A stretch of DNA of 64,000 bases from a virus (Duplodnaviria > Caudoviricetes). The position numbers and the translations under genes are program-made. Shown in pieces: positions 1 through 64,000 of this stretch. The notes beneath the pieces were generated by a model, which was given only the letters and a program-made list of their open reading frames with translations, did no database searches and was not told where the DNA came from. The stretch covers positions 32,001-96,000 of IMG/VR virus record IMGVR_UViG_3300011724_000025. One strand, given 5' to 3'. How positions within the stretch are numbered: position 1 is the stretch's first letter; each line of letters starts with the position of its first letter.

Positions 1-331
1 CTTTTTCTGCCAAATCGAACAACTGGTCATATGTATCAATTACTACCACCTGTAAATCTTTGTAATCGGTCGTCTTATTATCAATAATATCATCTGTAAC
101 TTCCATAAATTTGGCCCAATCCTCAATACGTTCAGAGACAATATTTGCGATTGCTTCATGCCCATCTTCTTTGCCTACATCAAATGCTAGATATCCTTCT
201 TCTCCTGCAAGAATTTCACATAATTCTTTAATGATTGTAGATTTTCCAATTCCAGATTCACCAAGTAATCCAATATTGTAATGTAAGGGGTTTAAATCAA
301 TTTCAACTTTTTTACCGAATTTTCTAGCCAT
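1..331 (-). CDS. AAA/P-loop ATPase, Sak4/AAA_24-like (partial, runs off the left edge)
   Basis: Manual translation MARKFGKKVEIDLNPLHYNIGLLGESGIGKST...VVVIDT: Walker A and B motifs; GGAGG RBS; directly downstream of an SSB-like gene. Confidence 0.75.
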   Translation of the reverse strand, partial: MARKFGKKVEIDLNPLHYNIGLLGESGIGKSTIIKELCEILAGEEGYLAFDVGKEDGHEAIANIVSERIEDWAKFMEVTDDIIDNKTTDYKDLQVVVIDTYDQLFDLAEK

Positions 332-395
332 ATATCCTCCAATTTAATTTTTATCATCTATTTTATTTTGTGGCGGTATTTTCAACCGCCAATTA

Positions 396-1529
396 TTAAA
401 ACAGATCATCATCATCGACTTCTGGTTCTTCTTTTTCGTCCTCTTTAAAAGGTGGAGTTTCTTTTGTTTCCGACTTCTTCACTACATCATCTAATTTTTC
501 ATCTTTTGCTGGTGCAAAAATCACCTCATCAAATTCAGAAACAGTCATCTCGGTATCAACTAAGCCATCAGCAAAATCCCCAGTCAGTTTAGGATCAAAC
601 AGCCTATATTCGTTAATTCTGTCACCAAAAATGGAACCGGCAGGTCTAAAGTCTTCCAACTTTCTAATTCCTAATTCAACCTGCTCTTTTTGTGCCTTTG
701 TAAGCTGAGATTCATCAAATTCAACTGCTTCTGAACCGTTTAACATTACACATTCCCATAAGAGGTGCTGCATTTTCTTAGCGGAAATATCAACATACTT
801 AAGCTTATAGTCAAGTAGTTTCTTGTGCTTCTCATTGCTTTCATCATATTTGCTTGCATTAAAGACGAAACGTTGCGGGATATACTTGGTTCCTTCATCT
901 TTGTTGATATATTGCTGTACATAGCCATCAATGGTAATTTTCTTTTCTGTTCGCCAATCATCTTTTTCAACGGAGTCCTTGTTATAATAAATATCAGCTG
1001 TAATTGTTAGACGATTTTTCTTATCTTCGTCCACTGCGTAGACATTCTGAATTTTGAATTTATCGTAATATTTATCTTTGTACCATTCTTTTGTCATTTG
1101 CCCAGTAACACAAATCTTTCCTTTGTAATGTGGAAGGTTTTCTTTTATAAACTGAATAGCATCATATGTAGTAAGAAACTCTTTACGACCACCAAGTTCC
1201 TCGCCAAAATCCACTGTTGTTTTTCTGTACGAAGCAACAATTTTAACAATATCTTCATCAAATCTGTCTTTCCATGCGACTTCGATGTCTTCATTATCTG
1301 AATTTTTAGTTCTGATTGTTGCCTGTTCACTTCCAAAGGCTTCAACAAACGCCATATTATTGTCGTTTTCTTTAACACCGAAATTTAAACTAAACGTTTT
1401 GATCTTTTTACCAGTAGGCTTTCCTTTTTTGTCCCTTTCATCAAATTCGCCCTCTTTCACAAAAGGTCTTTTAGCTTCTGCCTTAGGCAGCATAGTAGTT
1501 CCAATAAAATTAAATCTTGTTTGCGACAA
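396..1529 (-). CDS. Putative ssDNA-binding protein (SPbeta YorF-like)
   Basis: 377 aa, very acidic C-terminal tail ending DDDDLF, upstream of the Sak4-like ATPase. Confidence 0.55.
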   Translation of the reverse strand: MSQTRFNFIGTTMLPKAEAKRPFVKEGEFDERDKKGKPTGKKIKTFSLNFGVKENDNNMAFVEAFGSEQATIRTKNSDNEDIEVAWKDRFDEDIVKIVASYRKTTVDFGEELGGRKEFLTTYDAIQFIKENLPHYKGKICVTGQMTKEWYKDKYYDKFKIQNVYAVDEDKKNRLTITADIYYNKDSVEKDDWRTEKKITIDGYVQQYINKDEGTKYIPQRFVFNASKYDESNEKHKKLLDYKLKYVDISAKKMQHLLWECVMLNGSEAVEFDESQLTKAQKEQVELGIRKLEDFRPAGSIFGDRINEYRLFDPKLTGDFADGLVDTEMTVSEFDEVIFAPAKDEKLDDVVKKSETKETPPFKEDEKEEPEVDDDDLF

Positions 1530-1803
1530 ATTATGTCCTCCTTTATATATGTAAAAATATAAAACACTCTATTACTTCAACGCCTGTCTCCAAGCGGAAC
1601 ATAGAAACTCGCTCTATAGTGAACATCTATGTCAAAACAGCTGTTTATGGGCGAACTCTCCCAAGGGTGAGCTATTTTAGCACCCGCACAGATATTCTCT
1701 GTTCAGTTTTTAAATATTTGGGATTTTTGTTGATTAGATTTTATGTAAAAACTTGTTTACCATCTCATTAGCCGCCAAACCAATTTTGATGGGTGTTACT
1801 TAT

Positions 1804-2076
1804 TTATTCTCCACTCGGAACCATAGATATGACATAACACCATGGAAGCAATAGATATTCTCCATTATCCGTAAGGAAATGAACTTGACCAGTCCCCATA
1901 CCATTCACATTTACAAGTTTGACGTGGATATACCGATGTAAAGATGCATCTTTCAAATCATGTTTCCCTGCTCCTATGTAATTGAGTTGGCTCTTATTTT
2001 TCAACACTTCTAAGTCATAAAACTTTTCCATCATTCCGTCCATCATGTCTCTCATAGCCTGTTTTTCATCATTCAT
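1804..2076 (-). CDS. Hypothetical protein
   Basis: 90-aa ORF with AAAGGA RBS. Confidence 0.6.
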   Translation of the reverse strand: MNDEKQAMRDMMDGMMEKFYDLEVLKNKSQLNYIGAGKHDLKDASLHRYIHVKLVNVNGMGTGQVHFLTDNGEYLLLPWCYVISMVPSGE

Positions 2077-2124
2077 ATACTGTATCCTTTCTCCATTAAA
2101 ACAGGAATTTTAATACCTTATTTT

Positions 2125-2214
2125 CTATTTACCTTTCCGCCTACCTGTTGAATATCCAAGTAGATAGCAACAGGCAAGACAAATAATAAATACTCCGATG
2201 TTTAGTACAATCAT
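2125..2214 (-). CDS. Small single-pass membrane peptide (29 aa)
   Basis: MIVLNIGVFIICLACCYLLGYSTGRRKGK, AGGTG RBS, last gene of the ABC operon. Confidence 0.5.
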   Translation of the reverse strand: MIVLNIGVFIICLACCYLLGYSTGRRKGK

Positions 2215-2222
2215 ATTTTCAC

Positions 2223-3827
2223 CTACTCAATATTTTTGAATGAAATATCTGTTCTTCTGTTCATAGCTCTATGTTCTTCAGTATCATTTTCTACAACTGG
2301 CTTGCTTGAACCATTTCCAATAACAATAATTCTATCAGCGGAGATACCGTTCAAGACGAAATACTGCTTAACTGTTTCTGCTCTTTGCTGAGACAACATC
2401 TTATTAGCCACATCATCTGGATCAGATGTTGGATTGGGATCTGTGTTACCGGCAATCTCAATAATTGTTCCATCAAGCACTTTTGAAATTTCAATAAAAT
2501 CATTTAACGTCTTTGTGGCTTCGGCAGAATCTGTAAACTTTGCGGTATTAATTATGAAGTTAACAGACGTAGATTTCTGTAATAATGCTACTGTATCTAA
2601 CACATCTTGCCTATTCTCTTCTGTCACAACAACTTTGGCATCTGTTGATGTGATCTCACTTGAATCGTATTTATCAGCTAGCTTATTGATATATGTGTTG
2701 TCAAAAACCGTATCAATAAGTTCTTTGTTTACTGTTTCTCCAATAGATTCCCAAACAATACACATATCTGAATAAATTGTTTTTGCAGTACCATTAAGAA
2801 GATTCAAGTTGTCTGCATATGTAGTGAGCTTTGCAGACTTGCAATTATCTAAGATATCCTGGTCAGAAGCAGTTGAAAACATAGGCATAACAGTTTTAAT
2901 AGTTGTGGTGTCTGTTTCGTATAAATCTGAGGCCTGTAATGCACCATCGATAAAAGCCGAAACTACATCTGGATATTTCTCTGCAAACTCCTTATTGAAC
3001 AAAATACCATCCATAATTAAACTTGAAGAACTAGACGTGCTAAATAAAATGTGGGCATCTGACATATTCTGTGCCTGAGTTAAATACGGTTCCCACGTAG
3101 CTGCAACATCAATTTGTCCTGCAAAAAATGCCTTAGCTGCTTCATCAGGTGTCTCAAATAATATCAAATTACTAATAATCTTACTCTTATCAGACTCTGT
3201 TAAATCTGACTGATTAACAAACCATACTACAAGAGAATGGGCTTCTGAAAACTGTGGTACTCCAATCTTTGCATTTACCAGATCTCCAACTGATTTGATT
3301 TCTGATTTTGCAATGATACCATCACCGCCATTTGAGAAATTAGTCACATAAGGCATAATTACTTTAATGCCAGCGTCAGTGAACTTTTTGGATAAAAATG
3401 CTGTTCTGTTGATGGTATAACCGGCAGCATCAATCTTTCCACTGACCATAGCATTACTTGATTGTGTTGCGTCATTAATAATACTGATATTTACATTGAT
3501 ACCAAGCTTATTGTAGATTGATCCATCTTTAGTAGAAAGCCCTCCGTTAGCATCAATAATGCTCTTCCAACCGATCCATTCATCAAGAGATAAGTTAATT
3601 GTCTTATTATCGTCTTTCTCTGTATTAATTACATTTCCATCACTATCTGCCGACTTGTTTTCAGCTTCATCTTTTACCTTTTCGGTTGTTGCCACATCTT
3701 TGTTTGTTGTAGTCTTAATCAAGCCACTGTTAATTCCGAAGAAAATTCCTCCTCCAATTAATGCCATTACCACTACAAGCAATAAAATCTTTGCTGTTCT
3801 CGTTAATCTAAATCGTCTTGAACTCAT
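2223..3827 (-). CDS. Membrane-anchored ABC substrate-binding protein (SsuA/NMT1-like) fused to an OmpA-like C-terminal domain
   Basis: N-terminal TM helix; SNGGDGIIA and DVAATWEPY motifs; C-terminal IEIAGNTD...LSQQRAETVK...NRRTDI OmpA/MotB peptidoglycan-binding signature. Confidence 0.85.
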   Translation of the reverse strand: MSSRRFRLTRTAKILLLVVVMALIGGGIFFGINSGLIKTTTNKDVATTEKVKDEAENKSADSDGNVINTEKDDNKTINLSLDEWIGWKSIIDANGGLSTKDGSIYNKLGINVNISIINDATQSSNAMVSGKIDAAGYTINRTAFLSKKFTDAGIKVIMPYVTNFSNGGDGIIAKSEIKSVGDLVNAKIGVPQFSEAHSLVVWFVNQSDLTESDKSKIISNLILFETPDEAAKAFFAGQIDVAATWEPYLTQAQNMSDAHILFSTSSSSSLIMDGILFNKEFAEKYPDVVSAFIDGALQASDLYETDTTTIKTVMPMFSTASDQDILDNCKSAKLTTYADNLNLLNGTAKTIYSDMCIVWESIGETVNKELIDTVFDNTYINKLADKYDSSEITSTDAKVVVTEENRQDVLDTVALLQKSTSVNFIINTAKFTDSAEATKTLNDFIEISKVLDGTIIEIAGNTDPNPTSDPDDVANKMLSQQRAETVKQYFVLNGISADRIIVIGNGSSKPVVENDTEEHRAMNRRTDISFKNIE

Positions 3828-3841
3828 ATATAAAAATCTCC

Positions 3842-4579
3842 TTATTTATTATATTTTTTCTTTAAACTCTCTAAGTAGTCATCACTATGTAGTTTCTTCG
3901 CTTCTTTCTCGGCTCTCTGTAGTTTCGTAGACATTTTACTATCGTGAACTACTTTTGATCCCTCAACAATAGCATCTAAATCCTTATTTTTATCCCTTAC
4001 AGAACTAAGTAGCTTGTCGGTTGCTGAAACGTTTTTAAGCTCGTCCATATCGTCATAGACTTCCTTCAATTGTTTCTTCACCTTCATATTCTCCACAACT
4101 TCCTTACTTTCCCGTTTTAATTTGCGAAGATTTCTTTCACACATTTCCTGTGCTTCCTTTGCTGTACTGGTAGCTACGTCATACGCCTTAATCAATTCTG
4201 TATATCTTTTGATGTCTGCCAGTATATCTTCTCTCTCCTCTGATTTCAACTGAGCCATATCAACTTTGCCAGATTTTACAAGAGCTTCACATTCAGACTC
4301 TACTCTCACAAGTTTATTCTTTAGACCCTCCATGTCTCTTTTAGCATTACTCAATTTCCCAGCGGCCACTTTCAACGCATTGTCAGCTTTATTGTATGCG
4401 TCCTGGGCTTCATCAATTTTTTCACCATAGATAGCCTCTGCTCCCTCTGGTGTAGTCGCCATGTCCTTAATAAATAATCTCGTAATTCCCTTAAATAACA
4501 CTCTTGCTTCCGGAAATAAAATGAGTATAAGGACAAACAATGCAACTGCAATAATGATAATTAGTTTTGTTAACTCCAT
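3842..4579 (-). CDS. PspA/IM30-like coiled-coil protein with N-terminal TM
   Basis: TM helix followed by a long coiled coil of PspA-like length and pattern (TPEGAEAIYGEKID...). Confidence 0.55.
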   Translation of the reverse strand: MELTKLIIIIAVALFVLILILFPEARVLFKGITRLFIKDMATTPEGAEAIYGEKIDEAQDAYNKADNALKVAAGKLSNAKRDMEGLKNKLVRVESECEALVKSGKVDMAQLKSEEREDILADIKRYTELIKAYDVATSTAKEAQEMCERNLRKLKRESKEVVENMKVKKQLKEVYDDMDELKNVSATDKLLSSVRDKNKDLDAIVEGSKVVHDSKMSTKLQRAEKEAKKLHSDDYLESLKKKYNK

Positions 4580-5112
4580 TACTCCGCTCCTCCAATGAAT
4601 TTAATTAATTCTGAGATTCTTGCAATTTCTGCATTAATGTTTGTTTCCGATACTTTAATCTCATTCTGTTTCTCCGATATCTTCTTTTCTAAATCAGCAA
4701 TTGCTTTCTTATGAGCTTCTATTTCAGTCTCATTATTACTGATTTCACCCTTACCATCTGAGATAATTTTGGACAAAACTCCACTCAAAACACCGACTCT
4801 ATTTTCTCCATCTAATCCCACATCAGTTGTTGTGAGTCCAAAACTACTCAAAATCGCAAGTACACTTGCTTTCTTTGTTTCTGTTACCATTTCTTTGGGA
4901 AGTGAATTAATTAACTCCTCAACCTTAAAAATTGATTTCTTTCTGTCAAACAATTCATTCTGCAAATAAATGTCCTCAATCAAGGTATCTGTATTTACTT
5001 CTTCAAGCTCAACATCTGCCTCCGTGGAAGATTCATATGTATCAATATCTGATTCACAATATACATCTTCCTGGGGAATCTCCTCCATAAACAGCTTTTT
5101 TAATAAACTCAT
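4579..5112 (-). CDS. Hypothetical coiled-coil protein
   Basis: 177 aa, begins MSLLKKLF, translationally coupled to the next gene. Confidence 0.7.
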   Translation of the reverse strand: MSLLKKLFMEEIPQEDVYCESDIDTYESSTEADVELEEVNTDTLIEDIYLQNELFDRKKSIFKVEELINSLPKEMVTETKKASVLAILSSFGLTTTDVGLDGENRVGVLSGVLSKIISDGKGEISNNETEIEAHKKAIADLEKKISEKQNEIKVSETNINAEIARISELIKFIGGAE

Positions 5113-5126
5113 TCAATATTCCTCCT

Positions 5127-5738
5127 TCATAGATTTATAATCACATCACACACTTTTTCAGCTTCTTCTTTACTATGTGTGACCATAATTATCGTGTTGT
5201 TTGTTTCTCTGTGTGTCTTCATGATTAAATTCTGCATTTCTATTCTTGTTTTCTGATCTAAAGCAGATAACGGTTCGTCCATCAATACGATTTCAGGTTT
5301 CATGAATAATGTCCTAGCAAGTGCCAGCCGTTGTCTTTGCCCTCCCGATAATTGTTTAGGATATCTTGCTTCATTACCAGATAGTCCAACCTGTTTAACC
5401 ATCTCTTTTGCCTTCAATATGTCATTCTCTAAAACCTTCTCTTTTATCTTCTTCGCAATTAATACATTTTCCAAACACGTCAACCAGTCAAAAGAAGTAT
5501 AATTTTGATGAATCATATATACATTGTTTTTATTAGCCTTGCTAACAGGAACTCCATCAATTATTATTTCTCCACTTACAGGTTTCATTAATCCAGAAAT
5601 CGTTCTAAGCAGAGTAGTTTTACCACAACCAGATTCTCCTAAAATTCCATATATCTTATTGTCAAATTGATAATCAAATCCTTTTAGCAATGGTTTGTCT
5701 CTGCTATATCCTGTATAAACATTGTTCAACTCAATCAC
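5127..5738 (-). CDS. ABC transporter ATP-binding protein (SsuB/TauB-like)
   Basis: GESGCGKTT, LSGGQRQR, LMDEP and H-loop motifs. Confidence 0.95.
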   Translation of the reverse strand: MIELNNVYTGYSRDKPLLKGFDYQFDNKIYGILGESGCGKTTLLRTISGLMKPVSGEIIIDGVPVSKANKNNVYMIHQNYTSFDWLTCLENVLIAKKIKEKVLENDILKAKEMVKQVGLSGNEARYPKQLSGGQRQRLALARTLFMKPEIVLMDEPLSALDQKTRIEMQNLIMKTHRETNNTIIMVTHSKEEAEKVCDVIINL

Positions 5739-6477
5739 CTAAGTACCTCCATTTAAAGATTGTTCTTACAAGTTTCTTCGATGCGGAATCAAATAGAACA
5801 CTCAACATCATAATTACAATGATTGCCATAAAAACCATGTCAGTTCTGCCTCTTGACGAAGACTGTTGTATGATCCAACCAAGTCCATGTTTTGCATTAA
5901 TCGTTTCCGCGATGGCTATATATGTAAATCCAATCCCATACATCATAATGAAACTGTTTAGTATGCTTGGTAAGGAAGCTGGTAGTTGAATTTTGTAGAC
6001 CGTTTGGAATTTACTCATTCCTATGGTAATTCCCGTATCTATCAAATCAGGATTAACTTCATTCAAACATAAAATTACTGAGGGCATCATATACACAAAA
6101 GTTGCAAGAAACAAAAAAGCTATTTTCATCATTTCGTCGATTCCAAACCACATAATCAACAGCGGATAAAATGCTGTAACCGGCAAATACCTCATTATAT
6201 TAATTATTGGATTTAAAATGTCTTTCACAATTTTCACATTATATATCAACAAGGCAATTGGGATTGCTACCAGAGCAGACAAAAGTGCAGCAAGTGTAAC
6301 TCTTAGAAATGAATACTGTATTGCAATAAATATTTCTCCATTATTTATGAGAATCCATAGATTTTGAAACACCACCTTTGGTTTAGGAACAAAAACCCGA
6401 TTTGTGTACCATGAGCATACTTCCCACATAACCAATATGCAAAGCAAAAGCAATACTCTTTTAATTACTATTTTCAC
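5731..6477 (-). CDS. ABC transporter permease (SsuC/TauC-like)
   Basis: Multiple TM helices, EAA-like loop and AETINAKHGLG motif. Confidence 0.9.
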   Translation of the reverse strand: MKIVIKRVLLLLCILVMWEVCSWYTNRVFVPKPKVVFQNLWILINNGEIFIAIQYSFLRVTLAALLSALVAIPIALLIYNVKIVKDILNPIINIMRYLPVTAFYPLLIMWFGIDEMMKIAFLFLATFVYMMPSVILCLNEVNPDLIDTGITIGMSKFQTVYKIQLPASLPSILNSFIMMYGIGFTYIAIAETINAKHGLGWIIQQSSSRGRTDMVFMAIIVIMMLSVLFDSASKKLVRTIFKWRYLGD

Positions 6478-6748
6478 TTTTCCTCACCTGCCTTCTCCTT
6501 TGATATTTCGTAATTCTTCTTTGCTGATATTCTCTGTTCCACCCAAAATTTCTTCTACGAACATTACCTTTAAACCAAAGGACCTGTAACGGATTTAAGT
6601 GTTTTTCAACACCAAAGTCATAATCGTATTCTCCATCAGACCATAGAAAATGTGGAACAAAGAAAAATGATTCACCATATTTAGGCCTGATATATGTAAG
6701 TTTAACTTTTGATGGATTCCTGATTTTGTGCAGCATAGCTTGCACCAT
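6461..6748 (-). CDS. Hypothetical protein
   Basis: 95-aa ORF with AGGAG RBS overlapping the permease start. Confidence 0.45.
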   Translation of the reverse strand: MVQAMLHKIRNPSKVKLTYIRPKYGESFFFVPHFLWSDGEYDYDFGVEKHLNPLQVLWFKGNVRRRNFGWNREYQQRRITKYQRRRQVRKSENSN

Positions 6749-6881
6749 ACAATTTGAATAGAACTCCTTTGTTATAATCTCTGTCGATTTATTTCACCTC
6801 CACTTTTATATTCTCCATTAAAATCGAAGTTTTATCCTTTTACTTTTAATCCGTATTAATATTGAAACTATTTATTATTCA

Positions 6882-7646
6882 ATGTATAATTACTTATATG
6901 TACAAGAAAGGAGATATGTTATGACTCGTATAAATCCAAATTTATTAAGTAGTGTCAATAATTATAGAATTTCAATAGAAACGGAAATTGTGAATTTTTA
7001 TAGTTTTTTGTATTCACAGAAAAATATTAACCTCTATCAAACTCCAAATTATAGACTGTTTTCATTGATTACAGAAAACATTAGAATGAACCTTGTGTAC
7101 CTTGAAGTATTGAATCCAGAAACTAATTTCCTCGGTTTAACTGGTTTATACAGAAATATAAGAAATTCCATCGAATCGTATTATGATCTTTTTAATTTAA
7201 CTTGTGATGAGTCATATTTTAGTGTATTAAAATATTATTCAAATTGTTTACAGCATAATGAACAAGATGTTAATATTATTAAGACCACTTACAAAAATAT
7301 TTTAACTACAAATAATGGTATAAATAAATTTATTAACACAAAAACCAAATCACGCATTGCTAAAGAAAAATTTAATCTAGATCCTAATATATTTGATACG
7401 TTAAAAGAAATTGGTATAGAAAGCAATAAATATGTCCATCCGGATATCTTCGTTAGAGAAGATTGCATTGAAAATACAATTAAGGAATTAGTATATATAG
7501 ACTGCTGTCTATTGAAATTTTCTTTCGATTTAATTATTCATTACGCACACAGAACAACAGGATATTACTCACCTTTAAACACTACTGATTTATTACATCA
7601 GCTGAATGTATTTACTATTCGAACTCAACCAATAATAATTAATTAA
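6882..7646 (+). CDS. AT-rich moron gene, possibly DUF5677/HEPN-like (likely start 6921)
   Basis: Opposite strand with its own TATAAT and AAAGGAG RBS; R-x3-E (RNSIE) and SNKYVH motifs reminiscent of DUF5677/HEPN. Confidence 0.5.
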   Translation: MYNYLYVQERRYVMTRINPNLLSSVNNYRISIETEIVNFYSFLYSQKNINLYQTPNYRLFSLITENIRMNLVYLEVLNPETNFLGLTGLYRNIRNSIESYYDLFNLTCDESYFSVLKYYSNCLQHNEQDVNIIKTTYKNILTTNNGINKFINTKTKSRIAKEKFNLDPNIFDTLKEIGIESNKYVHPDIFVREDCIENTIKELVYIDCCLLKFSFDLIIHYAHRTTGYYSPLNTTDLLHQLNVFTIRTQPIIIN

Positions 7647-7727
7647 TTCCATAATGCTTGAAAACTACGTGTTAATCAAAGTAATCAATTGAAAGACGTG
7701 TTTCAATTCTCTCCACCTACAGTAATT

Positions 7728-8123
7728 CTATATCTTTTCTAACACACATGCGTAATCAGCTCTGATCACTACGTCATCAATTTTTTGATTAATACCTTTT
7801 ACTATGTTCCACCGATAAGGACTGATATCTTTATTAAGAAATTCTGCTAATTCATCAATTTTTTTTTGTTGTTTGTCTGCATCTGATGAGTGTTTCATTT
7901 TATTAATATCGAAAACTGCTTGTTTAGCAAGTTTGTCCGATATAAGATATTGCTCTTTAGCTTTAACGTACTCATAAATATATTTAGAAATATTTTTCAC
8001 ATTATCCTGTAATACCCTTTCTCTACTTAAGCTGTATGGGTAAAGTACGACTATTCTTTGGTCATAATGTTCTATGCCTTCTATGTACGTATAGCATAAA
8101 TCCTGAATCAAATTGATTTTCAC
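7728..8123 (-). CDS. Hypothetical protein
   Basis: 131-aa ORF with AAGGAG RBS. Confidence 0.65.
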   Translation of the reverse strand: MKINLIQDLCYTYIEGIEHYDQRIVVLYPYSLSRERVLQDNVKNISKYIYEYVKAKEQYLISDKLAKQAVFDINKMKHSSDADKQQKKIDELAEFLNKDISPYRWNIVKGINQKIDDVVIRADYACVLEKI

Positions 8124-8163
8124 CTCCTTTCATAAGGACTTGAAAGTCGCATTTTCTTGGTAT

Positions 8164-8763
8164 TTAAAAACTATCTCTAAAACTCTGCAACCACATATTT
8201 CTCTCATTTGTTCTCTGAACTTCGGCTTCGTAATTAGCTTTTGCTCTCTGTGCAGCGGCCTCACACACGGCAATATTATCTTTAATGTAATCTTCTGGCA
8301 TAATTTCAATATGTATTCTTTCTAATTCTTTGTTGTAATAATCAGTATAATCATGGACACACATATCTATCTGCTCTAAAGCAAATTTTTTAAGGCCTAC
8401 ATGCTCAGATGTGGGAGGAACCCATTTTTCAACTTCATTCCGGACTTTGAGATACTTTACTTTTATTTCTTCATTTTTCTTAATGTGCTCTACAATACTT
8501 TCTTCTCTGTTTTTTCTATCTAATTTTATTTTATTTATAGCTGCCTCATTTGTTAAACTCTTTGCTCTTTCTAATTCAATCAAGGCATCTTCATATCTTT
8601 GTTTATAATAGGTGTCTGGTTCGATTTTTTCAGGGATTGGCATTAATAATGAATCTTCTCTCATGTCAGCACATACTCCAAAATTACGACAGCACAATGT
8701 TAAAAAGTCTTTTCCAGTAGTTATATTTCCATCTTCAATATAAACTGTATATCCAGTTGGCAT
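8164..8763 (-). CDS. Phage hypothetical protein (MPTGYT N-terminus)
   Basis: 199 aa; MPTGYT...CCRNFG start resembles a common phage protein type. Confidence 0.7.
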   Translation of the reverse strand: MPTGYTVYIEDGNITTGKDFLTLCCRNFGVCADMREDSLLMPIPEKIEPDTYYKQRYEDALIELERAKSLTNEAAINKIKLDRKNREESIVEHIKKNEEIKVKYLKVRNEVEKWVPPTSEHVGLKKFALEQIDMCVHDYTDYYNKELERIHIEIMPEDYIKDNIAVCEAAAQRAKANYEAEVQRTNERNMWLQSFRDSF

Positions 8764-8783
8764 TTTACTTTTCCTTCTTTCTT

Positions 8784-9512
8784 TTAATAATCCACATCGA
8801 ACGAATTATCTATGTCATCCGTATCTTCAACGTCAATAATAATCGGAAGCTCATTCATTGAAGCCTGTACCAATATCAATTCCACATCATTCAAGTTTCC
8901 AAATTTGAACTTCTCTTCAATTTTATGTCCATCAAGATACAATGAGAGAACCTTTCCTTTTGTCTTGTCGTTATAATCCCTATGTATAGTAAAGGCAATT
9001 TGGCTGTCTCCTCTATATCTATGGTTGCCAGTATTCTCGTAATCAAGCTCACAATCAAGCCAACCGTATTCACTTAATTCACATTTACAATGCCATCCAT
9101 CTTCACAGCGATCATATTTATCCTGTTCATTCACATTTTCACACGCAATCTCTCGGAATCTCTTAAAAATACTGGATAACTTAATTTCCTCTGTCTGGCA
9201 CAAGAATAATTCCTTGAATCTCTTTGCTGCCTTTTGACAAATATCTTCTCTGCAAGTTTCATTAATAATCTGTGACATCTTTTCTATCATGAAGCTGTTG
9301 TATGACTGGAAATCTAAATCAGCAACAACCTTTGATACCTGCTCGGTCATCTTCTTTTCAATTGTGTTTCGTAAATTATAGCTATCAAGAGAATCCGTTA
9401 CTGCCTTAATTACTGCTTTTTCAAATGTTTCTGTAATAGCTTTCTCAACTACACCTTCTGATTCAAGACTGTCTATTTTCTTTTGTACAATATCAGTTAC
9501 ATCTATTTTCAC
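8784..9512 (-). CDS. Hypothetical phage protein
   Basis: 242-aa ORF with GGAGG RBS. Confidence 0.75.
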   Translation of the reverse strand: MKIDVTDIVQKKIDSLESEGVVEKAITETFEKAVIKAVTDSLDSYNLRNTIEKKMTEQVSKVVADLDFQSYNSFMIEKMSQIINETCREDICQKAAKRFKELFLCQTEEIKLSSIFKRFREIACENVNEQDKYDRCEDGWHCKCELSEYGWLDCELDYENTGNHRYRGDSQIAFTIHRDYNDKTKGKVLSLYLDGHKIEEKFKFGNLNDVELILVQASMNELPIIIDVEDTDDIDNSFDVDY

Positions 9513-9697
9513 TCACAAACCTCCTCTAATCTATATACTGAATTTCTTGTTACAACTACTAATTCTCTATTGTTCTCTACAAATGATTCAATCAATGATG
9601 TTCTAATCATTCTTCCGGAATCATTGTTCCATAATAAGCAAAACCTCGTCCCAACCCCTATTAACTCCGGATACAAAACCTCACCACATGTCATCAC
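9509..9697 (-). CDS. Hypothetical protein (true start probably further upstream)
   Basis: RTSLIE...TRNSVYRL motif; stop overlaps the next start. Confidence 0.5.
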   Translation of the reverse strand: MMTCGEVLYPELIGVGTRFCLLWNNDSGRMIRTSLIESFVENNRELVVVTRNSVYRLEEVCE

Positions 9698-9822
9698 AAA
9701 TATCCTTCATTTGGTCAATCGCATCTTGCTTAATATTTCCGCCTCTGTCAGTTACAGATGTAATTTTATAGAGTTTCCTCCCCATATTTCATCTTTCAAT
9801 CCATATGAAATTTACGTTTCAA

Positions 9823-10095
9823 CTAACATATTTCTAAAATGCTTTTTAGAATATCTAACGGCATATAGTTAGACATAAAGTCAATTCTCTCCCCATACTT
9901 CTTTTCATATAAATTAACATCTTCAATAAGCATTGCCTGACTATTTTTTATTTTCTCTAACGCTTCTCTCTTCTCCTTTATAAATACATCACGCTCTGTC
10001 AATTTTTTGTCATGTGCTAAACAACCATCTTTCTTTAAAAACTTTGTACCATCATTTGCTACATAAACTACTTCTTCTCTCATAATTTTCTCCAT
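9823..10095 (-). CDS. Hypothetical phage protein
   Basis: YVANDGTKF motif typical of small phage proteins. Confidence 0.6.
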   Translation of the reverse strand: MEKIMREEVVYVANDGTKFLKKDGCLAHDKKLTERDVFIKEKREALEKIKNSQAMLIEDVNLYEKKYGERIDFMSNYMPLDILKSILEIC

Positions 10096-10733
10096 TTCTA
10101 TTTTAAAGATTTGTTTTATGTTTTTATAAACTTTTCAATTAGTCCGAGTGCGCCATTCAACCAATCGCACACTTTAATTAATAAATTATATCCCGGTAAG
10201 TTTGGGATCAATTCGTGCCATAAAATTTCAGTTTTATAGTCAGATATACTTTAAGTTTTCCTGCTAAAATGTTATAATCTATAAAGAGTTTACAACCCTT
10301 ACAGGAGACATCATATGAGGAAAAGAGTAAAAAAACATAAACGAATTGCCTATTTAGTACTGATTTATCTACATTGCTTATTGTTTTAGTAAATACCCTT
10401 CTTGATAAGCCACTTCCAAGAGAGGTTATCCTTATTGTCACAAATATTTAGGTTTCAAGAATTCACATCGTTGTCCAAATTGCGAAAGAGAATTTCGTTA
10501 AATCCTAATTTTCATGTTCTTTTGGAAAGTGGTTTTTGCTTTTATAATGCCGTTTGCCAGATGCCGTTTTGCCGGGTTTGTCGTTGTGAATATTCGAGGT
10601 CAATTATTCATATTGGATACTCTTTTGTTTGAAATTAGCAATAAATATGATTTAATCAATGTGATCGTAATATTCCTCTGTTGCAGCTTGTTGAGGTTTG
10701 GAGCGAAAGCGAACTAAAAGTGAGGTAACAATC

Positions 10734-11075
10734 ATGAGTGACCAAAAGAGATCGCAGTTGCCGATACCAGCGCGGGTGACAGTTGGTATTTTTCTGATTT
10801 CTTTTCCCATTATAGGGGGAATTGCCCTTACCATTACAGGTCTATTAGATAGGTACGTACTGGTATACATTGGATATTTATTGAGTAGTTGGCATATATT
10901 CGGCCTTTGCACCAATCAGTCTATCTTCTTGAAGCGCTTTTTCGGGAAGGATCTTTCGTTTCAATATAGCGAGAACGAACTGTGGAGCAAACGCTTTGGC
11001 ATAGTAATGAATTTGCTTTTCCTTACCTTTGGCCTATTCCTGCTTGGCCTTGGGATTTATGATTTGATCCGATGA
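10734..11075 (+). CDS. Small membrane protein (inverted cassette)
   Basis: GAGGT RBS before ATG 10734; three hydrophobic segments. Confidence 0.55.
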   Translation: MSDQKRSQLPIPARVTVGIFLISFPIIGGIALTITGLLDRYVLVYIGYLLSSWHIFGLCTNQSIFLKRFFGKDLSFQYSENELWSKRFGIVMNLLFLTFGLFLLGLGIYDLIR

Positions 11076-11461
11076 TATATATAATATATATAAACATAGT
11101 TCACCTCCGATTCTAATGGTGAGCGAGGAGGTGCCACCCTTATTTTGAACGGTGCCTTAAAGTGGATTTTGATTTTTCATTGTAATATTCGTTTGACGAT
11201 TGCCAAAAAACCTTTATTTTATCAGAACTTCCGAGTTTGTCGTTACTATTCCCATACCTCTTTCTTCTGTAGACATTCTTTATAAAATTCAGGGAAATTA
11301 GCACTACCTAAATCGCTGTTCTCCGATATCTGGGCATTGCACAGCCATATGTCTAATAGGTATGGCTTCAAATTCAATCTTTATTTTTACTATTTTCTTT
11401 TCTGGCTCTACATTATTACCGTAATATCCCATTATTTTCTCCTCTCTCTTCAATAAAAGGT

Positions 11462-11884
11462 TCAATCTATGTACTTAACTTTTTCCTTCTCACAAAACGG
11501 AGATATGTCATAATCAATCAAATTTTTAACAATTTTATAAAGCCCAGTACCTGCTCCGCCATTATTAATATGAGTTAAGTCCATTGCGATTTCTCCATCT
11601 TTAGCTATTATATCGGCGAAGTAGAAATCGTCAGAAACCCTATAAACAGTATCGTGCCATATGGTTTCCGCATTTTGTATTGATGAACACTTTAATCCTC
11701 TTTTGTGGATATAATTTATAATTTCTATCATATTATATTTTAGTACTTTATTTAATAGCTCCGTTTCTTTATGTATTTCTTCTATCAATCCCTTTTTTAC
11801 TACTGCCAACTCGTACTCGCACATCTTTACTTTTTCTTCCTGTTTTAATTTAGATTTTTGTAGTTCTCTAATGATAGAATTCAT
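11462..11884 (-). CDS. Hypothetical protein
   Basis: 140-aa ORF with AGGAG RBS. Confidence 0.65.
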   Translation of the reverse strand: MNSIIRELQKSKLKQEEKVKMCEYELAVVKKGLIEEIHKETELLNKVLKYNMIEIINYIHKRGLKCSSIQNAETIWHDTVYRVSDDFYFADIIAKDGEIAMDLTHINNGGAGTGLYKIVKNLIDYDISPFCEKEKVKYID

Positions 11885-11937
11885 AATTCCTATAACTCTC
11901 CTTTTTTTATATTAATTTTCAAAATAAAATTCCGTTT

Positions 11938-12108
11938 TTATTTAGCAGCCATCAAAAGAATATCTCTAAAACTCAGATCATTGTTATTTGTTCTTTTACC
12001 ATCAATCCTTACATGACATTTTGTACATTCCGTATATCTGTTGTGTTGCCCATTTTCGAAATGGGTTCCAGTAATCATAATATGTCCGCATCTATCGCAA
12101 TTCTTCAT
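11938..12108 (-). CDS. Small Zn-ribbon protein
   Basis: CDRC...CTKC; AGGAGG RBS before ATG 12108. Confidence 0.65.
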   Translation of the reverse strand: MKNCDRCGHIMITGTHFENGQHNRYTECTKCHVRIDGKRTNNNDLSFRDILLMAAK

Positions 12109-12136
12109 GAGTAACCTCCTTTGATCACTCGGCAAT

Positions 12137-12300
12137 TTGACAGTGTTTTTTCAACATGCTATAATGCAATCGTGGCTAATGCCACTTCTACTTCACTTTT
12201 CCCCTCTGTGGGATCTTGCTCATTCGAGCAATGTGTAGTAGGTCTGTAAATTGGGACGAATCGAGGTACTGCCAATACCGTTTGAGATTCGTCCCTTTTA
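12137..12300 (+). ncRNA. Candidate cis-antisense sRNA (~130 nt) with its promoter and terminator
   Basis: TTGACA(12137)-17-TATAAT(12160) with extended TG; hairpin GGGACGAATC...GATTCGTCCC (12253-12295) followed by TTTT. Confidence 0.65.
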
Positions 12301-12303
12301 TAT

Positions 12304-13098
12304 TTATGAGAGATATTTCATCACACCGGACTTTCTCTTGAGTAATAATTTTACATGCGTACTATCATGCAATTGAATTCCAAAATCCTCATCTATCTTA
12401 TTTGCTGTAAATGGGAGCACGTAATCCTCGAAATATATAATTTCGTATTTATCCGTCGGAACTTTGCTTAGCAATTTTTCCATAGTAATAGGAAAATAAT
12501 TCTCTCTTACTTCGCGCTCCCAGTTTGAAACATATCGATATTTCATGAGGAAATGTACTAAATTTCTATTCTCAGTTATACTTCCCCATATACTTTCGTA
12601 GTCTAATACTTGATTTGCATCTGCTTTTTGTATCACCTTTACCCAATCATTCACATCCGCCTTACGATTTACAGAAGAGCTAACACAAAAGTCTCGGATT
12701 GCGATGTATTGGAAGCCCGGATTAAATACACTATTCCAAAATTCACTAATGGCATACGGCATAGAGTATGAATAAACTTCGTGAATCACGCTAGATAAAT
12801 TTAGGAGTGATTTATTAGCATTAACAATACTTAAAGCTTCATTAAAATCGCTAGTAAACAATCCACTCGTTTTATCCTTACCTTTTGCTAATTTAATCAT
12901 TTCTTGACTAATGTCATATCCTATAAGACTTACGCCAGGTAGCCCTTTTGACATATGCTCAATTAACGTTCCGTCTGCGCAGCCAAAATCAACCAACTCT
13001 GTAATGTCATCAATCTTGTCCATAAAGAACAACTTGTCCTGAAAAGATTTCCCCATTCCTTCTATGTAAGTGTCATAATTTTTAATAGATTCACCCAT
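12304..13098 (-). CDS. Class I SAM-dependent methyltransferase
   Basis: LVDFGCADG motif I, GYDIS and LSSVIHE motifs. Confidence 0.8.
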   Translation of the reverse strand: MGESIKNYDTYIEGMGKSFQDKLFFMDKIDDITELVDFGCADGTLIEHMSKGLPGVSLIGYDISQEMIKLAKGKDKTSGLFTSDFNEALSIVNANKSLLNLSSVIHEVYSYSMPYAISEFWNSVFNPGFQYIAIRDFCVSSSVNRKADVNDWVKVIQKADANQVLDYESIWGSITENRNLVHFLMKYRYVSNWEREVRENYFPITMEKLLSKVPTDKYEIIYFEDYVLPFTANKIDEDFGIQLHDSTHVKLLLKRKSGVMKYLS

Positions 13099-13099
13099 A

Positions 13100-15256
13100 T
13101 TACACCGCCCTCTTCTTTAGCAGCTGAGCAAAGCCATCTAAATCATCTCTCATATGTAAATAATTCTCTTTTTGATTCACTATGTATGTACTATTTTTCT
13201 TTGCAAACTCCGCAAACCAGCTCTGCGCAATGTCATCACATTCATGATCACATGCATATCCCACAATACCAAGTAGCGAAGAGAGGTTGTCCAAGTTAAT
13301 TAGCTTAGAGTCATAGTCTATATCCAATGTCCACTCATCAAGCATAGATAGATATAACTCTACATCTTCCTCTGTCTTTTCGGAGCCAGAATTTTCACGT
13401 ACAAAATCTAACGTCTGAATCGCTGCCTTGCAAATATCATCGTTTGTACTACCTACACATGCTTTTACATAGTCTGATTTTGAAAAGTTGTCCACATAAT
13501 CGGCAGATGTGGTTTTAATCTCTTTCTTTGATACTTTTGCTTTTTCAATATGTAAATAATCATTCATCAAATGCTCTAAATGATTTATCTTGCTGACAAC
13601 CACGGCTTTATCTTTAGTTGATTTTCCATTTAAGTTATCAAATGAAACGCCGTCGATCTCTTTGCTATGTAATGACTGATTAAATTCAGCCATAAATTCG
13701 ATGAACTTCTTGTCATCTAATCCGGTATCCATAAACCTGGCGTATAATCCAAAGTAAATAAAGGAATCCTTAGAATCAAACATATTGAAGACCTCTTCTG
13801 TTCCAACATTTGTGATTCTTCCAACCATATCCTCAAAATTGTCAAAACATTCAGTAGTGGCATTTTCTTTCATGTATTCGCATATATCCTCTTGCTTCTT
13901 TTTCCAATCATTTAAGAAGTTGACAGCCATTACGGATTCAACGACTACTCGATTCACAGTGCCATTATTTCCTTCTGACACTTTATACCCACCAAGATCT
14001 TTGAAGAATGGCATACCAGATATACTCTTGACCATTGAAGCAAACTCCTCTCCAAGCCTAGTAATACCCTTCTGAGAAGCCGTCATAGGCTTTCCCTCAT
14101 TGTATCGTGCGATGTGGTAAGCAATATCCTCACTAGAGCAGTTTAAATACTGTACGATTTCAAAGTTATACTCATTAAACTTGTCCTGCAATTCCTCTGG
14201 TAAATCTGAGAACCTTTTCCCACGTATATCAAATTCTCTTCTTTCGCTGATAGGGAATCTTTTATCGTCAAGTTTTGGGCTTCCATCTTCGTTTTTAATT
14301 TGAGCCTGATACTCGATATTCCATCTTCTAATATTTTTTGAAATCTTATATCCGCCCTTAACGAATGAATGTGCATTTGTGCAGCGTTGCTTTCCATCTA
14401 AGTCCCATATAATAGCAAGTCCATTCATTATCTGTTCTGCAAATACAAGGGCAGGAATTGGATTCCCCTGTAAAATGTCAGAAATCAGATTCCCCTTCAT
14501 GCCAGGACTCCATTGCTCTGATTCCCTCTGGAGTGGATGATCAAACCTGATAGTATAATTATCAATCTTTTTAATAATGGCCGCGATACTAAGCCTATCA
14601 GGCTTGCTTTTTTCCAGTGTCTGTGTAAATGTTTGCCCCATTTTCTTCTCCTCAATTTTTGAACATGCCGTTCTATCTCTAAATAATATTTGCGTGTTAC
14701 GAAAAGACTTTATTTGCCTACAATGATCTTCATATTGACCATCTGTTAAGTTTAGGTTGCATTTAATCTCCGAAATAGTAACATCATTCATCTTCATCTC
14801 AACTATTTGCCGTTGAACCGATGATAAACCATTGAGATATTTTTCTACTTTTTCATCGTTTGAAACACCAATTTTATCCAGTGTTTCTTTTTCAATGTCA
14901 TAGTCAGATGCCAACAGGTCGCCAATAGTGGCATTTTCATCTACACCAATGGGCGCATCAATAGAAACTGATAACCTGTCCGCCTTACGTTTTTCTCTAT
15001 TAAGTCCGGTCATCTCCGTTTTGAATTTTCTAGCTAGGCAACCCTTTAAATAAACTTCAAACAGAATCCCCTTTGATTCATCAAAAGTTTCTGTTGCCTT
15101 CCATAATTCTTCATTGGCTTTACTGTAAAAATCATCATGATCTTTTTCTGAAATTCCGCCAAACTTTATGAATAACGGATATGATATTTTTCTGAGTTTA
15201 GCCATGTTGTTTGATGCATACTCGTCCAATAATTGCTGTTTTTGCATAGAATCCAT
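13100..15256 (-). CDS. Sigma-70-like factor fused to a DUF262 (ParB/Srx-fold) domain
   Basis: N-terminal region 2 (ELWKATETFDESKG..F..Y), region 3 (SIDAPIG), region 4 HTH; C-terminal PLQR..W, QGNPIP and LDGKQR DUF262 motifs. Confidence 0.75.
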   Translation of the reverse strand: MDSMQKQQLLDEYASNNMAKLRKISYPLFIKFGGISEKDHDDFYSKANEELWKATETFDESKGILFEVYLKGCLARKFKTEMTGLNREKRKADRLSVSIDAPIGVDENATIGDLLASDYDIEKETLDKIGVSNDEKVEKYLNGLSSVQRQIVEMKMNDVTISEIKCNLNLTDGQYEDHCRQIKSFRNTQILFRDRTACSKIEEKKMGQTFTQTLEKSKPDRLSIAAIIKKIDNYTIRFDHPLQRESEQWSPGMKGNLISDILQGNPIPALVFAEQIMNGLAIIWDLDGKQRCTNAHSFVKGGYKISKNIRRWNIEYQAQIKNEDGSPKLDDKRFPISERREFDIRGKRFSDLPEELQDKFNEYNFEIVQYLNCSSEDIAYHIARYNEGKPMTASQKGITRLGEEFASMVKSISGMPFFKDLGGYKVSEGNNGTVNRVVVESVMAVNFLNDWKKKQEDICEYMKENATTECFDNFEDMVGRITNVGTEEVFNMFDSKDSFIYFGLYARFMDTGLDDKKFIEFMAEFNQSLHSKEIDGVSFDNLNGKSTKDKAVVVSKINHLEHLMNDYLHIEKAKVSKKEIKTTSADYVDNFSKSDYVKACVGSTNDDICKAAIQTLDFVRENSGSEKTEEDVELYLSMLDEWTLDIDYDSKLINLDNLSSLLGIVGYACDHECDDIAQSWFAEFAKKNSTYIVNQKENYLHMRDDLDGFAQLLKKRAV

Positions 15257-15299
15257 TTTGCCACCGCCTTATTTATACTAATGAGTCAACAGTGTTAAA

Positions 15300-15369
15300 C
15301 AACCGATGTGCGACTTGAACACACCCCAAGATAATCAAAATACCCTGTGCTACCTTACACCAATCAGTT
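15300..15369 (-). tRNA. tRNA-Gln(UUG)-like element, possibly degenerate
   Basis: Full cloverleaf on the minus strand: AACTGAT/ATCGGTT, GTGT/GCAC, GGGTA-TTTTGAT-TATCT, GTGTG-TTCAAGT-CGCAC; no encoded CCA. Confidence 0.65.
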
Positions 15370-15433
15370 ACAATATTTAATTCTCCATTCATTTATGGGA
15401 GACTATAGCAGAAACGCCGATACATGAAATTGC

Positions 15434-15600
15434 TTGACTAATAAAAAGAAATTATGTAAAATACAATCAAGCATAGTAATCTGCTATGTTTCATAAGTCC
15501 GGCCGTTTCTGGCTTTGATTTATGTTATGTGTAGAATCACAGTCTGTTTGCGGAGGTGCGCCAACACCGATGAAGCTAAACAGACTGTGATTTTTATTTA
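15434..15600 (+). ncRNA. Candidate cis-antisense sRNA (~130 nt)
   Basis: TTGACT(15434)-17-TAAAAT(15457); 15-bp stem 15535-15549/15578-15592 plus T-tract; inner loop CGCCAA. Confidence 0.6.
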
Positions 15601-15625
15601 ATCAATAGCACCGTGACTGGTTATG

Positions 15626-15676
15626 ATTATAAATCGAACATACGTTCTTTGTCAAGGTCTTTCGAATATATGTTCG
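15626..15676 (-). promoter_or_regulatory. Sigma-A promoter with two LexA (Cheo) boxes
   Basis: TTGACA(15655)-18-TATAAT(15631); CGAAC-ATAC-GTTCT (15635-15648) and CGAAT-ATAT-GTTCG (15663-15676). Confidence 0.8.
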
Positions 15677-15688
15677 ATTATTGTCGTT

Positions 15689-16006
15689 TTATTCCCTTAA
15701 CAATATAGTACTTAATTTACCTCGCGGAATTATATTCCTTATATCTGGTTGCTTTTCAGTAAACACCCTCAATTGATTCACAAAATCATCATACACTCTT
15801 GCAATCGTTTCGGCTTCCATAATTATGTTTTCGCATTCATGTTTGCCTTTCTTTACAAACTCAGGAATCTCATCGCTTTCCAGGTCTTGAACTGCAACAA
15901 GAACTGTTTTAGATTTGTTGCCACGATTATATTTAAGTGCTTCTTCGATAGTCATTTCGATATATTGCATATTAGGCCACCTCTCCGAAATTAGCGTCAT
16001 ATACAC
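15689..16006 (-). CDS. Hypothetical protein downstream of the MazF-like gene (start probably ~15970)
   Basis: GGAGAGG RBS before MQYIEM; adjacent to the MazF-like stop. Confidence 0.65.
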   Translation of the reverse strand: MYMTLISERWPNMQYIEMTIEEALKYNRGNKSKTVLVAVQDLESDEIPEFVKKGKHECENIIMEAETIARVYDDFVNQLRVFTEKQPDIRNIIPRGKLSTILLRE

Positions 16007-16346
16007 GCCTTATTTCTTTTTTCTCTTTTACATCGGAAATATAACCGAGGTATTTAATGATTCTCTTTTCTGATATTTGTCTCATGCATTCTCCTAACAC
16101 CATTGAATCCTCAACCAGCCCCTTTTCGTTTCCTTTCTCAATGAGAGTATGCGTTGGCTGATTGAGATTCTTAACTTGACTTGTTAACGGCATTACAATG
16201 GTTGTACTGCTATAGAAATTTCCCACGTCATTTTGTATAATTACTGCCGGTCTTATACCGCCCTGCTCTGAGTCAATTACATTTAATCCGAAATCTACAA
16301 GTACAATATCATATCTTTTTAAATCCTGTGTCATAATTTTACGCAT
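15972..16346 (-). CDS. mazF: PemK/MazF-family endoribonuclease (EndoA-like)
   Basis: SEQGGIRPAVIIQNDVGN, IVMPLTS and PTH motifs aligned from memory to B. subtilis EndoA; start at 16346 or 16334 because the track's TTG overlaps the -10 box. Confidence 0.85.
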   Translation of the reverse strand: MRKIMTQDLKRYDIVLVDFGLNVIDSEQGGIRPAVIIQNDVGNFYSSTTIVMPLTSQVKNLNQPTHTLIEKGNEKGLVEDSMVLGECMRQISEKRIIKYLGYISDVKEKKEIRRVYDANFGEVA

Positions 16347-16386
16347 CCTCCTTTCTTCAACACTTGCCAATCTCTTTATACTCAAC

Positions 16387-16415
16387 ATTATATACTACGC
16401 TTTATATAAAGTCAA
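16387..16415 (-). promoter_or_regulatory. Sigma-A promoter of the mazF-like gene
   Basis: TTGACT-17-TATAAT on the minus strand, divergent from the XRE gene. Confidence 0.7.
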
Positions 16416-16492
16416 GTATATATAGCAAATATATTTTATATTTATATTTCTTTCTATATATGCTATACTATATATAAAGTGAGGTGTATATA

Positions 16493-16759
16493 ATGCGATT
16501 AAATATCAAAGACAAGCTAGCCGAAAAGAAAATTACCAGGTACGAACTTGCCAAACGCATCGGTGTCTCATATCCAACAATTACCGCTATTTTCAATGGA
16601 GATTCCACAAGCATTAAATTAGAGATATTAGAGGCATTGTGCAAAGAGTTAGAATGTACCCCAAACGACTTAATCGTTTCTGATGATCCCACAGTCAGTC
16701 GGTTACTCTTATATGTAGATAAGATGCAACAAGATGCAAAGAAAGACGATAGAAATTAA
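16493..16759 (+). CDS. XRE/Cro-C1 HTH regulator
   Basis: TRYELAKRIGVSYPTITAI...LCKELECTPNDL. Confidence 0.85.
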   Translation: MRLNIKDKLAEKKITRYELAKRIGVSYPTITAIFNGDSTSIKLEILEALCKELECTPNDLIVSDDPTVSRLLLYVDKMQQDAKKDDRN

Positions 16760-16776
16760 ATCTATCGTCTTTCTCT
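16738..16776. terminator. Bidirectional hairpin terminator
   Basis: GAAAGACGATAGA-AATTAAA-TCTATCGTCTTTC between convergent genes. Confidence 0.7.
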
Positions 16777-16836
16777 TCTATTGATGAAACAGTTCTATTA
16801 TTTTGTCTTTTTACGGCCGGCCCAACAAGGACTCAA

Positions 16837-17193
16837 TTATATCTTTTTTCTCCACATTGCATATGATAAATTAAAATCGGCTTTTTTATTCTCTTCATAT
16901 AATTTCAAAACTCCTGGTAAAGCTTTTTCTATATACTCATCTTTAATATTTAAGGTAGCCATGATCTTATCTATATTTTGAATTTTTACAAGTTCACTTA
17001 TGTATTTCTCACGAGTAAACCATTTTAATTTATGATGAGCGTAGAGCGTCGACAAGCTTGACTGATGTATTCCGCAATTATTTATAGTTTCCCATAGCGA
17101 TTTGACACTCTTTTAATTATCAAGATATTCAATCCACTGCTGTGTATAGTTTCTATTAAAATATACAATAATATCTTCTTCACTAGTAGACAT
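16837..17193 (-). pseudogene. Hypothetical gene interrupted by one in-frame TAA
   Basis: AGGAG RBS plus ATG 17193, in frame with the 16837 stop; single internal TAA at 17113-17115. Confidence 0.55.
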
Positions 17194-17220
17194 TTCTCTT
17201 CTCTCCTAATCTATTTTTAA

Positions 17221-18444
17221 TCAATCTTTCATATTTGTTTTCTTTTTTGCTGCTTTATAACTATTACGATATTCATCACGCAGTAGAGCATATGAGATTA
17301 AATTTTCTATAAGTGTGACAATTTCTTGGTCGTCCAAATGCCAAAGCCTATCATGTTCAAGCTTTCCGAGAAAAAATCTTTTCCCATCTACAATTTGTGG
17401 ATATCTTGCGTAGACGAGTTTTCGAAGCTCGCTAACTTTACCACTCCCTAAATTACCAATTCCGATACGACCATGATGATAGAAGTAACATGAGTTACCG
17501 ATTACCGTTAAGTTATCATCTAGAATAAGTTGCAAAGAATGATGTGTATCTTTTTCATTGTCAATTGCAACATTAAGTGATGTCTTTTGAATCTCTTGTT
17601 TCGCTTCTGTAACATATGTAGATATGTTTATAGAAACAAATTCTGTACTTCCATTTACATCAATTAAAAATGAACGATATGGCCCTGAAAATATTCCTCC
17701 GCCGGCATTGCCATAAGATAAAAATCTTAAGCCATAATCTTCAAGCAAATTAAAAAGCTTATATTTATTCTTTGGGAATTTATAGCTTACATCCAGCAAG
17801 CATTCCCAAAGGTTCATTATGGGGATTGCTTTAGATAAGGTAGTATTCGTCCCAATTTCATAGTCTTGATAATCACATAAGTTTTTCTCCAAGTCCTCAA
17901 ATGGAATTCTAATTGGTGTTTCATCCTCTTCAATTTTAGAATAAATCCCTTTAATCATATCTTGATAATTCGGAAGTGCTTTTATATCAATATACTGATT
18001 CGATTCTGAGTCGAATTTACAACAAATAGTGTCTTCTCCATCTGTTAGCATAGCATATTCACATTCTAGAAAATCCGCATAATCTAAAACTTGATTTACT
18101 GCTTTTTCTCCTAGTAAAACACCTTTGGCTTTACATTCCACCACGGCTATTGGCGACGAAGTATTATCTATATCATTAAGTTTATGGATAACAATATCAG
18201 CTCGTCTTTTAGAGTTAGCTACATAGTGAGAAATGTGTTCTTCTACTGTAATCATGCTGCGTGGCGTCTGTAGCTCGTCAATTAGATATGAAATAGTCTT
18301 TTGTCTTATAGTTTCTTCTGGCGTGATAAATATTAACTTTTCTCTAATAGAATCCAAATAGCATTCTTTACCACAACGTTTATATATCTTCGGTAGGGGT
18401 TGATTCTCCAAATTTATTTTCATAATCTCACCTCTAAAAGCCAT
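17221..18444 (-). CDS. Type I restriction HsdR N-terminal (PD-(D/E)XK) domain protein, stand-alone
   Basis: TPEETIRQ, RRADIV, VVECKA, QVLDYA and LTDG motifs; no helicase, HsdM or HsdS nearby. Confidence 0.75.
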   Translation of the reverse strand: MAFRGEIMKINLENQPLPKIYKRCGKECYLDSIREKLIFITPEETIRQKTISYLIDELQTPRSMITVEEHISHYVANSKRRADIVIHKLNDIDNTSSPIAVVECKAKGVLLGEKAVNQVLDYADFLECEYAMLTDGEDTICCKFDSESNQYIDIKALPNYQDMIKGIYSKIEEDETPIRIPFEDLEKNLCDYQDYEIGTNTTLSKAIPIMNLWECLLDVSYKFPKNKYKLFNLLEDYGLRFLSYGNAGGGIFSGPYRSFLIDVNGSTEFVSINISTYVTEAKQEIQKTSLNVAIDNEKDTHHSLQLILDDNLTVIGNSCYFYHHGRIGIGNLGSGKVSELRKLVYARYPQIVDGKRFFLGKLEHDRLWHLDDQEIVTLIENLISYALLRDEYRNSYKAAKKKTNMKD

Positions 18445-18538
18445 GGCAATTTTTATCTTTATAGTTTATGCAAGCAATCTAATAATCAGACGATAGAATT
18501 ATTTACTTGCACTGAATATATAGAACTATTCTACCACA

Positions 18539-19342
18539 TTATTTATCGTATATAAACGACATTCTCTGCTTTCCAGCCTCAATATTTTTCTTCTCTAAAC
18601 AGGCGTATCTTTCTGTGATACGTAAATCACTATGGCCAAGCTGACTTGATACTTCTAATAATGCCTGGCTTTTATCTGGGGCGTTCTTAATATACTGGTG
18701 AGCCATGGTTTTTCTTAGTCCGTGAGTTCCGATTTTTTGCTTAATCCCAGCTTCCTTTCTCGTATCCTCCACTATCTTCCACCATCTCTTTGAACCGAGA
18801 TAACTACTCTTTTGGCTTTTGAATATATAATCATCAAGTTCTTGTTTAGCATCGTAGCTATTGAGCCAGATAAGCCACTCAGATAGCGCAATTTCAAAAT
18901 CGTCGTTCCATGATAATTCAATGTGCTTTGCTTTGGTTATATTTCCATCTTCATCTCTCTTATTTGTTTTTTCTGGCACGTAATCAGCCGATGTTTTATA
19001 ATCCCAGTTCCTATCAAAGATATCTGACCACTTTAGTGAGCAAAAATCCCCCCCTCGTAAACCGACATTGATAGCGCAAACAAGCATTGTAAGGTTACGC
19101 CTTGCAATCATCTCCTTGGCCAAAGAGGTAGCGTTTTCAATTCTGTCTTGGAATATATTATATATTGCAATGATTTCATCACGTTCGTATAAACACTCCA
19201 TTTTTGTAGATTCTCTTGTACCTACCTTTTGCTTAGAACCATAACGCAGGTCTGGCGTTCCATCCGCTTTAATATGAGGATACTGGATCACGTCTGCACT
19301 CTTATTTTCCATTATACTACGGCTTTCCTGTGTAGCTGACAT
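18539..19342 (-). CDS. Short tyrosine recombinase
   Basis: GLRGGD (R), EKT (K), HGLRKT (HxxR), LGH (H), ERY (Y) all present; 267 aa. Confidence 0.9.
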   Translation of the reverse strand: MSATQESRSIMENKSADVIQYPHIKADGTPDLRYGSKQKVGTRESTKMECLYERDEIIAIYNIFQDRIENATSLAKEMIARRNLTMLVCAINVGLRGGDFCSLKWSDIFDRNWDYKTSADYVPEKTNKRDEDGNITKAKHIELSWNDDFEIALSEWLIWLNSYDAKQELDDYIFKSQKSSYLGSKRWWKIVEDTRKEAGIKQKIGTHGLRKTMAHQYIKNAPDKSQALLEVSSQLGHSDLRITERYACLEKKNIEAGKQRMSFIYDK

Positions 19343-19441
19343 ATTGACTACCTCCTATAATTCATTGCCTTATAAGCACTATAAAAGGCACTGGATTATC
19401 ATTCTCCAATGCCCTATGTAGTACTTACAAATTAATTCTAA

Positions 19442-19735
19442 TTAATATTTGTACAGTTCTAATCTTTCTTTGCACTTAATTATTTCTTCTTCACTGAATA
19501 ATGGCTGATATTTCGACATGACCACATAATATTCAACAGTCAGATTTAATTTGCAGATTGCAGCCAATTTTAGAAATGTATCGGTTGGTTCATTCATAAT
19601 CAGCCTTTTAACTACTTCAACAGAATCACCATCAGTCAACATTTGTATGAACCTCGATGGATTATGGCTGGCATTTTTTATTTCTATACAAAGCCGTCTC
19701 ATATCTTCAGTAAACTGCTTTTTTAGTTCCTCCAT
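19442..19735 (-). CDS. Hypothetical protein
   Basis: AGGGAGG RBS before MEELKK (19735); the track's ATG at 19768 lies inside a palindrome arm. Confidence 0.65.
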   Translation of the reverse strand: MEELKKQFTEDMRRLCIEIKNASHNPSRFIQMLTDGDSVEVVKRLIMNEPTDTFLKLAAICKLNLTVEYYVVMSKYQPLFSEEEIIKCKERLELYKY

Positions 19736-20028
19736 CAAATCCCCCTCCCTTTGAAAACCTAGTTTCATTCATTCAATATTGATTTTAATGAATTTAGATT
19801 TAATCTTCCCAATTTTATACATCTTCTTCAGAACCCATATCTCTTTCATCAGCCTCATGTGTTCTAATCATTTCATTAAAATCTTCTTCAACTTCTTCGT
19901 ATGATGAACCTTCATTGGTTTCTGTTTCCCAGAAATCTTATTTCATCTTTTCTAACATTATAATTTTATCTTGTTCCTTTTCAAAACTATTCACTTGGTT
20001 TCCTCCTTAAATCTCAAATTTCAATCGC

Positions 20029-20319
20029 TTAATCTTTGGCTCCATTTGCCCAATCGCGGAGTTCCATCTCATGTCTTATTTCATCAAGAAAATCATGACC
20101 TTTCCAAGTTAGTCCCCTTACTTCGAATGACAAAATTATACCGCCTACATACTGTCCCTCATAATTGTAAATATATCCACCCCCAAATAGCAGATCACAA
20201 TGATAAGCCACCTGATCCATTGTATAACCTTCTACCTCTAAGTTACTTACTGCAACATTGTCCACTGTTTCTTCTATTTTGAACAATATTTTTCGCACAA
20301 GTTCCATGTCTCGCATCAT
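20029..20319 (-). CDS. DUF2513-like protein, C-terminally shortened
   Basis: RDMELVRKIL, VAYHCDLL and LTWKGHDFLD motifs. Confidence 0.7.
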   Translation of the reverse strand: MMRDMELVRKILFKIEETVDNVAVSNLEVEGYTMDQVAYHCDLLFGGGYIYNYEGQYVGGIILSFEVRGLTWKGHDFLDEIRHEMELRDWANGAKD

Positions 20320-20341
20320 TTTAAATCATCCCTCCAAACTA

Positions 20342-20557
20342 TTATTTCAATGTGATTTTCCTTTTTATATCAACCTCTACAAATTCAGATATTTCATACT
20401 GTCCGGAAAAATCTTTTTCATAACCATTAATCCAATCAACAGCCTCTACTTCCGTATCAAACCAATTCCACGTATTGCTTTCATCTTGAAAAGTTAGAAT
20501 AACTAAAAACTTCATATAAATTCCTTCCTCCTTATAATTGATCCACTCTGTCTCCAC
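20342..20557 (-). CDS. Hypothetical protein
   Basis: AGGAGG RBS before the internal MKFL start. Confidence 0.5.
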   Translation of the reverse strand: METEWINYKEEGIYMKFLVILTFQDESNTWNWFDTEVEAVDWINGYEKDFSGQYEISEFVEVDIKRKITLK

Positions 20558-20625
20558 AAGTCTATAATGGCCTGTGCTTTATTATTGACCCTCCAAATTA
20601 ATCTCTCATACTAATTCTCCTATTA

Positions 20626-20874
20626 CTAATGCTTGCCTTTCTCAAAGTAATCATGATAATAGATCCCTTTAATTCCGTATTCGCCTTTAACCAACGAAGT
20701 GTTACATTCAACCCACTCTTCTAATTCCTCAACTGATTCAAAATCCTTTGCTACTACTGGATCACAACAAACGGGCAATCCGTCGCCAGGAACTTCAGCA
20801 GCTTCTATAAAATCACCATAGCAGCTTTCAGTGAACAACTCTATGAAAAATCTCCACATATAAATCCTCCACAT
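20626..20874 (-). CDS. Hypothetical protein
   Basis: GGAGG RBS before MWRFF. Confidence 0.55.
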   Translation of the reverse strand: MWRIYMWRFFIELFTESCYGDFIEAAEVPGDGLPVCCDPVVAKDFESVEELEEWVECNTSLVKGEYGIKGIYYHDYFEKGKH

Positions 20875-20883
20875 ATAAAATAA

Positions 20884-21408
20884 TCATTTCAAGCTTTCTA
20901 ACATGTTCTTTACTCTATCAATTTCTTCTTTACTATGTGGCGTTCCTCCACTATTAAATTCAACATACCACTGTAATACTTCTTTTTTAGTTTTGAGATT
21001 ATTTACATTAAACAACAAATCAACATCAATTGATAATTTATCTTCAAAGTCATGTAAATAATTTCCAAATACTTTTATTTCATTATTCATAAACTTTATA
21101 ACAGCAGTGAGTCTTTGTAGTCCATCAACACATACAAAATCATCATACTCGTATATTCCATCGCCTCGCCAACTTGGTTTATTAAAATAAATAACCCTAG
21201 CTGATTTTCCACCTCTTAGCAAATATTCAATATAGGCAATTTGTTGGTTCTCTGTCCAAACATGTCCTCTTTGGAAATCTGGATCTAATTGCAAGCCATA
21301 ATATTCATCTTCTTGCCATTCTTTTATTCGTTCACTAACATAATATAATGGCATATTCACCTGATAACTTCCTACACTGGTAAGTTGCGGAATATCTTTA
21401 AATTTCAT
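20884..21408 (-). CDS. DUF262 (ParB/Srx-fold) domain protein
   Basis: PDFQRGHVWT, VDGLQRL and NSGGTPH motifs. Confidence 0.8.
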   Translation of the reverse strand: MKFKDIPQLTSVGSYQVNMPLYYVSERIKEWQEDEYYGLQLDPDFQRGHVWTENQQIAYIEYLLRGGKSARVIYFNKPSWRGDGIYEYDDFVCVDGLQRLTAVIKFMNNEIKVFGNYLHDFEDKLSIDVDLLFNVNNLKTKKEVLQWYVEFNSGGTPHSKEEIDRVKNMLESLK

Positions 21409-21445
21409 AAATAGCTCTCCTTTACAAATAAAACAATCCTTTCAA

Positions 21446-21640
21446 CTAAGCTACATTACTACTCTCTTTTCTAAAACATCTCATTCCAGTAGGAGTCTGC
21501 TCCAAACCTAGACTTCTTTTTAGCTGCTCCCAGTCGTTAGACGACATTACATGAGTCCCATGTGCTGCTTCGATAACCACCATATACTCATTGCCACAAC
21601 CAAACATACCAATCAATTTATATCCATCTAAGCCATTCAT
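21446..21640 (-). CDS. Hypothetical protein
   Basis: GGAGG RBS before MNGLDG. Confidence 0.5.
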   Translation of the reverse strand: MNGLDGYKLIGMFGCGNEYMVVIEAAHGTHVMSSNDWEQLKRSLGLEQTPTGMRCFRKESSNVA

Positions 21641-21728
21641 ATAATCTTCCTCCATTATACTATTTTCATAATACAAAAGCCACCAGATTTTCATAATCCG
21701 ATGGCCGTCAGCAATGTATTCTATTCAT

Positions 21729-21905
21729 TCATTTGTAATGCCCGTTGTTGATTCTTTTCGTCATCTCTTTCTTTGAGTATTTACTAGAATCTCTCATGAT
21801 CCCATCTAAGTCTCTTGTATTCTCAGCCGGCGTGTTTGGAGTCACGCTTTCTTTTGCCCATAAAAACAGCCCCACAAGTAATCCGATAAATGCTAATGCT
21901 CCCAT
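21729..21905 (-). CDS. Small membrane-anchored protein (58 aa)
   Basis: MGALAFIGLLVGLFLWAKE..., AAGGAG RBS; not in the ORF track. Confidence 0.55.
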   Translation of the reverse strand: MGALAFIGLLVGLFLWAKESVTPNTPAENTRDLDGIMRDSSKYSKKEMTKRINNGHYK

Positions 21906-22013
21906 GTTATTATCTCCTTCTTAATTGGATAATTTGCTCTTATCTCTTCTCTCGATTCATTTAATCGCCATTTCATGCCATCAAAATAGTTCTTTCATCA
22001 GTAAAATATCAGT

Positions 22014-22229
22014 TTATCCGTGCAATGATTTTGCCATGAAATCATATAATTTATCATGCGCTTCTTGGTTTTTGAAGATTTTGGTTTTTTGATATTTTCC
22101 TATAAGCAAAGCCCCACACCTTTTACACCTTTGGTCGATAATCTGCATAACAGAATCTGTTCCAAGTGGAATGTAACTAGGTTCACAATCTACAATTTCA
22201 CCACCACAATCATGCTTTTCATATTCCAT
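22014..22229 (-). CDS. Small Cys-containing hypothetical protein
   Basis: HDCG...CKRC; AGGAGG RBS. Confidence 0.55.
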   Translation of the reverse strand: MEYEKHDCGGEIVDCEPSYIPLGTDSVMQIIDQRCKRCGALLIGKYQKTKIFKNQEAHDKLYDFMAKSLHG

Positions 22230-22827
22230 AATTCATCTATCCTCCTATCTTCCGATACTACGGCAAATACTATTTTCTCAAATCATATAAACGGTTTTCT
22301 TTCTCCTGTTGGGTAATATCAAGAATCATACTCTCCATTTCTGCAACTTCTTCACTATTACTGCATTCAGAAAAACAGTTCATAATTATTTCTTGTATTT
22401 TAAGTTCACTTTTCATTGCGCTACTCCTTTAAATTGTGGTTCTATCGGTCATCTGTTTACTCTATATCCGAATTAACTAGACAATCCATCTGCAACGCCA
22501 TCTGCTTTTGATTCTCCATCATTATCTTAGCGTACACCTCCGCTACCTCCTGGCATGTAGTACAATCTGCATATACATCTTGAATTCTAGTTATTAAATC
22601 TTCCATCTTATTATTCTCCTTTTTAATCAAATCTTGTTTTCATTCTTCAAATAGACACTTGTGTCGCATTGCTAAATCACCATTGTCTAAAATTATAGTG
22701 TAATATTTTTGTATTTCAGCGCAAACTTCATATAATCTGCTTTTAGTTACCCCTACCACTGACAACTTTGCTCTAACTTGTTTCTTCATTTTATTAAACT
22801 CCTTCTTTAAATATATTAAATTCTTTA

Positions 22828-23103
22828 CTAATAATCGTTCAGCCCTTCTCCAAAATCTAGAGTTTTCAGAGCAGCTTCCGCATCTTCACCGTTCTCATGT
22901 ACATACCTGCTAAAATCCGAAAAGAAACAATACACATTTCTACATGGCTGATCAACATCGAATATAACAATTTCTTTGTCCCAATCAATATATGATACGA
23001 CAACTTTATATACTCCGTCATATGTTCGTGTAGAAACGGCGATAATTCCATATAATTCTTGATCGACAACTATATTAGTTTCTTTATTAAAAAACGCTCT
23101 CAT
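22828..23103 (-). CDS. Hypothetical protein
   Basis: 91-aa ORF with AAAGGA RBS. Confidence 0.6.
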   Translation of the reverse strand: MRAFFNKETNIVVDQELYGIIAVSTRTYDGVYKVVVSYIDWDKEIVIFDVDQPCRNVYCFFSDFSRYVHENGEDAEAALKTLDFGEGLNDY

Positions 23104-23135
23104 TCTTTATCCTTTCTTCCATTTAAATCACGCTT

Positions 23136-23723
23136 CTATCGGCATAAGGCACAAGCCAGCAATATATCTTTATTTACGACCTTATCATTATCTAAAACCA
23201 TCTTCTCTAACTTGAATAAATCAAATTCTTCCTTCTGAAACTTAAATTGAATCCATTCCGGTTCGTGTTCTCTATAATCCAACCAAGAAGAAGGATTTTC
23301 GTTGTTGAGCACTTCTTTAACAAGCTGCAATAGCCGATTACCGGCTTGTCTTGACTTAACAAATCCGCTTAAATCATATCCCAATCCCCTTGGACTCCAA
23401 TATTCACCATATTCCGGACGAACATCTGGTGTTTCATATTTCCATTTAGGAATGCCTCTTCTTGGGTGAGAAATCAATTTAGGATACTCCATTACATCTT
23501 CTCCGCTCTCATCTTTTCTTCCGGTTCCAAAACCAACCGATGATTCCGTAATTCCATCAGCAAATATCTGATAATGTAATCCACATGATCTACATGTTCC
23601 TGCTGGTTGGTTCCCCATATAGGAAGTATCCCTTCTCCATCTATCACATCCGCAATTAGGGCATCCGTATTTTTCTTCTTCTCTAAAATTTACTGCTAAC
23701 ATAATATTATTTTCCCCTTTCAA
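23136..23723 (-). CDS. Zn-ribbon-containing hypothetical protein
   Basis: CPNC...CRSC; true start probably MLAVN after AAGGGG. Confidence 0.7.
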   Translation of the reverse strand: MKGENNIMLAVNFREEEKYGCPNCGCDRWRRDTSYMGNQPAGTCRSCGLHYQIFADGITESSVGFGTGRKDESGEDVMEYPKLISHPRRGIPKWKYETPDVRPEYGEYWSPRGLGYDLSGFVKSRQAGNRLLQLVKEVLNNENPSSWLDYREHEPEWIQFKFQKEEFDLFKLEKMVLDNDKVVNKDILLACALCR

Positions 23724-23739
23724 TTCAGCAATTCAATGC

Positions 23740-23976
23740 TTACTCATTTTCATATTTGTAATAACGTCCATACAGTTTATATTCTGGCTTATAAATACTT
23801 CCTACGTTTTCACTAACTAGCATAGAATCTTCATACCCAAGATTCTTCATAGTCCGAGAATGAATACTCTTTTCTTCCTCTGAATCATAATAATATTCCT
23901 CTATAATCGTTCTCTTTTTAAATACCATACTTTCTTCCTCTCTTTCAATATAATATTCTCCATTGAAAGCACACAT
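23740..23976 (-). CDS. Hypothetical protein (true start probably MVFKK)
   Basis: GAGG RBS inside the track ORF. Confidence 0.5.
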   Translation of the reverse strand: MCAFNGEYYIEREEESMVFKKRTIIEEYYYDSEEEKSIHSRTMKNLGYEDSMLVSENVGSIYKPEYKLYGRYYKYENE

Positions 23977-24174
23977 TCATGTACATTGCTCTATAAACTC
24001 ATCTGTACACATTGCACCTTCCCACCAGCACACAACCGCTGGCCTATCCTCTGATCCATTTAAATAGCCCCTTAACTGCCTTTCAAAGTATCCAAGCATA
24101 TAATCATCAAACACAGTCTTCAGCCTGTCAAAGTCCTTGCACTGTTCTAATTCTCTATATCCCATACAAAACAC
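23977..24174 (-). CDS. Hypothetical protein
   Basis: GGAGGT RBS. Confidence 0.5.
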   Translation of the reverse strand: MFCMGYRELEQCKDFDRLKTVFDDYMLGYFERQLRGYLNGSEDRPAVVCWWEGAMCTDEFIEQCT

Positions 24175-24663
24175 CTCCTATATTAAATCTACCGCTAATT
24201 ATGTGCGGTTAGTGACCTAAGCCAAATCAACCACTAATTCTCCGGTGGTAAGCAGCAATCACTTTTAGACTTCCGGGAATGCCTTGTTTACTTTTGCAGC
24301 ACGATCTATCCTTCCGGATCACCGACAAGGCTATGTATTAAGATATAAGGCAATGTAAAGCGAAAATCTCCGTGAAATTATCAAATGTAGATATGTAAAT
24401 ACCATTTGCATACATATCAATTTTCCCTTCCTTATTTTTCATGTAATGAAATTTTATATCGCTATTCATGTTTTAATCCTCCGGTCTGTGCAAATAAAAC
24501 TGCGCTTACAATTATCAGCAATGCTGCCAGCGTCCAGTTTCCGTCCTGGTCATTCAGTTTAAAGAACACAAAAATAGAAAGCACAGGCAAAATGCTTCCT
24601 AAAAGTTTGTAATACTTATTTAGTTGTGCTAATATCATGAAATCCTCCCTTAAAATGTTCTTT

Positions 24664-24855
24664 TCATCGTAATAATATATCTCTAATTTCTGTTGATCTG
24701 ACTTCAGGAATCATTCTAGCAAGCCAGTCACATCTTTCTGCTATATTTTCAATCTTTTCCGACTCTTCTAAAATGTTATCAAGCATGTCACGGGCAAACG
24801 CTGTTTCAAATGCCGTTGGAAATTCGCTAATAATATAATTCCATAGTTGGCTCAT
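24664..24855 (-). CDS. Hypothetical protein
   Basis: AAGGAGG RBS. Confidence 0.6.
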   Translation of the reverse strand: MSQLWNYIISEFPTAFETAFARDMLDNILEESEKIENIAERCDWLARMIPEVRSTEIRDILLR

Positions 24856-24897
24856 AGCCCCTCCTTTTCTAACGGTATCATCTTTCCGATAACTACT

Positions 24898-25167
24898 TTA
24901 TTTATCCTCAAAACGTTCCCACATATCGGTTTGACAGCCTTCACCACCCAACATACAATTATCCATAACGTGGTGTAAACACAACTCACAAGGACTATCT
25001 TCTGGATTATTTAACAAAAATTCGGCCTCACGATCAAGATTTAAAACTTCATTTGCAATTAAATTTGCAGTTGTCCTATCACAGCCAATCATCGGCATAA
25101 TTCTATTTTCCATAATTACCATTACATTATTTTTAGCATTTTTTAATTCTTCCCTTGTTAATGTCAT
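24898..25167 (-). CDS. Hypothetical protein, Cys-rich C-terminus
   Basis: AAGGAGG RBS. Confidence 0.6.
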   Translation of the reverse strand: MTLTREELKNAKNNVMVIMENRIMPMIGCDRTTANLIANEVLNLDREAEFLLNNPEDSPCELCLHHVMDNCMLGGEGCQTDMWERFEDK

Positions 25168-25200
25168 TTTAAATTCCTCCTTAAAACCTGTCTTTTATTC

Positions 25201-25872
25201 CTAACGTTTAACGTTTTTCATGATTTCTTTTGCTTCTTCACAGCACTTACTTATTTTTTCTCTAGTGATTCCTTCGTAGTCGTAATTTGATTCCTTATCT
25301 TCCATGAAGTCGACAAACCATAAAAACCTCCTTGTATCTTCCCACTGTTTGACAAACTCTCCGTATTTACTCATTTCACGTATAAACCAGACAAGCCCTT
25401 CTCGTATATCTGTGTCAAAATGTAATTTGCCATTTTCATAATCGTAAAATCCATTTGAGCATGATGGAATCTCGCATCTTTTAGAACTGTCATTCATTTT
25501 TAATTCTCCATATAATTTTCCCCCGTTTACTGACTCACCATTCCAGAATGATGTTACCCAAATTATTAATCCATCTTCTCTGTAATACAGTGCTGCCTTT
25601 TCCGTTTTATCTTCGTATGGAAAAGAATATTCATATCCAGGTTTAAAACCGTTATTAGTTATAATCTCAATGAATTCATTCCAACTCATAGAAAAATGAG
25701 TGTCGTTATTTTCTTTTAATAGTTTGTTCTTATTCTGATTGTGTAAGAAACATAACCCCATCGACATACTTGCTTCATCTTCTGAAAACTCGCTCCAATG
25801 TTTGTTTCCAAATATTTTTTCTGCTTCGTTTAATGGATCAAATTCCAATGCTTCTTTTATTTTATCTCTCAT
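25201..25872 (-). CDS. Hypothetical phage protein
   Basis: 223-aa ORF with AAGGAG RBS. Confidence 0.75.
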   Translation of the reverse strand: MRDKIKEALEFDPLNEAEKIFGNKHWSEFSEDEASMSMGLCFLHNQNKNKLLKENNDTHFSMSWNEFIEIITNNGFKPGYEYSFPYEDKTEKAALYYREDGLIIWVTSFWNGESVNGGKLYGELKMNDSSKRCEIPSCSNGFYDYENGKLHFDTDIREGLVWFIREMSKYGEFVKQWEDTRRFLWFVDFMEDKESNYDYEGITREKISKCCEEAKEIMKNVKR

Positions 25873-25913
25873 GACAATTCTCCTTTTATATTTTTATACT
25901 TGAATTCTATTTT

Positions 25914-26138
25914 TCATCTTGAATATTTATCTATCATGGCACCCATTACCTGACGAGCTTCCTTGTAATTTAATAATACTTGTGGTTTCCCTTTAGCTTC
26001 AAATTCATACTGTAGAGGTAATCCATTCTTTGTATCTGGGTTGTAACACGTACCATAAAATATATAAGATTCTGGTTTATCATGTAACCAGATTGTAAAT
26101 TCGCAGCCTATATATTTTTCAAACCATTTATTTGACAT
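25914..26138 (-). CDS. Hypothetical protein
   Basis: GAGGATGGTG RBS. Confidence 0.55.
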   Translation of the reverse strand: MSNKWFEKYIGCEFTIWLHDKPESYIFYGTCYNPDTKNGLPLQYEFEAKGKPQVLLNYKEARQVMGAMIDKYSR

Positions 26139-26234
26139 CTTATCACCATCCTCTTATATACATAGATAAATTTACAATTTTATTTGCTTAATATTTCTAT
26201 AAAACTTCATTTTAAATCTAAAGATTCGTATAAA

Positions 26235-26265
26235 AAACCTTCCAATCACTATCATTGGAAGGTTT
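26235..26265 (-). terminator. Intrinsic terminator after def
   Basis: AAACCTTCCAAT...ATTGGAAGGTTT hairpin with T-tract on the minus strand. Confidence 0.7.
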
Positions 26266-26324
26266 AACTACATTTAAAGACCCTATGTTAAAAGGCAGTT
26301 ACATGCTACAATTCAATTCGAGAA

Positions 26325-26783
26325 CTATTTGATGTCTAAATACTCGATTGCTTTATCTGTAAATAATACTCCATCTAAATGATCAGTTTCATGACATAGA
26401 CACTTTGCAAGTTCATCAAAAGCCTCAATTGTAATGGCTTCTCCATTTTCATTAAGTGCCTTAACCAATACTCTTTTGGGTCTCCGCACTCTACCCCATA
26501 TACCAGGACAACTTAAGCATCCCTCAATAACCAGTTGTTCTCCTTCAGATTCAACAATTTGGGGATTAACTAACTTTAATAAGCCTTGACCCATATCAAT
26601 TACAACTAAACGGCGTAATATTCCGACTTGACATGCGGCTAATCCACCTCCATTTTCTGTGCTATACATTGTTTCTGCCATATCGCCAAGAATTTCTCTG
26701 ATACGATCATCAACCATATCAACAGGTTTGCTTACTTTACGTAAAACATGATCATCAAACAGTCGAATTTCTCTTAGTGCCAT
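26325..26783 (-). CDS. def: Peptide deformylase
   Basis: GGGLAACQVG, EGCLS and HETDHLDG motifs; AGGAGG RBS before ATG 26783. Confidence 0.95.
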   Translation of the reverse strand: MALREIRLFDDHVLRKVSKPVDMVDDRIREILGDMAETMYSTENGGGLAACQVGILRRLVVIDMGQGLLKLVNPQIVESEGEQLVIEGCLSCPGIWGRVRRPKRVLVKALNENGEAITIEAFDELAKCLCHETDHLDGVLFTDKAIEYLDIK

Positions 26784-27018
26784 CTGTAAACCTCCTACTG
26801 ATATCCGCACGGGATTTTCGTTCACTTTCTTCAAATAAGAATACACTTTCAATCGGCACATTGAATACTTGTGCTATATCATACGCAAGCCATATTGAAG
26901 GCTCATTTTTTTCTGTTTCAATTGCATTTATAGCCTGTCTTGAAGTTCCGACTTTTTCACCCAATTGCTCTTGAGTCATACCCAATGCCTCTCGTAATTG
27001 ACGAACCTTATTTTTCAT
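26755..27018 (-). CDS. XRE-family HTH regulator co-transcribed with def
   Basis: MTQEQLGEKVGTSRQAINAIE..PS motif; upstream TTGACA promoter flanked by a TAACCTTACAT repeat. Confidence 0.9.
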   Translation of the reverse strand: MKNKVRQLREALGMTQEQLGEKVGTSRQAINAIETEKNEPSIWLAYDIAQVFNVPIESVFLFEESERKSRADISRRFTDGTKRNSTV

Positions 27019-27415
27019 TAAGTTTATTCCACCTTCTTATATGTAATGTTAACCTTACATTCAGATTTTATCACAATAAAATAGCCCTGTCAACTTAACC
27101 TTACATATTTTGAAAAATATAATTTGATCTATAAATCTAACTCCACCTCGTTTGGATTGTCTTCACAGTCCGACGGCAAATAACTAACTCCACCAACATA
27201 ATTTTTACTGTTCATTTTCGCCTAGTGAAACCGTATCAGTTACAAGCCCCTTTGCCTTCGCAGCATTCACGATAAGGCTTATTAAACCATTACTGATAAT
27301 TTTCAGTTCTTTATTTGTAAACTTCTCCATTACAATCTCCTTCCTGATTTTGAGCATAATAAAAGCAACCGGGTATATATTCTCCGATTGCTCACCATTA
27401 AACGTGCATTTTATC

Positions 27416-27673
27416 TTAATATCCAACAGGATAACTTTTCCTTCCCCCTTGAAATAAGTATCCATACTTCCGTTGATCCTCTAACCATTCCTCTTTTGTT
27501 GCCATCTTGTCAATCATAAATTCAACATCTCTCCCATTTGGCAAGTCATCAAAGAATCTTACAGCAAGTTCCAACGCTTCTTTTTCGTCATACCCCTTTT
27601 TCTGTATTAACTTTCCTGCTTTTAAAACACTATTATAGGTTTTTCGTTTCATACTCCCTCCATTCCTTACCAA
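27416..27673 (-). CDS. Hypothetical protein (start probably MKRKTY)
   Basis: GGAGGGAG RBS. Confidence 0.55.
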   Translation of the reverse strand: MVRNGGSMKRKTYNSVLKAGKLIQKKGYDEKEALELAVRFFDDLPNGRDVEFMIDKMATKEEWLEDQRKYGYLFQGGRKSYPVGY

Positions 27674-27687
27674 AAGAAAGGCACAAT

Positions 27688-27951
27688 TTATTCTATAATT
27701 TCAAAGTTGCTTTCTTTAATTTTATTGCTACATACCATTATTCTGCCTTTTTTATTAACCAACCAATCAGTAGGTGATATTACCGTTTTTTCTTCAGGAA
27801 ACCTTAATCCATACACATGTATATTGGGTATAATATGTCTTATACTTAAATTCCGATATTTTCTAATGATATTTATTATCTTAGAATAATTATCACCAGT
27901 ATATTGCATCATTTCACATTCGTAATCTGCAATAATATTTCTTGCTTTCAC
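27688..27951 (-). CDS. Hypothetical protein
   Basis: GAGG RBS, GTG start. Confidence 0.55.
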   Translation of the reverse strand: MKARNIIADYECEMMQYTGDNYSKIINIIRKYRNLSIRHIIPNIHVYGLRFPEEKTVISPTDWLVNKKGRIMVCSNKIKESNFEIIE

Positions 27952-27995
27952 AACAGTCGACCTCTTCTTTCTCTTGAAATGTGAATTGCCACTGG

Positions 27996-28289
27996 TTATT
28001 TAAACACTGGAAAACTATCTTCATTTTCCATTGCAAAGTAATTATGGGCCTCATAATCATCAATTTCTATTACAGAGCACACACATTCATATCCAAGTTC
28101 TTGCATATCCTCCTTACAAAACTCTTCAGCTTCTTTAATAGAAGGCTCTCTAATTCCAATAATGCAAATAGAATAAGTATCGCATGGCGTATCAGGGTAT
28201 TTATCGAAATGTTCCTGATTGGCCTTTTCTTCATGACCAAATTCAATTTCAAAATATCTCGTTTCCATATTTCGCACCTCCATTTCCAA
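27996..28289 (-). CDS. Hypothetical acidic protein (start probably METRY)
   Basis: GGAGGTG RBS. Confidence 0.6.
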   Translation of the reverse strand: MEMEVRNMETRYFEIEFGHEEKANQEHFDKYPDTPCDTYSICIIGIREPSIKEAEEFCKEDMQELGYECVCSVIEIDDYEAHNYFAMENEDSFPVFK

Positions 28290-28303
28290 AGGAAACTTAC
28301 TTT

Positions 28304-29950
28304 TTATGCTGACTTATCTTCCAACAAGTTCATACTATTGTTTCCATCGAATAAATAATACTTAGTATCACTCATGACCTTTGAATACTCCTTCTCACCC
28401 TCAAATTCGTTTACTACAGCTTTTTCTTCTGCCGTCATATCTTTATATTGCTTTTTGCCATAAGAAGGTGGAAGCCAGCCTTTTTTCTGTGATCCGAATA
28501 TGTTGAACTTCTTCAGTAGCTCTGGATTAGTAAATGTAATATGACAGGTTCCTTTCTTATAAAAGGTAATATTAAAATATTTTAAAACGATGTTCTTCGT
28601 CTCTCCGTACTCTTCTGCAAATTTTAAGGTTTCCTCTAAATCAATTGCATCCGTCAAGCCTCCGTCAAGATAGTTAAAACATTTCTCAATGTCTTGTAGT
28701 TTCCCTTTAACCTTATAATCTGTAGGGTAATATCTATTCCAAAAAGAATCATACCCAGCTAATGGTATAATTACTTTTTCATTTATAAACCAACTTTTAT
28801 TGGTCTTCCACCCATTATAATAATGGATATTGCTTGATGTGTCTTTGTCCCAATAATGTTTATGGCTCAATTCATCAAATAAGGATATAATAGTTTCTTC
28901 TACTCCAGAAACTACTTTCTTTTGCATCTCAATTTTTAATTCGTAAATATTATATAAAGAAAAATCATAATCTTTTAAGTTCTCAAGTCTATTATAAAAA
29001 TCCTGTCTTAAGTTCTCGGTAAGCTGTCCGATAAATTTTTCATTATGAAAGAGTGCGTTCCAATATTTTCCACGCACTTCTCTTATGAACCCATTCACAG
29101 ATAATTTATTACTGTATTTATCTTTATTTGTAGATAAATCTAAGCTCAAAATGCAGCCACCCTTCTGAACTGTTTCGCCTGTCTCTTCATCTTTTCCGAA
29201 AGAAGTCATAATCAAAGGATACATGGCATTATATTCCTTGATTAATTTAATTCCCGCTTCTACCTCTAAATTGTATTGACTTACGATAGACTTAAACAAA
29301 TCGTTTTCTACTAGATATGCGCTTTCAGTCTGCCCATATTCCTGCTGTTCTTTTGCTTTTTTGAGCCCATCAAAGATAAATGATTGTCTTTCAACTTCCG
29401 GAAGTTGTACCTTTATTAATGCAATTTCAACATCTGTCTTTCGTTCTGCGTCCGCAAAAGCATTTCTTATATATTCAATGTCTGCATGATATTCTTCTAG
29501 CAGCCTAACAAGCGTTATTCTGTCATTGCTGCACTGATTTCTAAGCGTTTCGGCATTCAGCAAACAAACAATGGCACCGCCGTTTCTCTTCTGCATTTCT
29601 AAAGCCTTTAATAAGTGTTTACAGCCATTAGAAAAAGGAGGATTCATAATAATAAGGTCGTACTCTTTCATTGTGTCGTATGTCAAGAAATCATTGTGAA
29701 CTAGCCGATATCCTTTACCTTTAAGTATGTGTCGCAAATTTTCATCTTGTTCTATGCAATCAATATCAAAAGAAAACTTTGACCAACGATCAGACATGCG
29801 GCCCTCTTTCTCCTTAATTTTTTCTATTATGTCACCCTTCCCGGCCTCTGGCTCTAAAATACTTTTGATCCTGTTAAAGTCCAAAGAAAAGAGCATCTTT
29901 TCAATAAGATGCCCTGGCGTTGGGTAAAAATCTGCATTTGATGTAAACAT
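28304..29950 (-). CDS. N6-adenine DNA methyltransferase with DUF4942-like C-terminal domain
   Basis: FYPTP, LEPEAGKG, MNPPF and C-terminal YF...FYKKGTCHI motifs. Confidence 0.85.
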   Translation of the reverse strand: MFTSNADFYPTPGHLIEKMLFSLDFNRIKSILEPEAGKGDIIEKIKEKEGRMSDRWSKFSFDIDCIEQDENLRHILKGKGYRLVHNDFLTYDTMKEYDLIIMNPPFSNGCKHLLKALEMQKRNGGAIVCLLNAETLRNQCSNDRITLVRLLEEYHADIEYIRNAFADAERKTDVEIALIKVQLPEVERQSFIFDGLKKAKEQQEYGQTESAYLVENDLFKSIVSQYNLEVEAGIKLIKEYNAMYPLIMTSFGKDEETGETVQKGGCILSLDLSTNKDKYSNKLSVNGFIREVRGKYWNALFHNEKFIGQLTENLRQDFYNRLENLKDYDFSLYNIYELKIEMQKKVVSGVEETIISLFDELSHKHYWDKDTSSNIHYYNGWKTNKSWFINEKVIIPLAGYDSFWNRYYPTDYKVKGKLQDIEKCFNYLDGGLTDAIDLEETLKFAEEYGETKNIVLKYFNITFYKKGTCHITFTNPELLKKFNIFGSQKKGWLPPSYGKKQYKDMTAEEKAVVNEFEGEKEYSKVMSDTKYYLFDGNNSMNLLEDKSA

Positions 29951-29962
29951 TGTTTTTCTCTC

Positions 29963-31216
29963 CTATACAATTAGTTTTTCAGTTGGATCATATTTAAAAA
30001 TGAAACCGTCCTTTAAACTGCTATGATATCCTTGTATTTTTGCAAGTTCTCGTTTGACCTCTGCAAATTCCTGTTTTGATAATTCATTTTTTACTTTTAC
30101 AATATAAATAACTTTTTTGTTATCAAACGGGCTTTTATCCTCCATGATATCATACTCAATAATTGGTTTAACCTTTTCTTTAGGCTCTTCTGGTGGAGTT
30201 TCTGTTCTTATATATTCTTCTGCTTCTGGTTTACTCGATAAATCAGAGTTTAATAATTCTATTGGATTTGATTTGAATATAAAGCCATGTTTGAAGCGAG
30301 AATAGTAACCGCCGATTGACTTCATGTACTGATTTACTTTTATATACTCTTCACGGTCTAACTTTTCTACAACTTTTACAACCCATATTTTAGAATTGTC
30401 TCTTGTGTCGGTGTCTTCCGCAATATCGTAAGTACAGTTATTATCAATGCTTTCTATTTCCTTACAAGCTTCTGTTTTTGTCTGACTAGATGCATTATTG
30501 ATTCTTGCCGTTTTTTCCACTACTTTGAAATCACTTGATACTTTACATCCAAAATAATAGAAATCAACGTGAAAATAATCGGTCATAGCGTCGCAATCGT
30601 TGTAATTGTAGCTATTTACTTCTCTATTTACATCCTCTATGACCGCCGATGTTCCATCATTATACACTTTGTAAAAATCAGATTTGTCCCAAGCTTCAAG
30701 AATGGCTGTTTTTAATTCATGGTCAAACCATGAATCTTTATTGAATAAATGGTTTGCTCTAAGTTGCCTATGAATATTGTTAATATCATCTTTTGTCAAC
30801 TCGTCATAATTCTTATATAATCCGTGAGGTGCTTCTTTTAATTCGATATGAATTTCTGAACACATAGAAGCGTGTGAATATCTTATTGAAAATTTATAAG
30901 TCGGATATATTTCTTTTACATAAGTTCTAATTAATGAGGCAACTTCTTTTGTAGAACGGCTCCAATCGTGTTTTGAACCTTTCCAACCATACGCGGTATA
31001 AAATTCGCTTCTAGTGCTGTCTGCTGTTTCTTTAGTGGGTTCCGGTGCTGTTACGTTGTATTTGTACTTCCAGATAGGAAAAAGCTGATCATATTCGCCG
31101 TTAATCGCTTTCATGACTTCTGGATCGCCGCCAGCGTCTGGGTGATTCTTTCTTGCCAATGCCTTAAACTGATTCTTTAAATCCTCAAATGATTTTATAT
31201 CTTTAAAATGCTTCAT
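29963..31216 (-). CDS. J-domain (DnaJ-like) plus LPD29-like polyvalent protein
   Basis: LARKNHPDAGGD J-domain; YPTYKFSIR...YNYNDCDAMTDYF; duplicated C-terminal domain (GYYSRFKHGFIFK / GYHSSLKDGFIFK). Confidence 0.7.
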   Translation of the reverse strand: MKHFKDIKSFEDLKNQFKALARKNHPDAGGDPEVMKAINGEYDQLFPIWKYKYNVTAPEPTKETADSTRSEFYTAYGWKGSKHDWSRSTKEVASLIRTYVKEIYPTYKFSIRYSHASMCSEIHIELKEAPHGLYKNYDELTKDDINNIHRQLRANHLFNKDSWFDHELKTAILEAWDKSDFYKVYNDGTSAVIEDVNREVNSYNYNDCDAMTDYFHVDFYYFGCKVSSDFKVVEKTARINNASSQTKTEACKEIESIDNNCTYDIAEDTDTRDNSKIWVVKVVEKLDREEYIKVNQYMKSIGGYYSRFKHGFIFKSNPIELLNSDLSSKPEAEEYIRTETPPEEPKEKVKPIIEYDIMEDKSPFDNKKVIYIVKVKNELSKQEFAEVKRELAKIQGYHSSLKDGFIFKYDPTEKLIV

Positions 31217-31310
31217 AGTTCCACCTTTTACCTTTCATTATGTAAGTTCATTTATTCCCACTATAAAAGCCACCGGAACGCTGTCCGATGACTTCTGACT
31301 AGAAATAATA

Positions 31311-31529
31311 TTATTTATCCCATACAATAGAATCTATCTCGCACATGTCGTTAGCATAACCCACATATTTATTGCCAGGATAACCAACGCCCTTTCCCTC
31401 AAATATCGGGAAACGTTTAAAATCCGCAGACGCTCCGCATATGAACATATTTCTTTTAGCTAAATACTCAACAAGATTTTTATGATTTTCATTACATGTT
31501 ATAATCTTTGTTCTTAGCTCCTCTCTCAT
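31311..31529 (-). CDS. Hypothetical protein
   Basis: GGAGGT RBS. Confidence 0.6.
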   Translation of the reverse strand: MREELRTKIITCNENHKNLVEYLAKRNMFICGASADFKRFPIFEGKGVGYPGNKYVGYANDMCEIDSIVWDK

Positions 31530-31557
31530 TTCTCAACCTCCAAATAAAAGAATAGTT

Positions 31558-31842
31558 TCAAAGACTTATCATATATTGATCGTCATTCTGTTTTACTGTA
31601 AAGCTAAAGCCTTGAAAATAATCTGCAAGTGATTTATCATCAATAGTCACTTTCCCGTCAAAGCGCAAACAATCAATTAAAAACCCCATGTTCTTATAAG
31701 TATCGTAAGACAATTTTCTTTTTTCTAACTCTGAATCGGAATCTATTTTTTGATAATCATGCAACATATTATTAAATATCTCCGCTGTTTTGTCTGTATG
31801 TTTAAACATTTCTCTCATTTTTATCCACTTTCTACCTCGCAT
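31558..31842 (-). CDS. Hypothetical protein
   Basis: ORF bounded by palindromic sites. Confidence 0.55.
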   Translation of the reverse strand: MRGRKWIKMREMFKHTDKTAEIFNNMLHDYQKIDSDSELEKRKLSYDTYKNMGFLIDCLRFDGKVTIDDKSLADYFQGFSFTVKQNDDQYMISL

Positions 31843-31872
31843 TTAACCAAGGATTTATTTGAAATAAGAATT

Positions 31873-32139
31873 TTATTCAGCCATCGCATTTATATATTCG
31901 CTATCATTCCATGTAAAAATACAATTTTTGTATACATCTTCCATATCAATTTTCATAGAATCGAAATTCACATACCGAATGCATTTTTTAATTCCCACAG
32001 ACTTTATATACTCCATAGTACCGCCCTGAACACTGTATAATTCTTTATTATGAATGTGTCCAAAACAATCGCGTTCCACCTTTAAACTCGCATAGTGTGG
32101 TATTCCATTCAATGTACCAATATTAATTAATTTTTCCAT
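31873..32139 (-). CDS. Hypothetical protein
   Basis: GGGAGG RBS before MEKLIN at 32139. Confidence 0.55.
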   Translation of the reverse strand: MEKLINIGTLNGIPHYASLKVERDCFGHIHNKELYSVQGGTMEYIKSVGIKKCIRYVNFDSMKIDMEDVYKNCIFTWNDSEYINAMAE

Positions 32140-32400
32140 TATAGATCCTCCCTCTATATGCTTACGGACTTGTGACCGCTTGATTTTTGTCAAGTTCATT
32201 AAAGCAGCCATGATAGGCTGCTCCACTCTGCTGATTATTAAGATGCTCTTTGTTGCGTTTGTAACCACTTCTGAAAATTTTTATTTTCTGCCATGTAATT
32301 TTCCATCCATACTACATGCATCTGACCCTCCGTTAATATGGAGTTACCAAACAAATAATAATTCATCTTGCCACCTTACTTTCTAAATCAAATTCGGTTT

Positions 32401-32622
32401 TTATCTGCTTTCTTTAAATGTTCCACAACTGAAGGAATTTAACTTGTTGACTGCATCATCTTCAGTTTCATATATAGAAAGAAAATATACCTTACAATTA
32501 TCGTACAGTGAATACAAAGTTAATGTAAATTCATCCACTTTTTGCGTAGCGCCTTTGTATGGGAAGCCATAACCCTTTTTAATCGTTGCCATATTTTCAT
32601 AATCATCAAAAAATTTTTTCAT
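32401..32622 (-). CDS. Hypothetical protein
   Basis: GGAGG RBS. Confidence 0.6.
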   Translation of the reverse strand: MKKFFDDYENMATIKKGYGFPYKGATQKVDEFTLTLYSLYDNCKVYFLSIYETEDDAVNKLNSFSCGTFKESR

Positions 32623-32650
32623 GTGTCCTACCTCCCATCAAATAATCGTT

Positions 32651-32842
32651 TTATCTTTCTATAAAAACACACAATTTTTTATTTGCTTCCATATATTTTT
32701 TTAAATCTTTCATTGTTCCGCTTCCATTACTAAAAGCGCCCGTAATTCTTTCTGTATCCCATTTTACACAATAACCATCTTCTATTGCTTTTTCGATTGA
32801 TCCAAACTTTTTTATATATTCTTTATAAACTTCAAAAATCAT
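32651..32842 (-). CDS. Hypothetical protein
   Basis: GGAGGGTG RBS. Confidence 0.6.
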   Translation of the reverse strand: MIFEVYKEYIKKFGSIEKAIEDGYCVKWDTERITGAFSNGSGTMKDLKKYMEANKKLCVFIER

Positions 32843-33046
32843 GTCTCACCCTCCGTTATGGGTTTTGTACCCATATCAATGTATCGTTAAAATATATTTT
32901 TCCGTCCGTAGTTTGCGTTGTTTTGTTCAATACTCTTTCAAAATTGCTAGAAAAGGAAATTTTCTTTCCATTGTCAAATAGATAGTAGGTGTTTCTTTTC
33001 ATAACTATCATTATTAATTCCTCCCTATGAAATGGATATTTCCTTG

Positions 33047-33220
33047 TTATCTCTCCCAGTAGTAACCGTTACCATCACTTAATACAATCTGTGCTCCATA
33101 ATCGCTTACCTGAATATCAACAACTTGATTCATGTTGATGGTGTCCGTATTAGTAAGCTTACCGACGAAAAAAGCACTAATTACAAATGCTGCGATGATA
33201 ATCATGTTTTTGGTTTTCAT
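33047..33220 (-). CDS. Small secreted/membrane protein (57 aa)
   Basis: MKTKNMIIIAAFVISAFFVG...DGNGYYWER; not in the ORF track. Confidence 0.55.
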   Translation of the reverse strand: MKTKNMIIIAAFVISAFFVGKLTNTDTINMNQVVDIQVSDYGAQIVLSDGNGYYWER

Positions 33221-33290
33221 TTTATGACCTTCTTTACTTTTTTAATAATAAAAATGGACTCATAACATTTGACCGTTACAAGTCCTATAA

Positions 33291-34010
33291 TCAGCCAGTA
33301 AATTCCCAAGACGGAATAAATTCTTTCACAGCTTTAAAATCTTTTGGATTTAAATCATGATAGCTTCCAGAGCAATCATACTTTCTTTTGACCTCGCCCC
33401 ATAAGTTCTGGAAATACAATTTGTTATACCGTTTGTATTCCTTTGTGCCCTTGCCACCAAGTAAAAGACAAATTCTTTCTTTTGCAAGACTATATAAAGC
33501 ATTTTGTTGTGCCTTGTTAATTGTTGAGTTATCAATCAAGGATTGAACATTGTCTTTTAGATTTTTGATTTCTTGTTTCAAATCAATGATTTCTCCCTGT
33601 ATGCCGAGAGAATCAAAAAATTCCGCTTTCTTCTCTTCTGTTCCCATAAAATAATTATGAAGAACCTCCTGTGCTTCTAGTTGATAGCGGATAAGTTTTG
33701 CCACAACTGCCGGATTTTCTCGCTGCATTGTAGGTGTTAATGGAAGCTTTGCAAGCCACAACGTCACAAGATCCTCTTTAATTACAAGCAATTCCTGTTC
33801 GCCTCCGTTTGTAAGGTGTCTCAAATTTGTGACTCCTTTACTCAATACCAGATCTTCTTGTACATTCATTACTTGACGTCTGGCCTGTGCGTCTGTCAGA
33901 CCAATGTCACGACATGTTTTTCTTACTGCCAGCCATACTTGACCATTTGTATCTTTGACACCTAATAAGGTATCATTGTAAAATTGTATTTCTTTTACTT
34001 CTTGCTTCAC
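33291..34010 (-). CDS. Phage antirepressor (P22 Ant N-terminal-like plus ORF6C-like domain)
   Basis: VWLAVRKTCRDIGL, LVTLWLAK and YQLEA motifs; C-terminal SYHDL..KDF..V..FI..W. Confidence 0.75.
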   Translation of the reverse strand: MKQEVKEIQFYNDTLLGVKDTNGQVWLAVRKTCRDIGLTDAQARRQVMNVQEDLVLSKGVTNLRHLTNGGEQELLVIKEDLVTLWLAKLPLTPTMQRENPAVVAKLIRYQLEAQEVLHNYFMGTEEKKAEFFDSLGIQGEIIDLKQEIKNLKDNVQSLIDNSTINKAQQNALYSLAKERICLLLGGKGTKEYKRYNKLYFQNLWGEVKRKYDCSGSYHDLNPKDFKAVKEFIPSWEFTG

Positions 34011-34696
34011 TGTATATCATTCCCTTCATAAAATTTTATCTTTAACAGATATTCATGCAAACGAAAAGGCAAGTCATTATTTTATACTTGCGCACTACTG
34101 AAACAACTTGCTTTTATACTGTATCACAGACAGGGAAAGCATATCTATTTTGATTTAGTCTACTACTTGCTACCAATCCAGGTTTTACGCTTTTGCCCGA
34201 CTTCCACAAAATCCTTTTGCCATATACTGTGATGGTGTATTTTCGCTTGCATTGTATAACTGATAAAACTGTGTTACTTCTTATATAAAACAAGCCTACT
34301 GGCCTTAATTCAATTTATTGCTTATTTATTTCTATACCGCTTTTTGTCTGCCTCTATAGGTAGTTGCTTCCGTCTTGCCTATAGTCTTATAGCGGTTTAT
34401 ATTGTCCTGCCTAACGTCTTCTGGTTTCTTCCTACTATCCTTTACGGTATAGCGTTTACATATTTCATACGTTGCGGATTTATTCTGTTTTCAATGTCGT
34501 GTAGGCGGATGCCCTACTCGTGCCACTTCAGCCGAGTGTTCCAAAATGGGGACCATCTAAGAATTGTTTTAGATAAGCGATTAACGGCTTATTGCATTGT
34601 TAATCGGTATAGGTGTTACTAGATTGTAATTCTCTGTTTGATTTGGGAAACTCTCTGCCAGAATTGACAGATTGCAAGAAATGTGATAATCTCAAC

Positions 34697-34937
34697 TTGT
34701 GAATGGTGAGCACATTTCTATGTGTTTCCCTTTGGGATCGGCAGGAAGTTGGTAGCTTCCCGCCTTTGGTGATTAACTTATGTATTCCAGGTACTCGGAT
34801 TCAGTGGCAAATAGTTGGTAGCTATTATTTACGAAACCCATGTAACCGGAAGGAACATAGTAGCCTTTGGGCATTTATATCACCTCCCAATATGTAGTTG
34901 GTTAGGGTCTGGCAGTTGGTAGCTGTCAGGCTCTTTT
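34697..34937 (+). ncRNA. Candidate three-hairpin antisense RNA with GTTGGTAGC loops
   Basis: Loops at 34748, 34814 and 34915 each closed by a stem, the last followed by TTTT; imperfect promoter TTGACA(34664) / TGnGATAAT(34685). Confidence 0.55.
34773..34874 (-). CDS. 33-aa peptide
   Basis: GGGAGGTG RBS; MPKGYYVPSGYMGFVNNSYQLFATESEYLEYIS. Confidence 0.7.
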   Translation of the reverse strand: MPKGYYVPSGYMGFVNNSYQLFATESEYLEYIS

Positions 34938-35396
34938 CCGTCCTAAGTGGGGCAAGTATCATCACTTGTATTTGTTTGTGCCTTCTGAAGTTTCTAAGGA
35001 TACTCTTCAGTCCTTACTCGTACCGACACATGGCACGCTTATTTGTTTTCGTTACCCTTTATGGCAACTTAGGAAGTATCTAGGCTTTTTAATATCAGGC
35101 ACCCTATAATAGGATGTGTTCCCTAGTTTTATTCATTATGTTCGCTCCCTACCTGCATTTTCTTGCCGTTCTACGTAGGTTGACGGCCTCTGAAAAGTGT
35201 TACGCCGTTTTCAACGCTCCATTGCGTGTACAATCTGTTTTTAATGGTAGGTGTACAAGCTACCAGTGATAGCACAACTATGAGGCATTGCTATTCATGA
35301 GCCTATGTCCGTTCATAATGGAAACAAGTGATCCACTTGTTGAGAGCCTAGTCAGGAATTGCACCTGATAGAACGCTTGTCGTTTAGGCTTGTATC

Positions 35397-35549
35397 TTAT
35401 GAATAGTAGTTGTCAATATGGGTTTTGACTTCCTCCATAGTGGTGTAGCCTGATTCAACTATCTCATCAAGGATTTGTTCTACGTCCTCGTTATTTCCGC
35501 CAAGTGAGATAATATAAGAAGTAATTTCTTGTTTGAATTCGTTTGTCAT
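35397..35549 (-). CDS. 50-aa acidic protein, first ORF of the leftward transcript
   Basis: AAGGAGGT RBS; MTNEFKQEITSYIISLGG... Confidence 0.6.
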   Translation of the reverse strand: MTNEFKQEITSYIISLGGNNEDVEQILDEIVESGYTTMEEVKTHIDNYYS

Positions 35550-35615
35550 GGTGTGACCTCCTTGTATGTTACTTGTTTGTGTATTTCGTTTGCCTTACCT
35601 TTATCTTATGTACTT

Positions 35616-35722
35616 ATTATACTACGAATAACGTAGTATGTCAATACTTTTTCGTAATATTTTAACGTTATTTGTACTTTTATTTTAGTTATTTGACAGA
35701 AATACTACGAATAGAGTATAAT
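35616..35722. promoter_or_regulatory. Divergent sigma-A promoters with operator repeats (genetic switch)
   Basis: Minus: TTGACA(35644)-17-TATAAT(35621); plus: TTGACA(35693)-18-TATAAT(35717); palindrome ATACTACG-N5-CGTAGTAT 35619-35639 and half-site 35702-35713. Confidence 0.8.
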
Positions 35723-35752
35723 GATTATTATCATTTATGGGAGGTAATGCAG

Positions 35753-35962
35753 ATGTTAAAAAGTAACCTGAAAGTACTACTTGCACAAAACGATATGACA
35801 CAAAGCAAACTGTCAGATTTGACAGGTATAAGACCTGGTACAATAACCAATATAGTGAACAATAATATAAAGCAAATACCAGTTGATGCGGTATGTAAGA
35901 TATGCGAATTGTTAAACTGTGATATTGGAGACATATGGTATTATGTAAAGGACAAAGACTGA
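35753..35962 (+). CDS. XRE/Cro-C1 HTH repressor
   Basis: MTQSKLSDLTGIRPGTITNI..ICELLNCDIGDI; GGGAGG RBS. Confidence 0.85.
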   Translation: MLKSNLKVLLAQNDMTQSKLSDLTGIRPGTITNIVNNNIKQIPVDAVCKICELLNCDIGDIWYYVKDKD

Positions 35963-35965
35963 CTT

Positions 35966-36193
35966 ATGAAGTATGATGGAAATATAGATGATATTATGAA
36001 AGTGATAGAACATATAAAAATAGATCACGACATAAGAAATACGGATATTGCAAAGGGAATGGGTAAAAGTAAACAGACTGTCAGCAATTTATTGAATGGG
36101 CAAACCGGAAACATTACCCTTAATACACTAGTTGCATTGTGTGATGCTGTTGGCTGCGAATTGCATATTGATATTATAAGGAAGAACGAATAA
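35966..36193 (+). CDS. XRE HTH regulator
   Basis: DIAKGMGKSKQTVSNLLN..TLNTL..LCDAVGC. Confidence 0.8.
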   Translation: MKYDGNIDDIMKVIEHIKIDHDIRNTDIAKGMGKSKQTVSNLLNGQTGNITLNTLVALCDAVGCELHIDIIRKNE

Positions 36194-37048
36194 AGTTAGA
36201 CCAGGAAGCAGATCAGAAGGATTGATGTTTTACTGGCTGAAAGGGTAAATGATATGAATGTGTGGTAATGAATCACACTAGTATACTAGTCTATTATCCT
36301 TTGATAAATTAGTCAATATATCCGAACATACTGGCAAAAATTATTGTGTATGCAATTCAAATGAACCCGTGTATATTTCGTTGTAAAACAACAAAACCAG
36401 ATGAGTTTCATATAGTTATAGATACTATATGTCATTGTGTAAGAATATATAAAAGTGAAGAAATAACAGAAGTTCACTTTTTTGCTTGATTTACAAGGCT
36501 TTTATGGGATTCCTGATGGGTGGGGGTAGGTTTACATTTTATGAATGGTTCCTGCATCTTCAAAAGCTCCTATCATATCCATCCACACATAATATTATAA
36601 ATTGAACACCGAATACAAACAATTAACAAAATCACTTCGATAGCACCTTCGGGACAATCACCACTAAACCCAGCAAAATCAGTACTTATAAAGTTTTCAG
36701 ACAATTAAATATCACATCGAAATCCTATAATATCACCTCTAAAACTCCAAAAACCATTGATTTATCAAGCTTTCCCCGAAGTTTCCTCATTTTAGCCAAA
36801 ATCAGCTCCACGTCTCATAAAAATCACTCATCACATATCAGCCATAATCCCAGGATAATCAATGCTTTTCCTCGTTTTCTAACCTAAAATTATCACATCT
36901 ACCGAAGTACGATTTAAAAACATATAAAATTCACACAGGCAAGTTGCTTTTAAATTGATCACAATTACATTCAAAATGGAGAAATATATATCAGCCACAC
37001 ATAATCCATCATAGTACAAACATAATAAGAACAAAGGGAGGATATATA

Positions 37049-38152
37049 ATGACTCATGACGACATTTATGATATAATGATAGAAAATCTTACAAAAGAGT
37101 GGGAACTTTCTATGATTAATCAAATACCGAGAGAAAAATGGGAAATACCCCAATATTCAAAATCTGAAATTAACAAAGCAGGGAATACAGTTGCTAATCC
37201 AAATATATTTGCAGAAGAAAGACATGCGGCTTTAGAAGTACTTAATAATTGGAGATCTTCACATGCTTACCCCTTACAAGTGATATCTAGCAATTTAAGA
37301 TTACGTAATCAAAATGCAATTGTAGTTCAACGTCTTAAAAGACTGGAATCCATTATAGGAAAACTCGAAAGATTTCCAGATATGAATTTGTACAGAATGC
37401 AAGATCTTGGAGGTTGCAGGGTAATAGTAGATACTATTGAACAAGTGTATGATACTTTAAATAAATATAAAAACTCTCGTATTCGCCATATCTTAAAGCG
37501 AGAAAATGATTATATTCAAAATCCTAAAACATCAGGATATCGCTCTTATCATATGGTATATCAGTTTCAAAGCGATAAGAAGGAAACATATAATAAAAAT
37601 ATGCTTATCGAAATTCAATTCAGAACAAAACTACAACATATGTGGGCAACTGCCGTAGAAATGATGGGTATATACACAAAATCACAATTAAAAGCCAGCC
37701 TTGGAAATGAGGATATATTGAGGTTTTTCGTATTAGTATCATCTGTATTCGCAACCATGGAAAATACACCAGTAGCACCAAATACTTCAGATGATCTTTA
37801 TGAGCTTATTCTTGAGATAAAAGAAATTGATAATAGATTAAATATTGTATCAAGGCTAAGTGCGTTGTCTGTTGCTATTAATCACGTAAATAAAAATGCG
37901 AATCTAAAAAAGAACGGATACTATGTGTTACAGCTTAATTATGGCAAAAAATTATTAAGAGTTAACTCTTTTTCAAAAAGCCAGGTTGAACTTGCAACAT
38001 ATGTATATAACAAAATAGAAGGTTTAAACAATCCAGACTTAGATGTGGTTCTAGTATCGGCCACATCATTTGATGCCCTTAAAGCGGCATATCCAAATTA
38101 TTTTACTGATATATCAGGCTTTGTCGACATGATGAGGGTAATCTTAAAATAA
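37049..38152 (+). CDS. capRel: RelA/SpoT small alarmone synthetase, fused CapRel-like toxin-antitoxin
   Basis: YSKSEINKAG, WRSSHAYPL, QRLKR, MQDLGGCR, SGYRSYH, EIQFRT and C-terminal VVLVS...AYPNYF (YxxY switch motif); 367 aa. Confidence 0.8.
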   Translation: MTHDDIYDIMIENLTKEWELSMINQIPREKWEIPQYSKSEINKAGNTVANPNIFAEERHAALEVLNNWRSSHAYPLQVISSNLRLRNQNAIVVQRLKRLESIIGKLERFPDMNLYRMQDLGGCRVIVDTIEQVYDTLNKYKNSRIRHILKRENDYIQNPKTSGYRSYHMVYQFQSDKKETYNKNMLIEIQFRTKLQHMWATAVEMMGIYTKSQLKASLGNEDILRFFVLVSSVFATMENTPVAPNTSDDLYELILEIKEIDNRLNIVSRLSALSVAINHVNKNANLKKNGYYVLQLNYGKKLLRVNSFSKSQVELATYVYNKIEGLNNPDLDVVLVSATSFDALKAAYPNYFTDISGFVDMMRVILK

Positions 38153-38162
38153 TTAATAGATA

Positions 38163-38192
38163 ATAGGTAAGTAATATACTTACCTATTTTTT
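38163..38192 (+). terminator. Intrinsic terminator
   Basis: ATAGGTAAGTA-ATA-TACTTACCTAT followed by a T-tract. Confidence 0.75.
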
Positions 38193-38488
38193 ATTAATTA
38201 TTTTTCTCTCTCGCAATTAAACCACATCTCTCCCCTACTCTATCAAATCTAAAAGTAATCATTTTATTATTCCAACAAATGCAAATGCACATGAACAAAT
38301 ACCGCCTATACAATGGGGGTATTTTTACATTAAAACAGATAATCACATATTACACCACTACTCTCCTATTTAATGCTTCCGGTAAAATATCTCATCAATA
38401 ATCAAAGGAATCATTACAGAAATAGAGAATTAGATATCAGATACTTAATCACAATTTTGGAAAGCACCTAATAAGGAGGTATTTCACT

Positions 38489-38725
38489 ATGAAGTTTTAT
38501 ATCAGAGAGTTACCACAACAACAATATCATTATCAATCATCTGATCACTCTGTCTTACCAAAAAACACAGCTCCAAAGCCAGGTGATATGTGGCAGAGTC
38601 AATGGTCTGATTACCATATTGATAGAGTTACATACTCTAAAGATGGATTAGTCGTATTTGCCACTAAGGCTGGATTACAGAAATGTAGAAGTGATATCTG
38701 TTACAGAGTTAGGAAGAAATTATAA
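38489..38725 (+). CDS. Hypothetical protein
   Basis: AAGGAGGT RBS. Confidence 0.55.
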   Translation: MKFYIRELPQQQYHYQSSDHSVLPKNTAPKPGDMWQSQWSDYHIDRVTYSKDGLVVFATKAGLQKCRSDICYRVRKKL

Positions 38726-38885
38726 AAGGTAAGTAGAGAATAAATCATGTACCAAAATACACTTTTAATTGATACTAGCAAATAAATAAAAACAACAACC
38801 AAAACACGAATTTTAATTGCGAAGCAAATATTCTTCTCTTGATAATATGAGTCTATCTTGATATTGACCTACACAAATCCACACC

Positions 38886-38944
38886 TGGGAGGTACCCAAA
38901 TGAGGTTGGGTTTTACTTTTAGGTACATGTGGGAGGTACCCAAA
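38886..38944. repeat. Iteron-like direct repeats, candidate origin
   Basis: TGGGAGGTACCCAAA at 38886 and 38930 (44-bp period) with a partial AGGTAC at 38921. Confidence 0.55.
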
Positions 38945-39104
38945 CGCATTTTTCTTTAACACACTAAAGTGTATGGTTTGAAAATTGGATTCTAAAGAAA
39001 TGAAGTGAAATTGATTTTAAGTAGAGAATGATACAAATAAGGACAATCTTATCTGGACTGTCCGACAAGCAACTATTACATATTTTATAAGAAAGGACTT
39101 TACA

Positions 39105-40052
39105 TTGAAGAAATTAAAAATTGACCCTGAATTACGTGATCTATTACCACCTCTTACAAGCGATGAGTATAAGCAGCTTGAAAAAAACATTGTTGAAAAC
39201 GGTTTCGACATAAACTTTCCAATTATGGAGTGGCGTGGCTTTATCGTAGATGGACATAACCGTTACAACATTTGCAATAAGCACAATATCGATTTCATTT
39301 ACGGGACACTTGCGTATGAAACAAAAGAAGAAGTTATGGAATGGATGCTTGATATCCAGTTGGGGCGTAGGAACCTCTCACCTATACAAAGAATTGCTGT
39401 AACTGAAAAGTATCGTCCTATATATGAGAGACAGGCAAAAGAGAATCAATCCAGAGCGGTTTCAGAATCTAATAGAAACAGAGCAAATTCATATCCGTCA
39501 AATTTGACGGAATTGGATAATAATAATTTTAAAATACGAGAAAATGAAACAAATTCTAAATTGGCAAAAATTGCAGGTGTCAAGCCAACACTTTATAAGA
39601 TGGGCGCAAAAGTTCTTAGTTCTGATAATGAAGAAGTAAAAAAACGTGTTTTATCTGGTGAAACATCAATTAGCGCTGGATATAAAGAGTTAAATCAGAA
39701 AAAACAGGAAAATGAAAATAAGAATGGAGAAAGTAATTATACAACCACATCTATGTCGGATAACAGTTCACATATTAGTGATGAGGTAAAACAAATCTGC
39801 GCAGATTTAAAAACAGAAAAAACAAAAGAGTATCTTGATTCTGTGTGGGACTATGAGATTTCCGTTATTGAGTGCATGAATGCTGATTTTGACATGTATT
39901 TTGGAGGATTTAAAAGTATTTTACAAGAAATGGAGGGTCGAGTATCTAAGTCAGAATTAGACAAATGTATAACCAACGCCGAGAACATTGTGGAGAAAAT
40001 GTTATTAGCCATCGAAGAAGCAAAAAATATTAAATTAAAAATGGAGGACTAA
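39105..40052 (+). CDS. ParB-like N-terminal domain protein with HTH
   Basis: IDPELRDLLPPL, IVDGHNRY and QLGRRNL motifs. Confidence 0.75.
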   Translation: MKKLKIDPELRDLLPPLTSDEYKQLEKNIVENGFDINFPIMEWRGFIVDGHNRYNICNKHNIDFIYGTLAYETKEEVMEWMLDIQLGRRNLSPIQRIAVTEKYRPIYERQAKENQSRAVSESNRNRANSYPSNLTELDNNNFKIRENETNSKLAKIAGVKPTLYKMGAKVLSSDNEEVKKRVLSGETSISAGYKELNQKKQENENKNGESNYTTTSMSDNSSHISDEVKQICADLKTEKTKEYLDSVWDYEISVIECMNADFDMYFGGFKSILQEMEGRVSKSELDKCITNAENIVEKMLLAIEEAKNIKLKMED

Positions 40053-40054
40053 AA

Positions 40055-40864
40055 ATGTTAATTAAAAAAGAGTACAAAAATATTCCAATTGATGATCTTG
40101 AGTCTATGTCTGATTATCAAAGGCCTCTTGATATGACTTTTATCGAAGAAAAAAGCAAACCAGGAAACTTTGATAAAGACGCTGTTGAGTGTCCTAAAAT
40201 AAGCGTGAGAAACGATGGAATTAAAAAAATGGGGGACGGACAGCATACAGTTGCTATAGTACGACGTGTTGGTTGGAAGTCTATACGTTGCGAATTAAGA
40301 TATGGATTAACAATTAAAGAAGAAAATGATTGGTTTGCTCAGGAAAATACTAAACGTAGACCACAAAATAGCAAGAGAATCTTAACAGCGCAGATCAATG
40401 GTACATATGAAAAAAATAAAGATGAACAAGATTTTTATGAATGTCTTAAATCTTTAGGATATAAATTAAATATTTACGGTGAAGAGACTGGAAGTGATTT
40501 TAAAATCAATTGCTCAGCTTCATTGCTGTCATTATATAAAGATTATGTTAAACAAGATAAGAAAGATAAATTTGTAGAATGTATGGATATACATAAAACT
40601 TGTTTTAAGGGAAATCCAATATCTTTACAATGGAGTTTCTTACGAGGGATGTTTGATTTTTATGAAATATATTCCGAAAGCTTCGATAAAAGTAGATTTG
40701 TTTCTAAACTAATTGAATGGGACTCATCAGATATAAGAAAAGATGCGGAAAAAGATACATATACAGACAAGATGTCAACAAGATATGCTAGGGTTTTTGT
40801 TTCAAAATACAACGCAAGTCTTGCAAAAAACAAACGCCTAAAAATGAGTAAACTTGAAGATTAG
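40055..40864 (+). CDS. ParB-like (DUF6551-type) protein
   Basis: DYQR and DGQHT motifs. Confidence 0.65.
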   Translation: MLIKKEYKNIPIDDLESMSDYQRPLDMTFIEEKSKPGNFDKDAVECPKISVRNDGIKKMGDGQHTVAIVRRVGWKSIRCELRYGLTIKEENDWFAQENTKRRPQNSKRILTAQINGTYEKNKDEQDFYECLKSLGYKLNIYGEETGSDFKINCSASLLSLYKDYVKQDKKDKFVECMDIHKTCFKGNPISLQWSFLRGMFDFYEIYSESFDKSRFVSKLIEWDSSDIRKDAEKDTYTDKMSTRYARVFVSKYNASLAKNKRLKMSKLED

Positions 40865-40879
40865 GTGAGGTGACACGTC

Positions 40880-41659
40880 TTGCCTAACTATGTAAAGATC
40901 CCAAGAGAAATAATATACAACAAGGATTTATCTGATAAACGAGTGATTATCTTTTCATATTTATGTGCAAGGCGATCTTTAGATGACACGGTGGCGTTCA
41001 GTACAACTGAATTATGCCACTGGTCACATCTAAAACCCAACTATAGAGATGGAAAGATTAATCAAAAGAATTATGAAGTTTTAGAAATGCTCTCTCATTC
41101 CGGCTATTTCGTCAATTTCCCAGACTTTGAAAAACTGAAAATTGAGAAGAAGAATTCAAATGAGTATCAGTTAATCAACATTGATATATCAAAGTTTGAT
41201 GTACCTGATAATTTTGGGATTATATATTTTGATGAATTGGACAAGATTTTGGATTTCAAAGGAGAATTAAAAGATAGTGGTATTGATTTATCCAGAATGT
41301 CATCGGCTTATATCCTCCTACTACTATCCTACCTACGTGTGAACATGAACCGCCACGAGGACAAACCACTATGCTGCTATCGCCATTACAAGAAAATATC
41401 AGATGATATCGGACTATCTGAGCGATACATCGGAAGAATTGTGGAAATATTAGAGTCTTTGAAAATTATAAAATGCGTAGAAGTGAAGAGAAATAGGTAT
41501 GAGAAAGACGATGGAAGTTATGGATTTATCACCGGCCCAAAAGTATTTGCGGATTACAGACGTTTTGTAAAAGATGAAAACGGAAACGTAAGATTAGATA
41601 AAAATTATGACCATATGTCAGAAATTACAAAGCAGTTAGAAATATTAAATGGAGCATAG
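40880..41659 (+). CDS. Winged-HTH protein, possible replication initiator
   Basis: YVKIPREII..DLS..VIIFSYL; KISDDIGLSERYI. Confidence 0.5.
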   Translation: MPNYVKIPREIIYNKDLSDKRVIIFSYLCARRSLDDTVAFSTTELCHWSHLKPNYRDGKINQKNYEVLEMLSHSGYFVNFPDFEKLKIEKKNSNEYQLINIDISKFDVPDNFGIIYFDELDKILDFKGELKDSGIDLSRMSSAYILLLLSYLRVNMNRHEDKPLCCYRHYKKISDDIGLSERYIGRIVEILESLKIIKCVEVKRNRYEKDDGSYGFITGPKVFADYRRFVKDENGNVRLDKNYDHMSEITKQLEILNGA

Positions 41660-41773
41660 GGTAACAGAGAATAAATACGTGTAACCAAACAATCAATGGC
41701 TCACCAGAAAGGCGGTCAATGATGCGAGAAATAATCACAAAAATTGAATATGAGAAGGAGAATTACAAATTAC

Positions 41774-42355
41774 ATGACAGGAACAAATACATATGCAAAC
41801 AGAAAACATAGAACTTATGGAGGTGAAATTTCACTAGAAGATTTTAACACTACTCTCCCTAATAAAAAGAGAATTAATAACCAGATTAATGCCGATAATT
41901 TGCATTCATCACTAGAAAATAAGAAAGTTAAAAATATTGAGGAGAGAAAGTATAAAAATATGACACTTGAAGAATTAAGAGAAATGAAAATTGTATCAAA
42001 TACAAATGGACGCCCATCTTCTACTTTAACAGATGAAAAATGGCAAAAGGAATTTAATGTTAGAAAATTATTTAATCAAGAATATTCAAAAGAGGTAAAG
42101 AAACTTGGCGGCAAAGGTTCAAAAGAATCAGGCTTGTGGAACGAAGAAACAAAGGGGGATTACCATGGTTGTACTAATTGGCAGCAATATTGTGCTTTCA
42201 TAAATGATGTATTGAGTAATATTCGTTCCGGGCAGGTTGACTATTGTTATTACATATATCAAATTATGGATCTTGCAAAGTTTTACTTTGGTAAAGAACA
42301 GTTGAAGACCAAGTATCGTGATGGATATTGGGAAGTGTGGTTAGAGAATGCGTAA
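41774..42355 (+). CDS. Hypothetical protein
   Basis: AAGGAG RBS; second internal RBS before MTLEE. Confidence 0.6.
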   Translation: MTGTNTYANRKHRTYGGEISLEDFNTTLPNKKRINNQINADNLHSSLENKKVKNIEERKYKNMTLEELREMKIVSNTNGRPSSTLTDEKWQKEFNVRKLFNQEYSKEVKKLGGKGSKESGLWNEETKGDYHGCTNWQQYCAFINDVLSNIRSGQVDYCYYIYQIMDLAKFYFGKEQLKTKYRDGYWEVWLENA

Positions 42356-42538
42356 AATCAACGGCAAAAGGAGAAAATATCAAGCTAGTAAAACTACATA
42401 GAATCTGTTTTAATCTTAAAATTTCAATAACTACCATTGTACAGAAAATTTCACTACATTCAATGGAGAAATACTTACTTAACAAACATGTATTTAAAAA
42501 TTCAATATTAATCAATAAATAGAAAGGAAGACAAAAAT

Positions 42539-42898
42539 ATGCTTAGATACGAAACAGAGGCAAATGTAACAGTTTCAATTGATTTACAGAATGGTTATTC
42601 AGTCATTGCAATGGCGAGGTGGGATAACGAGAAAAAGAAATACTACACCACTCTTCTACTACATGAAAATACTGTGAGTAAGTGGGATTTGATTGAAGAG
42701 GCAGCAAACGTAGAAATCGAGTCGGATATGAAGACAATCAAAAGGGATATGGCTCAGTATGTAACTGATCTTCTTACAGATGGATTCTTTAAGAAATACA
42801 TAGACAGATATGAATATGAGCTGAAATGCTTCGATAGGGGTTTCGAAGTTTTAGCAAGAGAAAGACTAGTTGTTAACGATATGGAGGTGAAATCATGA
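42539..42898 (+). CDS. Hypothetical protein
   Basis: AAAGGAAG RBS. Confidence 0.7.
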   Translation: MLRYETEANVTVSIDLQNGYSVIAMARWDNEKKKYYTTLLLHENTVSKWDLIEEAANVEIESDMKTIKRDMAQYVTDLLTDGFFKKYIDRYEYELKCFDRGFEVLARERLVVNDMEVKS

Positions 42899-43185
42899 GT
42901 AAATGGGCAATTAGATTTGCAAAGAGACTGATTGGAAAATATGAACCTGGTTATGAGTATTTGGTGAAACTAAGTGATATACATATTACGCCACAGTTTA
43001 GGCGGTCGATAATTAAACCGGCTAAATATAAAAGAAAATGGCAGTTCTACCATAGAAACGGATATTGCGAAAGCAGAATCGCGCTGAATAAGGATTTTGT
43101 GCTTGTCGATGGACTAAGTAGTTATCGGATATATAGAGCAGCTGAAGGGATTGATTGTAAGGTTCCAGTGTGGTTTGTGGATTAA
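42895..43185 (+). CDS. Small ParB-like hypothetical protein
   Basis: VKLSDIHI and LVDG..SY motifs. Confidence 0.55.
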   Translation: MSKWAIRFAKRLIGKYEPGYEYLVKLSDIHITPQFRRSIIKPAKYKRKWQFYHRNGYCESRIALNKDFVLVDGLSSYRIYRAAEGIDCKVPVWFVD

Positions 43186-43244
43186 TAATAGATAGAACTC
43201 AAGTAATGGATACAAGAACGTTTTTAAGATAGGGGTGAGGTGCA

Positions 43245-45869
43245 ATCAATAATGCTCAATATACGCTTGTAAAAATACCAATCAGTATACTAATAAAGCA
43301 GGATTTCAATGTTTCTATTGATAAAAAGGCTGAAATTGAAAACGAGTACTTAATAGAACAAGGTGATTCACTATTGTTTGACCAAATAGAAAAGCTACGC
43401 GGTAGAAAATCTACACATATAAGTGAAATAATCCTTATGGTTGCCAAAAAAAATCCAAAGCACGAGTCGGCCTTACGGCAAATATTAGATACTGGATTTA
43501 CATATAATGGTGTTCACTATACTCGCTTTGGTAAATCGGCATCTCAGGGGAAGGACGGAATAACAGCTTTTGTTTGCGATGAGATATTTGATGAACTATA
43601 TATAATAACCCAGATGGACATTGAGATTACTGAATGTGTCATTTCTAAATATGAATCACAAAGATGTTTATTATTCAGCTCATGCACATTGATCAAAGAT
43701 TATATGCCACGAATTATAATAGTTGATGAGTACGAAAAGATAATCAAACATCAGTGGATTAAGTATGTAGTAGAAAAAGAAAAAGAGTTTGTGGATAAAG
43801 AAACTGGAAAAATAAAGAAATATAATTCCAGAGAAATTGAGGAAGGTTATCGAGATATTAAAATTTCTCCTTTTGACGGAAGTGGTTGCCATGAAAAAGA
43901 ATTTGTGGAAAAAGTAAGCTCACAGATAGGTCTTGATTATGACGCAATCGGTTCACAAGTACGAATTCCACTCATGAAAGGCTATTCAGTATATGTTCCA
44001 TTTAGAGACATTTTTAGAGAGTGGGGATATGAATACATAACCGATATATATGGTAAGCGGCATCATATAGACGATGTAGATTGTATCTGGAATACATCTA
44101 TGTTTAAAGGCCACAAAATTTTCAAAGAAAAATATGGCAACGAGGCATGGACTGAATACATGAAAACAGTTAACAAATATGGTTTTAGCCTTGGTATAAG
44201 CAAATACAGTCATCATGTTAAACACTTAAACAAATATACACGCATGAACTTTCAGTATTTGCAGTGCCTGGATCTGTGGAATAAGAAATACGTAGATTAT
44301 TATAACAGTGGGACTGATGGTGTTTATGATGTTCTCGATAATAGCAATGATGGTAAAATAATTAAATTGGCAAGATATACGACAGAACTATTTGAAAAAA
44401 TAATTAAAGGTGACAAGTTTTATACCTATAAATTCATGGGTATAAACAACACTGAATATTATGAACCAGAAAGCAAATATCTAGAAGCTGCTATGATAAA
44501 TGATGTTATGTTAAAAGATCCTGCCGTCAAGCAATTTATATATCGCAAGCTAAAGAAGTCTATTGATGAGATGAAGGTTGGAAAAATATATTGCTCTGGA
44601 TTTTATCATACCGGTGTTGGCGATATGTACGGGTATTTACAATATGTTGTTGGTAAGGAGCCGGTGGGCTGCTTAGGAGAAAGAGAATTATATAGTGGGA
44701 ACTTTAATATCGGAGATTGTGTGTCATTTAGATCACCATTGGTTGACCCATCAGAGGTAAATAAGGTTAAAATTGTTCAGAACGAAATCACATCAAAATG
44801 GTTTAGCCATTTTAAAGACCAGGATGTTGTGATGTTCAATATGAATGATATCTCTCTGCCACAACAGGGGGGTGCCGATACGGATGGGGATATTTTCCTG
44901 TTGAGCGAAGATAAAATCCTCGTATCCTCTAAAATTGAAAAGCCGATAATATTAGATATAGAGGATAAAGTGACTGCAAAAGCAAAACCATATACAAAGG
45001 AAAATATCATCGAATATGAGGTTATGACAAGAGATAATCGTATTGGGGAAATAACTAACGTCGCCACAAGTATTGAAAACAGATATGCAGTAAATGATGA
45101 CATCAAGAAGTTATATTCAGACTATTCTTCTCTTTTAAGAGTGTTCCAGGGTAAAGAGATTGATTTTATCAAAACCGGATTTAGGTGGCATATGAATAGT
45201 GGACTGCGAAAGTATATGAAGCAATTACCATATTTTCTACTCTTTAATTATCCTAAAAAAATGAAAACCTTTTTTTCATTGCGTGAAAAAAATAAAGGTA
45301 TAGAAAAATCAGAAGACAAGGTAAAGCTAAATGCATACTTCTCTCCTTCCCCCATGAATGAGTTATGTGATTATATTTGCACGTGGGAAAAGAAAAGAGT
45401 TTTATGGGACAATGACATTAATAATTTAGTTGATACAAGATGTTTGATTATAGATAATGATTTAGATCTATCCAACAAAAGGGTGATGAGGATATGCAGG
45501 AGATACATTAATGATTATGCGAGCGAAATCAGGAAGCATTTAAATGTAAGAGATAACTCGGCTGGTAAACATGATAGTTTTCCAATGGGTCTTCTGATTG
45601 ATGAGTTTAAATCAAGAATCACCAAAGATTTAAACATGGACGAAAATTTAATTGCTAATTACATAATTAAGGTATCTTATAGTAGTCTTTCTATTAGCAA
45701 GTCGCTAGCTTGGTCTGCATATGGGGAATATATTATTCAAAATCTTAAGAATAATACAAATCCTAAAAGAAACATTTCCATAAAAGAAGTTCCTTATAAA
45801 ACAAACGATTCATATGAATATCTAGGTAAATTTTATGAGTTTGAGGTGGGTGATACATATATACGATAG
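43245..45869 (+). CDS. yonO: YonO-like single-subunit DNA-dependent RNA polymerase (RdRP-like fold)
   Basis: GGADTDGD (DxDGD) catalytic motif, FRSP, FDGSG and RIGEITN; ~870 aa; open frame extends 43 codons upstream of the track's TTG to an ATC after a strong SD. Confidence 0.8.
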   Translation: MNNAQYTLVKIPISILIKQDFNVSIDKKAEIENEYLIEQGDSLLFDQIEKLRGRKSTHISEIILMVAKKNPKHESALRQILDTGFTYNGVHYTRFGKSASQGKDGITAFVCDEIFDELYIITQMDIEITECVISKYESQRCLLFSSCTLIKDYMPRIIIVDEYEKIIKHQWIKYVVEKEKEFVDKETGKIKKYNSREIEEGYRDIKISPFDGSGCHEKEFVEKVSSQIGLDYDAIGSQVRIPLMKGYSVYVPFRDIFREWGYEYITDIYGKRHHIDDVDCIWNTSMFKGHKIFKEKYGNEAWTEYMKTVNKYGFSLGISKYSHHVKHLNKYTRMNFQYLQCLDLWNKKYVDYYNSGTDGVYDVLDNSNDGKIIKLARYTTELFEKIIKGDKFYTYKFMGINNTEYYEPESKYLEAAMINDVMLKDPAVKQFIYRKLKKSIDEMKVGKIYCSGFYHTGVGDMYGYLQYVVGKEPVGCLGERELYSGNFNIGDCVSFRSPLVDPSEVNKVKIVQNEITSKWFSHFKDQDVVMFNMNDISLPQQGGADTDGDIFLLSEDKILVSSKIEKPIILDIEDKVTAKAKPYTKENIIEYEVMTRDNRIGEITNVATSIENRYAVNDDIKKLYSDYSSLLRVFQGKEIDFIKTGFRWHMNSGLRKYMKQLPYFLLFNYPKKMKTFFSLREKNKGIEKSEDKVKLNAYFSPSPMNELCDYICTWEKKRVLWDNDINNLVDTRCLIIDNDLDLSNKRVMRICRRYINDYASEIRKHLNVRDNSAGKHDSFPMGLLIDEFKSRITKDLNMDENLIANYIIKVSYSSLSISKSLAWSAYGEYIIQNLKNNTNPKRNISIKEVPYKTNDSYEYLGKFYEFEVGDTYIR

Positions 45870-46731
45870 TAATGAAACATATTTGTACGAAATAATTGAG
45901 GACTATAAGGAGGCTGGGTCAGAAGAAGAAAAGGACAAAATATTCAAAACGTTCTGCTCTTCTATCTGGTCTTCCAATAATAAAAGACGCATTTACACAA
46001 AATCAATAAAGTTTAATGTAAGAAAAGATTTATTGGAAACAGGTTTGGGACAAGTATTTAACGCTTGGTCAAGCGTAGAATATAAATACTATAAATCAAT
46101 GACAAAAGATGAAAATTGGTGTTCTATCATTAGGCAAAAAATAAATAATATCTATACCAGATATTTTGATAAAGAGATTATTCTGTCAAAAGAATATATG
46201 GATTTATTGAAAACACCAAAGAAATTGTATTATCAATGGATTGGCGGAAATGAATTTGAGGTATTATGTGTGACAGATATAATAGACAATTCAATTCAAG
46301 ACTCTATCGTAGTCAAAGAAAAATTTCAAAAACAAAAGATGGAATTGTCGTGGGAAAGTTATAAAGTATTGATTGAAGGATTCTTACGAAGATGTTTTAA
46401 TAACTGTAAACTCATAGGCGAATACGAAGATAAAACGAGATTGTTAAGTAGATTTGATTTTCTAACTGAAGATAATTTTTATGTTAGATACATAAACAGA
46501 AGCCTCGATGGAGAAATCAGGAAATATCAAAAACGTAAATATGGATTGCCACAAAGTTCAAGAAAGGGCTATAAACGTTGTAATGTATGTGGGGATATTT
46601 TTGAAATACATAATAAGCACGATTTCACAACAAAGTATTGCGAAAAATGCAAAAATGAAGTTGTCCGATACCAAACGAAAATCAGAGTACAGAAATATAG
46701 AAAAGTAAATGTAACGGAAGCCAAAACTTAA
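45835..46731 (+). CDS. Hypothetical protein with C-terminal Zn finger, possible RNAP accessory/sigma-like factor
   Basis: Overlaps the RNAP stop; CNVC...CEKC. Confidence 0.65.
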   Translation: MSLRWVIHIYDSNETYLYEIIEDYKEAGSEEEKDKIFKTFCSSIWSSNNKRRIYTKSIKFNVRKDLLETGLGQVFNAWSSVEYKYYKSMTKDENWCSIIRQKINNIYTRYFDKEIILSKEYMDLLKTPKKLYYQWIGGNEFEVLCVTDIIDNSIQDSIVVKEKFQKQKMELSWESYKVLIEGFLRRCFNNCKLIGEYEDKTRLLSRFDFLTEDNFYVRYINRSLDGEIRKYQKRKYGLPQSSRKGYKRCNVCGDIFEIHNKHDFTTKYCEKCKNEVVRYQTKIRVQKYRKVNVTEAKT

Positions 46732-47026
46732 CTTTTTATTGTATCTAAGCCATTTATAGGCATTTTTATGTATGTATATATCAGGTATGGAAACACGAGC
46801 AATTACTTCGGTAAGCAGTTCGGTGAATAATTCAAAAAAGCTTGTATTTAACCAGTTATATATCATTGCTAATTTTTAAAAACTTATATTTTAAGTTAAT
46901 TTCACGTCACATTTGAAGAAATATTCCTTTATTATCAATGTTTCTCCGAACTTAGTCAGTTCATTCTTTTCCTTTCATGCCAATGGCAGCATTACAACTC
47001 TGATGGTGTTGTCATTGGTATATTCT

Positions 47027-47101
47027 AGGTGTATAGCTCAGTCTGGTTAGAGCGGCGGCCTTATGAGCCGTGTGCCGATAGTTCAAATCTACCTACACCT
47101 A
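47027..47101 (+). tRNA. tRNA-Ile(UAU)
   Basis: AGGTGTA/TACACCT acceptor, GCTC/GAGC D-stem, GCGGC-CTTATGA-GCCGT anticodon arm, GATAG-TTCAAAT-CTACC T-arm (one mismatch); no encoded CCA. Confidence 0.85.
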
Positions 47102-47147
47102 CTCCCGTAATATACGGAAATACATATTAAGAAAGAAGGTTTTTACA

Positions 47148-47330
47148 ATCGTAGAAATTACGAAGTCAGAAAGCGTTGAGTTGCATCGATTAGGACATTC
47201 ATTTGGTAGTGAAGGTGACCTACATCACACCTGCAGCCGGTACAAGAAATATTATGTAACAGAATCCAGAAAGGCAATTTCAGATTTAAATAAGATTAGA
47301 AAGTCTAAAATCATTAGGCAGGTAAAATAA
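47148..47330 (+). CDS. 60-aa hypothetical protein with probable ATC start
   Basis: AAGAAGGT SD 7 nt before ATC; open frame (I)VEITKSES...KKYYVTE. Confidence 0.5.
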   Translation: MVEITKSESVELHRLGHSFGSEGDLHHTCSRYKKYYVTESRKAISDLNKIRKSKIIRQVK

Positions 47331-47398
47331 TTCTGAAGAGTATAGTACTCTTCTATTTTTATGTGAAAATTCAAGAATGAAAGGAAGATTTTAAGCGA

Positions 47399-47638
47399 AT
47401 GGGTAAATCTAAGTTAGTTTTTAAAAGAAATATAGTAGATAAGCTATCGGTAAAAGGTATTCTGTCAGAGGACGGAACTACTATTACATATGTTGATGAG
47501 AATGATATGGAGCAGGAAGTCAAGGTGGTAGATCTGCTTAATGCATTCAAAAATCAGCCGATTGAATTTGGAGTGCAGCTTAAATCTGATGAGGATCTGG
47601 AGCTGATTGAGTCTGAAGATGAAGATAATGATGAATAA
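47399..47638 (+). CDS. YonK-like protein
   Basis: SVKGIL...LL..F..Q.I pattern; position upstream of the phosphoesterase as in SPbeta. Confidence 0.55.
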   Translation: MGKSKLVFKRNIVDKLSVKGILSEDGTTITYVDENDMEQEVKVVDLLNAFKNQPIEFGVQLKSDEDLELIESEDEDNDE

Positions 47639-47652
47639 GGTGGTGAATCAAA

Positions 47653-48849
47653 CTGTTTGATACAAGACGAAAAGATACAGAAAATGAATCACAGTACCTA
47701 TGGAGACTGGGACAAGCAAAAGATTCCGGTTTATTGGATATGGATTGGAGCGGAATCGCTGATCTTATGAATAAGGAATTTGGAGATGTAGATAAGCCAT
47801 ATTCAGAGGCAGCTTGGCGTAAACCATATCAGATGGCTAAGAAATTTATGGAATCTGGTGTATTTAGCAACATAAGCGATGAAGATGAATATTTTAAGAA
47901 GTTACGCTTGGAACGACAGGAACTTCAAAAAGAAAAGCAAAAGATTTCAGATGAGCGAGTAGAGCTTAAAAGGTTAATTCGTCAGGAAGCTAGAAAAGAA
48001 TCGTATTCTGATATGGTGAAATATATTATTTGCGAAAATATAGGACCAATCGATGTTTCCGTTAATTATAAATTGTTCAAAAGCCAGACAGACTTACTCT
48101 GCCATCTGACAGATATACATACTGGTATCGAGATAAACAGTTGGAAGAATGTTTTTAACGAAGAAGTGTTAAAGAATAGAATCGAAAAATATACATCTGA
48201 TATTTTAGATATTAGAGACAAGCATGACTCGGAGAATTGTTATTTGGTAATCGGAGAAATCGTTAGTGGAATAATCCACAGTAATCTCCGCTTGCAGAAT
48301 AACATGGATTTAATGGAGCAGTTTAAGTATATATCTGAATTAATCTCTGCAATGCTCAATAGAATGGCAAATCATTTTAATCACATTTATGTATACACAA
48401 CCCCTGGTAATCATAGCCGTATTTCACCAAAGAAGGAAGAATCTTTAGATGGTGAAAATATGGATGTACTCTTACCTTTTTATTTGAAGGCAAGATTGCA
48501 GAACATTAAAAATGTTAGCATCTGTGATAATGTAGTTGATCCTGAGATTGCTATGTTCAATATTCGTGGAAAAAATGTATACAGCTCACACGGACATAAA
48601 GATGCTGTCTCAAATGTCGTGCAAAATTTCACTATGATATTTGGAACAAAACCGGATATTGTACTACTAGGGCATCGTCATACCAATGGATTGACCACGG
48701 TATATGATACCAAAGTAATTGAAAGTGGTTGTGTATCTGGAACAGACAATTATGCAATGTCGATACGTAAGGCAAATAGACCTGAGCAAACTGTTTCAGT
48801 TGTTGGGGAAGATGGATTAATTTGTTTATACGATATTCAGTTAGATTAA
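47653..48849 (+). CDS. Metallophosphoesterase/nuclease (YonJ-like)
   Basis: DIH, GNH, HGH and GHRH motifs; probable CTG start at 47653 after AAGGTGGTG. Confidence 0.8.
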   Translation: MFDTRRKDTENESQYLWRLGQAKDSGLLDMDWSGIADLMNKEFGDVDKPYSEAAWRKPYQMAKKFMESGVFSNISDEDEYFKKLRLERQELQKEKQKISDERVELKRLIRQEARKESYSDMVKYIICENIGPIDVSVNYKLFKSQTDLLCHLTDIHTGIEINSWKNVFNEEVLKNRIEKYTSDILDIRDKHDSENCYLVIGEIVSGIIHSNLRLQNNMDLMEQFKYISELISAMLNRMANHFNHIYVYTTPGNHSRISPKKEESLDGENMDVLLPFYLKARLQNIKNVSICDNVVDPEIAMFNIRGKNVYSSHGHKDAVSNVVQNFTMIFGTKPDIVLLGHRHTNGLTTVYDTKVIESGCVSGTDNYAMSIRKANRPEQTVSVVGEDGLICLYDIQLD

Positions 48850-48961
48850 ATCATAGACAAGAAATCCGGTTACGGGTGAACTGGATATTATCATGAAGGG
48901 TAGGTTGACCTACTCTTCTATTTTATTGGCCAAAAATAAGAAAGAATGAGGAATTACATAT

Positions 48962-49237
48962 ATGAACAAGACAGAATTAGTGGAAGTATTTGCAGAGAGA
49001 ATGGAATTAACTAAGAAAGACGCTGAAAAGGCACTAGCAGTCTTCACAGATATCGTAACTGAAGAATTAGTAAAAGGTGAAAGGGTTGCTATTACAGGAT
49101 TTGGTACTTTTGAAGTAGCTAATAGAGCTGAACGAGAAGGTAGAAATCCTAAAACTGGCGAACCTATGACCATTGCTGCTACTAAGGCTCCTAAATTTAA
49201 AGCCGGTAAGCTCTTGAAGGATGCTGTAAAAGCATAA
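48962..49237 (+). CDS. hup: HU DNA-binding protein
   Basis: MNKTELV...GFGTF..R.GRNPKTG..PKFKAGK.LK. Confidence 0.95.
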   Translation: MNKTELVEVFAERMELTKKDAEKALAVFTDIVTEELVKGERVAITGFGTFEVANRAEREGRNPKTGEPMTIAATKAPKFKAGKLLKDAVKA

Positions 49238-49466
49238 TCTGAGGGGGTGGTGACTGGCATGTATGATATCGTAGCGAAAACCATCAATTTAACAGATGAT
49301 GAGATCTCGATTATTAAAGAAGTTCTTGAAGAACGACAGGATAGGCGCGTATCACTAGGAGAAATGATTACTATTGAAACACTTTTGGAGAAGTTAGATT
49401 AATAAGATAACTTATTGACCAAAACAAATGGTCATAAACAATATAATTTAAAAGGAGGAATTACAT

Positions 49467-49676
49467 ATGATTTACGATTATAAGAATAAGAAAATCACCT
49501 TTGAGTCTCCCGCTGAGGAGATCGATTACAAGAATCACATGGCTGAATATGGCCCCACTACCGGCAAATCGCATCCGGACGATTGTCCATATTGTAAAGC
49601 TAGGGGATGGGAAACATTCCCTGGTACTACATTCGAAGAAGAATGCGAAATGTACGCAGAAGAAAATGAAGAATAA
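49467..49676 (+). CDS. Hypothetical protein with CPYC motif
   Basis: AAAGGAGG RBS. Confidence 0.6.
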   Translation: MIYDYKNKKITFESPAEEIDYKNHMAEYGPTTGKSHPDDCPYCKARGWETFPGTTFEEECEMYAEENEE

Positions 49677-49880
49677 GCAAGGTTGTTTATATGGGATTCT
49701 ATGCGGTCAAATGCATAGGGTCTATTTTTATGCCTATTTCAAGGCGACAGAGAAAATTTGAGGATCGTGAGAATAGTCCTCTCCTTATATGACAGTGAAA
49801 TGTATACGGTGAGATGCGTATATGACAGCGAGGAAGAAATGAAGGTGAAACGCTTCATAAAAACATATAAGGAGGAATTA

Positions 49881-50732
49881 ATGGTAACAAAATTTACAAA
49901 GAAAGAATTATTAAGATTAAGATGCACCGACGAAGAAATATCTCTGGTAATGAAATATCAAAAATTATTACCAATGCCAGATGAGGATTTTGAAATGAAC
50001 GCAAGATCACTTCACGAGTATTTACGTGTCGGTAAAGATATTTCTGCATGGATTATTTCAAGAATCAAAAAATATGATTTTAAGGAAAATACAGATTATA
50101 AAATTTCCTATGAGGCAAGCAACTCCAAATTTGGAGACGCTGATTTTTCAACCTTGTCACAAGCAAAACGTAGTGCGTTAGGGGTTAAAACAGAGTATTA
50201 TCTCACCGTAAATATGTGCAAAGAATTATGCACTATTGAGAACAATGAACTCGGTAGATTAGCAAGAAGATATTTTATTCTTATGGAAGATTTAATCAAA
50301 AGAAATGATGATTGGTGGAGAGTGAGAAACCCACAGCGGCTAAATTATAAACCTATGTGTAAGGCTGTTTCAGAAGCAGTACATAAATCTACTGGAAAAT
50401 ACGGAGATGATTCTGATTTTTCGAGAGAAGCAAATATACTTAACAGAATAGCAACTGGTTGTTCTGCATTAGAAATTAAGCTGTATTTAGGTGTTGGAAT
50501 CAATGAGCTGACTCGTGATAATTTAACTAATGACTATAATGAGAAAATTGCATTCTTGCAGGAACAGAATATATTATTACTCGGAATGGGATTACCAATT
50601 GTCCAGCGTGTCGATATGCTGATTACATTTTTTGATATTAAGTACCCAGATGCAAAACCATTACAACACTATTTTGACAGAGGCTATCTTTTGAAAGCTA
50701 GAGAGAAAATTTTAGAAGAATTGAACCGCTAA
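49881..50732 (+). CDS. AntA/AntB-family antirepressor
   Basis: NARSLHEYL, WI..RIKKYDFKENTDY, YYLTVNMCKEL and ARRYFI motifs. Confidence 0.8.
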   Translation: MVTKFTKKELLRLRCTDEEISLVMKYQKLLPMPDEDFEMNARSLHEYLRVGKDISAWIISRIKKYDFKENTDYKISYEASNSKFGDADFSTLSQAKRSALGVKTEYYLTVNMCKELCTIENNELGRLARRYFILMEDLIKRNDDWWRVRNPQRLNYKPMCKAVSEAVHKSTGKYGDDSDFSREANILNRIATGCSALEIKLYLGVGINELTRDNLTNDYNEKIAFLQEQNILLLGMGLPIVQRVDMLITFFDIKYPDAKPLQHYFDRGYLLKAREKILEELNR

Positions 50733-50753
50733 GGGTGAGCAATCACCCTTTTT
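50731..50753 (+). terminator. Intrinsic terminator
   Basis: AAGGGTGA-GCAA-TCACCCTT followed by TTT. Confidence 0.75.
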
Positions 50754-50780
50754 ATATTGCTATGAAAGGAAGTGATACTT

Positions 50781-51791
50781 ATGGCACGAGGACGGATATA
50801 CAACAATTTCTATACCGATGAACTATGGGCGCAAGTAAATAAAGAAAATAAGAGGGTTTTAGATGATTTTCTGGCGGAATATAAACAAAGAAAGAAATCC
50901 AAAGGAACCATCAATGGTTATTTCAATGATTTGAGAATTATTTTTATATATGTTTTAAAGGAACTGGATAATCGGTCTATCCTGTCTTTAAACAAGAAGG
51001 ATTTTCGTGGCATGAGTATTTATTTCTCAGAAGAATGTAATATGTCGTCTAGTAGAGTGAATCGCTTAAAAAGCGCAATTAATAGTATGCTTACGTTTTG
51101 TGAAGAAGATGATGACTACGATTATGAAGTGAATTTTGCAAAGAAAGTAGCTGGGCTTCCAAGAGAACGAGTTAAAGATGATGAAGACGATTTCTTTTTC
51201 ACTTTTGATGAATTTATAAAAGTCAGAGAAATTTTGATTGAAAGAGGAAAACTCCAACATGCAGTATTATGGTCTATAGGTTTTGATTCTGCCGGTAGAA
51301 AAAACGAATTATACCAGATTGAAAAACATGGGCTTGTAGATACAAATAAAACCAATGTCGTTATCGGGAAAAGAGGAAAGAAATTTACTCTTGTATATTT
51401 AGACGATACAAAAGAATTAATTAAAAGATATCTTGACGAGCGCGGAGACGACGATATAGATTCATTATGGATTAAAGGCTCAGGTGAAAACAAGAGTCCT
51501 ATAACAAAAGATGTTATCTATGACAGGGTTTGTTCAATATCGAAGATACTGTCAGAGGTACGAGGAGAAGAATGTAATATATTTCCTCATACGATGCGCC
51601 ATTCCAGATTAGAATGCCTAGCACAAGGTACGGATACGAGATTACTTGATAAAAATGGAGATCCAATTAAATATCCATTAGAGCAGGTACAAGTATTTGC
51701 ACATCATTCGGATGTAAGCACTACTCAGGGGTACTTAAAGAATCATGATGATGATACAATCAATCAAATGTTTGGGTTTATGGATAATTAA
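50781..51791 (+). CDS. Tyrosine recombinase with N-terminal core-binding domain
   Basis: AGRKNE (R), GKRGK (K), PHTMRH, AHHSD and TQGY motifs. Confidence 0.85.
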   Translation: MARGRIYNNFYTDELWAQVNKENKRVLDDFLAEYKQRKKSKGTINGYFNDLRIIFIYVLKELDNRSILSLNKKDFRGMSIYFSEECNMSSSRVNRLKSAINSMLTFCEEDDDYDYEVNFAKKVAGLPRERVKDDEDDFFFTFDEFIKVREILIERGKLQHAVLWSIGFDSAGRKNELYQIEKHGLVDTNKTNVVIGKRGKKFTLVYLDDTKELIKRYLDERGDDDIDSLWIKGSGENKSPITKDVIYDRVCSISKILSEVRGEECNIFPHTMRHSRLECLAQGTDTRLLDKNGDPIKYPLEQVQVFAHHSDVSTTQGYLKNHDDDTINQMFGFMDN

Positions 51792-51799
51792 ATTCCGCC

Positions 51800-52310
51800 T
51801 TTCATCGTCAAAAAGAACCGAGCCAACAACTCAACTACAGAATCTTGGGTATGAAATCCCAACCATGAAGAATTATGAATTAAGTCCCACACATAAACAG
51901 TGGGTACAATATAAAAGTTTCAACGAAGTCGTATGACCATATGGTATAGCTTCGTATATTGGTTCTGACGTGCATGGGAAGTCAGATTAAATGCGGTCAA
52001 TCGATAGGAGCTTGTGACTACTCCATAAATCCTTATGAGCGCAAAGCAGCCAATAGAACTGGTAAAAAGACGTGAAGCGACAACACGTAGGCTGAACCAT
52101 AAGATCGGCAAATAACACTACTGAAAGGCGAAACGCCGTAGCGAATGACTGCTGTGAGGTCAATGGGGAATAGCACAATTCTGACGAGAATGAATTAGGG
52201 TGCTTGGATGGGCGTTATGACCCAGGAAAACAGGTGATGAGGAGTACCCCTGTAGAATATGGACGTGCGTTTTCACGGAAAATTAATGTTAAGGCGAAAG
52301 GCCGATTTAA
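51800..52310 (+). ncRNA. Candidate large structured ncRNA
   Basis: ~500 nt, GC-richer than flanks, no credible ORF, many nested stems and GNRA-like loops. Confidence 0.55.
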
Positions 52311-52362
52311 ATAATAAGAAGAGCAAACTATTCTCCTATCTCATCGAAAGGAGTAAAATGAT

Positions 52363-53238
52363 ATGAAAATAAATCAGAACACAAACTTCGGCACACACAA
52401 CACTTCAGTGCGCCCAGGTAAAATAGAATACATCGTTATACATTACGTTGGTGCCACCGGAGATGCTAAAGCAAATATAAACTATTACAATCAGCGGGCA
52501 ACAACGAATGCGTCGGCTGATTTTTTTGTGGGCTTCAACGGAGATGTTTGGCAGTATAATCCAGATCCATTGACAAGATATTGTTGGGCAGTCGGTGGTA
52601 ATAAACTATCAACTGGTGGCGGATCACTGTATGGAATTGCTAAGAACGCAAATTGTGTAAACATTGAAATGTGTGTTTGCGTACAAGACAATGGTTCTAA
52701 AGCATCAGAATCTAAGGACTGGTATTTTGAAAACGCTACTGTAAAATCGACTATTGAATTAACCAAATATTTAATGGAGTTATATAATATTCCACTTGAC
52801 CGTGTAATTAGGCATTATGATATAACCGGCAAGATCTGTCCGAATCCTTATGTCTATAATCATACTCAGCACACATGGAATGAGTTTAAATCAGCTCTAA
52901 TTGAGATTCCCACTAAGAAATCAGGTTGGCAGCAAGAAGGCGATAACTGGAAATATTACAATGGAGACATAGGCTTACCCATCTGCAACGATTGGGTACA
53001 GGTAGATGGAAAATGGTACTGGTTTGATGGAGCCGGGAACATGATTAAAAACACCTGGTATCAGCACAAGGGAGCATGGTACTATTTAGGCCCTGATGGA
53101 GCAATGTGTACATCTCAGTTAGTTGAAAATTCAGGCAAGATTTATGCTGTCGATGCTGACGGTAAAATGGTTACGGGAGAAATTGTGTTGACCACTTTAT
53201 CTGATGGAGCATTGCAGTACAAAGGATTGTCTAAGTAA
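52363..53238 (+). CDS. N-acetylmuramoyl-L-alanine amidase (Amidase_2) with cell-wall-binding repeats
   Basis: IVIHY, NIEM and RHYDITGKICP motifs; C-terminal W..DGKWYWF / WYYL repeats. Confidence 0.9.
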   Translation: MKINQNTNFGTHNTSVRPGKIEYIVIHYVGATGDAKANINYYNQRATTNASADFFVGFNGDVWQYNPDPLTRYCWAVGGNKLSTGGGSLYGIAKNANCVNIEMCVCVQDNGSKASESKDWYFENATVKSTIELTKYLMELYNIPLDRVIRHYDITGKICPNPYVYNHTQHTWNEFKSALIEIPTKKSGWQQEGDNWKYYNGDIGLPICNDWVQVDGKWYWFDGAGNMIKNTWYQHKGAWYYLGPDGAMCTSQLVENSGKIYAVDADGKMVTGEIVLTTLSDGALQYKGLSK

Positions 53239-53280
53239 GAAATGAGTATTTTATTAGGAATTAAATAGTTTTTGTTATCA

Positions 53281-53311
53281 GAGAGTCGTCTTTTAAGGCG
53301 GCTCTTTTATA
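53281..53311 (+). terminator. Intrinsic terminator
   Basis: GAGAGTCGTCTT-TT-AAGGCGGCTCTT followed by TTT. Confidence 0.7.
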
Positions 53312-53489
53312 TTGTTATTTTATGTAGGGTAATTGCCCTGAGTTTTGAATTTTGTTTATCATAACTCCTTTCCAGAGTAGTTGTTGCAGCAACTGCTCTA
53401 CATAAGATAATGATTCCGTTATCTGCAAAATAACGTAAAACAAATTTTAGCATCTACTGCTTAGTGTAGAGGAAAAGGAGATAAAATTT

Positions 53490-54362
53490 ATGGTAAAGAA
53501 ATTTACAAAAAGACAGTTATTAGACCAATGTGGGTTTGAAGCTGAAGAGGCTCGGATCATTTTGGATTACCAAAAGAAGTTACCGGTGCTTGTTGAGAAT
53601 GAAGGAATAAATGAGTTCTGCATAAATGCTAAAGATTTATGGATGCAACTTGGTGAACCACAGGGAAAGTTTGCTGATTGGGTAAAAAGAAAATTGGTTT
53701 CCAAGAAAACTAAAGGCGGAGGTCTTATATTTGTTAACGACAAAGATTATTCCACGACTTCTCAAAAATGCGAAATCGCAAATACTAATGGATTTAAGTT
53801 TATAAATGAATATTTGCTTACAGTAGAATGTGCTAAGAACTTATCTATGATGGAAAACACCGATGTAGGTGCCTTGGCAAGAAAATATTTTATTCTCATG
53901 GAGAAGGCGGTTAAAAAGAATGTGGAATGGGAGCTAATCAGGTACCCTCTTCGCGAAGGATATAAGAAGATGCAGGAAGCGTTAAATGTTTATATGAATC
54001 GAATGATTCAAAAAGATGCCGATGATTGGGATTATAAAATTGAAGCAAATGCCCTTAACATTATCGCAACCGGATTTTCAGCACAGGAAATAAGGTTGTT
54101 TGTTGGTTGCAAAGACAATATCACAAGAGACAGTCTTACTGCTACATATAATGAGTATTTGTTGAAATTACAAGAGTGGAACATTCTCTGTCTTGGTATG
54201 AACATGAATAGATATGAAAGATATTCAAAGTTAAAAGAGTTTTTCGATATCGCATTTCCCAACGCGGTACTTTTAAGAGACGATGTGGGAATTGCTAAGA
54301 TAACCGAAAATAAGAATAAATTAATTGAAGAAGCAAGGGTAAAATTACAGGGAGTAGCTTAA
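53490..54362 (+). CDS. AntA/AntB-family antirepressor (paralog of 49881)
   Basis: INAKDLW, FADWVK and ARKYFILME motifs; shared N-terminal KFTK..L...YQK.LP. Confidence 0.8.
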   Translation: MVKKFTKRQLLDQCGFEAEEARIILDYQKKLPVLVENEGINEFCINAKDLWMQLGEPQGKFADWVKRKLVSKKTKGGGLIFVNDKDYSTTSQKCEIANTNGFKFINEYLLTVECAKNLSMMENTDVGALARKYFILMEKAVKKNVEWELIRYPLREGYKKMQEALNVYMNRMIQKDADDWDYKIEANALNIIATGFSAQEIRLFVGCKDNITRDSLTATYNEYLLKLQEWNILCLGMNMNRYERYSKLKEFFDIAFPNAVLLRDDVGIAKITENKNKLIEEARVKLQGVA

Positions 54363-54463
54363 CATCTACTCTTTTAATATGTACATTGTTGAGGGCAACC
54401 ACTACTGCCCTCTTCTATTATAAAAAAACAACAGGTCGCGACTTACCGCTAGGAGAAAATAAT

Positions 54464-55009
54464 ATGGAAAACAAAAATGTATTTGAAGAAACTGTTGCAA
54501 CATTAATCGAAGACGCAAAGAAACTACAAACTAAATTTTCAAAGTGTCAAGAGAATAACGACTTCCGTGGTGCATTAGATACTATGCGTCTTTTAAAAGA
54601 CACCCTCGCTCTTATTAAAGAGTATGATTGGGAATTAAAATATTCCGAATTAGAAACAAATGGACATAAAGAAGTTTCTATTTGGGAACAGAATCATTGT
54701 GGAGAGACTAAAAACCATAAAAAATGGATTGTTAATGAAGATAATAGAATTATGTATATTGATTTTCATGACAAGAACAAGGCGCTGGTATTTATTAAAG
54801 GAGAACGTTATTCCTTAGACTACTATCCACTTGCCAAGAATGGACGTATACCTCTTATTGATTTTATTCGTGGATATGACAACAGTTATACCATCTATGT
54901 AGACAAACGGGGCTTCGGAGTAGCCATTACTGACGTATTAGACACATATGATATTTCATACAAAGAAATTAAATGCAATAATTTTATGCAGAACTATTAT
55001 AACAAATAG
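54464..55009 (+). CDS. Hypothetical protein
   Basis: AGGAG RBS before MENKN. Confidence 0.6.
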   Translation: MENKNVFEETVATLIEDAKKLQTKFSKCQENNDFRGALDTMRLLKDTLALIKEYDWELKYSELETNGHKEVSIWEQNHCGETKNHKKWIVNEDNRIMYIDFHDKNKALVFIKGERYSLDYYPLAKNGRIPLIDFIRGYDNSYTIYVDKRGFGVAITDVLDTYDISYKEIKCNNFMQNYYNK

Positions 55010-55122
55010 AGCCTTGAATCTGCACTTTCATTTGTGAAAACAAGATATAGAAACTATCAACAAGCACTACTGCTCTGGCAGTGAGTGCCTATTTTTAATT
55101 GCAAAGAAAAGGTGGTGGCGAT

Positions 55123-56169
55123 TTGGCGAACCAAACAAAATCCGAGGCGACGATTAATGCTCTTAAATCGCCAGCCAAGATTAATTCTAAGAAAGATATT
55201 TTTATTAATACAAAGAACGATAAAAAAATTTATACCTGTTCATGTTGCGGATCTGAATACGGTGAATTAAATAAAAACTTTAGTCCAACCAACCTACCAC
55301 TTTTTAAAAATACGGGTTATTACCCCGTTTGTAAAAAGTGCATGGATCAATTTTTCACTGAGATGACGGAAATATATTCTGGAAATGAGGAACAAGCAAT
55401 TAAGTACATCTGTCAAATGACGGGAGTATATTTCAATCCATCTCCTCTTGGTGCGAGTAGGAAAATTAGCCAACACCGAAGTAGATTGAGTACATACATA
55501 AGTAAGGTACAAATTAATCCGTGGATTGGAAAAACCTATATTGACACATTAAAAGATGAATTTGAAATTGAAGGCAATAACGTAATAGAAACATTCGAGG
55601 ATGTTAAGGATTCTAAAAATACAAAATTAAAAACAGTAAAATTCTTTGGAACAGGGTTTACCGATGATGATTATCAGTTTTTAGAGGATGAGTATAAAGA
55701 TTGGACGACAAGGCATGAATGCAGTACAAAATCTCAAGAAGAGGTTTTTAAGCAGATCTGTTATGCCCAGTTAGACATTTTAAAAGCGAAACGGGAAAAC
55801 CAACCAACAAAAGATTTAACAAGAACATTTCAGGATTTGTTGGCAACTGCAAATTTGCAACCCAAGCAAACAAGGGACAATACCTTAGCAGAGCAGAACA
55901 CTTTTGGAACTCTTATTAGAAAATGGGAGAACGAAAGACCCATACCTGAGCCAGATGATGAGTGGAAAGATGTTGATGGTATCGCAAAATATATTACGGT
56001 TTATTTTCTGGGTCATTTATGTAAAATGATGGGGATCAAAAATTCTTATTCTCGCATGTACGAAGCAGAAATGGCTAAATACAAAGTAGAAAAACCAGAA
56101 TACGAAGATGACGATGAAGCACTTTTTGATGCTGTGTTTGGCGGTGATTTAGATGATCCAAACCAATAA
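55123..56169 (+). CDS. YonG-like protein, probable terminase small subunit
   Basis: Zn finger CSCC..CKKC; directly upstream of and overlapping TerL; TTG start after AAGGTGG. Confidence 0.6.
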   Translation: MANQTKSEATINALKSPAKINSKKDIFINTKNDKKIYTCSCCGSEYGELNKNFSPTNLPLFKNTGYYPVCKKCMDQFFTEMTEIYSGNEEQAIKYICQMTGVYFNPSPLGASRKISQHRSRLSTYISKVQINPWIGKTYIDTLKDEFEIEGNNVIETFEDVKDSKNTKLKTVKFFGTGFTDDDYQFLEDEYKDWTTRHECSTKSQEEVFKQICYAQLDILKAKRENQPTKDLTRTFQDLLATANLQPKQTRDNTLAEQNTFGTLIRKWENERPIPEPDDEWKDVDGIAKYITVYFLGHLCKMMGIKNSYSRMYEAEMAKYKVEKPEYEDDDEALFDAVFGGDLDDPNQ

Positions 56170-57910
56170 AAAGACAGAGCAAGAAGTAGCTAATGATAAG
56201 GCTGCAAAAATAATGAATGGAGTTGCTACTTGGTGCAGCTTTTACCGAGCCAATCCTCATCGTTTCGCAAAAGATTATCTGAATACAACGCTTAAGTTAT
56301 TTCAGGTAGTGTTATTGTATATGATGAACGTGAATAATTATTTCATGTACCTTGCTGCCAGAGGGCAGGGGAAAACATGGTTGACCGCTCTTTTTTGTAC
56401 AATTCGCTGTATTCTATATCCAGGAACAAAAATATGTGTAGCTTCAAAAAATAGAAACCAAGCAAATGAAGTCTTGGAAAAAATCACGACTGACTTCATG
56501 GATAAATCAGATAATCTTAAACTAGAAATTGAAGATTATTCTGTAGGGCAAAACAAAGCATACGTACTATTTAAAAATGGTTCTTGGATAAAAGTTGTTA
56601 CCGCATCGGACTCAGGAAGATCAGCCAGAGCAAATATTCTTATAACTGATGAATTTAGAATGGTTGATTTAAATGTAATAAATACAGTTCTGAGAAAATT
56701 TCTAACAGCGCCCAGAACACCTAAGTATTTAAGTAAAAAGGAATTTAAGCATCTTGTAGAACGAAATAAAGAAATTTATATGTCAAGTTGTTGGTTTAAG
56801 AGCCATTGGTCTTTTGAAAAAGCAAAGGCATATTGTGCTAATTTAGTCAACGATACAAAGAAATATTTTATTTGTGGTTTGCCTTATCAAATATCTATTA
56901 AAGAAAATCTATTGTCAAGTGAACAGGTTGCAGACGAAATGTCCGAAGCTGATTTTTCTGAAATGGCTTGGGATATGGAAATGGGATGTTTGTGGTATGG
57001 CGATAAGGATGGAAGTTTATTTTCATATGAAGATACCTCTAAAAATAGATTATTAAAAAAATGTGTGTATCCCACTAGTATAGCTAGTTTGCTTTCTGAA
57101 AAATATGCAAAGATACCAGACCTTAAACCACAGGAACAGAGAATTATTTCAACGGACGTCGCTCTACTTGCGTCTAAAAAACAAAATAATGACGCAGCTT
57201 CTATTTTTATAAACAGTGCAATACCAACACAAAACCAAAAATATATAGGTAACATGATTTACACTGAAAATCATGAGGGATTGAACACAGACGAATTGGC
57301 ATTAATCATACGTAGATATTTTGAAATGTATAAGTGTACATATATCGCTCTTGACGTAAAGGGAATAGGGCTTGGTGTTTATGACTGTCTAATCAAAGAT
57401 ATGTATGACCCTACAACCGGACAGACATATGGCGCTTTGAGTTGTTGTAACGATAAGGTGTACGCAGATAGATGCAAAGTACCAAACGCCCCTAAAGTAA
57501 TCTGGGCAATACAAGCAACTGCACAATTCAATAACGATATGTATCTATCATTGCGTGAAGGATTTAAGCAACACAAAATAAATTTACTAATACACGAATT
57601 CGAAGCAGAAGAAACATTAAAAAGTATAAGAGGATATAATTCTTTAAATATGAGTGATAAAACGCTTTTACAACTTCCGCATATTCATACTACTTTATTA
57701 ATTAATGAATTAATTAATCTGGAGTACGAGGCAAGGGGAGTTAATATTAAAGTGTATGAGAAATCCGGCATGAGAAAGGATCGCGTGTCAAGCATAGGGT
57801 ATAACTATTGGGTTCAGTGCCAGTTAGAAAATAAACTGAAAAAACCAAAAGAAAAATCTTCCACTCCCGCCTCTCTCCCGTTCCGTGCTCCACAATTATA
57901 TTCCAATTAA
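56153..57910 (+). CDS. terL: Terminase large subunit
   Basis: ARGQGKT Walker A, LITDE Walker B, STDVA nuclease motif and RKDRVSS. Confidence 0.9.
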   Translation: MIQTNKKTEQEVANDKAAKIMNGVATWCSFYRANPHRFAKDYLNTTLKLFQVVLLYMMNVNNYFMYLAARGQGKTWLTALFCTIRCILYPGTKICVASKNRNQANEVLEKITTDFMDKSDNLKLEIEDYSVGQNKAYVLFKNGSWIKVVTASDSGRSARANILITDEFRMVDLNVINTVLRKFLTAPRTPKYLSKKEFKHLVERNKEIYMSSCWFKSHWSFEKAKAYCANLVNDTKKYFICGLPYQISIKENLLSSEQVADEMSEADFSEMAWDMEMGCLWYGDKDGSLFSYEDTSKNRLLKKCVYPTSIASLLSEKYAKIPDLKPQEQRIISTDVALLASKKQNNDAASIFINSAIPTQNQKYIGNMIYTENHEGLNTDELALIIRRYFEMYKCTYIALDVKGIGLGVYDCLIKDMYDPTTGQTYGALSCCNDKVYADRCKVPNAPKVIWAIQATAQFNNDMYLSLREGFKQHKINLLIHEFEAEETLKSIRGYNSLNMSDKTLLQLPHIHTTLLINELINLEYEARGVNIKVYEKSGMRKDRVSSIGYNYWVQCQLENKLKKPKEKSSTPASLPFRAPQLYSN

Positions 57911-57940
57911 TAAAATATCGAGAAAGGAGGAAATCACAAA

Positions 57941-59464
57941 ATGTCAAAAACAGAAATTACAGAAACAAACTCAAAAATAACTGAAACAACCAAGCAAGAA
58001 ATATCAGAAAAACAGAGATTGCAATTTGACTCAGCTCTGAAATACATGAAAACCGCGAAACTCATACTTCGAGATTTGGAAAATGAGCAACAGTCAAATC
58101 AGTTTTTTAAAAAGTATAAGCGTGAAGATATATTAAGATGGTTAGAAAATCCTTCTCGATATGAATCTAAGTTAATTGAAGTGTGCCGATATTTGGCTGG
58201 TAGTTCTCAACACTTTAGGCGGTTATACGAATACTTTGGGAAGATGTCTATGCTTGCCTATATCGTACTTCCGTATAAGTTGGACGAAGATAATTTTGAC
58301 GCTACCGTTTTTAAAAAACAGTATAAAAAAATTATAGACAAACTGGAAGTAATGAACATCAAAAATGAGTTTTCAAAAGTAATTGATGTATTGTTTCGAG
58401 AAGATATCGCTTACTGTTATGAGTATTCTACAAATGACAGCTACTTCATAAAACTCTTACCATATAACTATTGTCAAGTAAATACGATTGTAGATGGAGT
58501 ATTAGGATTTTCATTTAACTTTAGTTTCTTTGATAAATATCCCAAAAAACTGTCAATGTATGGGGAAGAATTCCAAATGAAATACTCCTTATATAAAAGC
58601 AATAGAAAGAAATACACATGGCAAGAACTTAATAGCGACAATTCATTTGCATTAAAGCTATCTGATAATCTTGATTATGTAATTCCTATGTTTGCAAATC
58701 TAATCCCTTTTCTATATGACATTGAAGATATTAAGCAGCTTGATAAGAGTAAGAAAGAAATGGACAACTACAAGCTTTTACTAATGAAACTTGAGTTGAA
58801 CGATGATGGTGATTATAAAATTGACTATCAGGAATATGAAAAATTTTATAATATGATCAGTTCTGTGCTCCCCAAAAACATTGGAATCGGTATGTCTATT
58901 GCGGATATTAAAGATTACACGTTTGAGCGTAGCGGTGCCACTAATGAGATTAGCGCATATAGCCAGGCCCAATCTGACTACTGGTCTTCGGCTGGGGTGT
59001 CTGAGTTATTATTTAATGGTTCAAAGTCATCTTCTGCTACTATTAGTAACTCAATTAAAAACGATAGTGAGTTAGTTTTTTATGTTCACAGAATGATTGA
59101 ACGTGTCATTAATAGGAAACTTAAACAAGAGTCTGGAAAATATAAATTCAAAATTAATATTCTTGATGTCACGCAATTTAATCAAAAAGAGTATTTGGAC
59201 AACCTTTTAAAAGTGTCTACATATGGATACCCTGTCAAACTTTCCATATTGGCCATATTCGGATACACACCATCTGATACATATGGGATGACGATTTTAG
59301 AAGATGTTTTAGACTTGGTTAGTAAGTGGAAGCCTTTACAATCGGCAAACACTATGTCTGGCGACTCTAACGAGGAAGGCGGCGCTCCCTCAAAAGATGA
59401 TAACGAATTATCGGAGGCTGGGATTCAGACTCGTGAAAATGACAATAGAAAAGAAAATGCTTAA
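57941..59464 (+). CDS. Portal protein
   Basis: 507 aa immediately after TerL; SAGVSELLF motif. Confidence 0.75.
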   Translation: MSKTEITETNSKITETTKQEISEKQRLQFDSALKYMKTAKLILRDLENEQQSNQFFKKYKREDILRWLENPSRYESKLIEVCRYLAGSSQHFRRLYEYFGKMSMLAYIVLPYKLDEDNFDATVFKKQYKKIIDKLEVMNIKNEFSKVIDVLFREDIAYCYEYSTNDSYFIKLLPYNYCQVNTIVDGVLGFSFNFSFFDKYPKKLSMYGEEFQMKYSLYKSNRKKYTWQELNSDNSFALKLSDNLDYVIPMFANLIPFLYDIEDIKQLDKSKKEMDNYKLLLMKLELNDDGDYKIDYQEYEKFYNMISSVLPKNIGIGMSIADIKDYTFERSGATNEISAYSQAQSDYWSSAGVSELLFNGSKSSSATISNSIKNDSELVFYVHRMIERVINRKLKQESGKYKFKINILDVTQFNQKEYLDNLLKVSTYGYPVKLSILAIFGYTPSDTYGMTILEDVLDLVSKWKPLQSANTMSGDSNEEGGAPSKDDNELSEAGIQTRENDNRKENA

Positions 59465-59482
59465 AGGATATAGATTATTTAT

Positions 59483-59674
59483 ATGAATAATACAATATTG
59501 GTGTTTGACCAAGAGAAATCCATGTTTCTCTCTTCTCTTGGTTTCAAATATATTTTTGATAGTATGAACGGCAAGAAAGTTCATGCTTTTTTATTTTCAG
59601 AGGAACTTTTAAAATACGTGAATACGCATTTTACTAATAATGATTTCTTTCTGAATAAAGGTTTAAAATTTTAA
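59483..59674 (+). CDS. Hypothetical protein
   Basis: 63-aa ORF between portal and protease. Confidence 0.55.
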   Translation: MNNTILVFDQEKSMFLSSLGFKYIFDSMNGKKVHAFLFSEELLKYVNTHFTNNDFFLNKGLKF

Positions 59675-59687
59675 GGAAGGAGGAAAT

Positions 59688-61184
59688 ATGTCAGAAGTAA
59701 ATAGAATCATACCGATTATATTTGAGAAAGTACAAGATTATTCTAATGCAGATACTAGATTTATAAAAGTGAAAATCAAGATGATGCATCTTGGACTTAA
59801 CCTTAATAACAGTATCTTCAATAAGGAAGTGGTCGATGAAGCTATTCCAACTCTTTGCAACACCCCAATACTTGCATATGTGGAAAAGACTAGCGAAGGA
59901 GATGATGACTTTTCTGACCATAGACAGGAATTAAGTATTGAAAATGGTGCAATAAAAGTCACTTATAAATGTATTCCATTTGGGGTTATTGGCGAATCAT
60001 GCAATCCGAGATATGAAAAATATACTGCCGAAGACGGGATCGAACGTACATACTTGGTTGTTGACGGATTAATTTGGAGCAAAATTGAACATGCTGATAT
60101 TTTTACTAGAGATTTTATTAAAGATGCAAGTATGGAACTTACAGAAAATTATTCTGGTAAATTTGATGAGCATAATCATTTTGTATTCACAAAAATTGAG
60201 TTTGATGGAATCTGTGCCTTGGGTAATAACGTGGAACCAGCAATGAAAGGTGCCAACATTGAAGTTAATTTTGCTCTGAGCGAAATACAAACAAAGTTGG
60301 AACAGTTTAATGCTTGTATAAAAGATAAAACAGCTATTACAGATAATTCAATGAAAGGAGATTGTATTATATTGGATAACGAGAAAATCGAAAGTGTCTT
60401 AAAAGAATTTAATGTCAAAAGAGAAGACATCAATTTTGAGATAACGGACACAATGACAGAAACTGAATTAAGAGATAATTTAAAAACTTTTAATAATAGT
60501 AATTCTGATGACGAGAATAAAAATGCCCCCAAAATTTATACTGATTTTTCAACATATAATGAAAAACGAGAATTATTAAGAAGTGTATTAAAGCGTGAAG
60601 AAAAGCGAGATGAAAACGGAAGTCTGGAGTATTATTTAGGATTTTGGATCGCTGACTTTGATGACTCTTATGTTTATGTCGAAAAAGAAGAATATAACGG
60701 TGAAGAATGGTCTTATGAGAAGGGACGGTTTGGATACACCCTTTCCAAAAATGTTACCTCTATTACAAGTGAATTTGAGCCAATGATTGTAAAGTGGCTT
60801 ACTGCGGAGGAATATGCTGCCATTGAAAAGATGCGCTCTACCTATGAAAGCTTTGAGGCAAATAAAGGTGAATTTGAACGTTTACAGAAATTTGAAAAGG
60901 ATACTTTAAGTGAACGAAGGGATGCGGATTTAAGTCTATTATTTGAAAAGTTCGACGAGAAGCTTGCAGATTGTGAAGAGTATAAAACGTTAAAAGAATC
61001 CAATACAGATTTTTCTGTAGAAGATATTGAGATGAAGTGCTTTGCTTTAATTGGTAAGATCGCAACCAACTTTTCAACAGAAAAGAAAAGTGATGTTATT
61101 AAATTAGATTTTGAAGTATCCGAGAAAGACCCCGACACTGATGATGGGTACGGCGGAATCTTGGCTTCTAAATACAATAAATAA
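59688..61184 (+). CDS. Prohead protease/scaffold (YonD-like)
   Basis: N-terminal H..N.N.S, SMEL and ALG..VEPAM motifs; acidic coiled-coil C-terminal half. Confidence 0.7.
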   Translation: MSEVNRIIPIIFEKVQDYSNADTRFIKVKIKMMHLGLNLNNSIFNKEVVDEAIPTLCNTPILAYVEKTSEGDDDFSDHRQELSIENGAIKVTYKCIPFGVIGESCNPRYEKYTAEDGIERTYLVVDGLIWSKIEHADIFTRDFIKDASMELTENYSGKFDEHNHFVFTKIEFDGICALGNNVEPAMKGANIEVNFALSEIQTKLEQFNACIKDKTAITDNSMKGDCIILDNEKIESVLKEFNVKREDINFEITDTMTETELRDNLKTFNNSNSDDENKNAPKIYTDFSTYNEKRELLRSVLKREEKRDENGSLEYYLGFWIADFDDSYVYVEKEEYNGEEWSYEKGRFGYTLSKNVTSITSEFEPMIVKWLTAEEYAAIEKMRSTYESFEANKGEFERLQKFEKDTLSERRDADLSLLFEKFDEKLADCEEYKTLKESNTDFSVEDIEMKCFALIGKIATNFSTEKKSDVIKLDFEVSEKDPDTDDGYGGILASKYNK

Positions 61185-61247
61185 AACAATTTGTATGAGC
61201 GCATAAGACGCTCTATTTTTATGTTCAAAAATAAGGAGGAACAAAAC

Positions 61248-61733
61248 ATGGCAAATTATTGTGTCGTTACACGTGAAAAAATGACTAGCGAATGGGATGG
61301 TTCTAAAAGACTCTCTGTAAAGTACCGTCCAAGTGGCGTTGATGCTGCAATCGAAAATGGAAATGTTGTAGTTGTGGGTGATTTGATTGATGGTGAAAGG
61401 GAAGTTTATGCAACTTCTACTCCTGCCGTTGATACGCCTGTAGCGAAATTGGCTCTTATCACAACCCCAGAGGTAATTGCCGATGAAAGAAAGAAAAATA
61501 TCGCAGAATTTAGAAATGAAGCAGGTGAAGTATGCACAGCTGATCTATTATTCTCTCGTGACATCTTCTCTCTTACTGCTGAAGGATTTACTGGTACACC
61601 AGCAAAGGGAAGTATCGTGGAATTACAGGCTGGTACGAAGTTGAAAGTCGTTTCTACCGCCACTTCTGGTTCTACTGTTGTAGGAAAAATCATTGATTAC
61701 GTGAATGGTAAATATGCCGTTCAGGTTGACTAA
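61248..61733 (+). CDS. Head decoration/minor capsid protein (YonC-like)
   Basis: IENGNVV motif; lies between scaffold and major capsid; AAGGAGG RBS. Confidence 0.6.
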   Translation: MANYCVVTREKMTSEWDGSKRLSVKYRPSGVDAAIENGNVVVVGDLIDGEREVYATSTPAVDTPVAKLALITTPEVIADERKKNIAEFRNEAGEVCTADLLFSRDIFSLTAEGFTGTPAKGSIVELQAGTKLKVVSTATSGSTVVGKIIDYVNGKYAVQVD

Positions 61734-61763
61734 TTTTTAAAATATTAAGGAGGAATATACATA

Positions 61764-62765
61764 ATGGCAGATAAATTAAAAGTGTTAAAACTTGCAACCG
61801 ATATGATTAAGGGCAGAGTAGATAGTAACTTTGCAGATGCTTCAAAAAATTCAGAAGCACTTGTTGAACAGTTAATTGAGCTGAATGGTGGTTCTAAAGA
61901 TTTAGATTTTAAGAGATTTCATAGAGGGAACCCAGTTTTCGATATTGTAGAGGAAATTATTCCTGTAATTGTTCACGAGGGACTTACCGGAGATGAATTC
62001 TTCTTTAACCTTGTAGATTATAGAAATATTGCACTGGGTGACGACATTGACTTTTGGACTGAAGACAAAACAGAATTTGTAGTTGCTGATGCGGCCTATG
62101 GCACCAGCGGAATCCGCAGACAGAGACTTGGTGCTATGGAAAAATACAACGTTAAGACGCAGCTTAAAGTTATTAAGGTATATGAAGAATTGAAAAGGCT
62201 CATGGCAGGTAGAGTAGATTTTAATACCTTTATCAGAAAAGCCGGCGAAGCCATGACTAAGGAAGTTAGACAGGACACCTATACTGTATTTAATGGTGTA
62301 ACAACTACTACTCGTGGTCTGAATTCTACGTATGTAAAATCTGGAACTTATTCCGAAGATACTCTGTTAGAACTCGTTGAGCACGTAGAAGCTGCGAATA
62401 ACGCAGTTGCAACAATTATGGGAACTAAATCTGCTCTTAGAAAGGTGACTACCGCTGTCGTATCCGACGAAGCAAAAACAGATCTCTATAATATGGGATT
62501 CTATGGAAAGTTTAATGGTACAAACATGATTTATCTCCCTCAGAGACATCAGACTGGTACTGATACTTTCTTACTCGATAATAGCAAGATCTATGTATTT
62601 GCTGGTGTTGATAAGCCTATAAAGGTAGTGAACGTTGGAGAAGGTATTCTTTCTGTAAATGATCCATTACAGCAGGCTGACTTTACCCAGAATTATCTCT
62701 ATGGACAGGAGTTCGGAGTGGGACTTGTCTTTAATACAAAACAGGGATTTTATTCTTTAGCGTGA
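61764..62765 (+). CDS. Major capsid protein (YonB-like)
   Basis: 333 aa, strong RBS, followed by hairpin 62772-62799; position in the head module. Confidence 0.75.
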   Translation: MADKLKVLKLATDMIKGRVDSNFADASKNSEALVEQLIELNGGSKDLDFKRFHRGNPVFDIVEEIIPVIVHEGLTGDEFFFNLVDYRNIALGDDIDFWTEDKTEFVVADAAYGTSGIRRQRLGAMEKYNVKTQLKVIKVYEELKRLMAGRVDFNTFIRKAGEAMTKEVRQDTYTVFNGVTTTTRGLNSTYVKSGTYSEDTLLELVEHVEAANNAVATIMGTKSALRKVTTAVVSDEAKTDLYNMGFYGKFNGTNMIYLPQRHQTGTDTFLLDNSKIYVFAGVDKPIKVVNVGEGILSVNDPLQQADFTQNYLYGQEFGVGLVFNTKQGFYSLA

Positions 62766-62833
62766 CGTATTGTTAAGGCGGCATTTAAGCCGCCTTAACT
62801 TGAATAAAAGGAAAATAAAAGGAGGATTTTAAA

Positions 62834-63463
62834 ATGGCAAACGGAAGACCAGGAAGACCTAAAAAGGTAGAAGCTGAAAATACTACTAATAATATACCGG
62901 AAAATACAGAAAAAAATGTTGATGACATGGTGAATACCACAACAGGCTTGAAGGTGTCAACAAGGAAGAAATTAAAATTAGATGATAATGTATCTCTCCT
63001 TGTTTCCAGTAATATCTTCGGCGAATTGATTTATATCAACCATAAAACTGGTGATAAATACACTTGGGAAAATATGGGTGACGTACAGAGTTTATATGTC
63101 TCTGACATTAGAGCCATGAAATCAAATCAGCGAAAATTCTTAGAACAGAACTGGATTGTTATTGATGGAATTGCTGATACATCTGACGAGTATGAAGGTA
63201 TTGATGTTACAGATATTTATGAGGCATTACAGATTTCCAACTACTATAAAAACTTCTTATGCCCATCTAATTTAAATGATGTGTTCAATTGGAGTGTTGA
63301 AGATATTAGAAATAAGGTGCCAAAAATGCCAGTCTCTACCAGAGAAACAATTGCAATCAGAGCAAATGAATTGATTAAAGCTGGAATTATAGATTCTATT
63401 GCAAAGGTAAAAGTATTAGAGGAGGTTATTGGTTGTGAATTAGCCTCTGAAGATGACGATTAG
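62834..63463 (+). CDS. Hypothetical structural-module protein (YonA-like)
   Basis: 209 aa after the major capsid gene; GRPGRPKK N-terminus. Confidence 0.65.
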   Translation: MANGRPGRPKKVEAENTTNNIPENTEKNVDDMVNTTTGLKVSTRKKLKLDDNVSLLVSSNIFGELIYINHKTGDKYTWENMGDVQSLYVSDIRAMKSNQRKFLEQNWIVIDGIADTSDEYEGIDVTDIYEALQISNYYKNFLCPSNLNDVFNWSVEDIRNKVPKMPVSTRETIAIRANELIKAGIIDSIAKVKVLEEVIGCELASEDDD

Positions 63464-63474
63464 GGGGTGCAGTT

Positions 63475-63906
63475 ATGACTTCCTATTCAGAAATAATCGA
63501 GGCATTTTTAAATAAAATTACCGATATGGATTTACCTAGATTTGATGATTTAGTACGCGAATCCATAATTATTAATTATATGAAATCGGCGTGCACTAAA
63601 TTTGCAAAGGTCTGCGAAGTAGATTTATATGATAGAAATGATGTTGAGAAATGCTTTAATGGTGTTTTAGATGATGAAATCATTGATATCATTACCGAAA
63701 ATATGCTTGTTGAATGGCTTAAACCAAAGGTGCTATTTACTGATAATCTAGCAAACGTCTTAAATACAAAAGATTTCTCAATGTACAGTCCTGCTAACAT
63801 GTTAAAGGAATTAAGAGAAACTTTGGCTTATCTCAAAAAAAGTGCAAGAGGGTTGATTAATAATTATTCTTTTGCTCATTCGGAGGTAGGTAAAAATGAT
63901 AAATGA
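63475..63906 (+). CDS. Putative head-tail adaptor
   Basis: MTSYSEI..FL.KITD...SPANML pattern; position after the capsid genes. Confidence 0.55.
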   Translation: MTSYSEIIEAFLNKITDMDLPRFDDLVRESIIINYMKSACTKFAKVCEVDLYDRNDVEKCFNGVLDDEIIDIITENMLVEWLKPKVLFTDNLANVLNTKDFSMYSPANMLKELRETLAYLKKSARGLINNYSFAHSEVGKNDK

Positions 63907-64000
63907 TTTTTTAGGTAGTATTATCGGTAACATTTATAAAGTTTTGCCACTTAAGGAAGAAGAAAATTCATATTTGCCCGAATATCTGGATAGCCTATTG
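63896..64000 (+). CDS. Hypothetical protein (partial, runs off the right edge)
   Basis: GGAGG RBS; MINDFLGSIIGNIYKVLPLKE... Confidence 0.55.
   Translation, partial: MINDFLGSIIGNIYKVLPLKEEENSYLPEYLDSLL

Follow-up and report, generated by a model that had tools for sequence, protein, structure and literature searches.

Palindromic sites with position-specific centres as possible joints for in-register gene exchange in SPbeta-like phages

The 126.7-kb provirus analyzed here is a large SPbeta-like prophage of a gut or soil Clostridium relative, in which about 30 short palindromic sites lie between small accessory genes. The sites have a common motif with fixed spacing; in related phages their 6-bp centres recur in the same order between unrelated flanks, highly identical blocks end in them, and the genomes stay collinear. 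The phage also encodes intact tyrosine recombinases, as originally predicted. We consider the chances about even that crossovers take place at these sites, within a system of in-register gene exchange common to SPbeta-like phages. No description of such a system was found in the searchable literature. Unless stated otherwise, coordinates are those of the 64,000-nucleotide stretch of the provirus that was analyzed (the window).

Site Structure and Distribution

Within the whole 126,662-bp record the strict pattern TRAAA-N6-TTTYA is present in 28 copies at a spacer of 6, compared with 2-10 copies elsewhere among spacers of 2-11, and 25 of the 28 copies are intergenic versus 0-3 for other spacers. 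The constant 6-bp spacer of the original prediction was thus borne out as a spacer-length-specific enrichment, and all ten of the 16-mers given there as examples are present at their stated coordinates. The looser pattern TNAAA-N6-TTTNA is matched 30 times in the window, compared with 12.1 ± 3.4 times in shuffled sequence (maximum 20), with 23 of the 30 located within 2.1-32.7 kb. The palindrome is longer by one A/T at either side, and its innermost arm base accepts an exchange of A and T; such inner-base variants are common and are kept between orthologous sites. The same spacer-6 geometry was found in G001, MT835469.1, G003, G006, G007, SPbeta and phi3T. To judge from its sequence, the site is built like a tyrosine-recombinase core site, with inverted arms on the two sides of a 6-bp centre, as had been proposed.

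The sites (Table 1) lie between a stop codon and a ribosome-binding site, within long operons with few promoters. Their reported presence at most gene junctions holds for about half only: of the 34 junctions between 19.4 and 33.3 kb, approximately 17 carry a validated site. The stop codon supplies part of an arm at some sites but not at each. A unit of site, ribosome-binding site, reading frame and site is often seen, but the slots between sites contain one to several genes. That the ABC operon, the regulatory core and the head genes lack sites was essentially right, the exceptions being 11454 and 16785, where the sites are degenerate yet conserved, and a chance-like match inside a gene at 14861. 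No site is present in the XRE-MazF control region. The plus-strand gene 6921-7646 was confirmed to lie between sites 6819 and 7690, and the ABC-operon slot measures 4.7 kb here versus 1.4 and 2.4 kb in relatives. Promoters are not enriched (67 found versus 65.8 expected); in G007 many sites adjoin promoter-like -10 boxes. On the coding strand, arm positions 2 and 15 combine as G-C 5, A-U 6, G-U 8 and A-C 5, which equals the independent expectation, and in the absence of covariation no folded attC-like hairpin is indicated.

Table 1. Junction sites and candidate recombinase genes, in window coordinates.
Coordinates	Strand	Feature	Observations
2097..2112		site, strict	centre common to G001 and HJ1, in order; lower end of ABC-operon slot
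6819..6834		site, strict	centre common to G001 and HJ1; upper end of ABC-operon slot
7690..7705		site, strict	centre common to G001 and HJ1; flanks unrelated on both sides
8141..8156		site, one arm mismatch	centre common to G001
9806..9821		site, strict	no partner found in relatives
10221..10236		site, strict	no identical-centre partner found
11454..11469		site, degenerate	centre common to G001, L123, L124; terminates 97%-identical HJ1 block
11925..11940		site, strict	high-coordinate flank kept in 4 genomes; three unrelated alleles on low-coordinate side
16785..16800		site, degenerate arm	adjoins XRE gene terminator
18539..19342	-	tyrosine recombinase, 267 aa	short N-terminus, full catalytic set; candidate enzyme 1
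19752..19767		site, strict	terminates 99.95% block of X2
20008..20023		site	inner arm base T
20876..20891		site, strict	centre common to G001, HJ1, L123, L124; every flank different
21429..21444		site, strict	centre common to G001 and L123
21982..21997		site, one arm mismatch	in 24-nt island common to HJ1; joint in run X3
22627..22642		site, one arm mismatch	centre common to G001, L124; joint in run X3
23964..23979		site, inner arm base A/T swapped	joint in run X2
24651..24666		site, strict	borders one-gene insertion; joints in X3 and X4
25182..25197		site, strict	29-nt island in X2; joint in X3
25901..25916		site, inner base swapped	centre common to G001, HJ1, L124; every flank different
26167..26182		site	low-coordinate end of difference-free 5.7-kb X2 block; joint in X4; ends 97% HJ1 block
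27398..27413		site, one arm mismatch	centre common to G001, HJ1
28291..28306		site, one arm mismatch	centre common to G001, HJ1; joint in X3
31545..31560		site, strict	
31860..31875		site, strict	high-coordinate end of identical 5.7-kb X2 block; joint in X3; ends 95.5% HJ1 block
32388..32403		site, one arm mismatch	centre common to G001, HJ1
32638..32653		site, one arm mismatch	18-nt island common to G001; start of 95.5% HJ1 block; joint in X2
33028..33043		site, one arm mismatch	21-25-nt islands in X2 and X4
50781..51791	+	YomM-like tyrosine recombinase, 336 aa	candidate enzyme 2

Conservation of Centres in Related Phages

The provirus (G000) was compared with an IMG/VR contig (G001) and a prophage of Lacrimispora sp. 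HJ-01 (HJ1). About 30 centres are common to the three genomes in one order, usually with both flanks unrelated, and further centres are common to L123 and L124. Comparison with the two relatives gives 23 and 20 identical centres, versus 0-1 for unrelated motif-bearing phages, and islands of at least 14 nt outside homologous blocks are mostly the sites. Across 67 orthologous site pairs the mismatch rate is 2.5% in the centres and 5.8% at other arm bases, compared with 39-48% at the R/Y arm positions (2 and 15) and 50-70% in the flanks. Conservation within the site is thus highest in the centre, the opposite of the Tn916-style tolerance of unmatched overlaps that had been suggested. Nor do the data agree with the proposed shuffling of cassettes between positions, as 74 of 75 matches among the three genomes are collinear and none is inverted. 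Centres follow map position, not gene.

Breakpoints and Recent Exchange

A contig of run X2 shows no difference from positions 26172-31873 and 3 differences from positions 14000-19782, while the DNA adjoining both blocks is replaced; the block ends fall in or beside sites 26167, 31860 and 19752. In public assemblies other than this one, blocks with 100% identity terminate inside sites, and blocks that match HJ1 at 95% identity or more terminate in sites 32638, 31860, 26167 and 11454. A joint was found at 12 of 17 junctions with a validated site versus 4 of 17 others. Flank alleles are reassorted across single sites at 19752, 11925 and 16785: five genomes carry the combinations A-X, A-Z, B-X and B-Y at site 19752, and at site 16785 a high-coordinate flank that is the same in 9 genomes is joined to 7 unrelated low-coordinate alleles, with the break at the site. 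Mosaic breakpoints are found at site-free junctions as well, and in divergent comparisons the excess is mild (0.65-1.24 block ends per junction at sites versus 0.53-0.61 elsewhere).

Taken from sequence comparison, the conserved islands between unrelated flanks and the recent identical blocks ending there support a role of the sites as recombination joints. The original integron reading was only partly right: the sites look like recombination joints and not like mobile cassettes. The integron analogy is not supported, given the position-specific centres in place of a site carried by each cassette, the lack of an attI/Pc-like head, and the one-gene insertion 24664-24855, which has a full site at one side only.

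SPbeta and phi3T carry the same sites, with 24 centres common and in order; homology stops at the site in 10 of these and is absent from both sides in 5. Among the junctions of SPbeta-phi3Ts hybrids (Dragos et al.), 15 of 16 lie within ordinary homology, and the sole short-homology junction (30 bp), a single event, maps to a common site at phi3T 62423-62438.

Candidate Enzymes

The sites are presumably cut and rejoined by a phage recombinase, for which the two tyrosine recombinases of Table 1 are candidates. In the 267-aa protein the residues R, K, H-x-x-R, H and Y are kept in 35 of 35 homologues, and by both sequence and fold it is nearest to XerH and XerA. No homologue of it was detectable in G003, G006, G007 or SPbeta. 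YomM-like homologues were present in 7 of 7 examined phages bearing the sites; the second Arg is replaced by K in SPbeta YomM, and the G007 homologue has no alignable Tyr. Arms of 5-6 bp are short for a recombinase without a large core-binding domain.

Discussion

In the proposed system the site would be a dif-like core in which a pair of inverted arms of 5-6 bp (W-TRAA-W) encloses a 6-bp centre. A genome would hold about 30-50 of these sites, each with its own centre, which recurs at an unchanged map position in related phages. A tyrosine recombinase would bind the common arms, and strand exchange would be completed only between two sites with the same centre. Pairing would be restricted in this way by the identity of the centres, and crossovers between a co-infecting phage and a resident prophage would consequently occur only between equivalent sites. 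The outcome would be a swap of accessory-gene blocks that lack sequence homology, with no deletions, inversions or loss of gene order.

This arrangement resembles recombinase-mediated cassette exchange, an engineered laboratory method in which Cre or Flp acts on two heterospecific lox or FRT sites. There too the arms are common, the spacers differ, only like sites recombine and a segment is swapped in register, whereas the array proposed here is natural, genome-wide and of about 30-50 sites. Integrons also combine a tyrosine recombinase with arrays of small, mostly promoterless genes between imperfect palindromes, but the phage shows no folded attC, attI/Pc or cassette movement, and its sites belong to positions rather than to cassettes. 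The pdif XerC/XerD sites of Acinetobacter plasmid dif modules (PMC13141974, PMC6449649, PMC9947245) likewise provide many tyrosine-recombinase-type core sites per replicon, and both kinds of site bound discrete accessory-gene modules that differ between related replicons. In contrast to pdif, the replicon here is a phage, arm length is only 5-6 bp, the phage itself encodes the candidate enzymes, the sites do not alternate in orientation, each centre is position-specific with conserved order, and the modules appear exchanged in register only and are not found in new contexts. In the single-recombinase Xer systems (difH/XerH; PMC3325230, PMC5241119) the core, TGAAA(A) and TTT(T)CA around 6 bp, is as here, the palindromic difH core being TGAAAA, a 6-bp central region and TTTTCA (PMC3325230). 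However, dif is a single chromosomal dimer-resolution site with arms of at least 11 bp and FtsK control, compared with dozens of phage sites with different centres, whose arm cores are one base closer together than those of difH. PeSL (promoter-early stem-loop) cassettes of T4-type phages (PMC2839356, PMC4122927) also have short, conserved intergenic elements, which lie beside small non-essential genes in plastic regions and mark insertion, deletion or replacement differences between related phages. PeSLs are mutually similar promoter-plus-terminator units that recombine by homology and are able to form mini-circles, while the phage sites show neither promoter enrichment nor a stem-loop and have distinct centres.

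A possible, though not probable, alternative is that the palindromes are kept for symmetric binding of a dimer, for example as a roadblock or insulator between cistrons, and that crossovers arise by annealing-type recombination involving a Sak4-like protein and host RecA; they would then fall at the sites because annealing would find no homology other than the 16-18-bp islands. A Sak4-like AAA_24 gene is present at genome positions 31204-32331 and could use 16-bp islands as short homology, and SPbeta YorG is annotated as Sak4-like. The prevalence of ordinary homology at the hybrid junctions, the broken site-free junctions and the -10 boxes of G007, a typical operator position, also favor this explanation. 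Against it, binding alone leaves unexplained why a centre that makes no contact is kept as strictly as the invariant arm bases, whereas positions 2 and 15 vary at random. Efficient recombination usually needs homology far longer than 16 bp; in addition, neither RecT nor ERF was found, and no binder is known.

Purely regulatory sites, like stoperators or operators, at which a phage or host dimer silences or punctuates long early operons with no role in recombination, seem unlikely. Their placement in long operons with few promoters and a 5-6-5 palindrome that fits a helix-turn-helix dimer would suit such a role, and precedents exist in the stoperators of cluster A mycobacteriophages (PMC9283540, PMC6550527) and in the SPBRE sites of SPbeta, to which the recombinase-fold repressor MrpR binds (PMC10516654): in both cases a temperate phage carries the same short site dozens of times, at gene junctions or promoters. 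Those sites are asymmetric with no free spacer, unlike the junction palindromes; SPBRE differs in sequence from the palindromes of SPbeta, chromatin pull-down with MrpR yielded no more than ten peaks, every one of them at SPBRE, and SroF reads an asymmetric 24-26-bp box as a monomer. Regulation would also not account for position-specific centres amid unrelated flanks, for identical blocks terminating inside sites or for the site-free XRE-MazF region. Integron-like capture of single promoterless genes as mobile cassettes is disfavored and very improbable: the frequent one-gene units, the encoded tyrosine recombinases and single-gene gains and losses adjoining sites speak for it, but among the three genomes no homologous block lies at another position or in another orientation, and the map-bound centres, the one-sided insertion and the missing hairpin covariation all stand against it. 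Equally improbable is a signal at the RNA level, where the polycistronic transcript would form a short A-U hairpin or carry a processing site; the constant position just upstream of the ribosome-binding site would suit it, but positions 2 and 15 do not covary, pair-breaking inner-base variants persist between orthologous sites, a five-pair A-U stem is barely stable, and position-specific loops would have no reason. If the in-register exchange system is real, built-in joints would let phages swap accessory genes in register without sequence homology.

Gene arrays of the phage

The provirus record, of which bases 32001-96000 form the window, is 126,662 bp long with a G+C content of 34%. Long runs of small genes extend leftwards on the minus strand from approximately 34 kb, and the principal features are collected in the table below. 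The phage was linked to SPbeta on the basis of gene content, namely a YomM-like recombinase and a Sak4-like protein. No RecT, ERF or serine recombinase was found in the provirus record.

Features of the phage (window positions, except where marked as genome for the whole record)
Feature	Position	Strand	Remarks
Sak4-like (AAA_24) gene	genome 31204-32331 (upper end, window 1-331)		SPbeta counterpart YorG
ABC transporter set	2.2-6.5 kb	minus	minus-strand arrays
Embedded genes	6921-7646	plus	within minus-strand arrays; bounded by sites 6819/7690
Embedded genes	10435-11285	plus	within minus-strand arrays; bounded by sites 10221/11454-11925
267-aa tyrosine recombinase	18539-19342	minus	minus-strand arrays
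Regulatory core			sigma-DUF262 fusion, MazF-like toxin, XRE repressor, HSDR_N protein; minus-strand arrays
Peptide deformylase, DUF4942 methyltransferase, LPD29 protein			minus-strand arrays
Second-type island	31251-31273		upstream of LPD29 gene; core G-T-G-G-C, T run, ATAGTG
336-aa YomM-like recombinase (second tyrosine recombinase)	50781-51791	plus
Anti-repressors, amidase, head genes	further right	plus

The content of slot 6819-7690 in two relatives, the IMG/VR contig G001 and the Lacrimispora sp. HJ-01 prophage HJ1, was unrelated to that in the window. In relatives (loci L120-L124) the slots beside the recombinase held candidate counter-defence and moron genes, encoding an Apyc1-like metallo-beta-lactamase fold protein, a nitroreductase, acetyltransferases, an ADP-ribosyltransferase-toxin-like protein and Bro-N/ANT. 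Since host-like metabolic genes lie within 5 kb, L120-L122 may be prophage remnants. The second-type island was retained as 23 exact nucleotides in public sequencing run X4, with the DNA on both sides replaced, and a joint (a spot where the match to the window breaks) fell there in run X3. A similar sequence is present near 19395, about 60 bases upstream of the start of the 267-aa recombinase, and islands of this type may be promoter or leader elements.

Palindromic sites at gene junctions

Sites were defined in strict form as two inverted arms around a 6-bp centre (TRAAA-N6-TTTYA) and are named by their first base. All ten examples quoted in the original prediction were found in place in the window. 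Across the whole genome the strict pattern occurred 28 times with a spacer of six bases, compared with 2-10 times at each other spacer from 2 to 11, and 25 of these 28 copies were intergenic versus 0-3 at other spacers. The constant spacer length and the enrichment at gene boundaries which had been proposed were thereby confirmed, and the two controls rule out chance or base composition as the source of the sites. Sites lay in 9-64 kb of the genome, which comprises the early and accessory arrays, and structural genes were nearly free of them. The usual order on the coding strand was, as predicted, stop codon, site and, 0-10 bases later, ribosome-binding site; overlap of the stop codon with an arm, also predicted, was seen in some cases but not generally. 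Arm positions 2 and 15 varied independently (G-C 5, A-T 6, G-T 8, A-C 5), which favours two equivalent half-sites over a hairpin. A relaxed definition, allowing one mismatch and a free inner base, was not relied on because it lacked spacer specificity.

Conservation of centres by map position

The 124-kb contig G001, whose recombinase is 88% identical, is collinear with the window's phage yet highly mosaic, and it has no orthologue for most early genes. It carries 28 strict sites at spacer 6 versus 1-6 at other spacers. For at least 23 sites the 6-bp centre was identical between the two genomes and the order was kept, with the 45 bases on each side mostly unalignable and the inter-site distances different. 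The third genome, HJ1, had approximately 30 centres in common in one order, and local series of centres were also present in loci L123 and L124. Among the three genomes 74 of 75 matches were collinear and none was inverted, and the orientation of centres was kept among relatives.

Mismatches were then counted over 67 orthologous site pairs, chosen solely by collinearity and at most two mismatches in 16 bases. Centres differed at 2.5% of bases, the other arm bases at 5.8%, the R/Y arm positions at 39% and 48%, and the flanks at 50-70%. As a control, identical centres numbered 23 and 20 when relatives were compared and 0-1 with unrelated motif-bearing phages. When exact islands of at least 14 bases lying outside homologous blocks were listed without bias, most proved to be these sites. 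The arms are common to all sites and the centres are specific to position, being conserved better than any neighbouring gene.

With respect to wider searches, a megablast comparison of 19.4-33.3 kb with the phage collection returned no matches. Scanning viral contigs with one site gave 92 loci, nearly all attributable to chance, with neighbouring centres shared by G001 only; the same scan also brought out other motif-bearing phages. A metagenome scan with site 16785 and its conserved flank gave three loci only.

Two of the genomes gave observations of their own. Lacrimispora sp. HJ-01 (NZ_CP173277.1, loci L019-L026) harbours three related prophages in one host, in two of which the gene for the 267-aa recombinase is frameshifted and strict sites are few (8 and 4 versus 24 in the intact prophage); no large near-identical blocks were found between the three. 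In G007, a complete 122-kb phage with terminal repeats (loci L126-L132), many sites (e.g., 12076, 42074 and 64607) come right after a -35/-10-like pair, the first arm overlapping the -10 box. No such pair directly before sites was seen in the window.

Sites as joints of the mosaic

In divergent comparisons 43 of 316 block ends fell in sites, as against 3.8 expected at random. Expressed per junction the excess was mild, with 0.65-1.24 block ends where a site was present and 0.53-0.61 where it was absent; since junctions lacking a site carry block ends too, mosaicism extends beyond the sites. Blocks sharing 95% identity or more with HJ1 terminated in sites 32638, 31860, 26167 and 11454. Alleles of the flanks had been recombined across individual sites: at site 19752 two left and three right flank alleles occurred in four combinations, and at site 16785 one conserved flank was joined to seven unrelated flanks over nine genomes.

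Recent events were more clear-cut. Four public sequencing runs were compared as contigs. A 76.8-kb contig of run X2 matched 26172-31873 with no differences and 14000-19782 with three, and the DNA beside both blocks was replaced by other sequence. The latter block ended 15 bases past site 19752. The identical block began at position 6 of site 26167 and stopped at position 14 of site 31860. This 5.7-kb block, running from the peptide deformylase to the LPD29 genes, is base-identical in what is a 2013 isolate assembly, and its identity amid differing DNA points to a very recent exchange. Joints in the other runs were located at 21987, 22626, 23964, 24663/24668, 25172-25200, 26167, 28304, 31862, 32654 and 33018-33042, all in or beside sites. 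Among junctions that have a validated site, 12 of 17 showed a joint, versus 4 of 17 among those lacking one. It can be said with high confidence that the sites are genuine, that conservation of the centres follows map position and that mosaic borders fall preferentially at the sites.

Sites in SPbeta and phi3T

SPbeta contained 36 strict sites at spacer 6 versus 0-10 at other spacers, and phi3T contained 30 sites of the all-A/T form versus 2 for the control. The two phages had 24 centres in common, in order; homology stopped at the site in 10 of these and both flanks were non-homologous in 5. Shared sites lacking homology in their flanks include SPbeta 69424, 88400, 116415, 117535 and 118470. 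The centres of SPbeta 99498 and phi3T 89340 are reverse-complementary, reflecting either an inverted site or coincidence. Sixteen junctions have been reported in SPbeta-phi3Ts hybrids, most of those tabulated lying within 1.4-6.9 kb of homology; at junction 7, located at phi3T 62446 and adjoining yopA, the homology spans 30 bp (Dragos et al., bioRxiv 10.1101/2020.05.06.055103). With coordinates taken from a phi3T variant, this junction maps to a shared site (phi3T 62423-62438, SPbeta 69424-69439) with otherwise unrelated flanks. Junction 7 is a single event. As experimental evidence from work with a different aim, it indicates that crossover can take place at such a site.

Candidate enzymes and alternative explanations

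In difH, the site of XerH, the conserved palindromic core consists of TGAAAA and TTTTCA separated by six bases (PMC3325230). The layout of Xer/dif core sites, with inverted arms around a 6-8-bp central region, is found here as well, enrichment being specific to 6 bp and the arm core being difH-like. Tyrosine recombinases of this kind complete exchange only when the central regions of the partners are identical, a property that heterospecific lox and FRT sites exploit. In an array of sites that have their arms in common but differ in their centres, each site would consequently recombine only with its like, as in the in-register exchange observed. In the 267-aa recombinase R96, K125/K139, H207, R210, H237 and Y246 were kept in 35 of 35 homologues, and only two helices precede the catalytic domain. 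Both sequence and fold place this protein closest to XerH and XerA. Homologues come from Lacrimispora genomes; the protein also occurs in a distant gut phage (MT835469.1) whose sites share the arms but differ in their centres, and no homologue was detectable in SPbeta or in three motif-bearing phages (G003, G006 and G007). The 336-aa protein is a homologue of YomM, and each of the seven motif-bearing phages examined has a relative of it; not every homologue retained the catalytic residues, and a sequence search against solved structures gave no match. Both proteins are candidate enzymes. The best reading, to which we give about even weight, is that a tyrosine recombinase acts on the sites with matching of centres. 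A live rival to this reading is recombination over short homology at the islands, mediated by the Sak4-like annealing protein which the phage itself encodes.

An integron-like system of mobile gene cassettes, which had originally been proposed, would bind the site to the cassette and relocate cassettes. Here the centres were found to belong to map positions, with no movement, and that proposal was abandoned. Integron attC sites, present once per cassette, are long imperfect palindromes whose single strands fold, whereas the present sites span 16-18 bp, show no covariation of positions 2 and 15 and have inner-base variants that break pairing. The head of an integron comprises an IntI-type integrase, attI and Pc; in this phage the 267-aa recombinase lies mid-array, there is no promoter enrichment, and IntI (2a3v) was a lower-ranked fold match. 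At a one-gene insertion (24664-24855) just one of the two borders had a full site. In dif modules (pdif) site orientation alternates and contexts vary, in contrast to the conserved orientation of centres and purely in-register exchange seen here.

The RNA-signal alternative raised earlier, in the form of a hairpin, was rejected because positions 2 and 15 of the arms did not covary. If the sites were simply operators or roadblocks, the arms should be conserved and the centre should drift, the opposite of what was observed. Sigma-70 promoters were rejected because promoter-like sites numbered 67 with 65.8 expected, and an XRE repressor operator because the repressor's own control region has no site. 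PeSL elements pair an early promoter of the sigma-70 type with a terminator stem-loop downstream of it, unlike the present sites, which are located within operons and immediately precede ribosome-binding sites. With stoperators, which are asymmetric, oriented with transcription and bound by an immunity repressor, the junction position fits; the present sites have symmetric arms, and conserved centres would be unexpected. An analogy with MrpR/SPBRE also failed: in SPbeta the SPBRE bound by the recombinase-fold repressor MrpR/SroF is an asymmetric sequence unlike the junction palindromes, the element common to ten MrpR-bound promoters is not the palindrome either, and BLAST showed no relationship of the 267-aa protein to YopR or YopP. 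The two palindromes found no more than 200 bp from aimR and yosX are distinct from the local SPBRE copy.

Discussion

Phage genomes are mosaics jointed at gene borders, and ever since the modular theory was put forward it has been disputed whether special linker sequences guide the exchange. The view that prevails is of random, illegitimate joins which selection then sorts. No description of the junction sites was found in the searchable literature. They belong to a widespread phage group, of which SPbeta and phi3T are laboratory models. It is possible, if somewhat short of probable, that SPbeta-like phages carry natural genome-wide heterospecific recombination sites, an address system used by a phage tyrosine recombinase. 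On that proposal the recombinase would join only equivalent sites of two co-resident genomes, and the outcome would be site-directed sex among accessory, largely anti-defence, genes in the absence of shared homology. If true, such an address system would be a previously undescribed kind of mobile-genetic organization.

Should no recombinase be involved, the conserved centres would still call for explanation. If one does act, these phages would possess a dedicated machine for the in-register exchange of accessory and counter-defence genes between phages lacking homology, and its sites would offer a natural orthogonal set of recombination sites for engineering. Such a machine would also explain how gene order remains stable despite the turnover of cargo in large temperate phages.

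Follow-up and report, generated by a model that had tools for sequence, protein, structure and literature searches.

A prophage-borne gene for a 33-aa mini-protein is overlain by conserved, strand-specific signals for an antisense RNA, and we somewhat favor the reading that this putative cis-antisense RNA prevents expression of the mini-protein until early transcription has reached its full level. The window, i.e., the whole 64,000-nucleotide stretch of DNA that was analyzed, corresponds to bases 32001-96000 of a 126.6-kb IMG/VR provirus. The nearest genome match is a Clostridium sp. scaffold (L283); the host element is a clostridial prophage, and the gene lies within a compact cassette inside its leftward early operon (Table 1). 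The sequence-only reading of this DNA had proposed a plus-strand antisense RNA over the peptide gene, and this stands as the best reading, as a promoter and a strand-specific terminator for the predicted RNA are conserved in eight loci.

Relatives of the cassette were reached through the neighboring Ant protein and through degenerate back-translated DNA patterns. The eight cassette loci comprise the window and seven distinct others (L242/L410, L411, L438, L482, L283, L284, and L285); they are close relatives, 80-90% identical, and hold about five independent haplotypes of the hairpin hp3. BLAST matches to the window extended over 34646-34969 in L283, 34733-34945 in L284, and 34765-34968 in L285, with flanks that were otherwise unlike: a helix-turn-helix (HTH) gene follows the cassette in L283, and other small ORFs precede it in L284. 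Because the flanks differ among loci, the cassette acts like a mobile unit in a leader of mosaic structure.

Table 1. Features of the cassette and its surroundings (window positions)
Feature	Position	Strand	Description
Antirepressor (Ant) gene	33291..34010	-	Pfam P22_AR_N 2.8e-16, ORF6C 1.9e-13; PHROG anti-repressor
Whole cassette	34646..34969		324 bp; promoter, hp0, hp1, ORF, SD, hp3, hp4; BLAST extent versus relatives
Antisense promoter	34664..34692	+	-35 TTGACA (34664-69); 17-nt spacer; TG (34684-85); -10 TAATCT (34687-92)
hp0	34705..34730	+	5' stem-loop of predicted antisense RNA; steadier on + strand
hp1	34740..34764		9 bp, one A.C mismatch on + strand; 8 nt beyond stop codon
33-aa mini-protein gene	34773..34874	-	Acidic, soluble; three strands plus helix (AF2)
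hp2	34810..34826	+	Weak AU-rich 5-bp stem, TTGGTAG loop; about codons 17-21
Shine-Dalgarno of mini-protein gene	34879..34887	-	GGAGGTGAT; 8 nt before ATG
hp3	34904..34941	+	Antisense intrinsic terminator (predicted); 12-bp stem (34904-34934), TTGGTAG loop, U-tract (TTTT, 34934-37)
hp4	34952..34969		Small hairpin, outer edge of cassette
Leftward early promoter	35616..35644	-	TTGACA-17-TATAAT, 12/12 consensus

The minus-strand ORF with a strong Shine-Dalgarno sequence, described earlier as containing the middle of three hairpin loops, was found as claimed, with hp2 inside it. It is intact in all eight loci, where seven codons show synonymous changes only (some with three codons) and five show nonsynonymous, mostly conservative, changes. 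An AlphaFold2 model built from an alignment of 100 family members reached a pLDDT of 95.1, with a three-strand-plus-helix fold. This coding substitution pattern, together with family membership and the confident predicted fold, establishes the 33-aa ORF as a real gene. The earlier description of the peptide as not hydrophobic is also correct (GRAVY, -0.28; pI, 4.3; maximum 19-residue hydropathy, 0.13; no transmembrane window). A plus-strand ORF across the same DNA (34703-34897, 64 aa) was rejected as a protein gene, as it is not conserved as protein and is truncated in L283; it is judged noncoding because third-position changes of the minus-strand frame strike its second codon position.

The strongest evidence for a plus-strand RNA comes from the hairpin hp3. 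Summed over the eight loci, its stem contains 74 Watson-Crick pairs, 20 G-U pairs, and 2 mismatches when read on the plus strand, versus 74, 0, and 22 on the minus strand, and the folding energies differ accordingly (-17 to -21 versus -5 to -12 kcal/mol). Seven of the 12 stem positions vary among the loci, and the roughly 10 transitions observed all keep pairing on the plus strand only, for which the chance is about 2^-10 by our own arithmetic. A U-tract follows hp3 in every locus, in line with the T-tract reported earlier at the end of the last hairpin, and a terminator is called by the scan in L284. As the stem changes preserve pairing on the plus strand and a U-tract follows, hp3 is assigned as the terminator of a plus-strand RNA. 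Its loop is identical in seven of the eight loci (L438 has TTAGCG) even though the stem diverges, which is modest evidence that the sequence of the loop may matter.

A matching plus-strand promoter is kept just beyond the stop codon of the mini-protein gene in 8/8 loci, with TTGACA (or TTGAGT/TTGAAT), a spacer of 16 to 17 nt, and a TG-extended -10 element. A consensus scan flagged the homologous sites in L283 (TTGACA-17-TAATAT with TG, 10/12) and L284 (TTGAGT-16-TAGAAT with TG, 9/12); the window's own -10 hexamer is sub-consensus, agreeing with the consensus at 3/6 positions. The sequence-only reading had called the spacing of this promoter, at 15 bp, suboptimal. A 15-nt register from TTGACA can indeed be read (GATAAT at 34685-90), but it is the register with 16 to 17 nt and TG that is conserved in the sister loci. 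Transcription from this promoter is predicted to start near 34699 and to yield an antisense RNA of about 245 nt, roughly 34699-34940, that would cover the whole ORF and its ribosome-binding site. The plus strand of this region (34699-34942, 244 nt) has a predicted folding energy of -80.9 kcal/mol (z = -2.9), and its minimum free energy (MFE) structure includes all of hp0, hp1, hp2, and hp3; the sense strand is likewise structured (z = -3.7). At the predicted 5' end, hp0 is more stable on the plus strand in 6/8 loci (-5.7 to -8.4 versus -2.8 to -4.1 kcal/mol) and shows one compensatory change, from C-G to U-A, in L482. A long-range helix between 34521-37 and 34793-809 was dropped because its pairing is lost in L242. 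Separately, GGGAAAC (34645-34651) and GTTTCCC (34724-34730) bracket the antisense promoter, and L284 and L285 carry different yet again complementary sequences at these places; the two may form a helix in a long sense transcript.

A further feature of the cassette is a repeated 9-mer, GTTGGTAGC, present on the plus strand at 34748, 34814, and 34915 and absent elsewhere in the window and in the 126.6-kb provirus. Shuffling gave a mean of 0.19 copies in the window, with three or more copies in 0/100 shuffles. The stretch common to all three copies is 11 nt long (AGTTGGTAGCT), so that three 11-mers fall within 175 nt, and every copy of the 9-mer forms the apex of an inverted repeat (hp1, hp2, and hp3). 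Our recount thus agrees with the copies and positions first reported. The accompanying view that these are three equivalent loops of one RNA was not upheld: only hp3 is clearly a plus-strand structure, the hp1 loop is kept in half of the loci, and hp2 is weak and lies in coding sequence. Viral and genome collections (596 Gb) were scanned for two copies of GTTGGTAGC spaced 45 to 75 nt apart, and none of the 237 matches that were listed and fetched was a cassette-like locus. Most of these matches are attributed to chance, since by our own estimate 596 Gb should yield about 500 of them at random; an origin in tRNA arrays was rejected, with tRNA genes at the match in only 2/14 sampled loci.

The hairpins other than hp3 were compared across the same loci. 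The hp1 stem changes on both sides at two positions (C-G/T-A and A-T/G-C), and these two fully compensatory positions indicate that hp1 is a real hairpin. Its stem comprises 63 Watson-Crick pairs, 8 G-U pairs, and 1 mismatch on the sense strand, versus 63, 1, and 8 on the plus strand, so that hp1 seems to pair slightly better in the sense RNA, on the strength of two to three independent events. The hp1 loop is TTGGTAG in 4/8 loci and TTTGAGG, GTTAA, ATTAA, or ACTTA in the others, and the hairpin could end part of antisense transcription early. hp2 has an energy of -3.1 kcal/mol on the plus strand and -0.5 kcal/mol on the minus strand. It is the apex of a long imperfect hairpin made by the whole ORF and appears as an apex in the MFE folds of both strands. 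It is invariant in the eight loci, yet this can be explained by coding constraint. At the outer edge, hp4 is kept as a hairpin in seven loci, and in L482 its stem is wholly replaced by a compensatory stem. Within the sense RNA, a GGUGAU close to the Shine-Dalgarno sequence (34879-34884) is able to base-pair with an AUCACC located directly after the stop codon (34768-73); this pairing appears in MFE folds and in the RNAalifold consensus, with all six pairs invariant. In these predicted structures, the helix could close an ORF hairpin of about 100 nt and sequester the Shine-Dalgarno sequence.

In the mechanism that we somewhat favor, the sense transcript of the mini-protein gene would be read from the leftward early promoter, about 740 nt upstream, while the TG-extended sigma-A-type promoter beyond the stop codon would fire in the opposite direction to give the ~245-nt RNA ending at hp3. 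Once paired to the sense transcript, this RNA would prevent its translation, and the resulting duplex would probably become a substrate for RNase III. Pairing may begin where UUGGUAG apical loops (YUNR U-turn) meet CUACCAA loops of the sense RNA. Against this, ViennaRNA narrows UUGGUAG on the plus strand to a 3-nt loop. Because the same 9-mer recurs on one DNA strand, every antisense UUGGUAG loop is complementary to any sense CUACCAA site, which would allow cross-kissing; the hp3 terminator loop, for instance, could meet the sense hp1 loop or the apex of the ORF. Under this scheme, synthesis of the mini-protein would wait until early transcription outruns the antisense RNA, after induction or infection.

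The peptide is not an orphan: it is a member of a large family, and its more remote relatives there lack the loops. A profile built from five copies matched 510 representative clusters at an E value of ≤1e-3 (best, 3e-18) among 1.84 billion proteins searched; the family thus numbers at least 510 clusters at 50% identity. Where profile matches were longer, the ORF had been called too long and the 33-residue core was the same. Scanning genomes with a pattern recovered at least 120 copies of 32 to 39 aa, nearly all in Lachnospiraceae and other Clostridia. The family consensus is MKGYxVxxGYMGxVxGxYxLFAxExDYxEYxxx, and ten residues are invariant in the 100-member alignment (G4, G10, Y11, M12, G13, Y19, F22, A23, E25, and Y28); the window mini-protein has all ten, shares the length and predicted fold of the other members, and is assigned to the family as defined by these residues and a length of 32 to 37 aa. 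Searches of Pfam, PHROGs, and NCBIfam returned nothing for the mini-protein or ten relatives, ESM Atlas returned only unnamed clusters, fold searches were uninformative (Foldseek, E ≥ 2.9; VIA-align, Z ≤ 3.4), and a literature search for the family motif found nothing.

Most family members are chromosomal genes of Lachnospiraceae that stand alone, without loops. Co-occurrence of the loops with peptide homologues, a check put forward in the sequence-only reading, was seen in part: the close cassette loci keep hp3, whereas distant members lack CTACCAA and the flanking loops. Antisense promoter, hp3, and CTACCAA motifs were lacking in about 100 chromosomal members, and the consensus scan gave no antisense promoter or terminator for the phage-borne members L408 and L409, which lack CTACCAA as well. 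As distant members are without the antisense layout, the proposed RNA guard is specific to this phage cassette, and as the other phage-borne and chromosomal members are also without it, the protein does not generally need an antisense RNA.

These family data bear on the possibility that the cassette is a true type I toxin-antitoxin (TA) system, in which the mini-protein would be toxic and the antisense RNA its antitoxin, with a role in prophage maintenance or abortive infection. We regard this as unlikely. As in bsrG/SR4, bsrE/SR5, and C. difficile phiCD630 CD0977.1/RCd11 and relatives, there is a small ORF of <60 aa with a strong Shine-Dalgarno sequence in a prophage, here with a predicted convergent or overlapping RNA and possible sequestration of the Shine-Dalgarno sequence. 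The cassette also carries conserved strand-specific sequence signals for a putative cis-antisense RNA, namely, a predicted sigma-A-type promoter and terminator. In Bacillus subtilis bsrG/SR4 and bsrE/SR5, the terminator loop makes the first contact and YUNR loops speed pairing (PMC6562991), and the cassette likewise has candidate recognition loops with YUNR, the terminator loop included. Such systems are, moreover, common in clostridial prophages (PMC7699646). Unlike type I toxins, however, the mini-protein is acidic, soluble, and folded, without a transmembrane segment or a Lys-rich tail; neither the promoter scan nor the conserved sites of the locus alignment gave a dedicated sense promoter in the cassette; and the predicted antisense RNA spans the entire gene rather than one end. 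Hundreds of chromosomal homologues also stand by themselves, each with a promoter of its own but lacking antisense signals, which is unexpected for a toxin.

A link to type I TA modules came from two sister cassettes, L241:2886-3222 and L491:7419-7752, which share about 90% identity with the window over the promoter and hp0 and differ in their cargo. Their cargo consists of peptides of 41 to 42 aa and 47 aa, both conserved between the two phages, with maximum 19-residue hydropathies of 2.5 and 1.9, which are transmembrane grade, and the same antisense promoter thus guards hydrophobic, toxin-like peptides. Where the window has hp1, these loci have a strong plus-strand terminator, which is predicted to give a short terminated antisense RNA. 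This layout is that of Firmicute type I TA pairs with 3' overlap, as in Clostridioides difficile prophages (PMC7699646), and by its sequence features the sister cassette is a candidate canonical type I TA module. The same promoter over unlike small-ORF cargo suggests that one antisense promoter guards exchangeable cargo.

The position of the cassette raises a second alternative, that the antisense RNA or convergent transcription mainly gates the whole early operon, including ant, as a lysis-lysogeny noise filter, with the mini-protein as a passenger. The leftward early promoter, the likely source of the sense transcript, is paired with a divergent rightward site (TTGACA-18-TATAAT, 12/12); both lie around 35616-35722 and adjoin two Cro/CI-type HTH genes. 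Leftward from the early promoter come a 50-aa ORF, a stretch of about 1.4 kb with raised G+C content (~42% versus ~30%) and no credible long ORF, and then the antirepressor gene, which this leftward operon carries downstream of the cassette. From the early promoter to the mini-protein gene, the only sense promoter-like site found was one within the 50-aa ORF that agrees with the consensus at 9/12 positions. In P22 and P1, ant is known to be under antisense control (by sar and c4, respectively), and the cassette resembles P22 sar-ant, lambda OOP-cII, and P1 c4-ant in having a predicted small RNA directed against the early operon and an antirepressor gene in that operon. Its place between the early promoter and ant, and the persistence of the promoter and hp0 under swapped cargo, would fit a gate. 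Unlike P22 sar, however, the predicted RNA does not overlap ant or its ribosome-binding site, the ant start (34010) being about 700 nt away. There is no ant within reach in L284, and an HTH gene intervenes in L283; in every cassette the promoter accompanies the ORF regardless of the genes downstream, and unlike sar, OOP, and c4, the cassette RNA moves between phages with the mini-protein gene. We consider an operon gate improbable.

Several features of the surrounding operon were recorded alongside. A plus-strand site at 33955-33984 (TTGACA-18-TAAAAT, 11/12), within the first 60 nt of ant, faces across the ant start and Shine-Dalgarno sequence; by its consensus match, with no terminator seen, it might drive a sar-like antisense RNA. 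A match to the Twister-P5 ribozyme of Rfam (32164-32232, minus strand; 41.0 bits against a gathering threshold of 37.6; E = 4e-5) sits just upstream of a small early gene and is co-oriented with the operon. Comparison with related loci showed the leader around the cassette to be a mosaic of blocks. A stretch of about 400 nt between the cassette and ant (34258-34660), without a conserved ORF, shares 87-91% identity with L241 and L242 and in part (74%) recurs in L283. A 21-nt motif, AGCCTAGTCAGGAATTGCACC (35345-35365), recurs exactly in L241, L242, and L482, directly abutting the cassette in L482; it may mark a point where parts of the mosaic leader join or recombine. Finally, an 80-nt stretch of the switch region (35599-35677) shares 81.5% identity with Clostridium phage c-st (AP008983 3503-3582), the sole match in the phage collection.

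The identity of the repeated loop was also what had suggested a ColE1-type RNA I. The loop identity itself is genuine, with the 9-mer GUUGGUAGC present in stem-loop II of ColE1 RNA I; in a ColE1-type plasmid RNA I (RF00106, 73.7 bits), stem-loop II carries GAGUUGGUAGCUC and stem-loop III carries CUGGUAGC. Like ColE1 RNA I, the predicted RNA has several stem-loops with 7-nt apical loops of the YUGGUAG type; three UUGGUAG apices appear in the plus-strand MFE fold. Kinship with RNA I found no backing, however: cmscan with the RNAI model, which scores the 73.7 bits on the real ColE1-type plasmid, gave no match in 33900-35700 at E ≤ 10, and the locus belongs to the early operon of a prophage rather than to a plasmid origin. 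No Rfam family matched the cassette region at gathering thresholds or at E ≤ 10. Unlike in ColE1, the target would be a mini-protein mRNA in a prophage operon rather than the RNA II replication primer, and of the three hairpins, hp3 alone clearly forms on the antisense strand. We read the loop identity as convergence or coincidence, an analogy and not membership.

Three identical 11-mers within 175 nt could instead be protein sites, for a boxB-type RNA-binding regulator or a DNA-binding protein, rather than kissing loops, and hairpins with identical loops are typical of such sites. This is very improbable, as hp3 folds only on the plus strand and hp1 leans the other way, so that the three are not displayed on one RNA; in addition, the hp1 loop is not conserved and no candidate Arg-rich or coat-like protein was found nearby. 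We give equally little credence to the absence of any functional antisense RNA, with a silent promoter-like site and repeats left by recombination, for although neither the window's own antisense promoter nor its hp3 is flagged by the consensus scan and the surrounding leader is mosaic, a silent region would lack the strand-specific pair conservation of hp3 and the promoter hexamers kept across diverged flanks.

Beyond silencing of the mini-protein until early transcription is fully on, we can speculate, as an unlikely extension, that a TA-like "safety catch" guards a soluble 33-aa effector borrowed from a very large Lachnospiraceae family, deployed early in lytic growth against a host process, and that its UUGGUAG U-turn loops have converged on those of ColE1 RNA I. 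If the antisense RNA is real, the cassette would be a compact, portable "guarded mini-gene" unit whose cargo, a soluble mini-protein or hydrophobic peptides, is swapped by phages beneath a single antisense promoter, and the type I TA design would be widened beyond membrane toxins. The identity with the ColE1 loop likewise raises the question of whether UUGGUAG is an especially good kissing loop. The 33-aa family is common in gut Lachnospiraceae and has no Pfam, NCBIfam, or PHROG model, and the phage copy with its regulator offers an experimental handle on the role of this family.

No Rfam family was found upstream of 18 of the chromosomal homologues. A 16-bp palindrome, GT(C/A)C-N8-G(G/T)AC, typically GTCCgTTTTATaGGAC, occurs in 50/99 chromosomal homologues (L288-L407), 60 to 105 nt upstream of the mini-protein start and often followed by a TG-extended -10 element. 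The palindrome was present in 5/99 downstream regions and in 0/99 shuffled upstream regions, and it looks like the operator of a regulon controlling the mini-protein family.

Follow-up and report, generated by a model that had tools for sequence, protein, structure and literature searches.

What is encoded between the recombinase and the endolysin genes of a large phage, in a spacer that is dense in hairpins? The window analysed in this work, i.e. a stretch of 64,000 nt, comes from an IMG/VR provirus record of 126.7 kb that is 71% complete. On its + strand, the whole spacer (51792..52362, 571 nt) runs from a Phage_integrase-family (tyrosine recombinase) ORF of 339 aa (50772..51791, +; PF00589, E 1.4e-7), for which 24 viral relatives were found at 68-95% amino acid identity, to an endolysin of 291 aa (52363..53238, +) that combines Amidase_2 with choline-binding repeats (PF01510, E 2e-18; PF19127, PF19085 and PF01473). 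ORFs with AntA/AntB antirepressor domains (49758-50732 and 53490-54362) bracket this recombinase-spacer-endolysin unit, a layout also seen in L002, the closest relative. A sequence-only reading of the region had proposed one ornate non-coding RNA of about 500 nt, either of a known class such as ROOL or GOLLD or of a new one. We describe here a mosaic of RNA modules, including M2, a short element called the block, and domain D.

The non-coding part of that proposal was borne out, the longest ORFs touching the spacer being of 63 aa at most and none of them being conserved. The GC content of the spacer rises to about 0.45, vs about 0.33 in its flanks. The sequence-only reading had called for an Infernal check, and the Rfam 15 covariance-model scan of the spacer returned no family at the gathering threshold and snoRNA/lncRNA noise only at E<=10, so that assignment to a ROOL/GOLLD-like or any other Rfam class was not upheld; ROOL, GOLLD, OLE, raiA, HEARO, group I/II introns, ribozymes and riboswitches were all without a match in the spacer. 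No match was found by blastn against INPHARED either (50,697 phage records). Elsewhere in the window, Rfam detected a Twister-P5 ribozyme (32164-32232, - strand; 41.0 bits for a gathering threshold of 37.6, E 4.2e-5). Folding energy was rejected as a sign of structure beyond chance, since the MFE z-scores against shuffles were not significant for the whole spacer (-1.07 on the + strand, -1.51 on the - strand) or for its single parts (M2, -1.70; block plus D, +0.63; segment 52057..52126, -0.76).

When diverged loci were fetched, no relative was found to carry all 571 nt as a unit. The conservation profile against all fetched loci divides the spacer into five to six segments, each with its own set of relatives. 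Among the 24 loci fetched via the recombinase, only that of L002 (95% amino acid identity) has two short blocks in common with the window, and the syntenic spacers of relatives contain tRNA arrays or unrelated sequence instead. In endolysin relatives, the gap between recombinase and endolysin is occupied by two tRNA-Ser (L092), by the block and a tRNA-Ile (L095) or by 327-797 nt of unrelated sequence. Contigs of the public runs X2 and X6 match 51955-52676 at about 99% identity and carry unrelated DNA before 51955, i.e. before the 5' edge of M2, and in a near-identical relative from run X9, positions 51779-51878 are swapped for 38 unrelated nt; no RNA run was among those listed for the stretch, and these public-run sequences are contigs and bear on sequence, not on expression. 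The modules are also met in other combinations: M2 without block or D in L207 and L099, and D without block in L191 and L090. The same HU gene lies behind the block in L059 and L026, D being absent from the former and present in the latter. As D occurs without the block in L191 and L090 and the block without D in L059, D is an independent module. In L055, M2 again precedes the block.

M2 (51959..52053, +) is a three-way-junction RNA of about 95 nt found in seven phage contigs. It is built of P1 (51959-64/52048-53), P2 (51965-69/51981-85) and P3, a variable hairpin, and its invariant loops read GUGCAUGGGAA, AGAUUAAAUGYGGUCAAUC and GCGYAAAR. A first alignment comprised five copies (window, L027, L205, L206 and L207), in which 94.1% of the cells were paired, vs 22-46% in slid controls, and both-sided changes affected 7 of the 17 pairs; none of 500 shuffles reached the observed values. 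The covariance model R2 recovered two held-out diverged copies, one in the recombinase-endolysin spacer of L099 and the other directly upstream of the block of L055. With these, i.e. seven sequences, 9/17 pairs were changed on both sides, in a model-fitted alignment that leans towards structure. M2 alone gave no match against Rfam at E<=10, and it was not found by pattern in 401 Lachnospiraceae-family genomes or by covariance model in 151 of them, a weak negative as this search had no positive control. M2 occurs once in the record of the phage.

Domain D (52165..52253, +) is a structured RNA present in nine contigs; its helices P1, P2 and P4 show compensatory changes. Its 5' half is made of GGGRAAUA, P1 (52172-76/52200-04), P2 (52178-82/52187-91) and UUGG, and its 3' half of a P3 insert (52209-12/52221-24) followed by P4 (52230-34/52249-53) with the conserved loop UGAUGAGGAGUACC; the loop of the domain is conserved as GGUGAUGAGG...AC. 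The window, L002, L026, L027 and the metagenome contigs L189-L191 have it in common, at a length of 95-135 nt and with the 3' end ACAGGUGAUGAGGAGUACCCCUGU. The sites at which variable hairpins are inserted are fixed; P3 is one such insert, found in the window and in L191. In a MAFFT alignment of seven D cores, P1, P2 and P4 were paired at 99%, vs 37-61% with partners slid; four pairs were changed on both sides, which 2 of 500 shuffles reached, and the covariation score was 0.241 vs 0.138 (0/500 shuffles). The inner hairpins of type-B D behaved similarly in this test. In a divergent D of L090/L091 (24 bits), P1 reads UGCGU/ACGCA instead, and P4, with the conserved loop between its strands, reads GCGG/CCGC. 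With shorter patterns, such as a 16-mer of the 3' block, all the extra viral matches were chance matches confined to coding DNA. Directly after D in L190 (585-720), tRNA-like acceptor ends and a GGTTCGAATCC T-arm are separated by about 70 nt of extra internal sequence, and ARAGORN calls no tRNA there.

Both M2 and D are thus supported by covariation, belong to no Rfam family and have so far been met in phages only. Their pairings lie on the + strand, because G.U pairs fix the strand, and their helices are kept through compensatory changes, which demonstrates selection on RNA structure. The spacer can be described as a row of RNA modules on the + strand, separable from one another and under selection, at a site prone to swaps; M2 and D are two new covariation-supported phage RNA motifs beside a recombinase. 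The modules are probably co-transcribed with the endolysin leader (52257..52362, +), whose hairpins CGTG-CGTTTT-CACG (52264-77) and GGC-GAAAG-GCC (52293-303) precede a ribosome-binding site and the ATG at 52363. This leader is kept in L189, L057, L099, L089, L090 and L207, with a G-C to G.U change in L057. At the other end, the recombinase-proximal segment (51792..51881, +), with its hairpin TTGGG-TATGAAA-TCCCAA (51845-51862), is conserved in L057 and L207. A short hairpin, GGCG-AAA-CGCC (52127..52137, +), is also found without variation in the syntenic spacer of L207. The segment between M2 and this hairpin (52057..52126, +) contains an ACGTG/CACGT hairpin; it gave no blastn match in any fetched locus and was present in the near-identical X2 and X6 contigs only, its core (52062-52121) being the stretch without relative in the conservation profile. 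A further insert of about 95 nt (AAGCAG…CCACGAAU), common to L027 (8283-8372, - strand) and L055 (~440-530, - strand), lies there between the block and whatever element comes next; the window does not have this insert, which may be one more module.

All the pairings listed in the sequence-only reading were found in the sequence, at or near the places it had given. Four gained comparative support: TCTGAC/GTCAGA (51964-86) corresponds to P2 of M2, GCAC (52173-76)/GTGC (52200-03) and the enclosed ATTCT-GACG-AGAAT (52178-91) to P1 and P2 of D, and ACAGG (52230-34)/CCTGT (52249-53) to P4 of D. ACGAAG (51923-28)/CTTCGT (51950-55), the CTAC/GTAG flanks of GGCG-AAA-CGCC (52127-37) and GGC-GAAAG-GCC were located likewise. 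The large nesting, in which CTTATG (52032-37)/CATAAG (52098-103) encloses CAGCC (52047-51)/GGCTG (52090-94) and ACGTG (52070-74)/CACGT (52084-88), is without comparative support and clashes with the covariation-backed P1 of M2 (UUGGUU 51959-64/AGCCAA 52048-53), which takes up the CAGCC that had been paired with GGCTG. The 3' partners of the CTTATG and CAGCC helices, i.e. the 3' halves of the outer nesting, fall in the segment whose core has no diverged relative.

That the spacer contains structured RNA is supported by covariation in M2, the block hairpin and D, and the part of the claim that did not stand is the single large molecule, as the modules recur separately. A single RNA of about 500 nt folding as a unit, of known or new class, would account for the dense hairpins, the raised GC content and the absence of an ORF, and for the joint maintenance of 51955-52362 in the X2 and X6 contigs and of the M2-block order in L055. 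We nevertheless regard it as very improbable, given that Rfam gave no match, that the fold z-scores were of -1.1 and -1.5, that no diverged relative has the whole stretch, that the modules stand alone or in other combinations (L207, L099, L191, L090 and L059) and that no long-range helix between modules was supported. The spacer resembles ROOL, GOLLD and the tRNA or small-RNA islands near phage lysis modules in being non-coding, GC-enriched, hairpin-rich and borne by a large Firmicute phage. It differs from ROOL, GOLLD, OLE, raiA and HEARO in that it matches none of them, is not conserved as a unit and consists of separable modules of about 25-100 nt, and the original idea of a ROOL/GOLLD-like giant RNA is hereby corrected.

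The likeness to tRNA islands extends to the relatives of this phage, which have tRNAs at the spacer site, and the hairpins might then be decayed tRNA genes left by an array. tRNAs are found at this position in L092, L095, L002, L011 and other relatives, and in L002 a tRNA-Ile stands directly after D; a tRNA of the tRNA-Ile(UAU) type directly follows the block or D in L002, L055 and L027. This origin is nonetheless extremely improbable for the window: neither ARAGORN nor Rfam RF00005 detected a tRNA in the spacer, the architectures of M2, D and the block are conserved and non-cloverleaf, and the endolysin leader, which is conserved in L057, L099 and L189, accounts better for the apparent alignment of the 3' end of the window spacer to the L002 tRNA. 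The only tRNAs of the window are a tRNA-Gln(UUG) (15299-15370, - strand) and a tRNA-Ile(UAU) (47027-47102, + strand).

The block, GUA-GCGAAUGACUGCUGUGAGGUC (52138..52161, +; 21-nt unit 52141-52161), links the spacer to bacterial genomes, where it forms the core of a small RNA preceding one AbiF clade. Its fold consists of a single-stranded UAGYGAAU followed by a 6-bp hairpin, GACUGC-UGU-GCGGUC, placed in the window at 52147-52152/52156-52161 with the loop UGU; the 5' block common to the window and L002 begins with GCGAATGACTGCTGTG.... It has matches in 46 viral contigs, of which about 12 are due to chance in GC-rich coding DNA, and its 20-mer was found in 16 of ~185,000 species genomes, 14 of them from Lachnospiraceae or other Clostridia. 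Among 11 distinct variants, eight retain 6/6 pairs; the loop-closing pair changes from C-G to G-C in L200 and L201, and wobble changes occur elsewhere. Three other identities were considered and rejected: an attP/attB core common with a conserved host gene (the few genomes with the 20-mer always have it in mobile contexts), a phage-specific promoter repeated across the genome (there is one copy per record) and, by eye, an antiterminator pairing between block and terminator (the terminators differ and conserved complementarity is absent).

In bacterial genomes, the block lies 10-14 nt downstream of a TTGACA-N16-18-TATAAT promoter (11-12/12 matches), with a hairpin and T-run terminator about 30 nt downstream; all AbiF-linked copies have 12/12 promoter matches and the terminator. 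A protein of about 350 aa with an Abi_2 domain (PF07751) is encoded downstream in 10 of the 14 Clostridia genomes, and downstream of the remaining Clostridia copies lies the gene of a recombinase (serine or tyrosine), of HU or of a tRNA. Among the 401 family genomes, the block cassette is kept by AbiF homologues of 56, 52 and 37% identity, and its hairpin changes in a covarying manner as AbiF diverges; upstream of the Abi_2 genes that are 27-34% identical, the RNAs are different. The block-linked AbiF clade has 8VZ6 as its sole PDB relative (E 1.1e-10) and an invariant R-N-x-x-A-H motif.

This arrangement recalls known AbiF systems. RCd22 of C. difficile is an antitoxin RNA that neutralises AbiF in cis and in trans, in a layout composed of a SigA promoter, a short structured RNA, a Rho-independent terminator and abiF (bioRxiv 10.1101/2025.04.15.648962), and AbiFr-PbAbiF is a complex of an RNA antitoxin with AbiF (PMC12737573). 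The Lachnospiraceae block sRNA has the same gene architecture as these, and its linked protein is a PbAbiF homologue with the HEPN motif intact. From this architecture and the protein homology to proven AbiF systems, we infer that the block sRNA class acts as an antitoxin. Compared with the type III-like RCd22/AbiFr systems (PDB 8VZ6), the block RNA is of another sequence and fold and its antitoxin role is putative, and the window copy comes with no promoter, no terminator and no toxin. The block also differs from the Rfam abiF motif RF03085, whose consensus is CCCGCCAAGCCUCUCAACGAUGCUCAAAUCGGCGGGU, vs UAGYGAAU and the GACUGC-UGU-GCGGUC hairpin. The AbiF-linked sRNA of L084 and the window core gave no RF03085 match at E<=10; a true match, in L014 (1488-1524), scored 38.2 bits. 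Upstream of the L014 recombinase by about 2.5 kb, this motif is accompanied by a drum RNA (997-1105, 50.6 bits).

In the window, the block matches at 20 of 21 positions and forms 5/6 pairs, a C-to-A change at 52157 creating a G.A mismatch (52151/52157); L002 has the same change at 52157 and a second stem mismatch. The covariance model R1 was built from 15 block cassettes, with L200 and L201 held out. It scored these AbiF-linked copies at 72.7 and 62.2 bits, respectively, and the window copy at 21.0 bits (E 0.019), the other orphan blocks ranging from 26 to 44 bits; L002 excepted, the window has the lowest score among the orphans. No terminator follows the window block and the best upstream sigma-70 promoter match is 6/12. 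The block is single-copy in the phage's own record.

No PF07751 (Abi_2) gene was found anywhere in the 126.7-kb record of the phage. Ten other large phage records with the block were considered (49-206 kb, three of them at least 91% complete), and Abi_2 is absent in 10/11 of the large records, this phage included; the sole exception, G002, has an Abi_2 gene that belongs to a different clade and is not preceded by the block. The orphan phage blocks, which have no sigma-70 promoter or terminator, form part of longer structured spacers; the block is nearly invariant there although the flanks are unrelated. Phage L016 and L199 have one and the same block variant, which in L199 is linked to AbiF. 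The phage copies hence resemble the AbiF-linked RNA and come without a toxin gene, the cognate antitoxin role being read from the architecture.

We propose, at a probability of about 45%, that the spacer is a module array whose block RNA is a putative antitoxin mimic acting against AbiF, a role suggested by the presence of the RNA core in a phage that lacks an AbiF gene. In Lachnospiraceae prophages, the sRNA would be made from a consensus sigma-70 promoter, ended by a terminator and, mostly, placed directly before the gene of the AbiF HEPN RNase. An infecting phage devoid of its own AbiF gene would produce a block-containing RNA, which would bind the AbiF RNase of resident prophages and restrain it; with AbiF held in check, abortive infection would be blunted. 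Expression of the window copy and neutralisation of AbiF by it are both inferred. Our literature searches returned no publication on AbiF-RNA decoys carried by phages.

The closest parallel is the pseudo-ToxI of Pectobacterium phage PhiTE, a toxin-less look-alike of an antitoxin RNA whose activity was established by experiment (Blower et al. 2012, PMC3475682). As in that case, the phage would carry a toxin-less look-alike of an RNA, here that of an AbiF-type RNase, and RNA mimicry is what we propose. The two differ in that ToxN, a protein unrelated to AbiF, processes ToxI, which is made of 36-nt repeats in tandem, and in that the window has a single hairpin core inside a longer structured spacer, known from its sequence. 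The analogy would cut both ways, as the single incomplete pseudo-ToxI of wild-type PhiTE was inactive until expansion (PMC3475682) and the window copy is imperfect and promoterless. Against a decoy we counted this single-copy state, which may be compared with the inactive single copy of PhiTE, and the weakness of the window copy itself (G.A mismatch in the stem, 21 bits, promoter and terminator absent). The block is also found before integrase, HU, tRNA and endolysin genes, so that it could be a general leader element.

In that last case, the block, with or without D and M2, would act in cis on the next gene (processing, stability or protein binding) and would be unrelated to AbiF neutralisation. 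All copies lie upstream of the next gene and on its strand, with at least five unrelated kinds of genes concerned; the distance to the promoter is fixed in prophages; and the same HU gene follows the block without D in L059 and with D in L026. However, a terminator stands directly after the block in all promoter-bearing copies, for which a mostly free sRNA of about 65 nt is expected, as for RCd22. The hairpin moreover co-varies with AbiF divergence, other Abi_2 clades having other RNAs, and integrase-linked copies keep the promoter-sRNA-terminator cassette, as expected after loss of abiF. On balance a cis-acting leader appears rather unlikely.

The imperfections of the window copy could also be those of neutral debris, i.e. 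of a recombination scar in which fragments of a decaying abiF cassette and of other RNA genes are functionless. The site is hypervariable, 52062-52121 is without relative, promoter and terminator are absent, and the stem-breaking mutation is common to the window and L002, which share the lowest scores among the orphans. Decay of this sort is less easily reconciled with the first 16/16 block positions, which a dozen large phages keep intact amid unrelated flanks, with the compensatory changes that keep the helices of M2 and D, or with the 99% identity at which the spacer is kept in other samples, and we consider it unlikely.

The antitoxin-mimic reading can be extended to a multi-decoy anti-defence RNA locus, in which M2 and D would also be mimics or inhibitors directed at other RNA-regulated host defence nucleases and the recombinase hotspot would swap cassettes and tRNAs; this extension is doubtful. 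Should the antitoxin-mimic reading itself be true, the block would define a second class of AbiF-associated small RNA, one that differs in structure from the first and is not in Rfam, and would broaden the RNA side of the AbiF-to-Cas13 story. Toxin-less copies of this RNA would be carried by large phages of gut and wastewater Clostridia, and counter-defence by RNA mimicry would reach the AbiF family, beyond the single ToxIN/PhiTE case.

Finally, in the prophages of the L033/L039/L041 group, a second promoter and a small RNA (…GGAACGTACTTCGGTGTC…) are located about 150-250 nt past the block. This RNA resembles the one upstream of the distant Abi_2 gene of L202, which suggests a stack of different AbiF-type sRNAs at a single prophage locus.
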